Shown here: positions 1 to 64,000 of the stretch, piece after piece
Position numbering within the stretch: the stretch's first letter is position 1
Layout of the letters: the number at the start of each line of letters is the position of its first letter
Source: Lepidodermella squamata
Lineage: Eukaryota; Animalia; Gastrotricha
Direction of reading: 5' to 3'
Assembly: GCA_047495785.1 (NCBI GenBank)
Contig: JBLDXI010000032.1
Location: 4,402,001-4,466,000 of the forward strand
DNA length: 64,000 nt
Notes under the pieces: generated by a model
The model's input: the letters and a program-made list of their open reading frames with translations, nothing else
Told to the model about the DNA's origin: nothing
The model's database searches: none
Position numbers and translations under genes: made by a program

Positions 1-3000
1 TGTTTTCACTGTTATTTTTGCCGTCGAATTTTTACTCAAAGCTTACGCTTATCGATTTGAAGAGTTCATCATCGAGCCGTTCAACGTCATCGATGCGGCT
101 ATTGTAGTGATCAAGTAAAAATTTGATTCCTTATAAAGAATTTCCCTTGCAATTCCGTATTTCAGTGTTCTTGATCTCGTTTCGTCCGGATCCTCCGGCG
201 GTGGGTCTGGTTTCGCAGTTTTACGCTTATTCCGTCTCGTCCGTATTGTGAAAATAGTTCGATTCTTGCCTGCCCTTCAGCGCCAGTTGCTAATAATGAT
301 TCACACTGTCGACCACGTGGCAACGTTTTTCGTTCTACTAACTTTTTTCCTGTTCATATCGGCTCTTCTTGGCATGTCGCTTTTCGGATGCAAGTTCTGC
401 GTTATCTACTCAACCCAGCATGGGTCTTCTGAAGAGAGCGCGAATGCTGTACCCGAATTTGTCTCAGTTGGCAGGTGTACATATTCTGTAAAATCGCTCG
501 CCGACTATTTAGCTCAGTTAGCTACGACCGAGTCAGGTGGAGACCAAAATGCAACGAATGCAACGAATGCGCCAGTTCCGCAAGAGCTGATGGAATGCCC
601 GGCAGCAAACTTCGACAACGTCGGGCAAGCGCTGTTCACTGTGCTGCAAATCTTCACTCAGGACGACTGGGGCGCTATAATGAAAAATGGCATGCATTTC
701 ACGACAGATTGGGCCGGTCTTTACTTCATAGCCATCGTCACGCTTGGCAACTACATCATCTTCAATTTGCTCGTCGCCATCCTTGTCGAGGGATTCAGCA
801 GCAAAAGTGTAAGTTTTTGACTGAGAAATCAACCCTTTGCGAAACTTAATTGCAGGAGGAAGCCGTTATGAAAGCGAACAAATTGTTGGCAGCTCAGGAC
901 GATGAATTGAGCACTGCCAAGGTGCCGGTTGATATCGCCGAAGAAGTAAAACGGCAGAATACTATGCTATGGCCGTGCCGCATCGCGCGAAAGTACCACC
1001 TGCGTCTGAAAAGCAAATTTCTAGCGATGTGGAACGCTGACGGCGATGCGAATTTTTCGCTGCTAATTTTCAGACGCGATCACAAGTTGCGCGTGTTTTT
1101 GAACGCAGTACTGACGTCGCAAACCTACGAAAGCGTTCTGCTCGGCTTGGTCTTCGCCTCTTGCTTGTTGATCGCGCTCGAAAACCCGCGCATCGGCAAA
1201 AACAGCTGGGAGCGCCTCGCCCTGAAATCAATCAACCACGCCATCAACATCGCGTTCATGATCGAATGTGTCGGCAAAATAATCGCGCAGGGCTTTGCTT
1301 TCGGTCGCGATGCTTACCTGCGTTCGTGGTGGAACGTCCTCGACTTCTTCCTCATTTGCATTGCATCCGTCGATGTAGCCCTAGATGTGCTTGATCCTAA
1401 TGTAGCCAACCGTAAAATGATACAGGTACTGCGAGTTTTGCGCCTTCTTCGTGCTCTCCGGCCACTGAGAATGATCAACAAAACGCGCGGACTCAAGGTT
1501 GTCATTGAAACATTGCTGATGTCGATCAAACCTATTGGAAATATAAGTAAGCGTTTATACAGCGCGCCTTTAGATAACACTTTAAATTAATTCTAACAGT
1601 TTTGATTTGTTGCTTCTTCTTCGCGATTTTCGCAATTTTCGGAGTTCAGCTGTTCCGCGGCTGTTTCGCGCGCTGCGTCGCTCCAAAGCAAATGCCCGTT
1701 AACTTTTCGCTGATATATCCTGGCGATGGCTCTGACGGTCATAACGTCTCCAAAGAGGCTTACATCCGATGGGCCATGGAGACAATTTCGACTCTCGACA
1801 ACAAAACGCAGTGCTTGAACCACGGCCTAGAGTGGGAGACGGAGTCGTACAATTTCGACTCGTTGCCAGAAGCCCTCATGGCCCTATTCGTTTTTTCGAC
1901 TCTTGACGGCTGGGCTGATATCACGCGAAATGGCGTCGCTTGCGTTGGTGTCGACCAACAGCCTATTCCTAATTACAACCCGTGGAACTTTTTGTATTTT
2001 GTCGCTTTTCTGCTCATAGTCTGCTTTTTCGTAAGACCACTGCTTACTCCCAGGATATTTTGCGTCTTTCAACTGCTCATTTTCAGGCGTTAAACATGTT
2101 TGTCGGCGTTGTAGTCAGCAATTTTCAAAAGGTTCAGCGTAAATTTGAAGCCGAGATGATGGTGGCTGAGCAGGCTGAAAACAAGTTACAGGCCACTGTT
2201 TTCAAACGTATGTATCGTCGCCTGTCGACAGCTGCAGGTCGTAAAGTGGGAACCTGTTGCGCGAGACGAGATGAGCAGACTGCTTCTGGAGGGTCCATGG
2301 CTCGGGCAAAACTGCGCTCGTTGTCTCGCCAGAAGGCTATTGACGAGGGCAATGTCAACCAGTTTGAAATACTTTTCGGGGCTGAAAATCCAGAGCTAGC
2401 TTTTCTGTTCAATTACCCAACCTGGCGAGCGCGCCTCTACGCTTTTGTGAATCATCGATATTTCGAGTTGGTGAATCAACATTTTCAATGCAATCCGTGA
2501 TTTATTCCCTTATTAAAGGTTCGTTATGACCGCTGCGACAACTATAAATGTTGTATCAATGGCTGTCGAGTTCTACAACATGCCCCTGGCTCTTCAACGC
2601 ACTTTCGCGTACATGGGCCATGCGTTTCTCGGCCTCATCGTCGCCGAAACTATTTTGAAATTCGTTGCGCTCGGCATCGCGCGTTATTGGCGAGACAAGT
2701 GGAACCGTCTAGACTTGATCATTCTGCTGTCATCGATATGCGCGACTGTGCTGGACGAACTAAACACTGAATCTCTCCCTCTCGACCCGTCCATCATTCG
2801 AATTGCAAGAATTTTCCGAGTTTTCCGCATTCTTAAACTCTGGCGAGCTGCACAGGGTGTTCGGCGGTTGTTGCGGACACTAAGCCAAGCTATTCCTCAG
2901 GTATAAATTGCTTATCATTATACTTATATCATATCCAACGGATGATTTGCAGGTTGGCCATTTGTCTGTGCTGTTTTTGCTGTTGTTTTTCATATACGGC

Positions 3001-5727
3001 TCCCTTGGAGTTGAGCTTTATGGCCGCCTGACGTGTGAAGGCCGCGTTATCAACGATTGCGAAGGGCTGTCGCGCCACGCAAATTTCGAGAATTTCGGCA
3101 CAGCTCTGCTCACCCTGTTTCGAATATTCACCGGCGATGACTGGAACGGCATCTTGAAAGATGTTCTACGTCTATCAAACGACGATGACACATGCAAAGA
3201 GCTGGAATCGTCTGAGGATGAAGACCAGCAGGGCATCAACTGCAATATCATCCACTTCGCTTCCCCGTTTTATTTCGTGTCATTCGTATTGATTGCCCAA
3301 TTTGTCCTTATCAACGTTGTTGTTGCTGTTTTAATGGTTAGCCTAATTTTTTTATTCTACCGCAATTTATATTGATTTTTATTTTGCGGCGTCTTCAAGA
3401 GACAAATCGAGGTAAGCCATACCATATGCTTTTATCGCCCTATTCAACATTGGTATGTTTTCCAGGATGCTCACAAAGATACAAATGTCGCAAGTGCTAT
3501 TCTTCATACGAGTCAGGCTACAGGTGTTTCGCATCGCTTGAGAAGGAACAGAACTAGGGAAACGGCATTCATCGATGGGGTTCGTTTTTTGTTTACACGG
3601 ACCTTGAATTTACATATCGTTAGCGACGTTAGATTTAATTAAGATACACTTGGCTCTTGTTGTCATTTTTGCCGCCGAAGATGTTGCGTTAGGTCTGACC
3701 CAGTTTTTTTTCACCGGCTTTTGTTTACCACCACCTATCCCAGCTTGGACGCGAAGAAAATTTGGGAGATATGCCCATTTTTCGGCGTGCTGTATACTTG
3801 TCGCTTTGCTAGAAGACTACCGATATGATACCGCAGCGCAATGGAATACGGGACGCCTTGGCCATTTTACAGCCTAGTAATAGCATCCAACTACGAGTTC
3901 AAAAGCAGCGTCAGTGCGCCCTAATTCAGCTCTAATTTTGCATCTGTCAAATTTAAATAAGCCGCAAATCCGGTCAGAAAAATGATTACCTGGCCAGTCA
4001 ATAAAACCTAATTATCATTCATCTCATTTATTTTCCCTGCAAGAAGTATACTTACAGTAATCTATAGTTTTCGATCGCATAATGATGGGCTCGTGAAATT
4101 GATATGTATCTGAAATATGAAATCAGCTTAACTATCGCGAGCCTGAGGAATTTATAGCAGTCACCTAATTACGGTATATTGAAAGACAGGCGCGGATGCT
4201 GCTTGTGTCTGTGTCACTTTTATTCAATTTTGTGACAACTCTACTTCGCTTCTGTAAATTTTCCAGATAACTAGAATTCTTACCAGTCTGACAACTGGAA
4301 ATATTTCTGTGCACAGGAATATCTTGAATTCCATAATAATAACATCTTCACTCAGTTATTCAGCACATCATTTTATTACCGCTCGCAGACGAACCACTCA
4401 GATCATCCATAAGCCAGGAAGGATTACGATGAGATAATCATCGTGTTAGAAGCCAAAAAACTTTTTTTTCATCGCAACTGATGTCAGGGGTTGAATGATT
4501 TGGGTGAAATTTCTAGTTTAAAACTCACATGATTTCAAGCGATTAGAGCGATGCTGCGCTAAGTTGTCCGCGTAATTTATCTCTCGGCCTTGGGTTTTAA
4601 AGTAGCTTTTCATCTTGCAGCTTTTCACTTTCGGTGATTATTAACATTTCGGAATTCCCATTATAGCGGGAAATAATAAATCTCAAGATTGCTATATCAC
4701 CTCCTATATATTTTGGCTGCTCCTCTATTGACATCAATGCGATTTTACCATCGGGTGGCTTTTTGGCGCGTTCGAGAAGGCAAAGCGAAGAAAAGCTCTT
4801 GCGTTCTAAAGGAACTCACGTTTCGGAATTCCGACTTCTTGAAGGTATCAATATATTTATAATATGTAATATACTCAGAAATACGCAGAGCTTTCATTGT
4901 TTTTCAAATTCGTGACAAGCGGGGCTAATGTTTGTATTAGAACCCTTGCTGAGTTATGCAATTAACAGTCAAGTTGTTGGCATTTAGTTTTATCGTATAA
5001 GAGCCGCAGGGCTATTTTTTACAGTCGATTAATAATCACTTCCGTTCCCTTTTTTCTTCAGGTTGACTTTTCTTCGATGCCTACGAACAACAGCGGAAAA
5101 ATTTCATTGGATTTGCTTGATGATGAATTCATGGTACTATTTCCGCATAAAGTTTATTCTTAATAACTCCTTTCTTTGAATCAGATTATGAAATTGGAAA
5201 GATTGGCGCAAGGTCTAGATGACGACGATGATGTGATAACAGAGGAAGAACTGGCAACTCTGGCGATGCGGAAACACCAACGGCTGATGCGCGAACAAGA
5301 CGAAAGGCGGCGGTTGTTGACTCTTCAGCCAACGGCATCCTCGGCTTCGACTCAAAGTCGGTTGAGCCACCAGCCGTCCGTGCATCTCACCGCTGCAAAC
5401 ATCACAATCGTCATCGACGATGACAGTCGGTCATCTACTTCGAGCAGCAGCAGCAGCGGCAGTGCCACGTCTGAGCGTAGAGACAGCGTGACGGCTGCTC
5501 AGCGAGCGCTGGACAGCCGCGTAATTCGAAGAATGGCGTCAAATACATTCACTAATCCTCCATCTACCCTTAGATCGCCCGAACAGCATTTGTTCAGTAG
5601 GCAGCTTCGGCAGCTGAAGCAGCAGCTTATCGGCGGCGACGATGGCGGCGGAGATTCGTCTTCTGTTGTGCCGGAAACATTTCCAAAATTCGTCTACTTC
5701 AAACGCGGCGAAAAAATTATTAGTTAA
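1..5727 (+). CDS. Cav3: T-type (Cav3-like) voltage-gated channel alpha1 subunit, copy 1; 5'-partial (domain II S2 to C-terminus)
   Basis: Exons approx <1-114, 166-808, 856-1546, 1600-2030, 2087-2466, 2519-2900, 2953-3336, 3400-3411, 3466-3579, 5062-5133, 5185-5727. Cav3 signatures: [66 protein letters not shown]. Pore loops TQDDW / STLDGW / TGDDW. The C-terminal exons after 3400 are less certain. Confidence 0.9.
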
Positions 5728-6758
5728 TTATTTGCGAAATAATAACAGCGATTTACGCGTTGTTTCTTAATCCTCCTCATCGCTATTTTGATGGTGGCAA
5801 TGAATTGAAAAAATATATAAATAAAAATATGAAATGGGCAATTGACTGTGCACCGGGGCGGAAGGACGTGCGGCCGTTGCTCGCCGGCGCCGTCGCCGCC
5901 GATACTGCTGTGATTTCTGCGATCGATGTCTGCCTTGTGGCCTGTGCGCGTACCGAAATGTTGCCAGCCGCCGCGGAAACAACAGCGGCGGCGGCGGGCG
6001 ACGACGACGAAGGAGATGAAAGACACCAGTTTTCATGTCTTGTGTTTTTGTTTATCCAAGTTGAGCTTCCCTCTCTATCTCCCGAGCCGTGTTATTATTA
6101 TTTCTATTTGCCGATGTGCCTGTTATAGTTAAGTCGCTAAATTACTGTTATTTACCGCGCGTGCCGATGATTATTATGGCAATCAACGCTCGGCTTTCGG
6201 TCAGCGGGAGGCCGGCGGTAATTATTATACTACTCGCCACTGTGCCATCATCGCCATTTGTATGTGTGTGTATTTTGTGAGTTGTATAAGTCGGTGATGG
6301 CGGTAGTTTTTAGCGTTCGAAAACACAAATAATAAATCTTGTCGATCGATGCAAGCACCCATCGTTACTATACTTATTTTAATAAAATAAAGCACAAGTA
6401 CCTATTGCTATTTTAGAGTTTGCCATTAATTCCCCAGTGCTTACGGCTTGTCTTGACACTTTTTAAATGGTGTCAATTTAACTCGGCCGCGCCGCTTTGG
6501 CTCTGCTACTGAGATTTTATGGCCGCTATTTAACAAGTCAAAAATCGATAGATCGTCGCCTGATTGCCAAAAAACCGAGAACGGCGCGTGTCCTGCTAAA
6601 TGCCGTTGTATCCCACTCTTCCGGTAGTAGTGAGCTATCTATAGTATTGGTGAAACCGCACTGACTACACACGATAAGTTGTTGCAATTACGAGCTACCG
6701 CCGACACCTAATGTCGGATGTGAGGCCGACGACGCCGTAGCCTAGCTCGAGCCGTGCA

Positions 6759-9700
6759 ATGAACAGAAGCGATGACATCGAAGCAGCCGAAGAACCTCTC
6801 GAAGAAGCTACTACAGCTCTGCCACCCTCCGCCTTTGTTGTAACAACAGACAGCATAAACGATGTTGAGAGCCCTGCTGCCGCTGCCGCTGCTGGCGATG
6901 ATAGGCCGCCATCGTCGCAGCCATCAAACAAGTTTTCGGAAAAGGCTTGCTTTTTGATCGGCCCCGAAAACTCATTCCGTCGCGCTGCTATTCGACTCGT
7001 CACGTCAAGATAAGTGTTTAAAATTCAAAGAAAAATTTCAAATTTTTTTTTGCTCTAATTACCCTTTAAACTCTATTTGTACAAAGTTTCATAGTTAGGG
7101 GCCCCAGGAAACTAGGTCTGGGCGCTAACGGGTTAATGATATAATGTCCCTTTTTCGAGGTTCTTTTGCCGATTTTTGTTCAAATGAATTTAACCCCATT
7201 CGTTTCATTTGAGGTTTTTCATTTCTATTATGGAAAATTATTCCTACCTTTATTTTGCTTGCTTCTTATTTTACATGGTTCGAGCGGTTTTCGATACTCA
7301 TGATTATCGCGAACAGCGTGACGCTGGGCATGGCCGATCCGTGCGACGTCGGCTGCCGCAAGCCGCTGTGCGAAGCGCTCGAAATCGTAGAGCACGTAAT
7401 TTTCGGGTTCTTTTTCGTCGAGATGCTCATCAAAATGCTGGCAATGGGCGTTTACGGCCCGAAGGCCTACCTCAACGAACCGTGGAACTGCTTCGACTTT
7501 TTTATTGTGATTGTCGGGTAAAACTTAGTATTCATTTTTAAATCTAAATATCTGAGTTTTCTTATGACGAAGCATTGCCGAATACCTGTTTTCAGAGCAA
7601 GATATTAATTTGTCGGCGATTCGCGCCCTTCGTGTTTTGCGTCCTCTGCGAGCCATCAATCGAATCTCAAGCCTGCGACTTCTTGTAACTCTTATCCTCG
7701 ATATTTTGCCAATGCTGGGCAATGGTAATAGTTCTTGCTGAATCCATAATTTAAAGATTTATCTCGAATTGTGCTAGTGATGATATTCTGCGTCTTCCTC
7801 TTCTTCGTCTTCGGCATCATCTCCGTTCAGTTGTGGGCCGGCGTTCTGCGGCAAAGGTGTTTCTTCCCTGAAATCAGCGCTTCCGATAACACTTCAGTCA
7901 ATGAAGTTTGATATTTACAATTCGAGCTTCATTCGAAATTATATTTTTTGTGATTTTAGCAACCACCCGATTTCATGCCAAAACATTATAAATTATCGCA
8001 CGATGAATACGTGTGCTCGCCTATATTCGGCATGCGTACCTGTGACCAAATACCGTTGTTTGAGTGGGTTTACTTTCCTTGTTATTTTCTCCCTTTGTTA
8101 TAGTTTTGCCGATTTCAGGGAACATGGCTCAATGTGCAATGAATTATTCGCAGATGATCCTAGCAAGTTGGCTACGTGCCATAAGTGGGTGCTCAACTAC
8201 ACCGACTGTCGCGCTGAGGCTGAAAATCCCGGTTATGGAATGACGAATTTCGATAATATAGGGTAAGCATTGCTTGAGGTTATATTGCTTAATCCTTACT
8301 GATTTCTGTCTAGATACGCATCAATCGCAATATTCCAGGTGATTTCGTTAGAGGGATGGGTCGACGTGATGTACTATGTCCAAGACGCGTTTTCGTTCTG
8401 GGCCTGGACCTATTTTGTTCTTCTCGTCCTCGTATGAAATTTCAGTATTCAGCATTCATAATTCTATTTTTCCCTTGATAATTCTAGCTCGGATCCTACT
8501 TCGCAGTCAAACTTTGCTTGGTTGTAATTGCAGCTCAATTTTCGGTTACTCGAATGAGGGTGAAGGAAAGGATTGTTAGTAATTTTTTCAATCAATACCA
8601 TGCCATGATCTAGGCTTACTTTTGTTTCAGAGAGAGGAGCGAATAGAAAAGGCGCGTGAGAAGGGAATATCCGAAGACCAGTTGTCTTGTTCATCAGACA
8701 GTTCCGACGACGAAAACGGCGGACTGTACGCCCAAATTCTCGACCTCCTCGTCTATCTAGGCAGACAGGCCTTCCGGACAGTCTGCCGGGCCAAGTTCAA
8801 AAACGACCGACTACTCGCCATCGCCATGGTACCTCGTGGCACGCGAAGCCGCGTGTGCACCACATGCCAATCGACCATCACTGTTCCAGAGGATCAAGCT
8901 TGCCCGACTTGCGATGAGAAGCGCGTCAAAGAGGAACGGCATAAAAACGATCAGTCACCACTGGGCCGATTGAAGCGTGGTATTTTCGTCAGTCGCATGT
9001 GGATTCGGAACATAACAGAAAGCGACCGTTTTCAGGCCTTCATCGCCGGTCTCATAGTCATCAACGCAGTCATAATGGGCACTGAACACTATGGCCAGGT
9101 AAGTTGAGTTTTAAATTCGAATTGACCGGGAACTTTAATCTTTTGCTGAATAGCCTGAAGAGCTGACTGATTTCGTTGAGATTACCAATGCTGCATTCAC
9201 TGTTGTTTACGTGCTCGAGCTCATCGTGCGATTCTATGCGCTGGGTCCTCAAACTTTCATCCGAGAGGCTTTCAACATGCTCGATGTTCTCGTTATTATC
9301 ATCAAGTAATAATTGATATCTCAAGAGCTGATTAAATTGTTTTCCTGACTATATTTCAGTATGGTTGAGCTATTGGACAGTCGACAAGGTGGCTCTGGCC
9401 TGTCTGTGCTTCGCCTTTTTCGCTTATTCCGGCTCGTGAAAATTCTGAGATTTTTACCTGCCCTACAAAAACAGCTCATCCTTATGTTACATACCGTCGA
9501 TAACGTCGCAACCTTTTTCGTTCTGCTTTTCTTCATCATGTACGTGTCAGCCCTGCTGGGGATGAACTTGTTCGGCTGCAAGTTCTGCCCGCATGCCGCT
9601 GAGTCAGCTTCGCAGGTCGACCAGGTCGCGTACTCGGTGAATGTATCGGATGACATCAAAGTCACGTTCATGGGCTCGTGCCGTTTCAAAGTTCTGCCAC

Positions 9701-12700
9701 TGGCCAGCCCTGCAAAGGTGGAAACGACGCCGCTGATCGGCGGTGCGAAAAGCGACAAAGATGACGATGAAGTCGATTGCACGGAGGCCAACTTTGACAC
9801 TGTTTTCCATTCGCTGTTCACGGTTTTGCAAATTTTCACGCGTGACGATTGGGCGGCGGTCATGCGAGACGGCATGTTTTACACCAGTGAATGGGCGGCG
9901 ATCTATTTCGTTGTACTGGTCACCGTTGGCGATTACATCATCTTCAACTTGCTAGTCGGTATCCTCGTGGAAGGATTCAGCAGTAAACAGGTGAGTTAAC
10001 ACGGCTTAATTGGAGAAATAATCCTCTCGCGAAAAATTACTCCGAATGTTAAGATCGAAGCATGGGATCGGGAAGTTCGATTTGAGAGCTTTTTCGTCCC
10101 TTTTCAAGAGCGAAAATTGTCTAAATTGGACTATTTCGGGTGAGTCCGTTGGGCTTCATGTTAATTTTACGGTCAAACGGACTCGATAAACCGAAACTGG
10201 TGGTCTAAGCTGGACCGATTCTGTGGTCAAAATCCGGTCTAAGCATGACAATGGTCTTTATCAGAGGATTTGAGGGGAAATACAGCACCTACTTGACAAA
10301 CTTCGCCCCACAATTTTTGAAATTTTGAATCGGTCAAAATAACCGACTGTTTTTATCGAAATTATCGAATTTCAGTTGAAAATAACCGGAACATTTTTCC
10401 AAGAGGCCTTATTACGGCATAGACAGTTTTCACTGTACATGGCTAATGTTTTCCAGTCTAATGATTTTAATGATTTTCACCTGCAATTTGTAGGAAGAAG
10501 AGCTGGAGAAGCACATGCATAAAAAAGCCGACAAAGAGGCGTTGGAAAATAAGCAGAACCAGCCTGTCATCGTAGGACCTGGCTGTCTAGAGCGGATAGC
10601 TGCCTATTTCGACGCCCTGGGTACTGATGCTGCTTTATTTATTCTACCCGCCGACAACGTGCTGAGAGTGGCGCTCAAAAAAATTGTTTCATCCACAATG
10701 TGGGATTCTGTTTTTCTGTGTTTCACCCTGGTAAGCTGCGGCGTTATCGTCTTGGAACGCCCGGCGATCGAGGCCGAGAGTCAGGAGCGGTTCATACTTA
10801 CTGTCACATCATACACCGTCAGTTTGATATTTCTTATCGAGGCTTTGGCGAAAATTCTGGCAAATGGCTTCATCCTAGGCAGAGAGGCGTATCTAAGGAA
10901 CGGATGGAATGTTCTCGACTTCTTTCTTCTACTACTCGCCGGTGTCGATTTGTTCCTCGAGCTCATTCATTCTAATGTGGCCAATAAAGGGCTGATTCAT
11001 GCATTACGGCCAGTTCGTCTGCTGCGCGCCCTCCGCCCACTGCGCCTCATCAGCCGGGCGCAAGGCCTCCGAGTTGTCCTCCAGACCCTCGCTCTGTCAG
11101 TTAAACCGATCGGGCACATCATTCTCGTTTGCTGCTTCTTCTTCGGCATTTTCGCCATCCTCGGCGTGCAGCTGTTCAGCGGATGTTACGCGAAATGCGT
11201 GCCGCCTCGTGCCCACGGCCATGCGTCTGAATTGGCCGAAAACATGACAACAACACTGTCATCCCTGCCTATTTGGAGCATGACAGAGGCGCAAATCGCT
11301 GAATTGATCGAAAAAGTGAAAACACGCGCCGAGTGCGTCGGCCACGGCCTCGAGTGGGAGATCGAATCGTACAATTTCAACTCACTGCCAAGCGCTCTGA
11401 TGGCGCTGTTTGTCTTCGCTACACTGGACGGTTGGAGCGACATCACGCGGAAAGGCGCGAATTGCGCTGGGCCGGACCTTTCGCCTGAGCACGGCGCGTT
11501 TGCCTGGAGTTACGTCTATTTCATATCGTTCCTTTTCATCGCATGCTTCTTCGTGAGTGATTATTTTGTAATTTATTCGCTGAAATTCATCGTTTTCTTC
11601 CAGGCTTTGAACATGTTCGTTGGTGTGGTTGTGAATAATTTCCAAAAGGTGAACGCCCGAATGGCCGCTGAATTGGCGCTAGCTGCGAAGGTCAAAACAT
11701 CGGAAATTTTGCTTGATCGATTGCGAAAACGGTTCTTTCCGAGCCGCGGCCGCTGCGCTCGCTGTTTTGGCGGTAAAACTCCATCGAACGCTAAAAGCGC
11801 ACGAAAGGCCAACTTTTGGGAAAATTATTCTCCGTGGCGATTGGCTATTTACAAAGTTATGACTCATCCTACCACTGAGGTAAGTCGAAATTTTTAGCAG
11901 GACCTTTGCTTTTGTGCTTAAATTCATGGGGAAAGCCCAGTAGCCCGAAAATTCTGCCGAAATGAATGAATCTAAATTTGTGCACCACTAAAAATGACGT
12001 TCAAGCCTTGAAATTGAGCGTCCTAGCATTTAATTTATGGCTTCGTTGCGATTTCGGCTTTTTCGTTTGTTGATCGACTATGCTATGTAGAAAAATTATC
12101 GGTGTTCCAAGCTGTTTGATATTGTAGAAATCGCTGATTTTCAAAATCGATACCTGAAATCAATATCGGCTCTGCATGCCGAAGTATAAATCGTAAACTA
12201 ACCGCTCATGGCGCAAAGTGCCCTTAGTATTGAGCTATATCAGCTAGGCATGACAAAAAATTGAGATTCCAGGGTAGACGTGGCATTCGAATTGTTAGAC
12301 TTTGGGAAATGTAGTGCCGGAGGTCCAAACTTATTGCTTATTGTTGGAGCCCTAAATTTAGGGCGTGAACTTGGTACTCTTGATCTCAATTCGACCATAT
12401 AAATGCTGAAATGCTATGGAAAAAATTCGAAATTAATAATCGATCCAACCTAAACGATTTCATCCAAGATTTAATGATAAGATCAATTCTTTGAATTAGA
12501 TGGTTGTTATGGGCGCTGTGGCAATAAACGTGCTTTCGATGGCGACCGAGTCTTACCGCATGCCCGAGTGGTTGGATCGAGCCGCCAATATCACCGGTTA
12601 CGCTTTCATGGCCCTCCTGACACTGGAGATGATCCTTAAACTAATCGCTCTCGGCATCAGGCGGTACATTGCCGACAAATGGAACCAACTCGACCTCGTT

Positions 12701-14074
12701 GTTACGCTTTCCTCATTCGCCGGCGTTCTTTTGGAGAACATTGACACGCAACTACTGCCGCTGAATCCTTCGATTGTTCGCATTGCAAGAGTTTTTCGCA
12801 TTGCGCGTATCATCAAGTTGTGGCGCGCGGCCAAAAACTTGCACGCACTCCTTGACACGGCGAGCGAGGCAATTCCTCAGGTCATCAATCTTTCGATTCT
12901 GTTCGTGCTGCTATTCTTTATCTACGGCTCACTTGGCGTGCAGCTATACGGCCGGTTCGACTGCCAGTACGAAAAGTGTGATGGGCTATCGCGACACGCC
13001 AACTTCCGCCACTTCGGCATGGCCATTTTAACGCTATTTCGAATATTCACGGGCGATAATTGGAATTACATTCTGAAGGATGTCCTTCGCATGTCCCACG
13101 ACCCGAAGCTCTGCGAAACCGTGGCCAGCGAGGAGAATGAAGCGTCGACCGGTCTCAGTATTCCGTGCGGGGTCATAAGTGCCGTCGCGCCGATTTACTT
13201 TGTCTCGTTTGTCCTTCTAGCCCAATTGTGAGTTTATTTTTTGCTTTAATAATAACAAAAATTCATGTGTTTAATTTTCAGTGTGCTAATCAATATTGTG
13301 GTGGCGGTGCTAATGCAACAAATCGAAAACGTTCACATGCGGGAACTGGAGGAGGAGAGGCGCGCATCGGCGAAAGCTCGCGAATCTGCCAACACAAAAA
13401 TGCCAGAAATCGTCGAAATCATTCAAAAGCATGCCTTCGAAGATTTGGCAACTCAAGAGGTTGGTTTCAATATCATTCATAAAAAGCTGGTGTATATAAC
13501 CGCTCTATTTGAATAGGAGCCCGTGCTGTTACCTGGGTTCAATACCTGGGAGGTGATCAGCATCGTGTCTACCGACTACGTAATTCGCCAGGAAATTTGC
13601 GATGCTGCTTACCTGACTGCCCGGCTGCGTCGCCTCATGCGTCGCCAGGGCCCTAATATCGCCGTCGACCGTGACGGGGACATTTCGATGCAACACACTG
13701 CAATACCCGTCTGCGCGACTCCATCCGGTTCGTCGACGCTCTCAGCCTCGGCGTCAATTGGTGCCCGCACCCTTCGCGCGTCGCCCTCCGTCCTCACGGT
13801 CGGTCATTCACCGTCCTCAACGGTGCGTCGCTCTTCCCTGGTCTACGACTGGCGCGACTGGCGGCGCGTGGCCGAAGAAATCAGCAGTGATTTCGCGCGC
13901 ACGCCAGACCGGGCGCAGGCGATAGCTGCTTACCTGGAGATGCGGCAACGGCAGTTGTCTCGCGCCTCTTCAGGCGCGATGTGGACAAACTGGGACGATG
14001 CGGTGCTGCCCAGTCCGTCGATATCGGAACAGCTCGTCGAGTGCGCGTCGTGCCAGTTCGACACTTGGGACTGA
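6759..14074 (+). CDS. Cav3: T-type (Cav3-like) voltage-gated channel alpha1 subunit, copy 2 (complete, filter EDDD)
   Basis: Exons approx 6759-7009, 7275-7517, 7573-7724, 7778-7905, 7960-8063, 8119-8262, 8314-8431, 8488-8574, 8631-9098, 9154-9305, 9360-9990, 10494-11552, 11604-11879, 12500-13227, 13282-13459, 13517-14074. Four intact S4 segments. Pore loops SLEGW (E 8351), TRDDW (D 9844), TLDGW (D 11427), TGDNW (D 13055). Gating-brake-like helix-loop-helix after IS6. Confidence 0.92.
7010..7274 (+). other. AT-AC intron (265 nt) in Cav3 copy 2, donor ATAAGT
   Basis: Joining ...TCA AG|ATAAGT...TTTTAC|A TGG TTC GAG restores [15 protein letters not shown], colinear with the intronless copy 3 sequence [15 protein letters not shown]. 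Read-through hits TAA, and no GT-AG pair preserves the W-F-E residues. Confidence 0.8.
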
Positions 14075-14568
14075 GCTCGCATTTTCTAGTCAAAAATAAG
14101 CAATCAGCTCATCCGTGTTATGACGCATTTAACGTGCCTTCTGAGACTAGCTTTCTTATATAAATTATTGTGAAAAAAATAAAGCAGAAGAGTATAATTT
14201 ATTCTGTCTGGAACTTGATTTGGTGTTGATTTCGCGGCCTCATTTGGTTTTATTTTGGAATGTGTGATCCTATTCCGGTTTTGCGTTTTTGGTTGTGTTT
14301 TTGGTCGACTAGACCTAAAATCAACTGCGTCCCAAGGGGATATTTTTTTGGTGACTCGCGATGTGAGACGTTATGAGGCTGAAGGAATATATTTTCGATT
14401 TATTTTCAAGCGAAGCTGATCATTATGAAGCGTCCCAGGACTAACCTAGATTTCGAGGCTGTCTTCGCCCTCTATTCCCATCTGCCCCGCGTTTTTCTCC
14501 TTCTATTAACAGTGAATGAGTTTAAATTATTGTAGGCTATGCTAGCTTAATGCCGTTATCCACCTGGA

Positions 14569-15045
14569 TGTATTTTCAACTCTGCAATCTGTTGAGATGC
14601 TTTTCGGCTCTGCCGTTGGAAAATCAGCGCTCCCACCTGAATACGTATTATGTAACGCAGTGATGTAACGCTGGTTCAAGCTCGTGCATAGTTACAGTCA
14701 GCAATAATATTTGAAGATCTCACCTGGAAGATATCCTACCACGCTGGACAGTCCCTTAAATTATTATCAAATTGTATTGAAACTGAATTTCTGTACACCA
14801 GTTCCATTTGATCATTCCGTTCAGCTGGTCGCTTTATTCCATCTTATTACGCTAAATAACTCTTAAGTAAATACCTGCATTCTGTATCTGCCTTTCTGTA
14901 TTTTCAACTCTGCAATCTGTTGAGATGCTTTTCGGCTCTGCCGTTGGAAAATCAGCGCTCCCACCTGAATACGTATTATGTAACGCAGTGATGTAACGCT
15001 GGTTCAAGCTCGTGCATAGTTACAGTCAGCAATAATATTTGAAGA
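14569..15045. repeat. 149-bp direct repeat (14569-14717 and 14897-15045) between Cav3 copies 2 and 3
   Basis: Both copies read tgtattttcaactctgcaatc...aataatatttgaaga and appear identical by eye; 179-bp spacer. Confidence 0.9.
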
Positions 15046-15626
15046 CCTCTTCGACACTCCTAGTATAAATTCAGTAGCGGCTCGGTGGCTTGGACTTTGA
15101 ACAGCAATGAGACATCAAACAACAATTTTAAAAGTGAAATGTAGAATAACTCTCGTCTTCAGTTCTTCACCAGACGACGCATCGTGTTTCCTGGCTGTCT
15201 TGTTTTCTAATTTTGGCGTGGCTTCATAATTACTTCGCTCAATCTAATAAATCTCGGTCAAACTAGTATGCCTAATGCGTAAACGCTATCACCTGTTTGT
15301 ATTGGTGGCGAAAATAGATAACTGTCTTTTTCTCCCAATTTTCGCCGAAGAATGCCGAAGAATGTCAAAGAATGTCTGCGCATTCTTTCTCGTCATTACT
15401 GTGCACTTCCGCTCAAGTGCAGAAAATTCCTTCTTTTGCCGCTTTTAACGAAGCGAAAAATAGGAAGAATCACTCTTCACATGTCTGAAGTAGATGAAGC
15501 ACGTCCCCTTGGGGAAACAATGTGTTAAAAAATACAGTGCCATGTTACCGGCGCCCCACCGCTGGCGGTTGGGGGCGAGGACGGCTGAAGTAAATCACTG
15601 AATCTGGTTATACATGACTATACGGA

Positions 15627-18600
15627 ATGAACGGTGAAAGCGTGACGCCGCCGAAGCTGCAAGTTGCGGAGAAGTCATTTATTATACTAGGTATCGACAA
15701 TCCTATCCGACGTGTTGTCATCGCCGTCATCTCCTCGGCGTGGTTCGAACGCCTCTCCTTGGCTATGATAACTCTAAACTGCATTGCTCTTGGTCTTGTG
15801 GTAAGCAATTAAAGTTGATTTATTAAACGCTGATTTAAGCTAGTTCATCTCGTAGGACCCTTGCGATGAGAGATGCAAAGGGAAGCTTTGCACTTCTCTT
15901 CAGTACGTTGAGCACGTTCTGTTTTGTTTCTTCGCCGGTGAAATGCTGCTTAAAATGCTCGCCCTCGGTGTGTTTGGCAAAAACTCCTACCTCGCTGATA
16001 TCTGGAACCGTTTCGACTGCTTCATTGTTGTGATAGGGTGATATTGAAATTTGCTTGAATTCTTTTCAATAACCCTGCAAATTACTACCATTTCAGTGCA
16101 AGCGAATATTTATTTACCGACCAATACATAAATCTATCAGCCATCAGGGCGATTCGAGTCCTCCGGCCTCTTCGTGCGATAAATAGAATATCAAGTCTGT
16201 GACTTGCATGAAAAATTGCTTTAATTGTAATTTCAATTTCGATCACGTCAGGTCTGAGACTTCTTGTGACGTTGCTGCTGGACATAATGCCGATGTTGGG
16301 CAACGGTGAGCTTCAATTCAAAGCGACATAAAGAACGATTTTATTGATCTACGTTAATTTCTAGTTCTGATTTTCTGCTGTTTTCTGTTTTTCGTATTCG
16401 GCATCGTTGCCGTTCAATTGTGGGCTGGCCTCCTGCGGCAACGGTGCTTTTTTCCCGCTCATCTGACGAACGAATCTCTGATAGACAAGGTAACCCATTT
16501 GTCAAATTCCGAACACACTTTGAAATGGAGTGTTTCTTAGCCTCCTAGCTTCATGCCTGAATTTTATAAATCGCCGAACAGTGAATTTGTGTGTTCAACT
16601 GCGTTCGGCACGCTCAAATGTGATAACATCATGGAATACGAGTGAGCAATTTGATAACCTGATGGATTTCCTTGTAAATTTCCCCTTTTAGATCATCAAG
16701 CTCAATGTGCAGCCATTTATTCGGTAGCAATGTAACACAACTCGAAAAGTGCCTCCGCTGGGTGGCCAATTATACAGAATGCCGGCCTCATGGCCCTAAT
16801 CCTGGTTAGAAACGTGAACCCATGTAATGCCTTATTTGGGAATTGATACTTTCAGCTCGTGGCACGGTCAGCTTCGACAACATCGGATACGCCTGGATTG
16901 TCATCTTTCAAGTCATCTCCTTAGAAATGTGGTCTGATATCATGTATGTTGTGCAAGGTTAGTCTACTTCTGAAATTTGGAGGAGAATTGCCAAAATTTT
17001 TCTTTTAGACTCTTACTCCTATTGGGTGTGGATTTACTTCGTAATGCTGGTAATGGTAAGTTTGACATGAAAAATCTGTAAGTAATCGGATCTGACTTCT
17101 TTATTCGATCAGCTCGGCTCCTATCTTGCGGTTAATTTGTGCCTCGTTGTGATTGCAACACAATTTTCTGAAACTAAAGCTCGCGAGCGGGAAAATATGG
17201 TGAGAGTAATTCGAACACTGCAGGAAGTTTCTGTCATGAATCTATGTTTCAGCGAAAAGAAAGAATACAAAGAGCGAAAGCTGAAGGCATATCTATTAGT
17301 CAGATGTCGGCGTCAAACGCGAGCTCAAAGGGCCTTTATGGCCAAATCCTGTCGCTGATTAGCCATCTGCTCAGAGTGGCTTTCCGTCGAATTTTGGGCG
17401 AGCAGTTTTTACGTAAGCGAAGCAACAAAGTTGACGCCTTCTTCAGCAAAGAGGTCCAAGAAACCGACTGTCCTTACTGCCGCCACCGAGCCAGGGCGGC
17501 TGGTTTAACTCGTGAAGAAGCGTCAAAGCAATGCGTGGTTTGCGGTAAGAAGCCGAACGTGAGGCAGTATGATGACTCGATCTGCGGCAAATTGAAAGCA
17601 CTCGGTGACAAATTGAGCGATGGCAGAGGTAAAGTCAAGCAATGCCTTCAGCACGACGCAGCCATGGTTGCAACAATGGTCGCTATCACTGTAAATGCGA
17701 TCGTTATGGCTCTTGAACATCACGGCCAGGTGATTTATCATCAGGTGCCAATAACGAAATTCTGTAAAATTTTCATTTTCAGCCTCACGCTTTGACGGTT
17801 TTCATTGAAACGATGAACCTGATTTTCACGGTGATTTTCGTAGTTGAAATACTGCTCAAGTTTTACGCTTACGGTTTGGCCGAGTACTTTGCCGAGGCGT
17901 TCAATACCTTGGATGCAATTATAATTCTCATCAAGTAATTTTTCAACTACGGGTCGTATTTAGTAAATTTACTCATCGATTTTTTGAAGTTTGGCCGAAA
18001 TCTTCTCATCGCATGGTGGTTCGGGACTGGCTGTGTTGAGGCTGTTCCGCTTAGTCCGCCTGGTAAAAATAATTCGGTTCTTGCCAGCACTTCAAAAACA
18101 ACTCCTCGTTATGCTGCACACCGTGGATCACGTGGCGACTTTCTTCTTCCTGCTCAGCTTTTTCCTCTACATTTTCTCGCTACTTGGCATGTCGCTGTTC
18201 GGCTGCAAGTTCTGCGAGATGCTCGACGAGCAGGCAAGCGATGAACCCGGCGACCCGAATCAAACGACCCCGCCCTCTGCTGCCAAGTGCCGTCATCAAG
18301 TCGTCGAATGGCAGGAGTTGAATGAAACTATGGCTGAAATCAGCCGTTATGGCAAATTCGAGCATGACGCGAACGCTCCATTACTGCAGCGGTGTCCTCT
18401 GGCTACCTTCGACAGCCTGTTCGACTCGGTATTTACGGTTCTTCAAGTTTTCACGCAGGACAGCTGGGCGACAATCATGCATGACGGAATGCACTTCACC
18501 GGCGCCTGGGCATCGGTCTATTTCATTGTCCTAGTAACGATCGGTAACTACATCATCTTCAATTTGCTGATCGCAATTCTTGTTGAAGCATTCAGTTCGA

Positions 18601-21600
18601 AACACGTAATTTACTGTTCGCGACATTTTCTTGTTTTAGGATTTATTTTCGTAGGGCGAGGGCGATGATACGACGGATTTTGAAGATTTATTCGGAACTA
18701 ATTCCATGTTAACTCGGGATTCAAGCGGTTATTCTATCAATGTTGCACCAAAGCCCCCTGAAGTTGAGGTTTGATGGGATTAGCGCGCTTAAAATATCCT
18801 GAATAAACCTTGGGAGATTTCATTGCAGAAAGCTAAATTGAAGCGAATTGACCCGGTGGCGTTTTTCACTGCTATTAACCGATCGAAGCGATCACTGTTT
18901 ATTTTCCCTCCGAATGGCCGACTTCGGCGATTTCTTCGTCGCTTCCTGTCACATCGATATTACCACAAAGTTCTGCTTTTCGTCATCCTCGGCAGTTGTT
19001 TCCTGATTGTGCTCGAACGGCCAAGTATCGCGCCGAACAGCGTTGAGCGCCAACTCCTTACAATCGGCACGTACGCCTTCGGCCTAATTTTCGTTTTCGA
19101 AGCCATCGCAAAAATCGTCGCGTATGGCTTTATCCTAGATGAGAAAAGCTACCTTCGGAGCTGGTGGAACATTATGGACTTTGGCCTAGTCCTGCTCGCC
19201 GTCTCTGATATCATCTTAGATTTGCTACCCCAAGGTGACGGCGAGGGATTTGCGGCCTCGTTGCACGAAACACTACGAGTTCTTTCGCTATTACGAGCTT
19301 TCCGGCCTCTGCGAGTTATCAGTCGGGCGCAAGGCCTTCAAGTTGTTCTGAAAACTCTTATGATCTCCGTTAAGCCTATTGGAAATATTGGTATATTTCT
19401 AGGATTAAGCTTTAAACTAAGTTTTCAATTCATTATTTTTCGTTACAGTGCTTATCTGTTGCTTCTTTTTTGGCATTTTCTCAATTCTCGGGGTTCAACT
19501 GTTCAGCGGCTGCTTTTCGCGCTGCACAGTGCCTTCGAAGCAATTTTCAACCGGCAACTTCACCGATGTTTACAACGAAACGTATCTGACGTGGGCAAAT
19601 CTCGCTATCGACAACGTGCAAACGAAAGACGACTGTCTCGAACTCGGTTTCGTCTGGTACACGGAACGCTTCAATTTCGACAGCCTGCCTAATGCTCTAA
19701 TGGCGCTGTTCGTGTTTTCAACGCTCGACGGATGGGCGGCCATCACCCACAACGGCGTGGCTTGTGTTGGCATGGACAAGCAACCAATGTACGGCAACAA
19801 CCCATGGGCGTACCTGTATTTCATCGCATTCCTTCTTATAGTCTGCTTTTTCGTAAGAGATTCCTTTTTTCAAGTCAGCTGTTTGTTTTAATTACTTAAT
19901 TTAGACGCTCAACATGTTTGTCGGCGTTGTAGTAAACAACTTTCAAAAAGTTCAGAAGCAAATCGAAGCGAGGCGGCGTCGCAAGTTGCAGGAGATGCAG
20001 GCGGCTGTTCTGTTGCGTCGACTCAGCAACAAATTCCAGCAAATCGATCAAACTTTAACGACGGCAGACGATATCAATAGAACGCTATTCATGGCATCAG
20101 CTGGTTTGATCGGCCAAATGGGCCAGCGATTCGAAAACAACCAGCGTAAGTTTCAGCCAAAAATAAATGTTACCGTTGACAGGTGAAAAGTGGGGTTTGG
20201 CGAATTTTCTGTATTTACCAGATAATTGCAAAATGCGTGTTGACTGAAAGAAGGACGATTCTTGGATTCCAAGATGTTTTTACTCAGGTTTTCTTGAGGA
20301 TTTTCAAATTTTCAAATTGCAGACCTATAGGTGACAGGCTCAGATCCTTCTTGAAAGACGGGAAACCCCAAATGGTCCTTGAAAATTCTTATCAATATAG
20401 GTTTACGTAGAGACACTAGCTTGATTACACCAAAATTTGTGAATTTCTATCGAGATTCCTCACCTCATTTCGAATTTCGAATGCGCACAGGTGAGTATAA
20501 TTAAAATCTCAGTGTCAAAAATTTCGCTAAGTCCCACTTTTCACCTGTCACAGTCGTTTTTACTACATATTACTGACCTACTGATGATTTAATAGGTAAG
20601 GATAGCGCCAGATTCTGGCTCTACTACCCGAAGTGGCGTCTCTTCATCTTCAACATGTGTCAGAGCAAGGCGTTCGAGTTGACCGTTATTGCGGCCACAT
20701 GCCTGAGCGTGCTGATAATGGCTGCCGAGTTCTACATGATGCCACCTACTCTGCACCTCGTAATTAGCTGCTTCGGCTACTTTTTCCTCGGACTCGTTTT
20801 TCTCGAGCTCGGCATTAAAGTCATCGCATTCGGGCCCCGGCGTTACATTGCCGATCGTTGGAATCAGGTTGATACAATTATTGCCGTGATATCAGTAGTC
20901 AGCATCATATTCGACGAGATCGAGTTCAAGTCACTTCCGATTAACCCCGCCCTGGTTAGGGCGAGTCGTGTCTTTCGAATAGTTCGAGCTTTTAAACTCC
21001 TAAAATCAGCCTCCGGCATGTGGCATTTGATGCATACGATTGGTCAAGCTATCCCTCACGTTTTCCATCTATCGTTGCTGTTTTTCCTGCTATTTTTCGT
21101 CTACGCCTCGCTCGGTGTCCAGCTCTACGGAACTTTCTCGTGCACCTACGACTCGTGTTTCGGGCTGTCGAGACACGCGCATTTTCACAACTTCGGCATG
21201 GCCATGCTGACGCTGTTCCGCGTCTTCACCGGTGATAATTGGAATGAAATTTTGAAAGACGTGCTGTGGATTGCGAATGACCCATCCAAATGCCAAGCTG
21301 CGGCCACATCGATACCGTGCTCGGTCATATCGGTTGTATCACCTGCGTACTTCATCTCTTTTGTCCTCGTGACTCAATTGTTAGTTTTTTTAAGATCATT
21401 AACCATTAAAATTTAATTGATACTTTATTTCAGCGTCCTCATTAATATTGTTGTGGCGGCTCTTCTGAATCAGCTCGAACCCACCAAGGTCGATGATCAG
21501 GCTGTGATTGCGGCAGTTGAAGCTGAAGCCATTGAACGGGTCGAAATAGTTGAGGAAATTGTTGCTGAAAAGTACCGGCAGGAATTTGTAAGCCTAGCTA

Positions 21601-22312
21601 TTTTTTATCAATTTTTTTTATTTCACAATCATGTTTTTAGGACTCGAATCCGTCGATGCGCCGGCTAGACTTTGCCGAACTTGTCGGCATTGTTTCAACC
21701 GAGTACGTGTTGCACGAGCCTATTCACACCAATCGCTTCGGAGCTGTCAGGCCGAGTAGCTTGGCCATTATGTTCAACAGTGCGCCAGCTTTACTGAATG
21801 ACGCCGGAACTGAAAATCAATCCATTCGACAAAATGTCATCAATTACCTGGCCGTAAATTCGGACGTAGCTAACAATGGCGCAAAAAGCGCTGTCACACC
21901 TTCCATAGTTCATGACCCGGATAGCCCTGGTGCGTTGTCGGCCCGAAACAGGCCATCAGCCTCGAGAAATCGTAGCTCGGATGTCAGTGATGTTAGCATT
22001 ATAGATAACGGCCGGTTGAGAAAAGCGATAGGAACCCTGAACAACATGGCTAGGCAGCCTTCAAACATCGATCTGAACCACCTGTCAGTTGCCGGCCACG
22101 ATAGGTCGAATACAGCTGGCGGGTCCGCGGTTGTGTCGGCCTACGTCGATATGCGCCGTTCGCAGATTCTCACGCACCATTCGCCGTCTAATTTTTCGAT
22201 TGTCTCGTCGGCGATCAACTGGGACGTGCCGTCGCATTACTCGACTTCGCCTGCTTCGGCTATGACACGCTCCATTAATGAAGGAGCCAAAAGCCCGTCT
22301 GCGTCCCCATGA
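15627..22312 (+). CDS. Cav3: T-type (Cav3-like) voltage-gated channel alpha1 subunit, copy 3 (complete, filter EDDD; start codon uncertain)
   Basis: About 20 GT-AG exons, from 15627-15800 to the final exon 21641-22312. [18 protein letters not shown] is the Cav3 IS6/gating-brake signature. Pore loops SLEMW (E 16924), TQDSW (D 18459), TLDGW (D 19727), TGDNW (D 21234). AATAAA follows the stop. Confidence 0.92.
20177..20550. mobile_element. MITE-like insertion in an intron of Cav3 copy 3
   Basis: Terminal inverted repeats: tgacaggtgaaaagtggg (20177) and cccacttttcacctgtca (ends 20550), 18 bp perfect and extending imperfectly to about 30 bp. No coding capacity. It accounts for a 450-nt intron among ~50-nt introns. 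Confidence 0.7.
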
Positions 22313-22490
22313 TAATTGGAATTTATAATTTTTCAGAATTTTGAGCTGTTTAAAATAAAAGTGATCCTGTTTCACACATTTGAGGTGTTTTGGCGGTGTC
22401 TATTTTCGCCTTTCTAAGTGTCAAAAACAGGAGCTCGCGGCTGGGCTTTTAAAAGTTTAGCTGAAATCAGGCTATAGGGAATGCGAGGAA

Positions 22491-23207
22491 ATGGCTGCCA
22501 AGAGCAAAACACTAACCCCGTTCAAGAGCTCAGCTCTACGGCTAACCAGTGCCGGCCGCTGGTTCGAAGCACTTTTCGGCAATCACAGTAAAGCTAGTGA
22601 GCTGCCCGATCCAAGCAATCCTGCCGATATCATGAACCAGTCCGGCTATTATCACACTCTATTCACTTCTGTTCAAAAGATGGTACAATATTTCCCAATA
22701 TCATTTTTGCAGTTATATCTCCTGCTTTGGTGTGTTTAGGAACCAGCTGTGATTAACCCAACAAACGCGAGCGAAGCAACCCATTCCGACCAGTTTTTTA
22801 ACCTCTTCCAACCTGGATTTGATGTGGGTATTCTAAACTCGAAATTACAAGCTTTGCCGCTGACCAGCAGCGGCTGTGCTATATTGGACGATGATAGTGA
22901 TACGATTATGATGTCGCCTCTTTCGACTCCTTCTTCGAATAGCCCGCTGAGAATTCGTGGGTTGCGGACGTTGGACGGCGAGATCGATTGCAGTTGGCAA
23001 AGGCAGGCGCAATCGTCTCAGAGTTTAGTAGTCGATCGGCCTGCCAGTTGTCCGGTGGTTACCGAGAACCAACGTCTGTCGGCCGCTCGAGAGGATGACG
23101 AACGCCTTTGTGGCGACGACGACGACGTGTTCTGCGACGGATGTTACGACTGCGACTACGAAGAATTTCTGGAATTAGAGACGGCTACGATAATCCAAGG
23201 ACTGTAA
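22491..23207 (+). CDS. Orphan two-exon Ser/Pro/Asp-rich protein (~219 aa), function unknown
   Basis: ORF 22491-22682 joins 22740-23207 in phase 0 through a 57-nt GT-AG intron. No recognisable domain. Confidence 0.5.
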
Positions 23208-24359
23208 AACGTGTGAATAGAATGGATTGATATTTCAATATGTTTGCAATTAAGGTTATTGCAGGCTACAGATGATGACTATGCAGACATAAGTTACCGA
23301 TATAGCTATAAAATAAACAGGAAAATAACAACATGGGTACGAAAAACCAATTTTAGTGTAAGGTGTAGAAACCAATGCGATTTTATTTATTCTGAAGTTT
23401 TAGCAACGGATCAGAGCCGAGGAACGTACGTACGACTGTTCCAAGGGATGCGGTCTTGAGAACAGTGACAGTAAGTTTCCCAAATTGCCCAAACAGGAGT
23501 CTGACAGGAAACAAGATTCGTATAATATATTCAGCAGCAGCGCAAATTACTGCATAACTATGTTTACTGATAGTGACGGAATCAGGTGTGATGAATGGTC
23601 AATGGTCGCACCACTTCTGCTGTTTCTTTTCCAGGATAGACTGTTATTGGTGCGGAAAGTGAAAACCTGGATTCAACTCTTACTCAATTATTCTTACACA
23701 CAATTCCACCTCACATTCGAAATGTGATAGAAACGAGGAAAAACAATCAATTGTTATACTTAAAATTTTTATTATCGATATAATCAAACGATAAGAAAAT
23801 CAAAACAAGCTCCTAACCAAGAGAAGTCTTTGTTGATTGACAATCGACATTGATCCGCCTCGATATGTGAGAGATCGGCCCTGGTCAAAGAAGGCACACG
23901 CCAGTCGTGCTTTTCATTCGAACATTCCATGGCGGCGACCAGCATGCCCAGCTGCGACAGCTGGAGTAACTCGTATGTCTGAAGAAAGGCAAAGTCACCT
24001 GCTAAAAATAGGCTTTGTAGGTATTAAAAACCTTTTAAATATGGGTTTTCTTACTTGGTTGCGAGAGTTTCAAATGCTGCTTGAAACTGATCCGTGGTAG
24101 CTTGACTCGCAACGTGCTACGATGGTCAGCGTCTTACTGCGAAAAAGCACGCATGCCATGCGACATAGGCCGATCTTCAGTCGGAAATTCGGATGTATAC
24201 TGTGGCCAGGCGACGAAGCTGATGACACCAGCCTAAAAATGTAATTAGTAAATGTAAAATCCGTTTTCAGCCGAAGAAATTTCCAACTTGAGGTTTCCAG
24301 ATGAGCCCACTACTATATAATCCTTAACATTTAAATTTTTAAATTTTTTTTTTTATATT

Positions 24360-26460
24360 CTCGCCGATGCTCAGGGAGGACGCGGCAGCTCGCAGTATGT
24401 AGACGTGCGTAACGTCAACGCAGTCTGCGGCGACGGGCCGTGCATCGTGCCGACCGGCCAAGCGTGGCGCTACAAGGCGTCCGACTGGGAGCCGTACGCT
24501 GCCCACCTGCAGAATGTCGAGGACATTCGTCGATTCCTCCGGCATCACGGCATCGACGCGGCCCACCCGCCTCGGAGCGCCGACGAGCTGGCAATGCTGC
24601 TGCACCTCTCATTCACTGGTGATCTCACTGCGGCCGTTGTTGTTTATGTAAACTCGTTGCCGGGTTGCAAGGATGTGTCGAAAATTTACGGCAATTTGAA
24701 AAGTGCGGCTAGGAAAGCCCACGGTAACCGTTTTTACTGTCCCGGCACGCGTGATTTGATGTGTACTCGCCAGATTTTGAACACTTTCACCAATGAAAAT
24801 AAGTTAACTTCAGATTGAAGGTCATTTTTAGGTAGGCCTTCAAAGTGATCAACGGGAGGCTTAATCAAAACGTTGCCACTCGAATCTTCGGTGGTCGGCG
24901 CTGCTTTTTTCGGATTATTTTCGTCGAACTCGGTGTCAATAACCGTCGGTCAAGATCGCGCAAAAACACGGCGTAATCAATCGTGAGATTCCAGAAAATG
25001 CATGCAGCCACACGAGGGCAAAACGGACTTTCCATTCGATCGGCCCGGTCAACACCTGAGCTACATTAACACTACTAAGGTAGATCTATCCAATCCACAT
25101 TATTTTTATAAGATCGGTAGTCAACAACCGCAGTTTCCTTTCAGGTACTACATTATCTGTGTTGGTGACAACAACGCATCAGTCGAGTCACATCTCATCA
25201 AGTCGTTGTGGGACTTTATCATCAACATTGACAAGGAGATATTGATTTATAAGTTCAACCTCTGTGTAGTTGCTCTGTTAGTGCTGATGGCTACACGATT
25301 CCATTTACCAAATGTATTCTCTTGCTCACAAAAGCAGATGGTCTCGATGAGAAGCTGGAGGCGTCCCATTAAAAATTTGCTCTTTTCTTAACATCTACTC
25401 TTATTTCAACAATAGTGAATTTTGCTTTGCTTAATAACTGCCCAAGCATCTTGTAACATGGCCTCGCATTTCCTGCAAATGAGCGACGACGAATTTGAAG
25501 TGCCTAATAATTTGTAATAAAAGTGGTTTGTACTTCTATATATACTGATCATCCATTTCATAGCCGAGACTGGTTTCCTAACCATTTCAAATGATGACTC
25601 GAGTCTACATTTCGGTAAGTATGATTCATTTCAACCCGCGAACCCGAAATGTTATTTTTCAACCCCCTACAGACGCTGGAGTCACTCATTATCTGATGAT
25701 GAGCGACGACGATGACGAAGGAAGTTGCTAGAAGGAGAAGAGGAGGAAGGCTAGGATGAACGCGAAGAGGAATCCGACGGGTTAGGCGGCACCGTTGATG
25801 AACAGCGTGGCCGCGCGATTCCGCAGTGTGTTGCTGTAGTGGGCATCACGAACGAGCTGGATTTGGCATCTTTGCGCCAAGTCATCGGCGATCGAGCAGA
25901 GGTTTTGGCCGCACGTAATCTAATTGCCGGACTTTGCTATCGTGCCGCGGTGAAGTTCTCGACTGCCGCTGAGGCCGCTGCGTTTCAACTACGTGGCCAG
26001 TTATTTGCTGCCGTCGAGCAACCGCCACGTCAGGCTGGAAGATCTGCGCGCCTTGTCCTCGAAGGAGAGCGACGCCAGGTACGAGGCATTCGAGAAGGCC
26101 GATGTCGATCGCCTGTGCGATGTCACCGGATTAAAATCGCTTTCAAACGCGGTGCTGCCGGTGGAAACACTGGGCGACGTCGTAGAAGCCGCCACCAGCC
26201 CAGACGATATTACGAAGTCTACGCGAGCTTTTTATCTATCTTATTTAGAGCATTTTAACGAATGGATAATTATCAAATGTAAGTTTTTCAACCCGAAAAA
26301 TAAAAAATGCATTTCCGTTTCAATCTTAAGGGAACGTGCCCTGCACAAAGTGTGCAATGACGTAGACTATCTGGAACGAACTGCGGGTTTCGTTTACCAG
26401 TCGCTATCCGAAGCAAGAGAAACTCTGCAAGAATTAATGAGTTTTTTCCTTCTTTCTTGA
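24360..26460 (+). pseudogene. Degenerate coding-like region (broken ORFs with splice-like signals), possibly a TE or gene remnant
   Basis: GC-rich ORF fragments (24405-24818, 25839-26258, 25993-26460) lie in shifting frames with stops. No domain is confidently recognised. Confidence 0.25.
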
Positions 26461-29400
26461 AATGTAAAATTTCTCAATGAATGTATAACACTGAATCAAG
26501 TCGAACAACGCAGTAAATTATCAGATGTCCTTCCTTGATTTGAAACGTGGCAGATGCCGACAGTAGAAAAGTGGCGTATAATACCGAGCAATTATGCGAA
26601 AGTTTGTCGGCTGTGATCACGAAGATCTGATTTCTAATATTGACTACAAGGCTTTTGGTCATCTCAAGGCTCAAAATATGATTACATGATGATCTAATCA
26701 CCTATTTCTCCCCTCTATTCGACGATGAAAACAGCCGCGTATCAATAAGAAAGAAAGAAAAATTACATGAAATTAGGAGATCTCATAGTTAACGTTATTA
26801 CGTTTCCTCTACATGAAAAATATACCTGATTTTCACTAATTGAAATTTAAAGGTGAGCTAAAATTAAACTAAGTTAAAATTAGCCTATGGTCCCATTGCA
26901 ATTTTAGGTTTATGAGAAACATGCACGGAGTGAGATGAACTAAAAACTAAAGATGAAAGGCTAGTTCATAACCATATGATATCGAACAATTTAGAAAAGG
27001 TTAATAACAATAAATGCGGGATAAATCAAAGAAGAATACTGTAAAATGGATACTTATGCGAATATTTACCTGTAATTTGCCTTGCTCCATGATATCTTGA
27101 GGTGGCTGGTGGCGCGGATAGACACCGAATCATCCCCCAGTGAGAAGGCGCAGCAGACGGTAGGAATGGTGGCAGCTACGAAGGCGGCTGTTGCATTTGA
27201 GACTGGTTGATCGGAGGCGGCTGATGACCAAACTGCGAGCGTTGGATTCTGAGCGTTAGTCTGGCTAATAACCCAGTTGGCTTTAGTTTGCTTTGATGTT
27301 AACGAATGACGAGCAGGTAGCTGCTTTTGTGAAATACCGGCAGTCTTTATGGGTAATTTCGGCGGTGGTACATTCAAATTGTCGATCGTCGGTAGACTTA
27401 GATGAAGGTGATAGCGAAGAACCAGCTCGAGCCGATAATAGAGAAACTGCACCCAAGAATTGATAGCACTTGACGTAGACGGAACCCATTGAAATTCAGA
27501 GTGTACCGTATGGTACACGGTGTACGGTATTTCGTATCACGTCGGTGGAGACTTCAAAACATGATTCTAGTAGCTCGCAATTCGGTCGCTTGCTTGTTTC
27601 ATCGACTTGCATAGTACCCATTAGAGATCGAGCGACGAACGCAGCAAGTACACGCAATATGCAGATGAAGCTTTGAACACTCGCTTGACTTGAAGGTTCC
27701 CCGCCAGTGTTTCTTGAACAGCGTTCTGAAAATTAAATTTGTTTATTTCACTAGCTATTAATACAGACGGAGAAAGGCTGATTTGAACTAAGACCCCAAG
27801 ATTTTGAGTGTTGATTAATCAACTGGTATTAGATGGCCTTAAAACAGCCATCAGCTTTTCTTTTCATTCTTCTCATTATAACAATATTTTGGACTATTAT
27901 TAATTTCCATCAATTCAGATTCTGGGCAAGAGTCTTACCTTTAAATTTAAATGTCCCAATATTCGGCTGGTGACGAATCGCTTTGACGTGATCCATCTGC
28001 ACAAATTCGTCGATATCAGTTCCGTAAAGGAGATTTGTCTGCTTTAGTAACCATTTTATTCTAAAAGGAAAATAAAACACATACATTTTATGAGTATCTT
28101 AAACATAAGAGAGCAATGACGAATATGATAGTTTGAACAGCAAGACTTGCAACAAATCGGAGAGCTATGTTGAATAGGTTTACAGTGCTGCCTGTTCAAG
28201 AAATGCTAAAATTGCTAAAAATGCGACAATTTTACCAACCCCAAAATGAGTAGTTCGCGAAAATTTTCACAGTAATGGCGTTCCATTAAAACTCTCGCAG
28301 TTATAAAGACAAGATTTGACAAAAAAACAACACAGACGTGTTCCACTGCATAACGATACTTGATGCATAATTCGGAGCTGCGTGGGGAGAAGGCACAGCT
28401 GAATGCAAACAGTAATAGAAAACAAAGCTGAACTATGAACTCAATCGATAAAACTAAGTAAATGTTTTACGTGTAAATATTTGGGAAGGCCCAAAAAGAG
28501 GCGTGCGCAATTTTCGCCACCCACCATGATCTATTGAAATTCAAAACCAGGCTTCATAGCCGCGTACTCAAAGTTTCCTACTCGCCAGTTACCGCCTAAA
28601 TGAAAAGCCTAGAGATGTACATGCTATAAAGTTGCTCTGAAGTTGCAATTATGCCTTGGAAGAGAGCTGTAAAACTTCAGAAGTCCGACTGTCCACTAGA
28701 TACAGATACAGAAATTTTATTGTGATTCTCAGAATCTACAATTTGTCGAAATGATCACAGGGTATCGAAGACAAAGAAGCAAATAAAGCACAGATAAAGA
28801 AGCAAATAAAGCACAGACTGTCCGACTGTCCACTTAAAGGGGCTGCTTACAGCGGTTAGCGCGGGCAACAATATGATTGGGTCAAAACTATAGTAGGGGA
28901 CTTCCAAAGAAAGGTGAGAGTTGGGAGAGGATAGTGACGAAAAAGGGAATGACCACGGAAAAAGAAAAAATGTATAATATAAAGCAATATACATATAGAG
29001 AAATGTCCCAGGCGTTTCCAGTTTCCAGGTGTCCCCAGGACGGAGCATGTAGATCACGCGATCACGACTTTCGCGAAATGCACGCCGAAACATAGCCACG
29101 CGCTACATGGCGGCACGCGGCACGCGGTTTCGGAAGTTTTTCACAAAGATAAATTATTTGGAATTTGTTCTCTTTATCAACATCTAAAAACATATAATTT
29201 AAAAATTGCATTATGTTTTGGCGGTATTTTTTCAAAAACTTGTGATGTTAAATGTTAAGCACGAAGGTGCAGCCAACTTAACCGGCTGATGACGACCGGT
29301 TCTTCGTAGAGCTTCTCAAAGCAAGATTTGAGAGAGGCCTGTGGAGAGCTGGTGAAAGAGGCAACAAAGGATCCACGTATTTAGAACTCATCACCTTTTC

Positions 29401-32400
29401 ATATATCTGAATGAATGAATCAGTGGAATCCGAAGTTGTGCTGCTGCGTTGCGTTGCTTAGAAGTTGCGTCAATTTTTTTTTATGAATATTCCTAGTAAA
29501 ACATGTTAACAAATGAATACAAAATGTAAACAGAGGAGAAGAAAAAGCTTCACATTGTTAAAAAGCTAATGGAAAAGGATCGAAAAAGGCAGAACTGCTG
29601 CGGTGATAATTTCAGGCTCTAACACTGAAAGAGAACTTCAGGTTACGCTTCAAGTCACCATCCTCACTATACGCATTGTACAATATGTGCAACCGTTTCT
29701 CTTCTGTGAGCAAGACTACAATGTTTCACATCTTGGTGGAAAGGTGAGCAGGTAAAGTATGTGCGCTATGTGGTCATTTGCATACAGTTCCACTGAATGG
29801 GAACGCTAATTTTGGACTTGTTTGAAAACCGTTAACATAAGCTAGCGTTTAATTTAATATATAATATATAGATGAATGAATTGCATAATCTGAATACAGA
29901 GACCTAAATTGACGCTGGGTCGTCGATATTGTGTCCATCTGAGTGTAAAAAGTGTAACGATGACAGAATGACCAACGTGGGTCAGCAGCACTGCGGGCCG
30001 CTAATTGCATGGCTTTATAACTACATCCGGAACCATTGCAGTCTGGCGCTTCTTAGCATATTATAAGATCGAAGAGATGGCAAATATTATGTTTCTTTAT
30101 ATATCCTTGATGACTATTGTTGCTCGATTCACCGTATATTGCTCTCCTGTCAGATCAGTAAGCATTTGCCGAAAATTCGCGGCTGAAAATTCAGCGTTTC
30201 GTTTGATTTCAGCATCGCGTCTGTGAATTCAATACGCCTGGAGGCGACAAGTTTCCAATTTGCGCAGCATCTGGGTCTTGTTCATTCGGAGATCGCCGCG
30301 ACGAATTTATTAATGTGCGCTTTTCCCTAATAGTTGATACGCTTCATTGATGAATTTCCTCTTTCCTAACCTGCGATTTCTGTGAATTATATTTCAACAG
30401 CTCATTCAGCTGCGTGAGCCGCAAAAGTCGTTCAACGCCTTTTCAGCGTGTTGCGCTTCGCTGAGCACGACGCTATCTTACACGGCTCTGTTGCCTAAAC
30501 CAACCGGAGGAAAGATGAACATAGTTCCAATTGTCATATGTTACCCAAGTAATTATCTTTATCGGAAGGTGACAATGAAGGGTCAACAAATTTGCACGGA
30601 CATTCCGGAATTGTGGCGGCTGAACTCAACCGTAAGAATAATTAATCTGTGCGATAAAAAATTCTTATTTTTTTGTATTTTTCAGGTAGCTGCGGCTGGC
30701 TACACATCGTATGAATCTTGCTGCGCAGATTTGGAAAGATCAAAGTCAGTGAAATACGCAATGGAAGACGAGTACGGCTTGAACATCAATATTTGCATGG
30801 CTTGATAATATGGGATTCCTTCTTTAAAAATCGAACTTGAATGGCTTTCAGTGAAGAAAATATGACAAATTACTCGTTATCATTGTTGGGCCAATGTTAT
30901 AATAAAATCATGTCATTATCGTGCGAAAACTTGCACTACTTATTACCTCTCGCACATGCAGTGCTTCAAGTAATTTTGCATGGCTCAGAACAAGAACACG
31001 ACTGACTGAAGGTTCCTATAACTTATTATGATAAAATTTAGCACTTTTAGCTTTCAAAGTCCCATAAAAGGGATTTATTTCGAGAAAAGAATGGCTGAAC
31101 GCAGCTTTGCCTAAAATAGCACGCTCTTAAAAAGTTGATAAGGTGAGGGGTAACTTGGCCGGAAAACGGTTTTGTGAAGCTAGCTGTTCAACTTTCATAC
31201 CGCAGATTTGTTTACTGCGTCAAAATGTTGGCAAAATGTTAGCTGACGGCCGCCATAACTCCATGCCCCAGAGCCACGGCAGATAAAGCAGCAGCAACGG
31301 TGGATTTCATTTGTCCAATTAAGCCCTATTTCAGCTATGATTTCATTTCAAATATGAGTATGATTTCAAAGTCAGATGCAGCAATAAACATCACACAGAG
31401 ACAGACATTTGCAAACCGCCGAGACTGGCGGCTGTTTGGACCCTCAATAAAACGCGCGTTTTCAAAAAACACTCCGGCGAAGAGGAAGGCGACGGGAAAG
31501 ATTGTGAAGAACTCGACGAGAAGAATAAGTCCTGCAGCGGCGAGCGGAAGAAACTTGCGACATATTGCCAAACCTCGCGACCTCATACATTTTCGATGCT
31601 GGATTTCCAATAAAATAAAAAAAATTCGTTTTGCCTTTGATGCGTCGCGTTTAATTTGGTTCGATTTGACAGTGACATGTGACATTTAGCAGGCGCTATC
31701 AAGTTGAAAAGGAAATTTGACGAAATTGCTACGACTTTTCAAGACAGCCCTAGCGCTAGGCGAATCAACCGTAAGAATATTTAATCTGCGATTCTTTCAA
31801 ACTTCTTTCAAACACTCATGTCTAATGTGCTTCTTTCTTGTTTCAGAAAAGGAAATGACGGATAGCTCGGTATCATTTATCGGGCCAATGCGCTATAATA
31901 AAATCTAAAATCCCAGCGTCATCATGCGTGGTTCCAAAACAGACTTGCAATACAATACATTGTTTTTGGTATACTATTGATGTTATAAAAGTTGGACAGC
32001 TAATACCGGTTAGCTTGAAACCGGTCAAAGGTTACCCCATACCACGGTACTTTTAAGAAACTTTTAAGAAACTTTAAGGCTGTATATTTTGGACAAAGCT
32101 GCGTTCAGTACCTACGTTTCTCGACATAATTATATTCCTTCAGACTTTGAAACACTAGCGTACAATTATATGCTGGCGGACGCCCCAGGAATGATATGAA
32201 AGTCCCGTATGAACCGTGGAATGAAAAAGACAGCTGTTAGTATGTTGATCTTTCCATTGATTTTTTATTCAATTTTATCAATAAGCATTTATTCGGCGCC
32301 GGTCCGAAGCCCGTCACCAAATGGCAGTGTGGTTGCGATGATGTTGTGTCTCAGAAGTGGGTCCTTAAATTTTCCTTAATCATTTTTTGCCGGGGTTTCT

Positions 32401-32430
32401 TGATATCAACAGGTTTCCATCCAGTTTCGT

Positions 32431-33203
32431 TTAGAAAGCGAAGCGACCGAAGCCAAGGCCGTTACCGCCGAATCCACCGAGACCGCCGAGGCCGCCAAAC
32501 CTAAGACCGAATGGGAAACTGGTTATAAAACATATTAGATTAATATGTCATTCCGACATAGGCAATGAAAGATTCTCAAGTGCAAGTGCCGTCTTACTAC
32601 AACGTTAAATTTTGTTTTGTTTACCCGGCGTTGTTGCCGCCGAAGCCACCAGCGAGGCCACCGAAGTTGTTGGCACCACCGAAAGCACCGAGGCCATTTC
32701 CGAATCCGCCGAAGATACCGTTGTAGCCGTTGGCACCCTGGAGGCCGTTGAAGCCGTTGGCACCCTGGAGGCCGTTGAAGCCATTAGCACCCTGGAGGCC
32801 GTTGAAGCCGTTGAAGCCAGCATTGCCGCCCTGAAGACCAGTGAGGCCCTGGAGGCCCTGGAGGCCGTTGGTGTTGAAGTTGTTCCACGACTGGGCACCG
32901 TTGGTGTTGGCGACGTTGCCGAGGTTGTAGACCTGACCGTTGTTGTTAACCTGGCCAGTCGACTGGGCTGCGACGGGCTTGCCATTCTGGTTGCCAGTGC
33001 CGTACGAGGTGTAGTAAGACCACGAGTTTCCTTGAGGATTGCTGACCGACTGGGAAGTGATCGGAACCTGGAAACCGGCGGCATTCAGGGTTGGCGCGGC
33101 TGTCAATTGATAACGCCGTCATTCGAAATACTTCAATCGGCTATTTCCAAATCTTACCGTTGGCGCAAGCGACAGCGGCGAGAGCGATGACAGCGGCGTA
33201 CAT
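32431..33203 (-). CDS. Secreted Gly/Asn-rich protein A (GLQGANGFN repeats), ends GRFAF
   Basis: Exons 33203-33158 (signal peptide MYAAVIALAAVACAN), 33099-32625, 32500-32431. GT-AG introns with compatible phases. Confidence 0.85.
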
Positions 33204-34454
33204 TTCTGTTAGTAACTTTGCGTTAATCCGGCGTAAGGACCTAAAATTATTGAACAGGAAATCAGTTTTAGTGGTGAATGTGTTCTTTAGGTTTTGCGTT
33301 GGTTTCGAAGCTGTATGAATTTATGTTGATACGTTAAAGTGAAATTGTCTATATAGGCACCTGAGCATGCGCGGCCGGTGGTTTTAAGCTAGCCGAGCTG
33401 CGGCCGGCGTGTTATGCCCGTGTCAGTAGTTGTTTTTTGCTTCATTTTTTTCGCGGCTCGTTGTGATGGTGGTCAGCAGCGCACGGCTCGCCACTCGAGG
33501 GCTCGAGCCTAATGACAGTGTGTTTTCGATTTTTCACTCGCTCGACAAGGCTCGGCATGTCGAGCAAAGCTTTATAGTATCACAAAAATGTTCACGCGCA
33601 AATAACAGGTGCTAAGTTAATGCTGGCCGTGGCAATTTTCATCATAACTACAAATCGCACCGGGCATTAAATAATGGCAAGTTAAAACACGACAAGCGAG
33701 CGATCATTTAAGAAGATCCGCGTAGAAGCCGAGCCTTGCTTGATATTTTTTCCCGCTAATGAAGCTCACCCGCGCCAGTTGGGTAATCATAAGCTTGTAA
33801 AATTATAAAATTGAGCATAATTATCAACTACGCTGTCGTTGGCGTGAATTGATCAAATTACCACATGTGATGTTGCCGCTATCCGTAATTACAGATGCAT
33901 TGTTCCTAATAGCTCCGTGGTTAAAAACACTGGAGAAGAGAGAAATTCTTACAAAACCTCGTAAAAAACCAACGCTAAATCTAAAGCGTAAAAGGTAAAA
34001 ATCTGAAACAACTGGGGGACTGCAAAAATTGCTAATCCCGCTCCGAACGCTCTGGGATTCTGCAGCATTATTAAAAAAGGAGTTTATACAAATTTGAAAA
34101 ATAAAAGTCATAACGAGAACGGAACAAAAAATAGCCATAATGAATCTGCCAACATTTAGTTATGAGGCACCGCGCCCGATAACTGTCATCTGTATTGATG
34201 AGAGATATACAACCTGCAACTCTTCTTCACTCTCAGTTCGCTGGTAAACCATTGCAACTAATATGACGAAGACAATCAGAAACGTATATGTCAAAATTCA
34301 GGTTTTTTATTTTTGCCATTCCTTTAATTGTAAATTCTCGGAGCTTTAACGTCGTTCAGACAGTTGTAAAAAAACTAGCATTTCAACATGATTAAGCTGA
34401 TCGGATATATCAGTCAAATCTCCCGTTATATTGAGCTTTTAATTGCCGAAGTGC

Positions 34455-35152
34455 CTAATAGTAGCCACCTCGTCTGTAGTAGTATGGCGCAAAACCGTAG
34501 TAATGGTTGTATGGCGCACCCCAGCCGTAATTGCCATAACCGAACGGAGACTGGTATGCCTGTTGATGGTTGTTATTCGCAGCCGCACCGCCGTACGCTC
34601 CGCCATGCGCGCCGTAGTTATGGCCAGCCGCCTTGTGACCATCGGCTTCCGCGCCATTAGCTTCCCCGGCAGCGGCCTGGCTTCCCTGCCAGCCCTGGGA
34701 GCCTTGGGAACCGCCGAAGGCGAACCCACTGTCGTATTTGCCAGCTGCTTGCTCAGCAGCTGCGGAGGTCCGATCTGATGCGGCGAGAAGTGAAGCGGCG
34801 TGGTCGTAGCGGCCAGCCGCGTGCTGCGCGTCAGCATGCTGAGCACCCTGACCGAAAGCGCCGGCGGCCTGAGAGCCTTGCGAGCCTTGAGCGCCTTGAT
34901 AACCGGCATTGCCGAAATTCAGTTGGTGACCACCGCTTCCGAAGGCGCCTTGGTCAGAAAACGCACCGCCCTGAGCGCCACCATGGGTTCCTGCCGAATA
35001 GCTGCCGGCAGCTGCAGCGTTGGCGAGAGGGACGACTCCAGCTAATGAAATGAGAAAAGTAGGAAATAGTTATATCAACTCAAGGTTTTCTCGAAAATAG
35101 TATTACCTTTCACTGTTGCGATGAGTCCAAGCACAAGCGCAGCGATGTACAT
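34455..35152 (-). CDS. Secreted Ala/Gly/Gln-rich core-family protein B (its frame is missing from the ORF track), ends RRGGYY
   Basis: Exons 35152-35107 (MYIAALVLGLIATVK) and 35041-34455. Core AQHADAQHAAGRYDHAASLLAASDRTSAAAEQAAGKYDSGFAFGG. Confidence 0.85.
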
Positions 35153-35655
35153 CGTATCCTGAATTATTTTAGACATATATTAGACGAACCTATGATTATC
35201 GCCGGTAAATATTTCTGATCTTACCTGATTCTAGGCCGAAAATCACAATTGTGAAACTATAAAATGTTTGATGACGATGGTTATCTTCCATCTCACCGCT
35301 CTTTATAGCGCGCAGAGTCAAAATAACATTCGAAAACAACCAGCTTTTTCGAAAACATGTTTTGCTAACACCGCTAACCAGTTTTCAATTCGAATCATAT
35401 TGGCGCGCTTATGCCAATACTATTCCATATTATTGAAACACTAATTTCCTAAGGATGATCATTCAGTGATTACAACAGTGATAAGCCCGACAAAGATAGT
35501 TTAATGGTCTTTTTCCTTGGAATTTTGAATATAAAACATGGAGTGCTGCTTTGACGAGCTAATACGGCAGTATTGTCACCGTTTCGTCGGTAGCGCGATT
35601 CGTTGCAGCAGTTTTAACACTTGCTTTGCATTTCGTCGTAAATACCTTGTTTTGA

Positions 35656-35697
35656 GAGTGTAAATTTCAATGGGGGGCCCATTGAGATTTACCACTC
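35656..35697. repeat. Short intergenic hairpin
   Basis: gtaaatttcaatggg-ggg-cccattgagatttac with one mismatch, extendable by gagtg/cactc. Confidence 0.6.
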
Positions 35698-36584
35698 GCG
35701 AGCTACCTTATATTATGCGCGAATAAGCTAGTCTCTGCTATTGCTGTGTAAATAAAATGTTAATGACGGTTGATAAAAGAGATATGAAAAGGTTAATAAT
35801 AGCGCTAATTTATATAATTTCCCTATGAACAAACAGTGCCATCATGAAAATGCCATTGTTCGAAGCATAGGTTAGATGAAGGAACTAAGGAGAGTAACAG
35901 ATTACACAGCGGTCAAAATACATGCTTGGAGGATGAGAAGTTTCTTAACGAAAACGTCTTGAATGAGTTTCTCGGCGCTGCTATAACAAAGCAAATTGCG
36001 GAGGTAACATCGGTTCAAACAAGCTTTTGTACAAAATCAAAAAATTAAAAAAAATAGCCATCAACCGGTTACATCTTGAGTCTTGAACAATAAGCCTCTC
36101 TTTTAGCCACCATTTCTTTTAAGCCAAATCTATGATCAGTGATAAAAATCGACTCTCTGGAAGTTAGAAGTCGAGATGTCCCAAATTAATAACCTTTATA
36201 TTTAGGTATATGTTGGTTTGATTGCGTATAACTTTCTCATCCCATCACGGGTCTTCTCTGATCAGCGCCCGGTATCCAGTTCAAGGCCCATTGGAATACT
36301 TTAGACTTCCAACATTGTGGCAGTGGGTATGATTCAAAAAGAAACACTTCGCTTTGCAGTCTTTGCCTTGTGCAAATCTTTCATTTCAATCATCGACAAA
36401 CACCGAGACAAACAGTTGAATGTCATGAGTGGAAAAAGTGAGAAAGAACAGAATGATTTTTGACACAACAGATCATCAGTTTGAATTAAGTCACTGCCAC
36501 GTCGATAGTGGGATTAGGGTGCAAGGAAGGTGCAGAAGGGAACATTGTGCAGTTGTGTGGGGTCGGGATCGTTTGGCTGGCGCT

Positions 36585-37703
36585 TTAGAAGAAGAAGCGG
36601 CTGTAGCCGAGGCCATTGCCGTATCCGGCGCGGCCAGCACCAAGACCGTTGACGCCATTGAGGCCAAGGCCGTTGACACCGTTGGCACCGTTGAAGCCAG
36701 CGCCGTAGAAACCAGCGTTTCCGTAACCAAGACCAGCGCCATAGCCGAGGCCAAGACCGTTGACGCCATTGACGCCAGCAGCACCAAGACCGTTGACACC
36801 GTTGAAGCCAGCGGCACCAAGACCGTTGACGCCATTGACGCCGTTGAAGCCAGCGCCGTAGAAACCAGCATTGCCAACACGGCCAGCGCCGACGAGGCCA
36901 GCACCCTGGAGACCAAGACCGTTAACGCCAGCACCCTGGAGACCAAGACCGTTAACACCAGCACCCTGAAGACCAACACCGTTGAGGCCAGCACCGTGGA
37001 TACCGACGCCGTTGAGGCCAGCACCCTGGAGACCAACACCGTTGAAGCCAGCAGCGTTTCCGTAACCAAGACCAGCGCCATAGCCGAGGCCAGCACCGCC
37101 GTTGTAGCCAGCGAAGCCACCGTAGTAGGGAGCGTAGACCTGGGGAGCAGCCTGGGCCTGCTGGGCAGCAGCCTGGTTGGCGCCCTGAGCGGCAGCCTGG
37201 TTGAAGCCCTGAGCACCAGCGGCCTGCTGGGCACCCTGTTGACCGGCAGCCTGGGCAGCAGCCTGCTGGGCAGCGGCAGCCTGGGATCCCTGAGAGCCCT
37301 GGGCGCCCTGAGCACCACCGTAGGCGAATCCGTTGTCGTAGTCACCAGCGGCCTGCTCGGCGGCAGCGGAGGTGCGCTCAGAGGCAGCGAGGAGGGAAGA
37401 GGCGTGGTCGTAACGGCCAGCAGCCTGCTGGGCATCAGCGTGCTGGGCACCCTGGCCGAAAGCGCCGGCGTGTTGGGATCCCTGGGAACCCTGAGCCTCC
37501 TGAGCAGCGGCAGCCTGACCGGCAGCCTGAGCGGCAGCGGAACCAGCAGCACCCTGGCCGAATTGAGCGCCAGAGTTGGCAGCATCCTGAGCACCCCAAG
37601 CGCCGTTGGCGGCACCAGCAGAGCCTCCCCAACCGCCAAGACCGCCGATGAAGTTGGCGTTGGCGGCGGCGAACAAAGCGCAGACGATGGCGACCTTGTA
37701 CAT
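36585..37703 (-). CDS. Secreted core-family protein C (372 aa, single exon) with long GLNGV/GLQGAG tail, ends SRFFF
   Basis: ORF from MYKVAIVCALFAAANA. Conserved core. TATA box at 37786-37792. Confidence 0.92.
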   Translation of the reverse strand: MYKVAIVCALFAAANANFIGGLGGWGGSAGAANGAWGAQDAANSGAQFGQGAAGSAAAQAAGQAAAAQEAQGSQGSQHAGAFGQGAQHADAQQAAGRYDHASSLLAASERTSAAAEQAAGDYDNGFAYGGAQGAQGSQGSQAAAAQQAAAQAAGQQGAQQAAGAQGFNQAAAQGANQAAAQQAQAAPQVYAPYYGGFAGYNGGAGLGYGAGLGYGNAAGFNGVGLQGAGLNGVGIHGAGLNGVGLQGAGVNGLGLQGAGVNGLGLQGAGLVGAGRVGNAGFYGAGFNGVNGVNGLGAAGFNGVNGLGAAGVNGVNGLGLGYGAGLGYGNAGFYGAGFNGANGVNGLGLNGVNGLGAGRAGYGNGLGYSRFFF

Positions 37704-37754
37704 GGTTAAGGTGTTCAAAGGATACTAACAAATAAACACTTAGACGAGGTTGTG

Positions 37755-37792
37755 ACTGACGAATTTGAACGCCGGATCGCGCCTCTTTTATA
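37755..37792 (-). promoter_or_regulatory. TATA box plus Inr-like TCAGT of gene C; similar TATA boxes precede most cluster genes
   Basis: Minus-strand TATAAAA at 37786-37792 and TCAGT at 37755-37759. TATA-like elements also at about 33349, 35301, 40574, 42818, 46517, 48885, 51865, 54565 and 58985. Confidence 0.65.
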
Positions 37793-39360
37793 GTGTTAGG
37801 CCTGCGAAAAAATCTAGAATTTTTTCTGCGTCGAGCCACTGGTCGAGCGCCGCGAAAATCAGGTTACAATGCCGTACAGTTGACAGGGTTTCGAGGAAAG
37901 ATGATAGATCGAATCTACTCTGGCCAGTGGCGGAAAAATTTGCGCTGCATTCTGAGTTGAAGCCCTGAGTTTTTTCAGACCCTCGCCTTGTGTTCGCAGC
38001 TCCGAAGCCATTGGCGCACCCCTTAGAACCTAACGAGAGTTTACGGTACAATGTTTACGCTCGCACCTCCCAGTGCACATTCAACGGCGCCCGCGCTTTT
38101 TTTCGGCCAACTTGATGGCTATCTAAACTCGGTGACTCGTGGAGTGTTAATCGTGACCACCTGTAATGTGTCTATCAGTCGCGATTAGTCGTGTGTAGTC
38201 TTGGAAACTTGAACAAAGGAATGCGGTCACCGGCCACCAACATAAAAAAAAATCGCCGGCATTAACACAGAGATACACACACACACATACACACAAGTTA
38301 AGAAAGATGGATGCATAAGTAGTTTAGTTTATAGACTAATTAGTTTCTTCTACATAGCCTATACGGAAAAGCTATAATCTTATTCATGTCAAGTCTGGCT
38401 AGATGCATGGACGCTTTTCATCAATTCGTCATATCGTTTTTTTCCATAGACAAGAGGCTATCTATTTTGATTAAAAAAAAGCAAATATAGACAGCTTTTA
38501 TTGTCGATGAAATAAATAATCGAAGTTCAAAACGATAGTATTTCAACGTAGTGAAGTTCCGACGCCGATCATACAGCCTGCTCATCGAGCCTCTTGTTGT
38601 CAACAGCAATATGAATAATTGGATAAGAGAAAGTTAACCGATGTTGTTTTTCTATGCAGGCCCTGCTTCTAATTCTAGCAGAGCCAAATCCGAACCGAAA
38701 GTGGAATGATCAGTTAGTATGCGTCTCGTCCACAGTTTTCGAATTTCCGGGTTCATGGTTAGGTCCAGTTCGGAAGTTGTGCGGGATTTTCCGTGTATAA
38801 GGCCTCATCATGACATTGAGAACAATGCGTAATCATTATTCGATACACTTATTCGAAAAAATAACCCAAGGCTGCATCTGGTGCGGAATTGTTGGATTTT
38901 GGCACACCAAACGGTTTTGGTTTTCCGCCATAGGTAATTTTATCGCAATTGGCTACAATTACTCCGGGAAAAGGTAATCTGGTGATACATGAAGCTGCTT
39001 CTCTTGCATCAAAATACAAAAATTCCAAACTTGTTCATGCCTTGTCTTTTATTTGATGATTTTTTCTTTTCTTTCTCGAAATCATTTGCATGTTGATCTC
39101 ATTTTGTTGACATTTTTGTGTTGTAGAGACACAAGCCGGCAGTCGGCATCAGTTAATTAATCGATCGAAGAAAAGATGAGGTAGAGAAAAAACAGAGAAA
39201 AAACAGATCAGGCGCGGAAAAATAAGGGACGAATCGGATGATAATATTATATTACCGTCGAGTAAATAACACCATCAAAACCCGAAAGCAAACACAATGG
39301 ACGTGTTAAGAGGTGACGAGAGACAGGGGTAGAAAGAGACAAGGAATCAGCGCCGACTCT

Positions 39361-40432
39361 TCAGAAGAAGAAGCCGCGGCCATAGCCAAGGCCGTGGACA
39401 CCGTTGTTGCCCCAGTTCCAGCCGTTGCGAGCATAGCCAAAGCCAGGGTAGCCGAAGCCGAAACCGTTGCCATAGCCGTTGCCGTAGCCCAATCCGTAGC
39501 CGTGGCCGACGAGGCCAGCACCGAAGTTGTTAGCCTGACCAGCGTTAGCACCGAATCCAGTAGCCTGGGCGCCAGAAGCCTGACCGCCGACGAAGTTGCC
39601 GAAGCCACCGAAGCCAAGACCAGCACGGCCAGCTTAGGAATAATCGATTCAGATTAATTATTGACTCGAAAAAGAGAGTTTTCGGAAACTTACCACCAGC
39701 ACCGTAGGCTCCGAAGCCAAGACCATGACCAAGGCCAAGACCGACACCGCTGTTGTAGCCAAGACCAGCATGACCAGCACCGAAGCCATTTCCGTAGCCG
39801 AGGCCGTAGCCGCCGAATCCGTGACCACCGAAGCCAGCGAAGCCACCGTAGTAGGGAGCATAGCTGACCTGAGGAGCAACCTGCTGTTGCTGAGCAGCAG
39901 CGTGGTTGGCACCCTGAGCGGCAGCCTGGTTGAAGCCCTGAGCACCACCAGCTTGGTGAGCACCCTGTTGGCCAGCAGCCTGGGCAGCGCCGAAGTGGCC
40001 AGCGGCACCCTGGGATCCCTGAGAGCCCTGGGCGCCCTGAGCACCACCGTAGGCGAATCCGTTGTCGTAGTCACCAGCGGCCTGCTCGGCGGCAGCGGAG
40101 GTGCGCTCCGAGGCGGCGAGGAGGGAAGCGGCGTGGTCGTAACGGCCAGCAGCCTGCTGGGCATCGGCGTGCTGAGCACCCTGACCGAAAGCGCCGGCAT
40201 GGTGAGATCCCTGAGAGCCCTGAGCGTGTTGACCGGCAGCAGCCTGAGCGGCAGCCTGGTGGCCGGCGGCTCCAGCGGATCCCTGGCCGAAATGAGCTCC
40301 ACCGTTAGCAGCACCCTGGGATCCCCAAGCGCCATTGGCAGCACCAGCTGCACCTCCGAATCCGCCGAACGCTGGGACGAAACCAGCGTTGGCTACGGCC
40401 AAGACTGTTGCCAAGACAGCGGCGGTGTACAT
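39361..40432 (-). CDS. Secreted core-family protein D (His-enriched), ends GRGFFF
   Basis: Exons 40432-39694 and 39632-39361. Signal peptide MYTAAVLATVLAVANA. Conserved core. Confidence 0.9.
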
Positions 40433-41710
40433 TTCTGTATAAAATAAATGGTTAGGTATGTATATTCAAGAGATCATTAAAGTAAGCGGGTCGAACCTTT
40501 CTTGAAGGAATGTATAGTGAGTTGAGTCGAGAAGGCAAATGTGACTTGAGAGGATGGCCGCGGTTGGCTGGCCTTTTATAGCCGGCCAGTCGAGCGGCAG
40601 TGCACAAGCCGTCGCAAGTCAGAGCCGAAGCCGCGCCAAGGGCTCAGCTGTGTCACTTCCAAACAACACAACTCGAGTCGAATTACCTCGCACATCAAGC
40701 ACATTCGAAAATTTGATCCACAGCCACACCGTTCAATCAAATTACGCCAAACAATAGCCAATTTTCAGCCCAGAATTAACCGAAGTGACGAGGTTTTTTT
40801 ATTTCAGATGTTGTCAACAGTGACAGCCATGCGATTTTTTCGAGCAGATACGGCCAATGTACCGCGGAACGCACCGAAAAGCGATTCTCATCGGCGACTA
40901 CGGTGAGCAAGTGTGAAAACAACAAGGCTGTTATTTTGGTAATACGCGGCGAGTAATAGGCACAACACAGCGCGCGCAGTGGATCAACTATTTTTTATTG
41001 CCTTGTTGTTTGTAATTGAAACAGCCTGACGAGCAGTCGAAATTGCGCGCGTGTGCACCTTGTCAATGCGAGACATGTTTTTAGCCTATGCATTTTGCAT
41101 GCATGAGGCAAGTGCGAAATTTAGTTTTTCGTTTTTTGTTTATCAACAAATGTAGAAAAGGTTGTAGGTATTATATGTATATTGTGTGAGACGCTTCGTA
41201 AGGACAAGCGCTACACCCTTGGGATAAGCGCTGTTACATCTATTAGCACCTTACAGCCCAGTGCGACACGAAATCTTGAACGCGTCGAGTGCGATACATA
41301 AAAGTTGTATATTAAAAAGTCGAGTATATGTGATCATTGCCAAACAGAATTTATTCCTTCTTTTTGATCGCCGTTTCGGGCGAGAAAAAATACGTTCATC
41401 ATCATTTCCATGTTGATCTCATATCGTCCACAAGACACGTTCCGGTGCCGTCCAAAAAGAAAAAATGTTTTGGGACCTCAGTAAATAAAAATAGTAAGTG
41501 CATGGGAGAACATTAGGAAATCCAAGTGATCAGTGCAGAATTCATGCACTAGTGCAGAAAATCGAACGCGCTAACGTTAATGTCTTTCACATTGGCAGTG
41601 ATCGGTTAGCGGGTTGATTTGAGCGCCGGTTTTCCGCATTTCATGCATGAATCGAGTTGAAGTGCAGGAGTTGTGTTAGGGGCCTAGGGGAGTGCTGATA
41701 ATCGCGTGAT

Positions 41711-42749
41711 TTAGAAGAAGAATCCGCGGCCATAGCCGAGGCCAAGACCGTTGACGCCATTGACACCATTGAAGTTCCAGCCGTTGTTTCCGTAGCCGAA
41801 ACCAGCACGGTTGACACCGTTGAGGCCATTGAGACCGTAGCCCCAGCCAAGACCGTTGCCCCAGCCAAGACCAGCGTTGTTAGCCTGACCAGCGTTGGCA
41901 CCGAAGCCAGTAGCCTGAGCACCAGAGACGCGGTTGCCGACGAGGCCAGCGCCAAGACCGTAACCGGCGACGTTACCAGCACCAATGCCAGCTAAAGGTA
42001 GAATTATATTTAGCTACCATTCAGTGGCGATAGGTGATTCGACTTTACTTACCACCGAGGCCATAGGCACCATTGCCCCAACCGTTTCCGTAGCCCCATC
42101 CGTTACCATAGCCAAGACCACGACCAGCAAGGCCGTTGTAGCCAGCGAAGCCACCGTAGTAGGGAGCGTAGTAGACCTGGGGAGCAGCCTGGGCCTGCTG
42201 GGCAGCGGCCTGCTGGGCACCCTGGGCGGCAGCCTGGTTGAAGCCCTGAGCACCAGCGGACTGCTGGGCACCCTGTTGACCGGCAGCCTGGGCAGCAGCC
42301 TGCTGGGCAGCGGCAGCCTGGGATCCCTGAGAACCCTGGGCGCCCTGAGCACCACCGTAGGCGAATCCGTTGTCGTAGTCACCAGCGGCCTGCTCGGCGG
42401 CAGCGGAGGTGCGCTCCGAGGCGGCGAGGAGGGAAGCGGCGTGGTCGTAACGGCCAGCAGCCTGCTGGGCATCAGCGTGCTGGGCACCCTGGCCGAAAGC
42501 GGCAGCCTGTTGCGATCCCTGAGAGCCCTGAGCGTGTTGACCGGCAGCAGCCTGAGCAGCAGCCTGGGCAGCGGCAGATCCAGCAGATCCCTGACCGAAG
42601 TTGGCACCACCGTTGGCGGCACCCTGGGCACCCCAGGCACCGTTGGCAGCTCCAGCGGAGCCTCCCCAGCCTCCGAGGCCTCCGAAGTTGCCGAGGAACT
42701 GAGCGTTCGAGACGGCGAGGACGGCGCAGAAAACAGCGGCGGCGTACAT
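41711..42749 (-). CDS. Secreted core-family protein E, ends GRGFFF
   Basis: Exons 42749-42053 and 41991-41711. Signal peptide MYAAAVFCAVLAVSNA. Conserved core. Confidence 0.9.
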
Positions 42750-45600
42750 TTTCTCAAAACTGATTTGATTTAACAGAAGAAATCTTCAGTCGAATAGTTA
42801 CGTGCGCAAGGCTGCTTTTTTATACCCTCGCCCAGGTGTGAGAAAAAAACGTTCGGTCTTTCTCGAAGGATTGTTGCCACGTGCAAATAGGCCAAGTTCT
42901 GCGGTCGTCTATTCGCAGATCTGTTTATACTTCTTTGATCAATTTGTATTGTCAGGCTCTTCTTTTGCCATGCTCACGATATCCCACCCTTCCTTATCCG
43001 ATTGTTGTTCTTAAAATATGCGTGATTATTTCGGAGAATTCCGAGAGGAAATTCTGCACGAAACTTTCGAGCAGCTACGGTTGGCCGAAAAGCAATTTCC
43101 ATTTTTTACGTGGCGGTCATTTTTTGCGGCTATCGCTCTCGTTCGAGCGGCAGTCGGCTGGCGAGAGGCAGAACACCTGCTTTTTTGCTTTTATGACTGT
43201 TTAGTTTTCTCTCGCGCCATTCGCGACGATATGCTCAAGGCCTGGCTTTGTTTTATGAGCATACGTGCTTCAATGGTCGGCTGTTTCTAGGCCGCCCTCG
43301 CCATGAATGCTTCGTGCTACAATTGAAGGCGACTTCTCACTCGCACTTGTGGCCATTTTTGTAGCCGTGTGCTTGGACACGTCGCCGTTTTGCATCCAAG
43401 TTTCCCACACATCATAGTTCGAATAATCCTCAAAATAAATGTTCAAGGTCAATGCCGAGAAATTTCATCCGAGTCGCCATAAATACGATGATGGATCAAT
43501 CCACCGAGAAAACGAAAATCCGTTGTTCAGTTGCTTTCAGCTTGATCGAGTTGTACATGCAAAATCAGATATAAAAGTTACCAACCAATCGCATCAATCT
43601 TGATTGGTAATACATTGTATCTACGGTATAAAACAATTTATAAGCATTAAAAACCGGCGATCTCGCGCGCAAAATGGATTACAAATGAGTTATTTGAATG
43701 GAGATAAGGAGCCAGTTTGATGTTGAAAACTACCATGAATATAAGCTTATACAAATGTTTGGGCTCTATTGTACGTAAGCTCAAACTGAGAAAATTCGAC
43801 TCATCCATTGGACGGAGCCTATATTTACTTATTTCGCTGCTGCGCAAAGTCGGAAGACGGCCCTTGGTATAATTTGTTACGAGGGGCGTGTTAGTATTCG
43901 AAAATCACCCTCATTAGCCAAGAGCTAATAAAGAAGTTGGTGACAAGTGACAAGCAATTGATTTCGACTGCGCTTATACTGTTGGTTAGCCGAAGAAACA
44001 TTTATTGATAGATTTATCATATCAGGAAGCTTGAAACATTCATTCTTTTTAATAAAAGGTTGTATATCTTCTTATAAGCCAGAAATTGTATGCATTAAAA
44101 TAATTGCAAACGCAACCTAAGGTCACCCGTGAAGCAGTAATACCCGCAGCCTTTGTTGTGACCAACACTGGCCAACCGCTTGTAGCAATACACGCATTCT
44201 TGCTGGCCGCTCGCCGGTGCCAGTGTTAACTTTTTTGATAAGCTGAATCATCTCGAACCGGCTAACTTGGTCATGCTGGCATATTTTTCGAGCTTGCTCT
44301 CGCCAAACCTGAGGCACTAACTAAATTAGCGCAATTCAACAATTTGACATTCGTGAATGGACAATTTCATATTATATCTTATTTTTTCTCAAAAAGCACC
44401 TATAGCGGATTCTCCTTTCTAAATTCAGCGGTTCAGATTTGTGAGCAAAGAAATTGCAAATGAAATATGGATAGACAGTAGACAATATACCTATTAAGCA
44501 GAAATTATTACGAAATTATTTCTTTATCAAAAAAATCAGAATCCTAGAACATCCGCTAATTTCTTCCCGAAATATTCATACCGCTCTATTTGGCTTCAAT
44601 GAATAAAGAATAAAGCTAGTACACCTACCTAAAGTGCGACAAGGGTTCTAGAATTGTGTATAATTGATATAATTGACAAGGAAATGGTCTTCGTGGCCAA
44701 TGGTGGCAAGATGCGTGGTGTGGTCATTCGAACTTTCGTTGTTCATGGATGTGCTGAGGAATGGCTGGAGCTCTGAAGCAGGCATAATGTCACAGAGATC
44801 CCAGGGCATTAAAGAAATAAAACATACTTGAAATTCTGCAGCGTTTGGATTTCGCAATGATTTGAAGAGAATTCTTTAGTTAATTACATTACTCAATAAC
44901 ACAGCATTCGTGGCTACAGCTACATACATTCAAATTGCTTGGCAAATAATCATTTTTGCGCGCCTGGTAACTTCAGCAGGAATTATATAATCCTTTCATG
45001 ACCAAAATGTCCTCCATGGGAAATTATTTCATATACTTACTTATCGTCCTCTTATGACCATATCATAACTTCATGAAAATTGCGTGTTTCAGGGACGTGC
45101 TGGATGGCCAGCTATCAGCTTCCGGATCGGAATACTCGACGGCTAACAACTCCTTGCCTTAATATGGATTCGAAAATTGTATTACAGAATATTGCTCCCC
45201 AACCATCGAGCGATAATTCCGCTAATTGAAAGTCCACACTTTCCGCAATTTTGGTGGATTTATACGCATGGATTTTTGGGACTTTAGAGCGGAAACTAAA
45301 ATAACATCAGATATGAATAGGAAGGCGGATTTTGGGGCAAATCAACCACCCCTCGATGACTGCTGTGTACACCGATGGGTAAATCGGTGTATTATGGGTT
45401 GTGAAGTAACGAACGAATTTTGCCAACGAGCCACTTTTATTGCGGACCCTTTAATCCGAGTTTCAATGTAAAAAAATAACACTTCGCAGTCAGACGGTTC
45501 CGCGAGTATAAGCTTCCATTCCACTGTTGTTTCCTCCGAGAAAGATCGATGATAAGCAATTCGTCTATTTTATCTAGATCACTATATCAGCTTGAGTGCC

Positions 45601-46386
45601 TCAGTGGAACCTCTGGCCGAACTGGCGACCGAATCCAACGTTCCCAAAATGACCAAAACCACGGCCGAAACCCAGACCAAGACCGAGCCCGTTTCCGAAG
45701 CCATTGCCGACGGCGCCGAAAGCTCCGTAGCCAAGACCAGCGCTGTTAGCCTGACCAGCGTTGGCGCCGAAGCCAGTAGCCTGAGCACCAGAGACGCGGT
45801 TGCCGACGAGGCCAGCGCCAAGGCCGTAACCGAAGCCGCCATTGCCGATGTTGGCGACGTTACCAAAGTTGTTATTGAAGCCATTTGATGCCGCCTGGTG
45901 GCCGCCATGTGCTGCAGCGGCGTTGTGTGCACCTTCCTGGCCGGCAGCCTGGTTGGCAGCATGATGGCCAGCAGCGGCTTGAGAGCCTTGTGAGCCCTGG
46001 GCGCCCTGAGCACCACCGTGGTTGTATGACGACGAATGCTGACCAGCGGCTTGTTCAGCGCCGGCTGAGGTCCGCTCCGAGGCAGCGAGGAGGGAAGCGG
46101 CGTGGTCGTAGCGACCAGCAGCCTGCTGGGCATCGGCGTGCTGGGCACCCTGAGAGTATGCGTGAGATCCCTGAGACCCTTGTGATCCTTGCGCTTCCGA
46201 TCGATGAGCACCTGCAGCCTGCGCGTGATGACCGGCTGAACCTGCCGCCGCATTGTTCGCATGAGCGCCCGCTACAGCACTTGCATGTTGGCCATGCTGC
46301 GCATGTTGAGCCACATTCCGACCTCCAAGACCTACAGATGCGCTGGCTGCGGCAACAAGACCGCACAAAACAACTGCCTTGAACAT
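45601..46386 (-). CDS. Secreted core-family protein F (His-rich variant), ends QRFH
   Basis: Single coding exon from MFKAVVLCGLVAAASA. Conserved core with HHAQ/HHAA substitutions. Confidence 0.88.
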   Translation of the reverse strand: MFKAVVLCGLVAAASASVGLGGRNVAQHAQHGQHASAVAGAHANNAAAGSAGHHAQAAGAHRSEAQGSQGSQGSHAYSQGAQHADAQQAAGRYDHAASLLAASERTSAGAEQAAGQHSSSYNHGGAQGAQGSQGSQAAAGHHAANQAAGQEGAHNAAAAHGGHQAASNGFNNNFGNVANIGNGGFGYGLGAGLVGNRVSGAQATGFGANAGQANSAGLGYGAFGAVGNGFGNGLGLGLGFGRGFGHFGNVGFGRQFGQRFH

Positions 46387-47792
46387 TCTAACAAATAAAA
46401 CGAAGTATTGAATCGATTTGAAATGGAAAGCCTGAAAGTGCAAACCTTGCTCGTTAATTGGTTTGATTTAAAGGAGCTTTGCTCTAGACTGGTTAACTTC
46501 GGCCTTAACTTCATCATTTATATGTAGTCACAATGTTTGTTATCCTGCGAGTGTGAGTACAAGGGCCCGGTAAATTAAAGCATTCGGGAGCAAAACGTAA
46601 TTTTGATGGAACACAGTTAAGGTATAGCTTCGATGCAGTGAAGTACTTTAGATGAAAATCGGACCATCATTTATATTAATATGATGTATAGTTACTTCCT
46701 TCGATTTCCCAAAAAATGCATGTCGCAAAGCATGATGACACGATAGATGACTTAACGAGTATTTACGGTAATATGCGGGCGCCGTTGACGATCCTCAGCC
46801 GCAACAAAGCAACTCGGGGCTTGTATTTGTTGAGCTCACACTCGCTCACACGGTAGCACTGCATGCCTCGCTTTTTTCCGTGTCGGAAGTATGTGATAGC
46901 GTTGTTATGCGAGTGCTGCACTGGAAATTACCAGATTGTTTGTAAACAACAAGGTGCAAAGAACTTTGCAAATAAGTCTTGGCTGGATCTTCTTTATTAT
47001 TTTTATTACTTTATTCTTATACCATTTGTTATTTGTTATTCTTCTTTATTCTCTAACATCCACTCTCGATTTCTGCTTCTAGAATTATATAACTGTCTTT
47101 ACTCTTTATTCGTTCGCCATCAGATTTCGCCATTGAATTCTCGGATACGCCGGTTCGGGACTTTTACAGAAAAAAAATAAGAAAGAGAAAAATGTGATAA
47201 AAATGAGGAACAAAAACTAATTAACAAAAATAATGGTGAATAGTAGACATTGTATTTTCGCCAGGCCTGTAAACAATACATGCTCAGGCTGTTCAAGGTT
47301 ATCGGATTATTGCTCTAACTAATATAAGATAGTCTGAATTCATTGATTTCGGTTGCCCAAGGTTCTTTCCGCCTGAAATCTTGCGGTCAGCAGCAAGCGT
47401 CCGACATAACACAATGAGGAGCAACTGGTTATGGAAACGGTTCCGCGAACGCCGGAGGTTATTATTACCCTGGCCGCGGTCATGGCTACGTCATACTACG
47501 ACAACGTACTACGACGGCTTCTAAGCCCCGACTCTCTGCTCCACTACTGTTCTAGATCATGATCCTGTACCTACTAAATAATTATCAATTTCTTACAACT
47601 TGTTTAAAAAAGACACCGTCATTTACGATTGCCACGTGTCGAAGGTATTTATTACCTCTGCTTTTTAGCATTGACAATAAAACATTCATACACAAAAAGG
47701 GGGTGCGCGAACAACAGCAGTGTAAAAGAAGGTTGAGAAGGGGTTACGGGAAAAGGGAAGAAAGGCAGTGGTGTGATTCGATCTTCAGCTGT

Positions 47793-48794
47793 TTAGAAGA
47801 AGAATCCGCGGCCATAGCCAAGACCGTTGACGCCGTTGAGGCCATTGTTGAAGTTCCAGCCGTTGTTGGCGTAGCCGAAACCGTTGCCATAGCCAAGACC
47901 GTTGACGCCACCGACGCGGCCAGCGTTGACGCCGTTGAGGCCAGCACCGTAGAAACCAGCGTTGCCATAGCCGAGGCCAGCGTTGCCGTAGCCGAGACCA
48001 GCACCATAGCCGAGGCCAGCGCCGTAGCCGAGGCCAAGACCAGCAGTGCCGACGTTGCCGACGCGGCCAGCGTTGACACCGGTGAGGCCAACACCGTTGA
48101 GGGCAGCACCGTTGTAGCCAGCGCCGTAGTAACCGTTGTTGAAACCGTTACCGTAGCCAAGACCACGACCGGCAAGGCCGTTGTAGCCAGCGAAGCCACC
48201 GTAGTAGGGAGCGTAGTAGACCTGGGGAGCAGCCTGGGCCTGCTGGGCAGCAGCCTGCTGGGCGCCCTGAGCGGCAGCCTGGTTGAAGCCCTGAGCACCA
48301 GCGGAGTGCTGGGCACCCTGTTGACCGGCAGCCTGGGCGGCAGCCTGCTGGGCAGCGGCAGCGGCGGATCCCTGAGAGCCCTGAGCGCCCTGAGCGCCAC
48401 CGTAGGCGAATCCGTTGTCGTAGTCACCAGCGGCCTGCTCGGCGGCAGCGGAGGTGCGCTCAGAGGCAGCGAGGATGGAAGCGGCGTGGTCGTAACGGCC
48501 AGCAGCCTGCTGGGCATCGGCGTGGGTGGCACCCTTTCCGTAAGCACCGGCGAACTGGGATCCCTGGGAACCCTGAGCCTGTTGGGCAGCAGCGGCATGG
48601 CCGGCAGCCTGGTGGCCAGCAGCGCCAGCAGATCCCTGACCGAACTGAGCACCACCGTTGGCGGCACCCTGGGCGCCCCAAGCACCGTTGGCAGCACCAG
48701 CGGAACCTCCCCAACCTCCGAGGTGGCCAGCTCCGAGGAACTGGGCGTTGGCGGCAGCCGCGAAGAGAGCGCAGACAAGGGTTGCGGTGTACAT
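47793..48794 (-). CDS. Secreted core-family protein G (333 aa, single exon), ends GRGFFF
   Basis: Signal peptide MYTATLVCALFAAAANA. Conserved core. GLGYG repeats. Confidence 0.92.
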   Translation of the reverse strand: MYTATLVCALFAAAANAQFLGAGHLGGWGGSAGAANGAWGAQGAANGGAQFGQGSAGAAGHQAAGHAAAAQQAQGSQGSQFAGAYGKGATHADAQQAAGRYDHAASILAASERTSAAAEQAAGDYDNGFAYGGAQGAQGSQGSAAAAAQQAAAQAAGQQGAQHSAGAQGFNQAAAQGAQQAAAQQAQAAPQVYYAPYYGGFAGYNGLAGRGLGYGNGFNNGYYGAGYNGAALNGVGLTGVNAGRVGNVGTAGLGLGYGAGLGYGAGLGYGNAGLGYGNAGFYGAGLNGVNAGRVGGVNGLGYGNGFGYANNGWNFNNGLNGVNGLGYGRGFFF

Positions 48795-50583
48795 GGTAGT
48801 GTGGTGTATGAGGCTTGAAGAAAGAGTGATTTGAATGTTTAAGACTCTGAGTTAAGACCTGAATACATGGAAAAATTCCACCGCTTATATAGCCAGTGGC
48901 CGCGGTGTGGCCACCTTCCATACGTCTAGAAACAACCATAGGTGCTCGGAGTGGTTGTCATCGTTCGATTTACCTCGAAATAACTGTAAATGTCTTTCTT
49001 TACAATAAATTTTTAATGCTATGCTTCGAAGCATCGCCGATAGCCCAGCTCAATGTTTGCGATGCCCATGTTTATCTCCGACTAAAAACTTCATCGCGCA
49101 TTTACTCCGGCGTTGCGCCATTTAGTCGAGTTGCGACGGTAATGGGCGTTATGGTTTTTTTTTATGTGATGAGATGTTATCTGTTCGCTCATGCCCACAT
49201 ACGTGTAATTATCTTTTTGTTATATTTCAACCAATGCACGCAATGGTCATCATCACGGCTACGTGTCACTTGTTGCCTGCATTCAACCGACCACAGCATC
49301 TAAGTACTACCCAAGAAGCGCCACTGATGGGCAGCGTCGAAAAGTCTGGAAGCTTTTTCTTGCTTTTCATGGCGCAATTATGCTTGCCAAAGCCTATGGC
49401 CTGGTCTTCCTGGACATTGTCGGTTTTCGACCGTCGCAAATAATCTCCTGTTTTAAAAAATACTGCAATTATCTGCAAGTGTTGCAGTTTGTACGAATGT
49501 CATGTCAGATGTGTCAATCAGCTGCCTTTTGCAAACCATGTCGAGTAATATCGGGCGATTGGGCCATATTTTACGATTGCGGTTAAGCTCCGCTTTCTAT
49601 CCCCAAGACGTCTGGGCCCCTTGGCTCAGCTCCACGGAGAGAGAGAGGGAGAGAGAATGTTTACAATTATCGGCCGTTGAATCAAAAAACGACCACGCTA
49701 ATATAGTAATTGCTCGGATGAATTTGACATGCGTTGACTATTATGAGGACTTTTTGGAGCAAACCTACACTCCTGAGCCTTATCACGCGTTAGTTTGATC
49801 GTTGATCAATCGAACGTCTTGTGACAGCTTGTAACGGATAAAAAACGGGTTATAACCATGACAATCCAAGGGTTATTAGATTGTGCTTTTATTTTAATTC
49901 TTCACATGGCTCCGGTCATGGTTGGACTATATCTCTTAGCAGCGGCGAGAGGTGTCGAATACGGAAAGGAGCGCTAAATGTTCATTGTCGTCCAAGTGAT
50001 TTAACATTCATATCAATAGATCTACTCGTAATACAAGCCTTAGAATTCCTACACATGTGCGTGCATTCAAGAAAAAACCGTAAAAAAGGTTTGCTAGCTA
50101 GGAGGATTAAGGTAAGCCTGACTTATGACGATTAATAAACCGTTTTCATTTGGTTTTTTGTTGGTCATTTGGAAAATAATTATGAGTGAAAGTCGAGAAA
50201 GAAAGGCGATGAATCAGGAATTTGACCGCCTTAACAAAAAGTTAAAGTTAAAGTTAAGTGACCTATTCTGTCACAATTTTGCACAATTTTTTCGGGGCCA
50301 GATTTAGGCTAACCTAAGGCTTCCCAGTCCGAGAGTCCGGAGGATTCGATGAATGCATCGCAACTTTTCATCATTCATCTCCCAGCATTACAGAGCCGAA
50401 TATAAAACGTCGACAAAAACTCAGTTATTTCTGAACGTGCCATTTGTGTCATCTTTATTTTATCAGTCATCGTCACATTTTGTAAAAGTCTTTCCAATAA
50501 GGGTATACACATGAGGTTATCTATGAGTCTATATCTATATTTCACCCTGACCAGCCACGCTAATTAACATGAGATGCTGAATC

Positions 50584-51753
50584 TCAGTAAGGACTGCGGA
50601 ATCCGTTGCGGATACCCCATTGCCCGTTGACAGGTGGTGCGATGGGATGGATTCCCCAGTTTTTCACACCGGCGGGCACAGCGTAACCAGCAGAGCCAGC
50701 GCGCGCACCAACATTGTTCAGTTGCACACCGTTGCTGCCAAGGTAATTGGCACCGCCGTAGATGTTGCCGCCATATCCATTGACGCCGCCGTAGTAGCCG
50801 ATAGGTGATGGTAAGCCTTGGTTGACGGCGTATCCTGGGTTAGCTGAGAGGTATTGCGTCGAAGCGACGGGAGCGAGGTACAGATTCTGTTGGCTTGCAA
50901 CGGGGGCTGCGTAGCCGTAGCCGGCGACTCCGCCATAGCGAGCTGCTCCAGCGGAAAGCGGCACTTGCGCAGCGTAGCCACCTACAATTAGTAAGATGAA
51001 GCTTCAATTAGCCGTATAGTGTAAACTGTCTTACGGTAGACAGGGGCGGCATAATAATTCGCGGCGGGACCTTGGCGGACCTGCTGGTCGTTCACCTGGA
51101 ATTGCTTGCCACCTTCCTCAGCGCCGTTGCTCGCAGCAGCCTGGAAGCCTCCTTCCCCAGCCCCGCTAAAGCGACCAGCACCAGCTTGAGCGCCTTGAGC
51201 GCCCTGGGCTCCTCGGGCACCACCGTAGGCAAAACCATTGTCATAACTGCCGCCAGCCTGCTCGGCAGCAGCAGAGGTGCGCTCAGATGCAGCCAAAATG
51301 GATGCTCCATGTTCATAACGTCCAGCTGGCAAAAATTAAATTGGTAAATTTATTGCCCAGATTCAAAAACAACTAACCGGATTGATCAGCACCAGCTCGC
51401 TCGCCACCATTTGAGTAAACATAAGCTCCTTGTAAAGAAACCCAAATAAATTAAGTTTTAGATGAATCATATAATTTTGCCCACCTTGCGAGCCCTGTGC
51501 ACCTTGGGATTGTTGTTGCCCCACACCGTTGCCTTGAACCTATACGTAGATATAGCGGATATATGCATCGCTAAAAATTGTGTTTTGAACTAACACGATA
51601 GCCAGCGTCGGCCGCCGCGGTGTCAAATGCGTGTTGGCCGGCATCGACGGCAGCTTGTTGGCCAGCGACGGCTTGTTGTCGAGGGATGAGGTAGTATTGA
51701 GCGTTTGCAGCAGCAAACAGCCCTACGACGATAAGTGATGTCGAATAATACAT
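50584..51753 (-). CDS. Secreted core-family protein H (divergent, 5 exons), Tyr/Pro-containing tail
   Basis: Exons 51753-51595, 51539-51485, 51428-51378, 51325-51035, 50981-50584. The spliced product restores AGRYEHGASILAASERTSAAAEQAGGSYDNGFAYGG with family spacing. Confidence 0.82.
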
Positions 51754-53580
51754 GATATAAAATAACTGTTTTGTTTCTAAAATATATTTCGACTTTATAA
51801 GTATTTAAAATAATGAAATAGGAAGGAGATAGTTGATGAAAGCGATGCGGTTTTAAATTCTGCGTTTTATATCGATAGCCGAATGCAAAGAATGCTCGTG
51901 CTAGACGAGAACATGTAAGGCTGGCTAATCACTGGCCGCGATCAGGTAGCCAACTCATGCCACGTGCAGTCTCGTGCATTACACAAGTTTCTCAATTAGA
52001 TGTACATTAATAATCTACCGGTCAAGTCGCAGACGATGATTCACATGCAGGGTCGTTTGTTCTGAGCTCGAAGCGCTCTGATATCGCAATTGTGAGACAC
52101 TTTCTGCGATGTTTAGGACATCGGCTAAAAACAAATAAGTATTTGAATATCGGCAACACCGGAAACATGTGCAAGCTAGCAGGATATCGTCGACTGAAGG
52201 TTGGTGCGAATTATTAGCGTAGCTACGGCATCTGATTGCCTTGCCGTCCAGCCAACCTAATAGCGTGGTTAGGTTGGCTAGACTGTTAATGAAAAAACAC
52301 TCATCGCGTCAACAAAAGCCAAAGGGCATTATACCCGGTGCTAATGTAGGCAGGAGGCGTTATGAGCGGCCGGCGGTAAGATGCGCCCCTTCACCTTTAC
52401 ACGTCAATCGTGCCGACCATTTTATTATATTATCACTGCGCTTAATAGCCCGTTGTAGACAATGCGTTGAGCTCTGAGCTGTGGTTTGTGTGTCAATCCT
52501 ATTAAAAAATGAATTATCCTATTCTTTACGAGGCTATCATGTTTCCACAAGTCAATTAAAAAGGTGGCCAGAATTTCGCTTCAATTATATCTGCAGGTCA
52601 GAAAGCTAACCTGCTATATAATTAAAACCGCCAACTGCACTCCTGGAAAATGGCAATAAAATGGCAATCTTTCCTTTCTCATCAATGAATTATTTGTCAA
52701 AGGACAAATTGACGTTCAGAAGATTCTTCTTTATTCTCTATTCTTTCAAAGCCTTCTGAAATTCTGGGTCTGGGATATCTGTTGTAAGAAATTGGAAATT
52801 AAATTTGAATATGAAGTATGAATACGAAATGACTGAAATGATTAGAAAATTGGTTTTTTCAGTTTGTTCAGTTTCTGCTTCTCAATAAGCTTATCTCAAT
52901 GCAGTTTCCTGCTCTCGCCAAATTATGCCGAAAACAAAAAAAACAATAGAAATACAGTGTGATTTTAGTGAAGTAGCTGATTGTCTTTCCGATCGAACTT
53001 ATAGGCTTATGTTTCTATGAAGGTTCGTTATCGATAATAATTTGCAGTATTCACGGAGATTCACCCATTAAATCTTGGATCTCGCGTTGAGAAAATTCGA
53101 CAACGAAATATTGCTAACACAATTTCCGAATACAATTCTGCCTATTTTTATGAGTAGGCAAAACTTGGATCAATGGATGGAACGAAGTTTTGATTAACTT
53201 TCATGATTCAGCTTTGTGTGGTATTGCACTCGACCAAATGTCTATTTGGCAAACATTCGATTTTAGACTATGCGTAGAGCAACAATTACAGGATCTCATT
53301 TCGCCATTGTATACCTGAGTCAACGCTAACACGAGGTAAACTACGACAGATGAGTTGCCAAAATGATTTATTTTCTCTCTTTGCTCAGACAAGAGCTTGT
53401 ATTAAAACCAATTGAAAATCGCCTCACGCTTGTCTTCTCTGAAGAAAGCTGAGGTTCACCGTTTACCTCACCGTTCAACTTTAGCTTTCGCTTCAGTTGC
53501 GCTGAGATAACATTGTGCTAATTCATCTGAATAGAGGATTTTATTTTTTTATGGCAGTGTGGATCGCTAGGAAAGAACGC

Positions 53581-54481
53581 TTAGTAGGCGAAGCCGTAAC
53601 CAGCGTAGCCAAGACCGTTGACGCCATTGAGGCCAAGGCCGAGACCGTTGACGTTGTTGTAGCCACGGGCGTAGCCAGTCTGGTAGCCATAGCCAAGACC
53701 GTTGACACCGTTGAGGCCAAGACCGAGTCCGTTGACGCCGTTGACGCCGTTGACACCGTTGACGCCGTTGAGGCCAAGACCGTTGACGCGGTTGAGGCCG
53801 AGGCCAAGACCGAGTCCGTTGACGTTGTTGACGCCGTTGACGCCGTTGACACCGTAGACGCCGTTGACGCCGTTGACACCGTTGAGGCCGAGGCCAAGAC
53901 CAAGACCGTTGACGTTGTTGACGCCGTTGACACCGTAGACACCGTTGACGTTGTTGACACGGTTAAGACCGAGGCCAAGGCCAAGACCGTTGACAGCATT
54001 GACACCGTTGACGCCATAGACACCGTTGTTGAGGCCGAGGCCATTCAGACCGTTGAGGCCATTGAAGCCAAGACCCTCGCGCTGACCAGCCTGAGCGCCG
54101 AAGAGGCCAGCCTGGGCACCAGAGGCCTGGTTAAGACCGAAGCTGTAAAATTAAACCGTTTGTTAATATTAAAGCTTGGAATAAGAATGCAGCAGTATGC
54201 TGACAAAATCATATTCATGTGCCAAACCATGCAAAATTGGCCGATAAATTGTTAGATCAAAAAAACGATAAATTGTCGAACCCCGAGTAACGTCATGATG
54301 AATTTTGCAAGTTTTCCATGATTTAACACAATCAACCAAGTACTTACTTGGTGTAAAGGGGAGCATAGCCATGGCCAGCACCACGAACACCGAAGTTGTT
54401 TCCGTAGAAACCGTTGTTAAGACCAAGGATGTTGGCCTGGGCATAGCCGAAAAGGGCGACGGCGACGAGGAACTTGTACAT
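53581..54481 (-). CDS. Secreted (Gly-Val-Asn)n / GLGL repeat protein I, ends GFAY
   Basis: Exons 54481-54348 (MYKFLVAVALFGYAQA...) and 54142-53581. The true frame is absent from the ORF track. Confidence 0.85.
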
Positions 54482-55455
54482 TTTGGACTGAAGGCTTAAG
54501 AGTCGTGAAAAGATGTCAGATGGGCGAAAATGCTGATGGCTAGGCTGTCGCGTTAATACGTTGCTTTTATACCGGCCGAGGTGGCTCGTATAACCGATGG
54601 GGGGCCCTGGCGCGTGCCGAAACGTGCCATGAAGCAATTTAATTTGCTCGCGCCATCAATACGGCAAACCGTTAACCTCCCGCTTTTATCCTCAAGCAAG
54701 TTCGGGATAACTTAGAATTCGGTATTGCCATAGCCTTTGCTGATGTAAGGTATGAAAGACCAAGCCGGAAATATTCCGTCGGCGTGGTGCGAGGTCACAA
54801 TCCATAACTGGAGAGGCCGGTCGGAGCTTTCGGGTGGCTACGGTCGTCAGTTTGGTCATCACATGTACGCATGGCTAGCTAGTCTGATGTACATTTTTTA
54901 TTGACCAACTTTTTGCATTATTTTCTTTCGGACGTTCTCACGTCATACTCGCGTTGCCAGGAGGTGTTGATAGTCGCGCTCTACCTCTATTACCACCGCA
55001 GCCCCCGCACGATAGCCAATGCTCGTGTTGTTTTAACGTTTTTTCATCATCGCTCTCCTTCACAAGTGAAATTATGACGTTTTTTATTCGTATTATTGCT
55101 ATCTCGAGGTGTCGCAGCCGGCATATACATCTAAACCTTGGAGAGACATGTTTTCGAGAGAGTTCCATCTACCTCGGCTGCTTGATAAAAAGGCTTGGCC
55201 AGCATGTATCTCAATGCAAATCTTTATTGCTTTTGCTAAACATGGAATTACATATTATAAATTATAATGAGTATAGCATTGTGCCGCACATCGGCCGAAA
55301 AGAATGATGGGAAGAATGAAATATAAATTGGAAACAAGTGTCTCATGGAAATGCTTCCCGGAAGAATTTCATTGCGATGTAATATTCAGTTTCTTTATTC
55401 TTCTTCTTTCACGTCCGTCTACTTCTTTATAATTCTGCGCCGGTTTGGTACCACT

Positions 55456-56256
55456 TCAGTTGCGCCCTGCCTGTCGTCTATCAGAATTCCAATCCCGTCT
55501 CCTGGTGTTGCTGGGTTTCCGATTGTTATAATCATCGTCATCGCCTTCGTAGTAATAATCATAGTCGTCGTCGTCGTTGTCCAACTGATTGCTTCCGCGC
55601 CGACTATTCTGATCAGTCCTGCTTGCGTAACGATCGTTGCTATTGGAATTTCTCCTGCTCGAACTCGGAGAATTGGAATTTCTGCTCAAAAGAAACTCCA
55701 TGAACTGTTCCCACAATTCTTGGGGATTCGTCGGCATCCAACTGACTCGATTAGTCGTTTGTGGTCTTGAGGTACTGGTGGTTTGCGGTTGTTGAGGGGG
55801 TGGTGGCGGTGGCGGCCGTTCAGGTCTCCGCGACCGGTCGCCCCGCCTCCAAGGCCCATATCCCTCGTCTTCACCTTGATCATTATCATCACCGAACCAC
55901 CGTCCGAAAAAGCGTTCATTGTTATCGTTATTCCGTGATTGCGGCCGTGCCACAGTTGTTGTAGGTACAGTGGTTGCAGGCGCTGTAGTAGTTACAGATG
56001 CGACCGTGGTCATCTTCACGGTGGTGCTAGAGGTGGGCGTATCTCTTGACTGATTTCTCGTCTGAACAGTAGCCGCTTTTCCGCGATTGCGTCTATCTCG
56101 TTGGTTGTATTCCTCATCGTCGTCCTCATCGTCGTAATAGTTGTAATTTTGTTGCCATCTTCTACTTCCTCGGTCATGTCGCTGGCGTTGGGCTCTCGCA
56201 ACAGCAGCTATAAACAGCAAGCCGAACAGAGATAACACTAATTTATTATAATTCAT
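55456..56256 (-). CDS. Secreted disordered Asp/Arg/Asn/Thr-rich protein J
   Basis: Signal peptide MNYNKLVLSLFGLLFIAAVARA, acidic Tyr-Asp blocks, Thr-rich segment, poly-Pro, one amphipathic helix (ELWEQFMEFLL). Confidence 0.8.
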   Translation of the reverse strand: MNYNKLVLSLFGLLFIAAVARAQRQRHDRGSRRWQQNYNYYDDEDDDEEYNQRDRRNRGKAATVQTRNQSRDTPTSSTTVKMTTVASVTTTAPATTVPTTTVARPQSRNNDNNERFFGRWFGDDNDQGEDEGYGPWRRGDRSRRPERPPPPPPPQQPQTTSTSRPQTTNRVSWMPTNPQELWEQFMEFLLSRNSNSPSSSRRNSNSNDRYASRTDQNSRRGSNQLDNDDDDYDYYYEGDDDDYNNRKPSNTRRRDWNSDRRQAGRN

Positions 56257-56837
56257 TCTAAACAAGATAAAAACATGAACAAGCGATGAAAGACAGGTTA
56301 AAAAAGAGCATATATGCTTTCCCGATTTGGAATAAGCCTACGCAGCAAAACGAAAGTTGTATCTAGATATGGCAACAGCGGCCAGCGCATATCGTTCGTT
56401 CCATTTCATGCTTTTTTGTTGATTCCCATCGACACGGTGCAGATTGGCCGAAACAAAACTAATTTAAAATCAAGGTTATCTAAGAACAATTAAATAAATA
56501 AATAAGAATGCTTAGGGTTTATTTAGCTGGGTTTTAACATTTTATTAGCTAAAATCGTTATGATTTTCGGTGCTAGTTCACCTCAATAAGATCGTCAAGA
56601 TTTTACAGTATTTCAAAGATATCTATCTACATTTGTTTCTGTGCAACAGATTTTTCAAAACGAAATGTTAAGGTAAAGGGAGAGAGCTGGGAGAGAGTAG
56701 GGCATATTTCAAGAAAAGAATCAACTTCAAGTTGATGGGTTGGCACACATTAGACGGTTTTTTCCCAGAAAAACCTTGACAAAAGCTAAGATTTGTCTCT
56801 TTCTCATACTTTCAAGTCGAATTTGTGTGCAACATTT

Positions 56838-57492
56838 CTAGTTCCAATCGTCACCGCGACCCCAGCGGTTTTGACGGTTTCCAGCTGGCGAACCGTAGCT
56901 TCCGCCACGACGACCACTTGGGTTGCGGTTATCATCATAGCCACCGCGGCCCCTTGATTCATTGTCAGGGCGCTCCCAGCCCCTGCGACCAGCAGGTTGG
57001 CGGTCGCGCTTGGCTTGCTCTTTGCGCTGTTGCCACTTTTGATACTGCTTGTACTCATCGGCGAAGCGCATGTGAAGCCATTTAAGAAACGGTTTCATCC
57101 ACGAATCGTCATCGGCTTTCTTAGTTTCATTCTTCGCGGTTCCATTAACGGAATGCCCGGCTGTTTCGTTACTCGGCCTTGAGTGACGTTTCTCGCCTCC
57201 TTTGTTGTCGTGACCACCGCGATTACGCCTGCGGAATTCAAAAAGTAAAAAAAGAGTGGATCATGAATCAGTTCGTTCTGGGTAAAAAAAAAACCCACGG
57301 GCCATCGTCGCCGTCATCATCGCGGTTACGACGCCAGTCGCCACTTGGCTTGCCCCAACCACCTCGAGCTCCACGGCCCCAATCATCATCAGAAGCTTCA
57401 TCTTCGTCATCCCAATTGCGATTTCTATGACCGCTGACTTGAGCTAGTTCGATGAGTACTAGCAGACCAGCAACAACAAGCCAAAGTTTCAT
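56838..57492 (-). CDS. Secreted Asp/Arg/Gly/Trp-rich protein K
   Basis: Exons 57492-57299 (signal MKLWLVVAGLLVLIELAQVSG) and 57228-56838, joined in frame. Confidence 0.8.
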
Positions 57493-57696
57493 TTTCAGAT
57501 ATCAAGATGATTTGAAAATTCTATAGCTAGGAAGAAGACAAATAAGAAATTATAATGTGACAATGATCATAGCAAAAGGAGTGCAATATATCTAAGCGCG
57601 ACATTTCCCAGCGAGTAGAACAGGCAATTGAAAGGAGTTAGTATGCGGAGTAATAGTTAGTTTGCCTTACAGTAGGCGCCTGCCTGCTCCTTCAGT

Positions 57697-57810
57697 CTCC
57701 CCGCACATGTCCCACTGATGTCTCTCTAAACGTAGCGAGCCATCAGTGGGGCATACGGGGGGAGTAGCCCGCACCTTAGATTCTCGAAGTTCGAGAATCT
57801 AAGGTGCGGG
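57697..57810. repeat. Two adjacent inverted repeats: an imperfect 24-bp-arm hairpin and a perfect 21-bp-arm palindrome
   Basis: 57768-57788 cccgcaccttagattctcgaa, 1-nt spacer, then 57790-57810 its exact reverse complement. 57697-57720 pairs imperfectly with 57741-57764 (core cccactgatg/catcagtggg). Confidence 0.85.
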
Positions 57811-58158
57811 TGCCGGATACTTTGAAAGCTCAAAAAATCACCAAGTTCAAATTGCGGGTGCTCATCTCTTTATTTTGCGCTATAAAAATGCATAGTTTAG
57901 AAAGGGTGTGGTCAATCTCAGAGATTGATATCGCAATACCGAAGAATCAATAAATCAAGTGCAATTTCCCAGAAACTTAGAAAAACCATCATGGTTCACA
58001 ATAAAAGTAAGTTACTTTCGCAACTTTCCGTGCTACAGAAAGATACAAATGGCGATTGAATTCGGCTTGCGAAAACAAAGAAAAGGGGAGGAATATTGTC
58101 AGTAAATAGATAGCTGTTCGTTTGCTGGGCTTTGGCATTAATGGCCTGAGGTCACAGT

Positions 58159-58912
58159 TTAGTTATCACCCCAACGGCCCCATTGTCCGCGACCACCGCG
58201 ATTCCAGCCTCCGTGGCCACCCTCACGGCGATTGTTCCAGCGACCTCCACGGCCTCCACGGCCTCCACGGTGGTCCTTGCGGCCCTTTCCTTCCCATTTG
58301 CCACCCCTGCGACCTCCACGGCGACCCTTGCCCCACTTGCCGCCCTTGCCGCCTTTACCGCCCTTGCGTCCACCGTGACGGCGGCCGAATGCACCATGAC
58401 GGCCTCCGAATGGGCCCATGCCGCCGAATCCACCATGACGGCCACCGAATTGGCTCATGCCACCGAATCCACCATGACGGCCTCCGAATGGGCCCATTCC
58501 ACCATGGCGGCCACCGAATCTGCCGGGACGGCCTCCGAAGGGACCTGGGAATCTACCATGGCCTCGTGAAAGACCTTTCTCATCGGAATCGTCCTATTAC
58601 AGAATGATAAATCTCAATTTTACAGCCAAAATATCAAGACACCTGACTTACATCGTCATCATCGCTGTCATCGCTGCTGTCACTGCTGTCGCTGCTATCG
58701 CTATCATCGTCGCTATCGTCGTCGTTCCTATTGCCTCCACGACGGCCACCGAATCGACCGCCGAATCCTTTACCGCCAAATGGACCGCCCCATGGGCCAC
58801 CGCGGCCAACTTCGTTCTTTCCTCGCCATTCGTCGCCTCCACGACGACGTCCTGGCTCAGCCAAGGCGACTGCGAAGAGCGCGACAAGGATAGCAACTAC
58901 GGCAAAGCGCAT
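58159..58912 (-). CDS. Secreted block polyampholyte L: RGG block, D/DSS tract, GPFGGRHGG repeats, K/R-Gly tail
   Basis: Exons 58912-58652 (signal MRFAVVAILVALFAVALA) and 58593-58159, phase-0 GT-AG intron. Confidence 0.85.
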
Positions 58913-60088
58913 GTTGGAATTAGTAGTAGATTGATAGGGATATTCTCGATGAGACTGGTTTGAATTCCGCTCATTTCGCTCGGCTTATATAGCCTCTGTG
59001 CTGGGTCGAATCCCATTCTGCCACCCATGAAACTTTGGCTGCGGCAAGCGTCGTGTGATTGCCATAATGCACGGGCAATCAACATCACAAGGTAATATTG
59101 AAAAAATGCATCAAATGTGCGTTGAGCTACATTTGTACGAATTCAGTCTACTGACTTAAGATTGATTGCCTTATTTATTGATTTGTTCGATCTGAGATCG
59201 CCGATTGGTGAGATCTTCGCTTTTCTGGTAGCTACGGTGTCGTGCTAATCCCCTGCGCTTCTTACACGCCACAACCCGGTTAAACCCAACGTTGTTTTTC
59301 GCAGTCAACCGATTTTTTTCTGTATCCATGTGATGATCTCCCACGTCATAAGTTCTTTTGTGTTCCTTGATCATTATTAAAATTACCAGGGAAAAGGTAG
59401 CTAATTGCTTGATGGCACTACACCTACGAGAGCACGACAGATGCTCAACCTTTCGAGCCTTTACTCTCGTGCTCACTAGAAAGTAATTAGTTGAAACCGC
59501 ATGACTCTCGTGTATATGCTAAATTTTCAGCTGCCAGATCAACCACTGAGAAGCATAAGCTTGTAGCAAAATTTGATTGTTGCCTGCTTGCTACAATTTG
59601 CGAACATCATTCCAGCTAACTTATCCTTTTTGCTACCAAATGGACGCATTCTACTCTACTTTACTCTCTTCTGATTTCTGAGACTGCCAGATAACTTTCT
59701 CCTGTCACCTGTAGCTTTGCAGTCAGAACGTAACTTGACTCGGAAGGCAGCATTGTAGATATTATGTAGAAGTAACAGATAATACATCAAATCTTGCCTT
59801 TTAATTCAATCACTTGCATTTATTCAATGCTATCATTCAATTTTGAATGGCAGTGCTAGTTTTTGCGCCAAGTCATGCGTAAAATCACGATCCCCTGACG
59901 AGCGGATACGGATAGATGACCAAAATGCATTGTATCAAAAACATCGAAGAGCCTAAACGCGGATATTGATGAAAATCTACACGGCGAAATAACTCCTAGG
60001 ATATGCTTATGCATATGATCATCTTAAAATAAAGTAACAACGGGTATTTCGTCGGACATATCATTGATGAGTGGAGCAGAGTCAAGGC

Positions 60089-62917
60089 TTAGAAGCCGTT
60101 GTAGTACGGCGCATAGCCACGACCAGCACCGGCAACAAGGGGACCAGCGACAGCACCATTCAGGCCAACACCGTTGTTGAAGCCGCCAACAGGGCCGTAG
60201 CCGTAAGAGCCGTAGCCAGGGTAAGCATAACCTCCAGCGTCGGCGTAACCGTTTCCATAACCGGTTGCTCCTCCTTGAGCTGCGCCGGCAGCTTGCTGCT
60301 GACCGCGAGAGCCCTGGCGGAAGGCACCTTGGCCTACCAAAAGTGACGAATTATTGTCTGATATTAAATTAATGTGAGAATCTAATTACCCTGGGCAGCT
60401 GCGCTACCCTGAGCAGCCTGAGCGCGGCCGAAGTTGGCAGCGGAGGCACGGCTGGCGGCGGCGGCTTGCGCACGAGCGTGTAATTCTTCCTCGGCGGCAA
60501 GAACGGTCTGCTCCTTGTCGTAGCCAGCAGCCTCGTGTTCACGACGACCGGAAAAACGACCTGCGCCAAACTGGGCAGCTCCTTGTTCACCAGCGGAGAA
60601 CCCACCTTGAGCAGCCGACGACTGTTGACCCTGAGCCGCGGAGCCCTGAGCAGCGGCGGCAGCAGCGGCACCATTAACTTTACCACCGGCTTGACCGGCA
60701 GCCTGGCCAGCGGCTTGGGCAGCAGCACCTTGTTGACCATTGAAGCCGTAAAAGCCTGGGGCTTGGAAACCATTCGAAGCAGCGCCGTTAGCGGCAGCAT
60801 TGCCACCGAAACCCGCAGCCGCGGAACCAGCAGCCTCTGTAGAAAAAAATATGTTGTTATTGAAATAACGGTAAAAGGGTTCAGCGTCCGATATAGGCTA
60901 TAGTGAGTGGAATTAAAAAGGAGCGCAAGCCAAAAGTCAAAGCGAAACCCTTATCAGAGTTTCGACACTGATTGCCTCTGATCATTCATAAAAACTTGGG
61001 GTGCGCGAGAATGTCTAATTCTGCTCCCTATTAAACGAGCAAGAAACGCGGCCGATAGAGCACGAATCTCGAATTGATTAAAAATGCTACTAAAATGACA
61101 AGGTCAAACTCTGCAAAAACCCGAGGAAATTCCGAGCTCAAAATATGTTTGCAAAGCCTCGAACAGTTCCTTGCAATCTTCTCAGTGAATACGTCGGGGT
61201 TAATCTACATAGCCGCAGATACCGAACAGATGCGAATATAATGCGAACAGATAAATAATGTTCTTCCGCTTCTTGGTCGGGAACGGCTATGGGCTTAATG
61301 TGGTCAACTCTATTTATATTTTTCCATGAAACAAGAAATTATCTGAGCTATTAAGCGAGTTCTTCAAGCATAGATGTGATGAAATATCTGAAGACTCTTT
61401 TCTCGCCTCAATGTTTTCTGTGGTTTCCAACTCTGGTACCGAGCGTCTCCCAGCAATGCTCAAAACCCGATGCTCTCTTCATGATACGAGCGAACCAACG
61501 GTCGACATAACGTACGTACGATGACCATTAGATGCTAATGATCGATTTGTATACAATCCCTAAAATGTGATCCGATGGCTGAATGTCTTCAAGCCATTGC
61601 GAGCAGTTAAATAAATACTTTGGGACTACTAGTCACTGGCAATAAGAAAATAGGACAGTTTCAAATCAGGAACATATTTCAGATTCCGGGCAAGTCGAGG
61701 AAATGTTATGGACCTGTTCTATAAACGACCACTGAAAACCTCGTGTCTGTAATATCGACGAGACAACGAACTAGATTGAGATTTGATTAGATAATTGCTA
61801 CTACTGAATCGATGCTTGGAATTCCCGTAAGCAGGTACATTTAATAGGCATAATGAGCAAATGTAGCGACAGTCATTATTCCCGGTGGATCCAATAAATG
61901 ACTGCAAATCAGCATAATGCATCCATGACTAATATCTCTGGAAGGTGCATATCGTTAGCATCGCGCCAAAACAACGACTTTAGTATTTATCGATTTTTAT
62001 GGAAAGTATATACGTTCGACCAGTAAACTTAAATTCAAATTTTGATCATTACTATCAGTGTTCAAAGAAGCCGAACGTGCTTAATCATTACGTTGAGCTC
62101 CTTGAAGTTCGATCGAATGAGTCATCAAAGTGGTTGTCTTGGCGCGTCGCTTGCGATATCTGTTCTAGTTCTGTCTTTCCTTGATAATAATTTCCTCTAC
62201 GTAATTTCCCTCATAGATTAGTCCTGGCCTATTAATTGAACGTGATTAAAATCTACACGCCCTAAGCTTGACAGCGATCTACAGGGGCGATAACAAAAAC
62301 CTTGGGCAGCAAATGCTCGCTAATAATGGTTAATTTCTAAAATCTATATGAGGAGAAATTAAAACAACGATATTGTAAGTAAAAACTATGTTCACTTACG
62401 CTGGCCTTGGATGTTAGAGTTTTGACCCTGGGCGAATCCAGAGCCCTGTCCCTTCTGGAATCCACCGGCAGCCGAATTGCCATACGAGCCAGCAGCAGCG
62501 GTCAACGAGCCAGCCTCAGCGACCTTGTCACGTACACCAAACGCCTGGTCACGGTTGTAACCGAAAAGCACTGACTGGCGGCGGTAGAACGAGCCAGCTT
62601 CAGAAGCAGCGGCTTCGCGATCACCAGCATTGCCGTATTCCTCCTCCGCGTTGCGACCGTTGCGAGCGTCGGCGTAGCCAGCACCACCTTCAGATCCCTG
62701 ATCGTAGCCAGCCGATCCGTCGTAGCCCTGGCCGTAACCCTGGCCGTAATTGCCAGCATAGCCATTTGCGGCATTCCCACCGTAAGCAGGACCGTACAAG
62801 GAACCAGCTAGTATAATCAAAGACTTTAGATGTTGGAGGAAGCGGAAGGCATTGTCGACGATGGCACTTACCGGCCGCGTTCGCGATCAAAGCGCAGACA
62901 ACGACTGCAGTGTACAT
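60089..62917 (-). CDS. Secreted protein M with two divergent copies of the family core, ends APYYNGF
   Basis: Exons 62917-62872 (MYTAVVVCALIANAA), 62807-62400, 60836-60390, 60333-60089. Phases are compatible across the 1.56-kb intron (c|ag = Gln). Confidence 0.75.
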
Positions 62918-64000
62918 GGTTGGGGCTTTCAAGTTTTAATGTCTATGATAATACAATTTGTTCCACACAGTAATTTTTCTACGAATAAGCCGTTGAAGAT
63001 TGCTAATACTATAGTTACTACTGTAAAGTTTAACAAGCAGTTGGATTTGCGAAGCTTTGACCGCCGGACAGCGTATAGAAAGCAGAAATACCTAGGCAAG
63101 CTGCATCAGGCGCAAGTACTTTTTAAGCCTGTTTCTGCCGATGAGCATACAACGATTTGAAGAACATCCTCATTTTTCTCGAAGTGGCGCAGTTATCGGC
63201 CCCATGTAATTTTGACGAGCTTCTACGACACTATTGCACCTAGGCCAGCAGGCTGGCTAGTTTTTTCCTCAGGTATCCCGTCATGTGTCGCGTGTTTTTG
63301 TTGCGCGCACCGCTCGGCCGTCATCAATTGCCGGGCTGCGTGAATACAAAGAATTACACACGTGGCAAAGGCAACAACAATCCCATGTTATCATCGCAAT
63401 TAATGATTCATTAGCGTAAATAGCCACGGCAGCAGCAGTAATAGCAGCAGCAGCAGCGGTGACGACGACCGGCTATCAACATATACTACTTCTTCTTCAA
63501 CACGCTCTTCATTACTTCATGTCGCTGTCTTGTAGCCACAACTTGGGAGAGCGCGATGATTCTAGAAAAAAGCCGTTGTGTGTAAGCCTCTGGCTAACCA
63601 ACTAAGCACGATAGGTTAAATATACATAGAATTATCGGATTATGTTATGCCCAACGCATTTATAATGGCGTGAAGCTGAACGAAATTTCACACACCACAA
63701 TTGACCGTTCACATATGTATTATAATGCGGCTGAGAGATCATATGTCTCTGCGATGACGCGGTTTCTCGTGTTATTTTTACGGCAAACGCTAATGCTGAA
63801 AAGTATTCCTGAATCATTGAAATTTGTTAATATCGTAAAACCAAAAATCGTGAAATATTGGCAAATTTCTTTCAACAATTTTATTAGAACAATTCAACTC
63901 GACGTTATTGGGTGACCCGGTGAGCCGAATAAAATTTGGTAAACACGTGGCTGGTCGGCGAGGCAAAATTTAGCGAAGCTCCGAGTTAATTGAGGTGCCA

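What the first reader, a model, noticed from the sequence alone, without database searches (positions are those of the whole stretch)
1..22312. Tandem array of at least three T-type channel paralogs with a non-canonical EDDD selectivity filter
Seen: three head-to-tail Cav3-like genes. The domain II filter residue is Asp in all three (TQDDW 662, TRDDW 9844, TQDSW 18459), giving E-D-D-D in the two complete genes, and S4 sensors are intact. Known: Cav3 filters are EEDD (DII TQEDW), Cav1/2 are EEEE, and most invertebrates have one Cav3 gene. Inference: a lineage-specific expanded Cav3 subfamily with a wider, Asp-rich filter and probably altered Ca2+/Na+ selectivity. Sharing by three divergent paralogs argues against sequencing error.
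Basis: partly seen in the sequence, partly recalled or inferred. Interest (0 to 1): 0.85.

Follow-up and report, generated by a model that had tools for sequence, protein, structure and literature searches.

The report
T-type calcium channels, altered pore
Three neighbouring, intact genes of a tiny invertebrate encode T-type-like calcium channels in which one of the four pore residues that choose the ion is aspartate, where reviews say this family always has glutamate; the change is old and kept by selection, but its effect on the current is untested.

Summary
Window 1-22312 (+ strand) holds three head-to-tail four-domain channel genes. g1 is cut by the window start. g2 (1758 aa) and g3 (1752 aa) are complete and have no internal stops.

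It aligns with the filter Glu of solved human Cav3.2. g2 and g3 read E-D-D-D; g1 reads ?-D-D-D.

In trees the genes sit inside the Cav3 clade (100/99). They form an old subfamily with five metagenome relatives from two other assemblies, and all eight carry Asp. All 118 named canonical Cav3 proteins I checked carry Glu.

A roughly 3% diverged haplotype or strain shows 20 synonymous and 3 non-synonymous differences in g2 (pN/pS 0.04), so the gene is under purifying selection.

New here: g3 has also lost the domain II "beacon" Asp (TQDSW), which published work links to sodium permeability.

Limits: I found no RNA data, selectivity is untested, and a few cichlid and darter Cav3-like predictions also have Asp. 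The scan already reported this EDDD cluster on DNA just upstream (s1-407581), so this extends a known array. I class it as a new variant of a known kind.

The parts
1..5727 (+). Gene g1, partial. It starts inside domain II S3 at the window edge. Exons: 2-114, 166-808, 856-1546, 1600-2030, 2087-2466, 2519-2900, 2953-3336, microexon 3400-3411, and 3466 onward. The C-terminal part is tentative; ORF 5167-5727 is probably its last exon.
   Evidence: Junction scoring against a Cav3 HMM plus reading of the splice sites.
662..664 (+). g1 domain II filter codon GAC (Asp) in TQDDW. The HFS+1 'beacon' Asp is kept.
   Evidence: alignment
3136..3141 (+). g1 domain IV TGDDW: filter Asp, followed by a second Asp where canonical Cav3 has Asn.
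6759..14074 (+). Gene g2, complete, 16 exons, 1758 aa. Filter E-D-D-D (SLEGW, TRDDW, TLDGW, TGDNW).
   Evidence: Model. All 20 synonymous haplotype differences fall in this frame, 18 of them at third codon positions, and both indels fall in predicted introns.
7010..7274 (+). AT-AC intron of g2 between the N-terminus and domain I S1. It is absent from g3.
   Evidence: It is the only frame-keeping join that gives ...LVTSRWFERF.... Also noted by the scan as s1-391906.
8351..8353 (+). g2 domain I filter codon GAG (Glu).
9844..9846 (+). g2 domain II filter codon GAC (Asp) in TRDDW.
   Evidence: Aligned to the filter Glu of Cav3.2 (9ayg_A).
11427..11429 (+). g2 domain III filter Asp (TLDGW). Leu replaces the Lys found in canonical SKDGW.
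13055..13057 (+). g2 domain IV filter Asp (TGDNW).
15627..22312 (+). Gene g3, complete, 20 exons, 1752 aa. Filter E-D-D-D (SLEMW, TQDSW, TLDGW, TGDNW).
   Evidence: Model built.
16924..16929 (+). g3 domain I: filter Glu followed by Met at HFS+1, where four-domain channels normally have Gly.
   Evidence: PMC10120453
18459..18464 (+). g3 domain II: filter Asp (GAC) followed by Ser (AGC). The 'beacon' Asp is lost.
8631..8800 (+). g2 proximal I-II linker with a gating-brake-like helix-loop-helix ([19 protein letters not shown]). The g3 equivalent lies at about 17253-17420.
   Evidence: It aligns with the Cav3 gating-brake region. The Cav1/2 AID motif is absent.

Best explanation
These are three functional, selectively maintained members of an old and divergent branch of the Cav3 (T-type) voltage-gated calcium-channel family. 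They lie in a tandem array, probably in a gastrotrich (an unchecked lead from other notes of the scan).

Shown: each gene encodes a normal four-domain channel with voltage sensors and a gating-brake-like I-II linker, and has no beta-subunit (AID) or IQ site. The whole branch has Asp in place of Glu at the domain II position of the selectivity ring (E-D-D-D).

Inferred: they still gate like T-type channels. The shorter Asp side chain weakens high-affinity Ca2+ and Cd2+ binding, so the pore passes relatively more monovalent ions and other divalent ions, as in the engineered human Cav3.1 EDDD mutant.

Also inferred: the paralogs differ one residue further out. g1 and g2 keep the domain II 'beacon' Asp and should stay Ca2+-preferring or Ca2+-blocked. 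g3 has Ser there and should be more Na+-permeable. Gene duplication would then supply the pore variants that other invertebrates make by splicing exon 12a or 12b.
For: Intact spliced ORFs of 1758 and 1752 aa.

Best matches to solved Cav3 structures.

Careful ML tree: window clade 100/99; with the metagenome relatives 100/99; with Hydra plus bilaterian Cav3 100/99; Cav1/2 and the protist channels lie outside.

Asp at domain II in 8 of 8 subfamily members from three sources. Glu in 118 of 118 named Cav3 proteins.

Purifying selection on g2: 20 synonymous, 3 non-synonymous and 17 intronic differences against a roughly 3% diverged haplotype or strain; pN/pS 0.043; binomial P = 7e-11.

Gating-brake motif present; no AID or IQ motif. 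S4 ladders intact.

The engineered Cav3.1 EDDD mutant is functional, less Cd2+-sensitive and more permeable to Na+, Cd2+ and Mn2+, and it activates at more negative voltages (10.1101/626069).

Neutralising the domain II beacon Asp makes Cav3 sodium-permeable (PMC10120453).
Against: I found no RNA run, so transcription is not shown.

No electrophysiology exists for any member.

E to D is a conservative change, and the mutant's changes are moderate.

The long four-cysteine domain II turret (69-75 aa) and other outer-pore changes could dominate selectivity in either direction. These include Leu in place of the canonical domain III Lys and the loss of Asn after the domain II Trp.

Selection was measured only on the first third of g2.

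The gene models are not RNA-verified. The II-III and III-IV linkers of g2 and g3, and the g1 tail, may hide small exons.
Confidence: 0.7

Rival explanations
1. They are ordinary T-type calcium channels and the E-to-D change is functionally near-neutral. It was fixed once in the ancestor of the subfamily and carried along since, so selectivity and physiological role match those of EEDD channels.
For: The substitution keeps the charge. The human Cav3.1 EDDD mutant still gives T-type currents with only moderate shifts. The same change appears sporadically in fast-evolving teleost Cav3-like predictions, in cichlids and Etheostoma, which suggests the position tolerates it.
Against: Asp is kept in 8 of 8 members that are only 35-57% identical to each other, while Glu is kept in 118 of 118 canonical Cav3 proteins. 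This means each state is held in its own background. The mutant did show measurable changes in Na+, Cd2+ and Mn2+ permeation. Neighbouring pore positions have changed as well.
Confidence: 0.2
2. They are decaying or silent duplicates (pseudogenes) in a tandem array, and only some other copy is used.
For: No RNA holder was found. g3 has unusual residues: Ser at the second charge position of domain III S4, and Met at domain I HFS+1. The g1 tail could not be modelled with confidence.
Against: More than 5.2 kb of CDS in each of g2 and g3 is free of stops and frameshifts across 15-19 introns, all GT-AG except one AT-AC intron in g2. pN/pS is 0.043 in g2. The indels between haplotypes fall only in introns. 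The transmembrane and pore segments are strongly conserved among paralogs that are otherwise about 47% identical.
Confidence: 0.05
3. They are not Cav3 at all. They belong to a separate four-domain family that merely resembles it, such as the protist-type E-D-D-D channels seen in metagenomes.
For: The representative search found E-D-D-D channels of unknown origin (P0040, P0122). The window clade falls outside the Hydra plus bilaterian Cav3 crown group (95/93).
Against: P0040 and P0122 group with the diplonemid E-D-E-E channels, far from the window clade. The window clade joins animal Cav3 at 100/99, inside the protist EEDD lineages. The AU test does not reject a position inside bilaterian Cav3 (p = 0.108). 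The genes share the gating brake and the protostome-type CxxC start of the domain II turret (FGCKFC, as in Lymnaea and Caenorhabditis).
Confidence: 0.05

Closest known systems
Canonical Cav3 T-type channels (human Cav3.1-3.3, Lymnaea LCav3, Trichoplax TCav3)
   Same: Four-domain architecture and S4 ladders. Best sequence match to their solved structures. Same clade in the tree. Gating-brake-like I-II linker. No AID or IQ motif. Asp in domains III and IV, and TGDNW in domain IV.
   Different: Asp in place of Glu in domain II. Leu or Phe in place of Lys before the domain III Asp. Gly, Ala or Ser in place of Asn after the domain II Trp. A 69-75 aa four-cysteine domain II turret. A very short II-III linker. 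Several tandem genes where invertebrates usually have one.
Engineered human Cav3.1 'CatSper-like' EDDD pore mutant (Garza-Lopez et al., Cell Calcium 2016; bioRxiv 10.1101/626069)
   Same: The same four filter residues, E-D-D-D, in a Cav3 background.
   Different: It is a laboratory point mutant in an otherwise human pore. The channels here are natural, ancient, and carry many further outer-pore changes.
Cnidarian Cav3 gene pair, one with a neutral residue at the domain II beacon (PMC10120453, PMC7382465)
   Same: Pore variants arise by gene duplication and not by exon 12a/12b splicing. g3 (Ser), L001 (Ala) and L004 (Ser) lack the beacon Asp, like the cnidarian sodium-permeable isoform.
   Different: The cnidarian genes keep EEDD and have Asn at the beacon. 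Here the filter ring itself is also changed, and there are more copies.
Percomorph fish 'short' Cav3-like predicted proteins (for example Oreochromis XP_039472111.1, P0021)
   Same: They are Cav3-clade proteins, and a few have TQDDW in domain II, giving E-D-D-D.
   Different: They form an independent vertebrate branch in which most members keep Glu. They are predictions only, and I found no study of them.
Unnamed metagenome E-D-D-D four-domain channels P0040 and P0122
   Same: The same four filter residues.
   Different: They sit in a different clade, next to the diplonemid E-D-E-E channels, and are not Cav3.

Membership tests
Cav3 (T-type) calcium channel alpha-1 subunit | Four homologous 6-TM domains with charged S4 sensors | tested here: met
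   Ion_trans in every domain piece. Full models. S4 alignments; g3 domain III has Ser at the second charge position.
Cav3 (T-type) calcium channel alpha-1 subunit | Groups with Cav3 and not with Cav1/2, Nav or others in a phylogeny | tested here: met
   Careful tree: 100/99 with Hydra plus bilaterian Cav3, nested within EEDD lineages. The clade falls outside the crown group at 95/93, but the AU test does not reject a position inside Bilateria (p = 0.108). NALCN was not in the tree.
Cav3 (T-type) calcium channel alpha-1 subunit | E-E-D-D selectivity filter ('always EEDD', PMC10120453) | tested here: not met
   E-D-D-D in g2 and g3, ?-D-D-D in g1.
Cav3 (T-type) calcium channel alpha-1 subunit | Beacon Asp at HFS+1 of domain II | tested here: inconclusive
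   Present in g1 and g2 (TQDDW, TRDDW). Replaced by Ser in g3 (TQDSW).
Cav3 (T-type) calcium channel alpha-1 subunit | Gating-brake helix-loop-helix in the proximal I-II linker | tested here: met
   g2 and g3 align with the Cav3 motif (..G-LY-QIL-L---L--R-AFR..). This rests on sequence only. g1 lacks this region because the window cuts it.
Cav3 (T-type) calcium channel alpha-1 subunit | No AID (beta-subunit site) and no C-terminal IQ motif | tested here: met
   The alignment shows the Cav1/2 AID block is absent. Pattern searches found neither motif.
Cav3 (T-type) calcium channel alpha-1 subunit | Low-voltage activation and fast inactivation | not testable with these tools
   Needs electrophysiology.
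Protostome Cav3 with cysteine-rich domain II L5 turret (exon 12a/12b type) | Turret begins CxxC and carries further cysteines; alternative exon 12 | tested here: inconclusive
   The turret begins FGCKFC, as in Lymnaea and Caenorhabditis, and has four Cys in 69-75 aa. This matches neither the three-cysteine nor the five-cysteine pattern of PMC7382465. Domain II S4-S6 is a single exon, so there is no alternative exon.

The most novel reading that the evidence does not exclude
The array is a graded set of pore variants made by gene duplication. Members that keep the domain II beacon Asp (g1, g2) would carry Ca2+. Members with Ser or Ala there on an E-D-D-D ring (g3, and relatives L001 and L004) would be T-type-derived sodium channels that supply fast inward Na+ current. 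Other unchecked notes of the scan say that this animal's Nav1 lacks its selectivity Lys and its Cav2 has gained one. If so, the usual assignment of ions to four-domain channel families has been reshuffled in this lineage.
Probability: 0.2. Interest if true: 0.8.

Novelty: new variant of a known kind. Interest (0 to 1): 0.6.

Why it matters
The four-residue ring is the textbook determinant of ion choice in four-domain channels, and a recent review states that Cav3 is EEDD 'from choanoflagellate to human'. This is a natural, ancient, selectively maintained E-D-D-D branch. Its paralogs also vary at the neighbouring beacon position. It therefore offers a ready-made natural experiment on how ring chemistry and the beacon set Ca2+/Na+ selectivity and gating. 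It also shows that some invertebrates expanded Cav3 into a multigene family. The question is directly testable by expressing the genes alongside D-to-E and S-to-D swaps.

Tried and rejected
Sequencing error is rejected. There are three separate GAC codons, the same residue occurs in five relatives from other assemblies, and the gene is covered by contigs of a second, diverged haplotype.

Pseudogenes are rejected for g2 by pN/pS. For g3 the only argument is the intact ORF.

dN/dS between the paralogs was not attempted. At 46-49% protein identity, synonymous sites are saturated.

My first junction finder over-deleted weakly conserved exons and missed short ones. I fixed those joins by reading the DNA.

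The spliced proteins could not be handed to the remote search tools, because no reference exists for them. Searches therefore used single ORFs or retrieved proteins.

Protein searches with P0009 and with the L001 ORF found no named close relative. The subfamily is therefore not in annotated proteomes within the length ranges searched.

The search for sequencing runs returned no RNA run, and it could be made only once. Other agents report RNA for other genes of this genome, so the test is feasible.

I did not try to confirm the organism's identity ('probably the gastrotrich Lepidodermella squamata', from other notes).

I made no structure prediction, because the alignment to solved Cav3 chains settles which residue is which.
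Full report
**What is there**

The + strand of window 1-22312 carries three head-to-tail genes for four-domain voltage-gated cation channels.

- Every large ORF piece matches Pfam Ion_trans.
- The 460-codon domain III ORF of the middle gene matches solved human Cav3.2, Cav3.1 and Cav3.3 best: 330, 327 and 313 bits, against 237 for Cav1.1, about 224 for Nav, and 67 for NALCN.
- The genome has very short introns. I built spliced models by scoring every frame-keeping GT-AG join against an HMM of twelve Cav3 proteins and then reading the DNA at the doubtful joins.

The resulting models are:

| Gene | Span | Exons | Protein | Notes |
|---|---|---|---|---|
| g1 | 1 to about 3642, probably 5727 | 9 modelled | partial | starts in domain II S3 at the window edge; tail tentative |
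| g2 | 6759-14074 | 16 | 1758 aa | one AT-AC intron at 7010-7274 |
| g3 | 15627-22312 | 20 | 1752 aa | |

- None of the three has an internal stop.
- Typical introns are 47-63 nt.
- tblastn finds no further copy between 22.3 and 64 kb.

- HMMER aligns g2 t-r-D-d-w with T-Q-E-D-W of the solved Cav3.2 chain 9ayg_A. Two multiple alignments put the Asp in the same column as the Cav3 Glu.
- Domain I has Glu (SLEGW in g2, SLEMW in g3). Domains III and IV have Asp in all three genes. So g2 and g3 are E-D-D-D, and g1 is ?-D-D-D.
- The S4 segments keep their Arg/Lys ladders. The one exception is Ser at the second position of g3 domain III.

**Are they Cav3?**

I ran a careful maximum-likelihood tree on 31 proteins and 1138 columns. 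Support values are ultrafast bootstrap / SH-aLRT.

- The three genes form one clade (100/99).
- That clade joins two metagenome proteins, P0154 and P0009 (100/99).
- The five together join Hydra plus bilaterian Cav3 (100/99).
- All of these lie inside further EEDD lineages from protist-type metagenome and MMETSP sequences.
- Cav1/2 and a diplonemid-type clade lie outside.
- The canonical Hydra plus Bilateria group excludes the window clade at 95/93. However, an AU test does not reject a tree with the clade placed inside Bilateria (p = 0.108).
- The clade shares the CxxC start of the domain II turret (FGCKFC) with Lymnaea and Caenorhabditis. Vertebrates and Hydra lack it.

On balance I read the clade as a fast-evolving bilaterian offshoot and not a pre-bilaterian relic, but this is open.

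Other Cav3 hallmarks are present. The proximal I-II linker aligns with the gating brake. The Cav1/2 AID block and IQ motifs are absent.

The defining EEDD ring is not met, so I describe these genes as a divergent Cav3 subfamily and not as ordinary members.

**How common is Asp at this position?**

- Of 118 named Cav3 proteins from vertebrates, nematodes, molluscs, annelids and arthropods, all have Glu.
- Of the 50%-identity cluster representatives with a Cav3-type pore, all have Glu except the window clade and one fish protein.
- That fish protein belongs to a clade of short (about 1200-1400 aa) percomorph Cav3-like predictions. Most of them keep Glu, but three cichlid clusters and one Etheostoma cluster have TQDDW.
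- Two further E-D-D-D channels, P0040 and P0122, are not Cav3.
- The full-text library holds one paper that combines EDDD, T-type and selectivity filter, and it concerns an engineered mutant.
[quoted passage not shown] It also says the domain II beacon Asp is always present except in one cnidarian gene, and that only cnidarians and flatworms among non-vertebrates have two Cav3 genes.

**The subfamily is old and conserved**

Contigs from two other public metagenome assemblies encode relatives that are 35-46% identical to the window genes.

| Locus | Assembly | Pore residues seen |
|---|---|---|
| L001 | ERZ23486787 | full E-D-D-D, with TQDAW in domain II |
| L002 / L003 | ERZ23486787 / ERZ23486764 (same biosample) | Glu in domain I, TQDDGW in domain II, Asp in III and IV |
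| L004 | ERZ23486764 | TQDSW |
| L006 | ERZ23486787 | TQDDW |
| L005 | ERZ27333047 | TQDDW |

- All eight available members carry Asp.
- In a tree of the domain II-III region, the eight form one clade against canonical Cav3 (100/98). The window genes interleave with L005 and L006.
- So at least some duplications seem to predate the split of these organisms.

**Selection**

The one public run that holds this DNA (X1, contigs) differs from the window by about 3%, so it is another haplotype or strain.

- Forty differences were listed over 7311-8825 of g2: 17 in my introns, 20 synonymous and 3 non-synonymous (the 3 fall in two codons).
- Of the 20 synonymous differences, 18 fall at third codon positions of my frame and 2 at first positions.
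- pN/pS is 0.043. The binomial probability of so few non-synonymous changes under neutrality is 7e-11.
- The two indels, at 8481 and 11567, both lie in predicted introns. One of these is the in-frame 51-nt intron at 11553-11603.
- This supports both the gene model and purifying selection. It covers only the first third of g2.

The paralogs differ at the position just outside the ring (HFS+1).

- g1 and g2 keep the domain II beacon Asp.
- g3 has Ser there, and Met in place of the near-universal Gly in domain I.
- g1 has an extra Asp at HFS+1 of domain IV (TGDDW).
- Relatives L001 (Ala) and L004 (Ser) also lack the beacon.

Published work links loss or neutralisation of this Asp to sodium permeability in Cav3. 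The cysteine-rich domain II turret is also linked to the Na+/Ca2+ balance, and here it is 69-75 aa long with four cysteines.

**Mechanism**

Shown:
- intact voltage-gated channel architecture of the Cav3 type;
- a conserved E-D-D-D ring;
- purifying selection on g2.

Inferred from the engineered Cav3.1 EDDD mutant: the channels conduct, activate at somewhat more negative voltages, bind Cd2+/Ca2+ less tightly, and pass relatively more Na+, Mn2+ and Cd2+.

Inferred from the beacon rule: g3-type members are more sodium-permeable than g1 and g2.

None of this has been measured. Other pore changes could outweigh it, such as Leu in place of the canonical domain III Lys and the long turret.

**Context and limits**

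- The scan already reported the same E-D-D-D cluster on DNA just upstream of this window. s1-407581 was followed up. s1-407495 notes at least five more genes, and there are also s1-374252 and s1-432035. The array therefore probably holds eight or so genes, and this report extends that finding.
- Other notes suggest the animal is the gastrotrich Lepidodermella squamata, and that its Nav1 and Cav2 filters are also unusual. I did not test these claims.
- I found no RNA run, so expression is unproven.
- The linker exons and the g1 tail are uncertain.

**Verdict**

This is a real, ancient and selectively maintained natural variant of the T-type channel pore, in a multigene array. It is a new variant of a known kind and of moderate-to-high interest to channel evolution and biophysics. 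Its functional meaning is still to be measured.

Noticed in passing
window 7010-7274: g2 has an AT-AC intron (ATAAGT...TTTTAC, 265 nt) between the N-terminus and domain I S1. g3 reads straight through the same site (...[10 protein letters not shown]...). The scan already flagged this as s1-391906.
   Followed up: partly
window 16195-16251, 1547-1599, 19391-19448, 3400-3411: Intron positions differ among the paralogs. g3 has an intron inside domain I S4-S5 that g2 lacks. g1 and g3 have a domain III S5 intron that g2 lacks. g1 has a 12-nt microexon (RQIE) after domain IV S6.
   Followed up: partly
window 14557-14721 and 14885-15049: A 165-nt direct repeat (96% identical, 328 nt apart) lies in the g2-g3 intergenic region.
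   Followed up: partly
window about 32600-63000, mostly - strand: A tandem family of secreted-looking Gly/Ala/Gln-rich proteins (MY.A...ANGAWGAQGAANGG...GRYDHAASLLAASERTSAAAEQAAGDYDNGFAYGGAQGAQGSQGS...) has copies at about 36.6-37.7, 39.5-40.4, 42.0-42.7, 45.6-46.4, 47.8-48.8 and 51.0 kb. The scan has notes on it (s1-391768, s1-391907).
   Followed up: no
proteins P0021, P0303-P0359 (percomorph fishes): A clade of short (about 1200-1400 aa) predicted 'T-type alpha-1H/1I-like' channels has a variable domain II pore. Most have TQEDW, but there are also TQDDW (cichlids, Etheostoma), TEENW and TQENW (beacon Asn), TQYQW and TPDHW. I found no study of these.
   Followed up: partly
proteins P0040, P0122, P0024, P0042, P0052: A separate clade of four-domain channels has Asp in domain II. 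It includes E-D-D-D forms of unknown metagenomic origin and E-D-E-E forms from the diplonemids Sulcionema and Namystynia.
   Followed up: partly
window 7201-13200 against run X1: The only public run that holds this DNA differs by about 3% (131 substitutions in 6 kb). It breaks off or diverges inside the long introns 9991-10493 and 11880-12499. It is a second haplotype or strain, and useful for selection tests elsewhere in this genome.
   Followed up: partly
loci L001, L002/L003, L004, L006 (biosample SAMN13674978) and L005 (ERZ27333047): Small-intron eukaryote contigs in environmental metagenomes carry at least four paralogs of the same channel subfamily in one sample. In L001, domains II and III lie in a single 682-codon ORF.
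   Followed up: partly

Follow-up and report, generated by a model that had tools for sequence, protein, structure and literature searches.

At the centre of a row of secreted-protein genes in the gastrotrich Lepidodermella squamata there is probably a lineage-restricted family of secreted structural proteins, expanded by tandem duplication, that forms an extracellular material, and three genes within the row, g10–g12, are probably separate from it. We named this the AQ-core family. The row lies in a window of 64,000 nucleotides, the whole stretch of DNA that was analysed, and comprises 13 genes, all on the minus strand, between positions 32621 and 62917 (~32.6–62.9 kb). Each opens with a hydrophobic, signal-peptide-like N-terminus, assigned by eye in all 13. 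The introns are short GT-AG introns of ~55–60 nt that preserve the frame, with the exceptions of g9 (~330 nt) and g13 (~1.5 kb). A tally of Cys, covering the mature regions as well as the signal-peptide exon where it is part of the same exon, found single residues within the signal peptides of g3, g5, g6, and g7 only; g1 and g13 have signal exons of their own, in each of which one Cys was read by eye. The gene models, the tally and the by-eye signals thus bear out the first-pass annotation, which had described 13 co-oriented genes with signal peptides and Cys-free mature chains. None of the 13 genes matched a Pfam family, nor did any intergenic open frame of at least 80 aa within the cluster. 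R&R, peritrophin, ZP and true collagen domains were all absent from the cluster proteins in the Pfam search, as had been claimed; the collagen match of g1 reached 24.8 bits against a threshold of 27.2, and the g1 triplets hold no proline. The same annotation had its three protein classes interleaved. Read along the minus strand they form blocks instead: g13 with its divergent candidate core, the polyampholytes g12–g10, the G-X-N protein g9, the core genes g8–g2 and the G-X-N protein g1.

The seven genes g2–g8 constitute one orphan family. Its proteins consist of a signal peptide, an Ala/Gln/Gly region, a Pro/Tyr hinge, a tail of Gly-X and Gly-X-Asn units and an aromatic end, and a full-length alignment shows the signal peptide, core, hinge, and C-terminal motif all to be conserved. 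The Ala/Gln/Gly region spans ~170 residues and encloses a nearly invariant, indel-free segment of ~35 residues (GRYDH...LLAAS...; ...AAGRYDHAASLLAASERTSAAAEQ...). The hinge reads YAPYYGGF and the C-terminus is of the GLGYGRGFFF type. Between them, the tails are variable, with aromatics interspersed among Gly-X (X being Leu, Tyr, Ala or Phe) and Gly-X-Asn units; they contain 33–39% Gly, strongly spaced at both period 2 and period 3. The earlier description of G-X-N triplet tails therefore captured real period-3 runs, but these are mixed with period-2 Gly-X runs. A Pro boundary between the Ala-rich and Gly/Tyr segments, also proposed there, is real (..PQVYYAPYYGGF..) and is kept in relatives outside the genome.

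The members differ mainly around this plan. The divergent g2 (34455..35152) has a short Tyr-rich tail and matches the family with an E of 2.4e-30, and g3 (36585..37703; single exon, 372 aa) has a long GVNG/GLGYG tail that ends in SRFFF. Both g4 (39361..40432) and g5 (41711..42749) have two exons; the tail of the former contains His, and the latter holds a 72-residue conserved core at ~42315–42530. Two further members are single-exon genes, the His-rich, divergent g6 (45601..46386) and g7 (47793..48794; 333 aa), which ends in GLGYGRGFFF. The last, g8 (50584..51753), has at least three exons and a YAAPVA/Pro-containing tail like that of the metagenome protein P0001 (below), and was retrieved with an E of 5e-22 by a genome-wide search with the core profile. 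The genome holds at least 16 core genes, namely g2–g8 and nine further loci. A second cluster of seven core genes lies on a different contig, on the minus strand at C7:2.803–2.825 Mb, and His-rich paralogs are g4, g6, and one C7 gene.

By their sequences, g1 (32621..33203; two exons) and g9 (53581..54481; two exons) look like core-less, "tail-only" relatives of the family. The g1 product joins a family-type signal peptide to an Asn/Gly/Gln-rich, Cys-free chain (G27 N19) ending in GLQGANGFN-type Gly-X-Y triplets, and matches the g3 tail weakly (E 6e-4). In that of g9, GVNGVNGLGLG-type units fill nearly the whole chain (Gly 32%, Asn 21%, Leu 16%, Val 14%), which resembles a stand-alone AQ-core tail; the g3 tail is its sole relative within the genome (BLASTP, E 3e-10). 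Such similarity, being between low-complexity sequences, may be compositional rather than homologous. Beyond the polyampholytes, g13 (60089..62917; four exons) is probably a divergent relative. It has a family-type signal peptide, and its exon at 60388–60840 is weakly core-like (hhalign against the core profile, probability 32%, E 4.7e-4); the stretch 62395–62820 gave no core match with the same profile, and the gene was unmatched in the genome-wide core profile search. Its splice phases are compatible, and a search for a second signal exon found none. Together, g1–g9 and probably g13 appear to have arisen through tandem duplication.

Does the core belong to a well-characterised family, the outcome that would have counted against the first-pass annotation? 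It matched nothing in Pfam or among PDB sequences, and when 1.84 billion representative proteins were searched with an HMM, two unnamed metagenome proteins were the only hits. Relatives outside the genome amount to three metagenome contigs and three unnamed proteins from metagenome assemblies, the proteins falling into two distinct sequence clusters; all share the AQ-core architecture. P0001 matches across the core with an E of 1e-11 and is 52% identical by BLASTP, P0002 was found by HMM search (E 9e-10), and P0003 is a near-identical member of P0001's cluster. The contigs, L023–L025, carry three complete single-exon genes with core identities of 74–80%. Language-model neighbours of g7 were arthropod cuticle-protein clusters, but at scores of 0.79–0.80, which is the chance level. 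The best reading is that the AQ-core proteins are a previously undescribed, lineage-restricted family of secreted extracellular-matrix building blocks.

Purifying selection acts on the core: the median dN/dS is 0.18, and because dS exceeds 0.9 between distant paralogs, conservation is not just the product of recent gene conversion. AlphaFold2 with the family alignment placed helices at residues 41–57 and 71–104, the latter being the core (pLDDT 66–71), and gave the remainder, signal peptide excepted, a pLDDT below 50; in a single-sequence model of g5 the confidence peak (pLDDT 84–86) again fell on the core. One helix of ~34 residues is thus predicted for the core and disorder for the rest of the protein, in models of low overall confidence (mean pLDDT 48–64) and with the caveat that Ala-rich low-complexity sequence is readily over-predicted as helix. 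Conserved residues are distributed over every side of the helical wheel, a pattern that fits burial in a larger assembly and equally fits a non-helical or ligand-binding role. The predicted helix is also mirror-like around a Leu-Leu and has three charge-complementary pairs. In a post hoc test, no more than 3 of 5000 shuffles matched this at that centre; when any centre was permitted, 291 of 5000 did, which is marginal.

Codon usage and promoters suggest bulk expression within g1–g9. In six genes the share of preferred codons is 0.84–0.95 (g1 0.84, g3 0.92, g4 0.87, g5 0.90, g7 0.93, g9 0.95), and their codon use is more one-sided than that of actin and of an EF-Tu-type GTPase (elongation-factor family) gene in the same genome. 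Strong bias had been attributed to all 13 genes; it holds for these six, but the other seven range from 0.32 to 0.76. Values of 0.65–0.76 were found for g2 (0.66), g6 (0.69), g8 (0.65), and g13, and of 0.60–0.65 for g11 and g12, and g10, at 0.32, falls short of the ion-channel genes next to the cluster (0.44). TATA boxes had been noted in most genes, and we found TATA[AT]A in the 200 nt preceding the ATG of 10 of the 13, where we estimate ~2 by chance. They are present in g1–g9 and g12 (for example, at −89 in g3, −97 in g7 and −79 in g12) and absent from g10, g11, and g13. The upstream regions of the 13 genes had no common motif besides TATA.

The three remaining genes look more like neighbours than like components that can be assigned to the AQ-core material. 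The first, g10 (55456..56256; single exon), encodes a secreted polyampholyte rich in Arg, Asp and Asn that contains Thr-rich and poly-Pro stretches, and appears to be an unrelated orphan: it is a singleton in the genome, and a search of 5.8 billion protein clusters gave no relatives. The second, g11 (56838..57492; two exons), encodes a secreted Asp/Arg/Gly/Trp polyampholyte whose interior includes a stretch without repeats (SWMKPFLKWL...); for this protein we found neither a Pfam match nor relatives outside the genome. Within the genome it has paralogs of 62–65% identity on contigs C26 (one) and C25 (two copies), each adjoining a g12-like gene, so the g11-g12 pair is found again at three other sites. 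The core-family searches had no match on C25 or C26, and because the pair recurs there, its linkage to the AQ-core cluster is not conserved.

It is possible, though we hold it tentatively, that g11 and g12, and perhaps g10, encode precursors of secreted bioactive peptides, for example Gly/Arg/His-rich ones of antimicrobial or signalling type, with acidic pro-regions, rather than building material. The product of g12 (58159..58912; two exons) runs from a basic Gly/Arg block through an acidic Asp/Ser run to four or five FGGRHGGFGG-type units and a Lys/Arg/Gly end. Its paralogs on C25 and C26 are weak matches and look like repeat-peptide polyproteins, in which acidic spacers of DRDDDSSDSDEE type, bordered by basic residues, part three to five near-identical Gly/Phe/Arg/Pro units. 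Among invertebrate antimicrobial peptides, cationic Gly-rich repeat peptides form a recognised class, and the moderate codon bias of g11 and g12 is in keeping with such a role. Against it, classical dibasic or Gly-Lys-Arg amidation sites are not evident at every unit border, the search found no relatives of known function, and Asp/Ser-rich runs beside basic Gly-rich blocks are known also from adhesive and mineralising matrix proteins.

For the AQ-core proteins themselves, secretion, self-association and material formation are what the sequence features would predict. The conserved helix would serve as a self-association module that sets register, perhaps by antiparallel pairing around the central Leu-Leu, and the Gly/aromatic/Asn tails, by condensing and packing together, would make up the main mass of a solid extracellular material, with g1 and g9 providing core-less "filler" chains of tail type. 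Since Cys is absent, Tyr would be open to oxidative cross-linking. Several known materials are built on comparable lines. Squid suckerins, Nereis jaw proteins and mollusc shematrins, unrelated in sequence, are likewise Cys-poor block copolymers, with an Ala-rich ordered block, a Pro boundary and an amorphous Gly/Tyr(/His) block, and such blocks make hard protein-only materials; suckerins, however, alternate many Ala-rich (beta-sheet) and Gly/Tyr modules, whereas the AQ-core has a single predicted helical core and one long tail. The coiled-coil silks of bees, ants and hornets and the mantis ootheca proteins are also secreted, Ala-rich and helical, come from small tandem clusters and use small residues that allow helix-helix packing. 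Theirs are heptad coiled coils of ~200 residues, against ~34 residues predicted helical from the family alignment in a protein whose mass is mostly Gly-rich tail. Mussel byssal thread matrix proteins are secreted matrix components dominated, like the AQ-core tails, by Gly, Tyr and Asn, but they have neither a common core nor a sequence relationship with the family and belong to another organism and built structure. Arthropod low-complexity cuticular proteins (CPF/CPFL, CPLCA/CPLCG, Gly-rich) share a secreted Ala/Gly/Tyr-rich composition, a short conserved motif and C-terminus, AAPV/YAP-type motifs and large tandem families; there is no homology, and the AQ-core comes from a different phylum, a spiralian gastrotrich.

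The likeliest candidate for the product is the non-collagenous and presumably non-chitinous body cuticle and scales of the gastrotrich, with the eggshell as the main alternative. That the family instead builds the eggshell, notably the thick shell of resting eggs, is rather unlikely, and the case for it is drawn by analogy with silkmoth chorion. Chorion A/B genes, too, form tandem clusters of many small secreted-protein genes built for bulk synthesis, with corresponding codon bias, and their proteins set a conserved central domain between variable Gly/Tyr/Leu repeat arms. The eggs, moreover, are very large compared with the body. The likeness stops at design: no Pfam chorion match was obtained, chorion is Cys-rich with a beta-sheet central domain where the AQ-core is Cys-free with a predicted helical one, and chorion genes are divergently transcribed pairs, whereas those of this cluster are all co-oriented. 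Sequence alone fits cuticle, eggshell and gland secretion alike.

The first-pass annotation had proposed that the whole row supplies one hard or fibrous secretion. This fits g1–g9 and probably g13, which are putatively secreted, Cys-free and of low complexity, with TATA boxes (g1–g9) and mostly strong codon bias. Its extension to a single co-expressed kit of all 13 genes, with the polyampholytes as charged (coacervating or cross-bridging) partners of the neutral Gly/Ala proteins, is improbable. The 13 genes are adjacent, co-oriented and uninterrupted by any recognisable gene, all are predicted to be secreted and Cys-free, g12 has a TATA box, and the polyampholyte block falls within the span of the AQ-core family, because the divergent g13 sits beyond it. 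Yet g10 has neither codon bias nor TATA box, the g11-g12 pair occurs three times away from core genes, no promoter motif joins the row, and in 57 kb around the C7 cluster a composition screen revealed no polyampholyte-like open frame that stood out.

Most improbable is that the AQ-core proteins, instead of forming a hard material, are soluble protectants, lubricants or organisers of lipid layers (hydrogel, desiccation protectant, membrane-like epicuticle layers). In favour of this, disorder is predicted for most of the chain, the Ala/Gln region is polar but carries no charge, and lipid-associating and protective proteins contain helix-forming Ala-rich segments. Against it, the tails are hydrophobic aromatic Gly-X repeats typical of insoluble materials, and a conserved aromatic C-terminus, together with the scarcity of charged residues beyond the core, favours aggregation over solubility.

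The 13 minus-strand genes described in the first-pass annotation were supported at window positions 32621-62917 when we looked for hydrophobic N-termini starting with Met and analysed the open frames, with signal peptides recognized by eye. We numbered them g1–g13 by window position. Splice junctions could be read directly: the introns are tiny (GT-AG, ~55–60 nt) and the frame is kept throughout. In g13, an intron of ~1.5 kb is required; its phases are compatible and no second signal exon lies within it. Because the other open frames of the interval have no Pfam match, the 13 genes are consecutive. The mature chains are Cys-free, as had been claimed: in the stretches tallied, Cys occurs only as single residues within the signal peptides of g3, g5, g6, and g7, and g1 and g13, whose signal exons are separate, have one Cys each in these exons when read by eye. 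Most of the genes also have the expected TATA box, with TATA[AT]A 75–155 nt 5' of the ATG in g1–g9 and g12 and absent upstream of g10, g11, and g13. Beyond TATA, the upstream 500 nt of all 13 genes contain no shared k-mer motif when compared with shuffles. In g1, g2, and g4 (33204-33360, 35153-35310, and 40433-40585, all on the minus strand), the TATA box lies ~150 nt 5' of the ATG with GT...AG-bounded stretches in between, which suggests short 5'UTR introns.

We dismissed the reading of these genes as artefactual open frames, as splice sites, stops, paralogs, and homologs from outside the genome all support real genes. Stop-free frames of 240–430 aa do run antisense across the core-family genes (36429-37709, 39725-40447, 41985-42773, and 47559-48818, plus strand). 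We rejected these, along with off-frame minus-strand ORFs, as by-products of repetitive, biased coding sequence rich in GCT, GCC, GGC, and GGT. Four of the window proteins had no exact match in a collection of 15 billion proteins. Nothing in the window resembles human DNA.

Other parts of the original description needed revision. Strong codon bias had been attributed to the whole set; instead, the share of preferred codons ranges from 0.32 to 0.95. It is 0.84–0.95 in g1, g3, g4, g5, g7, and g9, 0.65–0.76 in g2, g6, g8, and g13, 0.60–0.65 in g11 and g12, and 0.32 in g10, compared with 0.44 in the neighbouring ion-channel genes. The protein classes, said to be interleaved, are arranged in blocks. 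What had been proposed as a 13-gene kit is one expanded family with unrelated neighbours, a distinction that bears on the design of co-expression experiments at this locus.

The expanded family, which we call the AQ-core family, is represented in the window by seven genes, g2–g8. All share an indel-free block of 72 residues that is nearly invariant around AAGRYDHAASLLAASERTSAAAEQ, with QGSQGS-type repeats on its flanks. A full-length alignment showed four conserved elements: a signal peptide (M-Y/F-x-A-x-V...ANA), the core, a Pro/Tyr hinge (PQVYYAPYYGGF), and a C-terminal motif of the GLGYGRGFFF type, with a Gly-rich tail of highly variable length. We defined the family by a signal peptide, a QGSQGS-flanked core with GRYDH..LLAAS..TSAAAEQ, a YAPYYGGF hinge, a Gly-X tail, and an aromatic C-terminus. 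g2–g8 match the core profile with E-values of 1e-29 to 2e-20, and their cores align without indels. In the tails, Gly accounts for 33–39% of residues and occurs in both period-2 (GLGYGAGLGYG) and period-3 (GVNGVNG) runs. The tails of g4, g5, and g6 (39364-39630, 41714-41989, and 45604-45890, minus strand) also have in common a non-repetitive sub-motif (..LVGNRVSGAQATGFGANAGQAN..), which suggests a second small conserved module within the variable tail.

Genome-wide protein and profile searches of the 121.2-Mb assembly (151 contigs) returned 16–17 AQ-core matches, so that the family comprises at least 16 genes. A second cluster of seven co-oriented genes lies on contig C7 (G000:C7:2802859-2824882, at 2.803–2.825 Mb; loci L013, L014, L019, and L020). 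Several of its members carry long Gln/Pro/Val linkers (VQPVAVQQ) ahead of the tail, and a composition screen of 57 kb found no conspicuous polyampholyte-like open frame there. Contigs C43 and C17 hold one gene each. On C55 (G000:C55:1317265-1319319; L017), one gene was scored, and beside it is a weaker core-like neighbour that no search scored. Both are 201 aa long, very divergent, and rich in Trp, Asn, and Gly; each has a signal peptide of the family type and a core that is degenerate (..SYSRDASVLAASENTRAAAG..). Across the family, the median dN/dS of the core is 0.18 (pairwise Nei-Gojobori), and dS is ~0.9–1.7 where the paralogs are distant (g2, g6, and the C43 gene, for example). Together, these values attribute the invariance of the core to purifying selection and not only to recent conversion.

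The suspicion that the core belongs to no well-characterised family was borne out, as it matched no Pfam family and no PDB sequence. A word-indexed search with the core against 5.8 billion clusters returned a single protein, P0001 (E 1e-11), and an exhaustive HMM search of 1.84 billion representatives returned only P0001 and P0002. Both are unnamed proteins from ENA metagenome assemblies. P0001 has the signal peptide, core, and Gly/Tyr/His tail seen in the AQ-core family. A scan of JGI metagenome contigs added three complete single-exon genes (L023–L025) with the complete architecture, including the hinge, and a C-terminus of the GFFF or FFGY type. These environmental sequences indicate that AQ-core is a genuine family conserved in several species; as far as present data go, it is confined to this lineage and its environmental relatives. 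The nearest neighbours in the ESM Atlas, all arthropod cuticle or Gly-rich clusters, scored 0.79–0.80, which is chance level and makes them a lead in composition only.

Three further genes of the cluster may be related to this family. g1 and g9 have no core. g9 is composed almost entirely of tail-type Gly units and matches the tail of g3 (E 3e-10 with composition adjustment), its sole relative in the genome; g1 matches the same tail weakly. g13 has a family-type signal peptide, and of two exons compared with the core profile, one aligned, if weakly (hhalign probability 32%), and the other did not; its membership of the family is doubtful. Because similarity between low-complexity sequences is weak evidence of homology, we propose only tentatively that g1 and g9 are derivatives without the core and that g13 is a divergent relative.

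The polyampholytes g10–g12 are a separate case. g10, which lacks a TATA box and codon bias, has no paralog in the genome and no relative in a large protein collection. Exon 2 of g11 has three paralogs at 62–65% identity, one on C26 and two on C25, and no relatives outside the genome. Exon 2 of g12 has weak paralogs at the same sites and one more ~9 kb away on C26 (568811-569755). At each of the three sites, a g12-like gene is followed by a g11-like gene on the same strand (G000:C26:577218-579183; G000:C25:2287380-2289329 and 2290933-2292592; L036 and L037), and core-family searches found no AQ-core match on C25 or C26. Neither g10 and g11 nor g11 and g12 are significantly similar, so the polyampholyte class reflects a common composition and is not a family. 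Since the g11–g12 pair occurs elsewhere without AQ-core genes and g10 is an orphan, the adjacency of polyampholytes to the AQ-core cluster is not a conserved association. The g12-like paralogs are polyproteins of 200–335 aa in which near-identical Gly/Phe/Arg/Pro units alternate with Asp/Ser-rich acidic spacers of the DRDDDSSDSDEE type. Repeat-peptide precursors of the neuropeptide or antimicrobial kind would show tandem near-identical units, acidic spacers, and basic processing sites. Such units and spacers are clear in the paralogs on C25 and C26 and weaker in g12 itself, and the processing sites are not canonical.

We compared the cluster with known structural proteins, searching multi-exon genes exon by exon. 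The design of AQ-core proteins parallels that of chorion proteins, low-complexity arthropod cuticle proteins, suckerins, and coiled-coil silks. Aculeate silk fibroins form a continuous heptad coiled coil of ~200 residues with an Ala-rich core. From a single AQ-core sequence, helices are predicted over residues 2-187 at modest confidence; with the family alignment, only residues 41-57 and 71-104 remain helical. Collagen (PF01391), for which we looked for long Pro-rich Gly-X-Y runs above the Pfam gathering threshold, gave a hit in g1 alone, which at 24.8 bits falls short of the required 27.2; the triplets concerned (GLQ, GAN, and GFN) have no Pro, and we rejected a collagen-like reading. Suckerins consist of many alternating Ala/Thr/His-rich and Gly/Tyr-rich modules split by Pro, whereas each protein in the alignment has a single core, a single hinge, and a single tail. 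Silkmoth chorion (PF01723) gave no Pfam match at E <= 1 in ten gene segments from g1, g3–g8, g10, and g13, and none at E <= 0.1 or 0.01 in segments of g2, g9, and g11–g13. A chitin-binding role would call for the Rebers-Riddiford consensus (PF00379) or a six-Cys peritrophin domain (CBM14); the exons of all 13 genes have no Pfam match to either, and the mature chains are without Cys. A type I antifreeze or LEA-like protectant was rejected, as periodic Thr and charged 11-mers are both absent and the tails hydrophobic. None of these comparisons placed AQ-core in an established family, which makes it a new family whose functional kind is already known.

From the single sequence of g5 exon 1, AlphaFold2 predicted helices over residues 2-187, with the core highest (pLDDT 84–86) and the tail disordered. 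With a 15-sequence family alignment, two helices were left, the second of which is the core (pLDDT 66–71). In essence, each model amounts to one helix in a disordered chain, at low confidence. The predicted core helix is mirror-like about a central Leu-Leu: 6 of 18 mirrored pairs are identical and 3 of 18 are charge-complementary, including Asp/Arg and His/Glu. In post hoc tests, the mirror score of the helix at this centre was reached by 3 of 5000 shuffles; for the whole 72 residues, the count was 20 of 5000 at the Leu-Leu centre and 291 of 5000 with any centre. The pattern, the test being post hoc, fits a core that would pair with itself as an antiparallel helix.

AQ-core genes bear the marks of bulk extracellular building blocks, to judge from their secretion signals, Cys-free chains, copy expansion, TATA promoters, and codon usage. 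In g1, g3, g4, g5, g7, and g9, codon usage is more one-sided than in the actin gene or the gene for an EF-Tu-type GTPase (elongation-factor family) of the same genome. The AQ-core chains lack Cys, and their Gly-rich spacers are well supplied with Tyr, Phe, and Trp 'stickers'. The conserved helix would act as an assembly or registration module and the tails would form the solid phase. No published description of the molecules that make up the cuticle, scales, eggshell, or adhesives of gastrotrichs came up in a literature search. The most likely destination of the proteins is the body cuticle and scales, with the eggshell next; their sequence is compatible with both. It is possible, if on the unlikely side, that gastrotrich cuticle and scales are built chiefly from them, as an exoskeleton of protein alone, without chitin or collagen, in which the antiparallel helix sets the register and Gly-X or Gly-X-Asn tails solidify around it. 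If so, this would represent an animal cuticle material of independent origin, and the gastrotrich body wall would gain its first known molecular component. Known protein-only hard materials include suckerins, jaw proteins, chorion, and coiled-coil silks. If AQ-core proteins form scales or shell, they would add to these an independently evolved, Cys-free design of helix and Gly/aromatic tail, short enough for recombinant production. With a defined conserved domain, at least 16 genes, and environmental relatives, the family offers concrete, clonable candidates.

Tracts of TTAGGG, 24–78 nt long, occur ~21 kb past the window end and ~16 kb from the contig end (G000:C32:4486633-4488092; L033), which makes the cluster subtelomeric. 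Upstream of it, the window (1-23300, plus strand) holds a tandem array of three paralogous genes, each with several exons, for voltage-gated cation channels of the four-domain Ca/Na-channel type, with Ion_trans domains (PF00520, E 2.7e-50 for 10515-11897).
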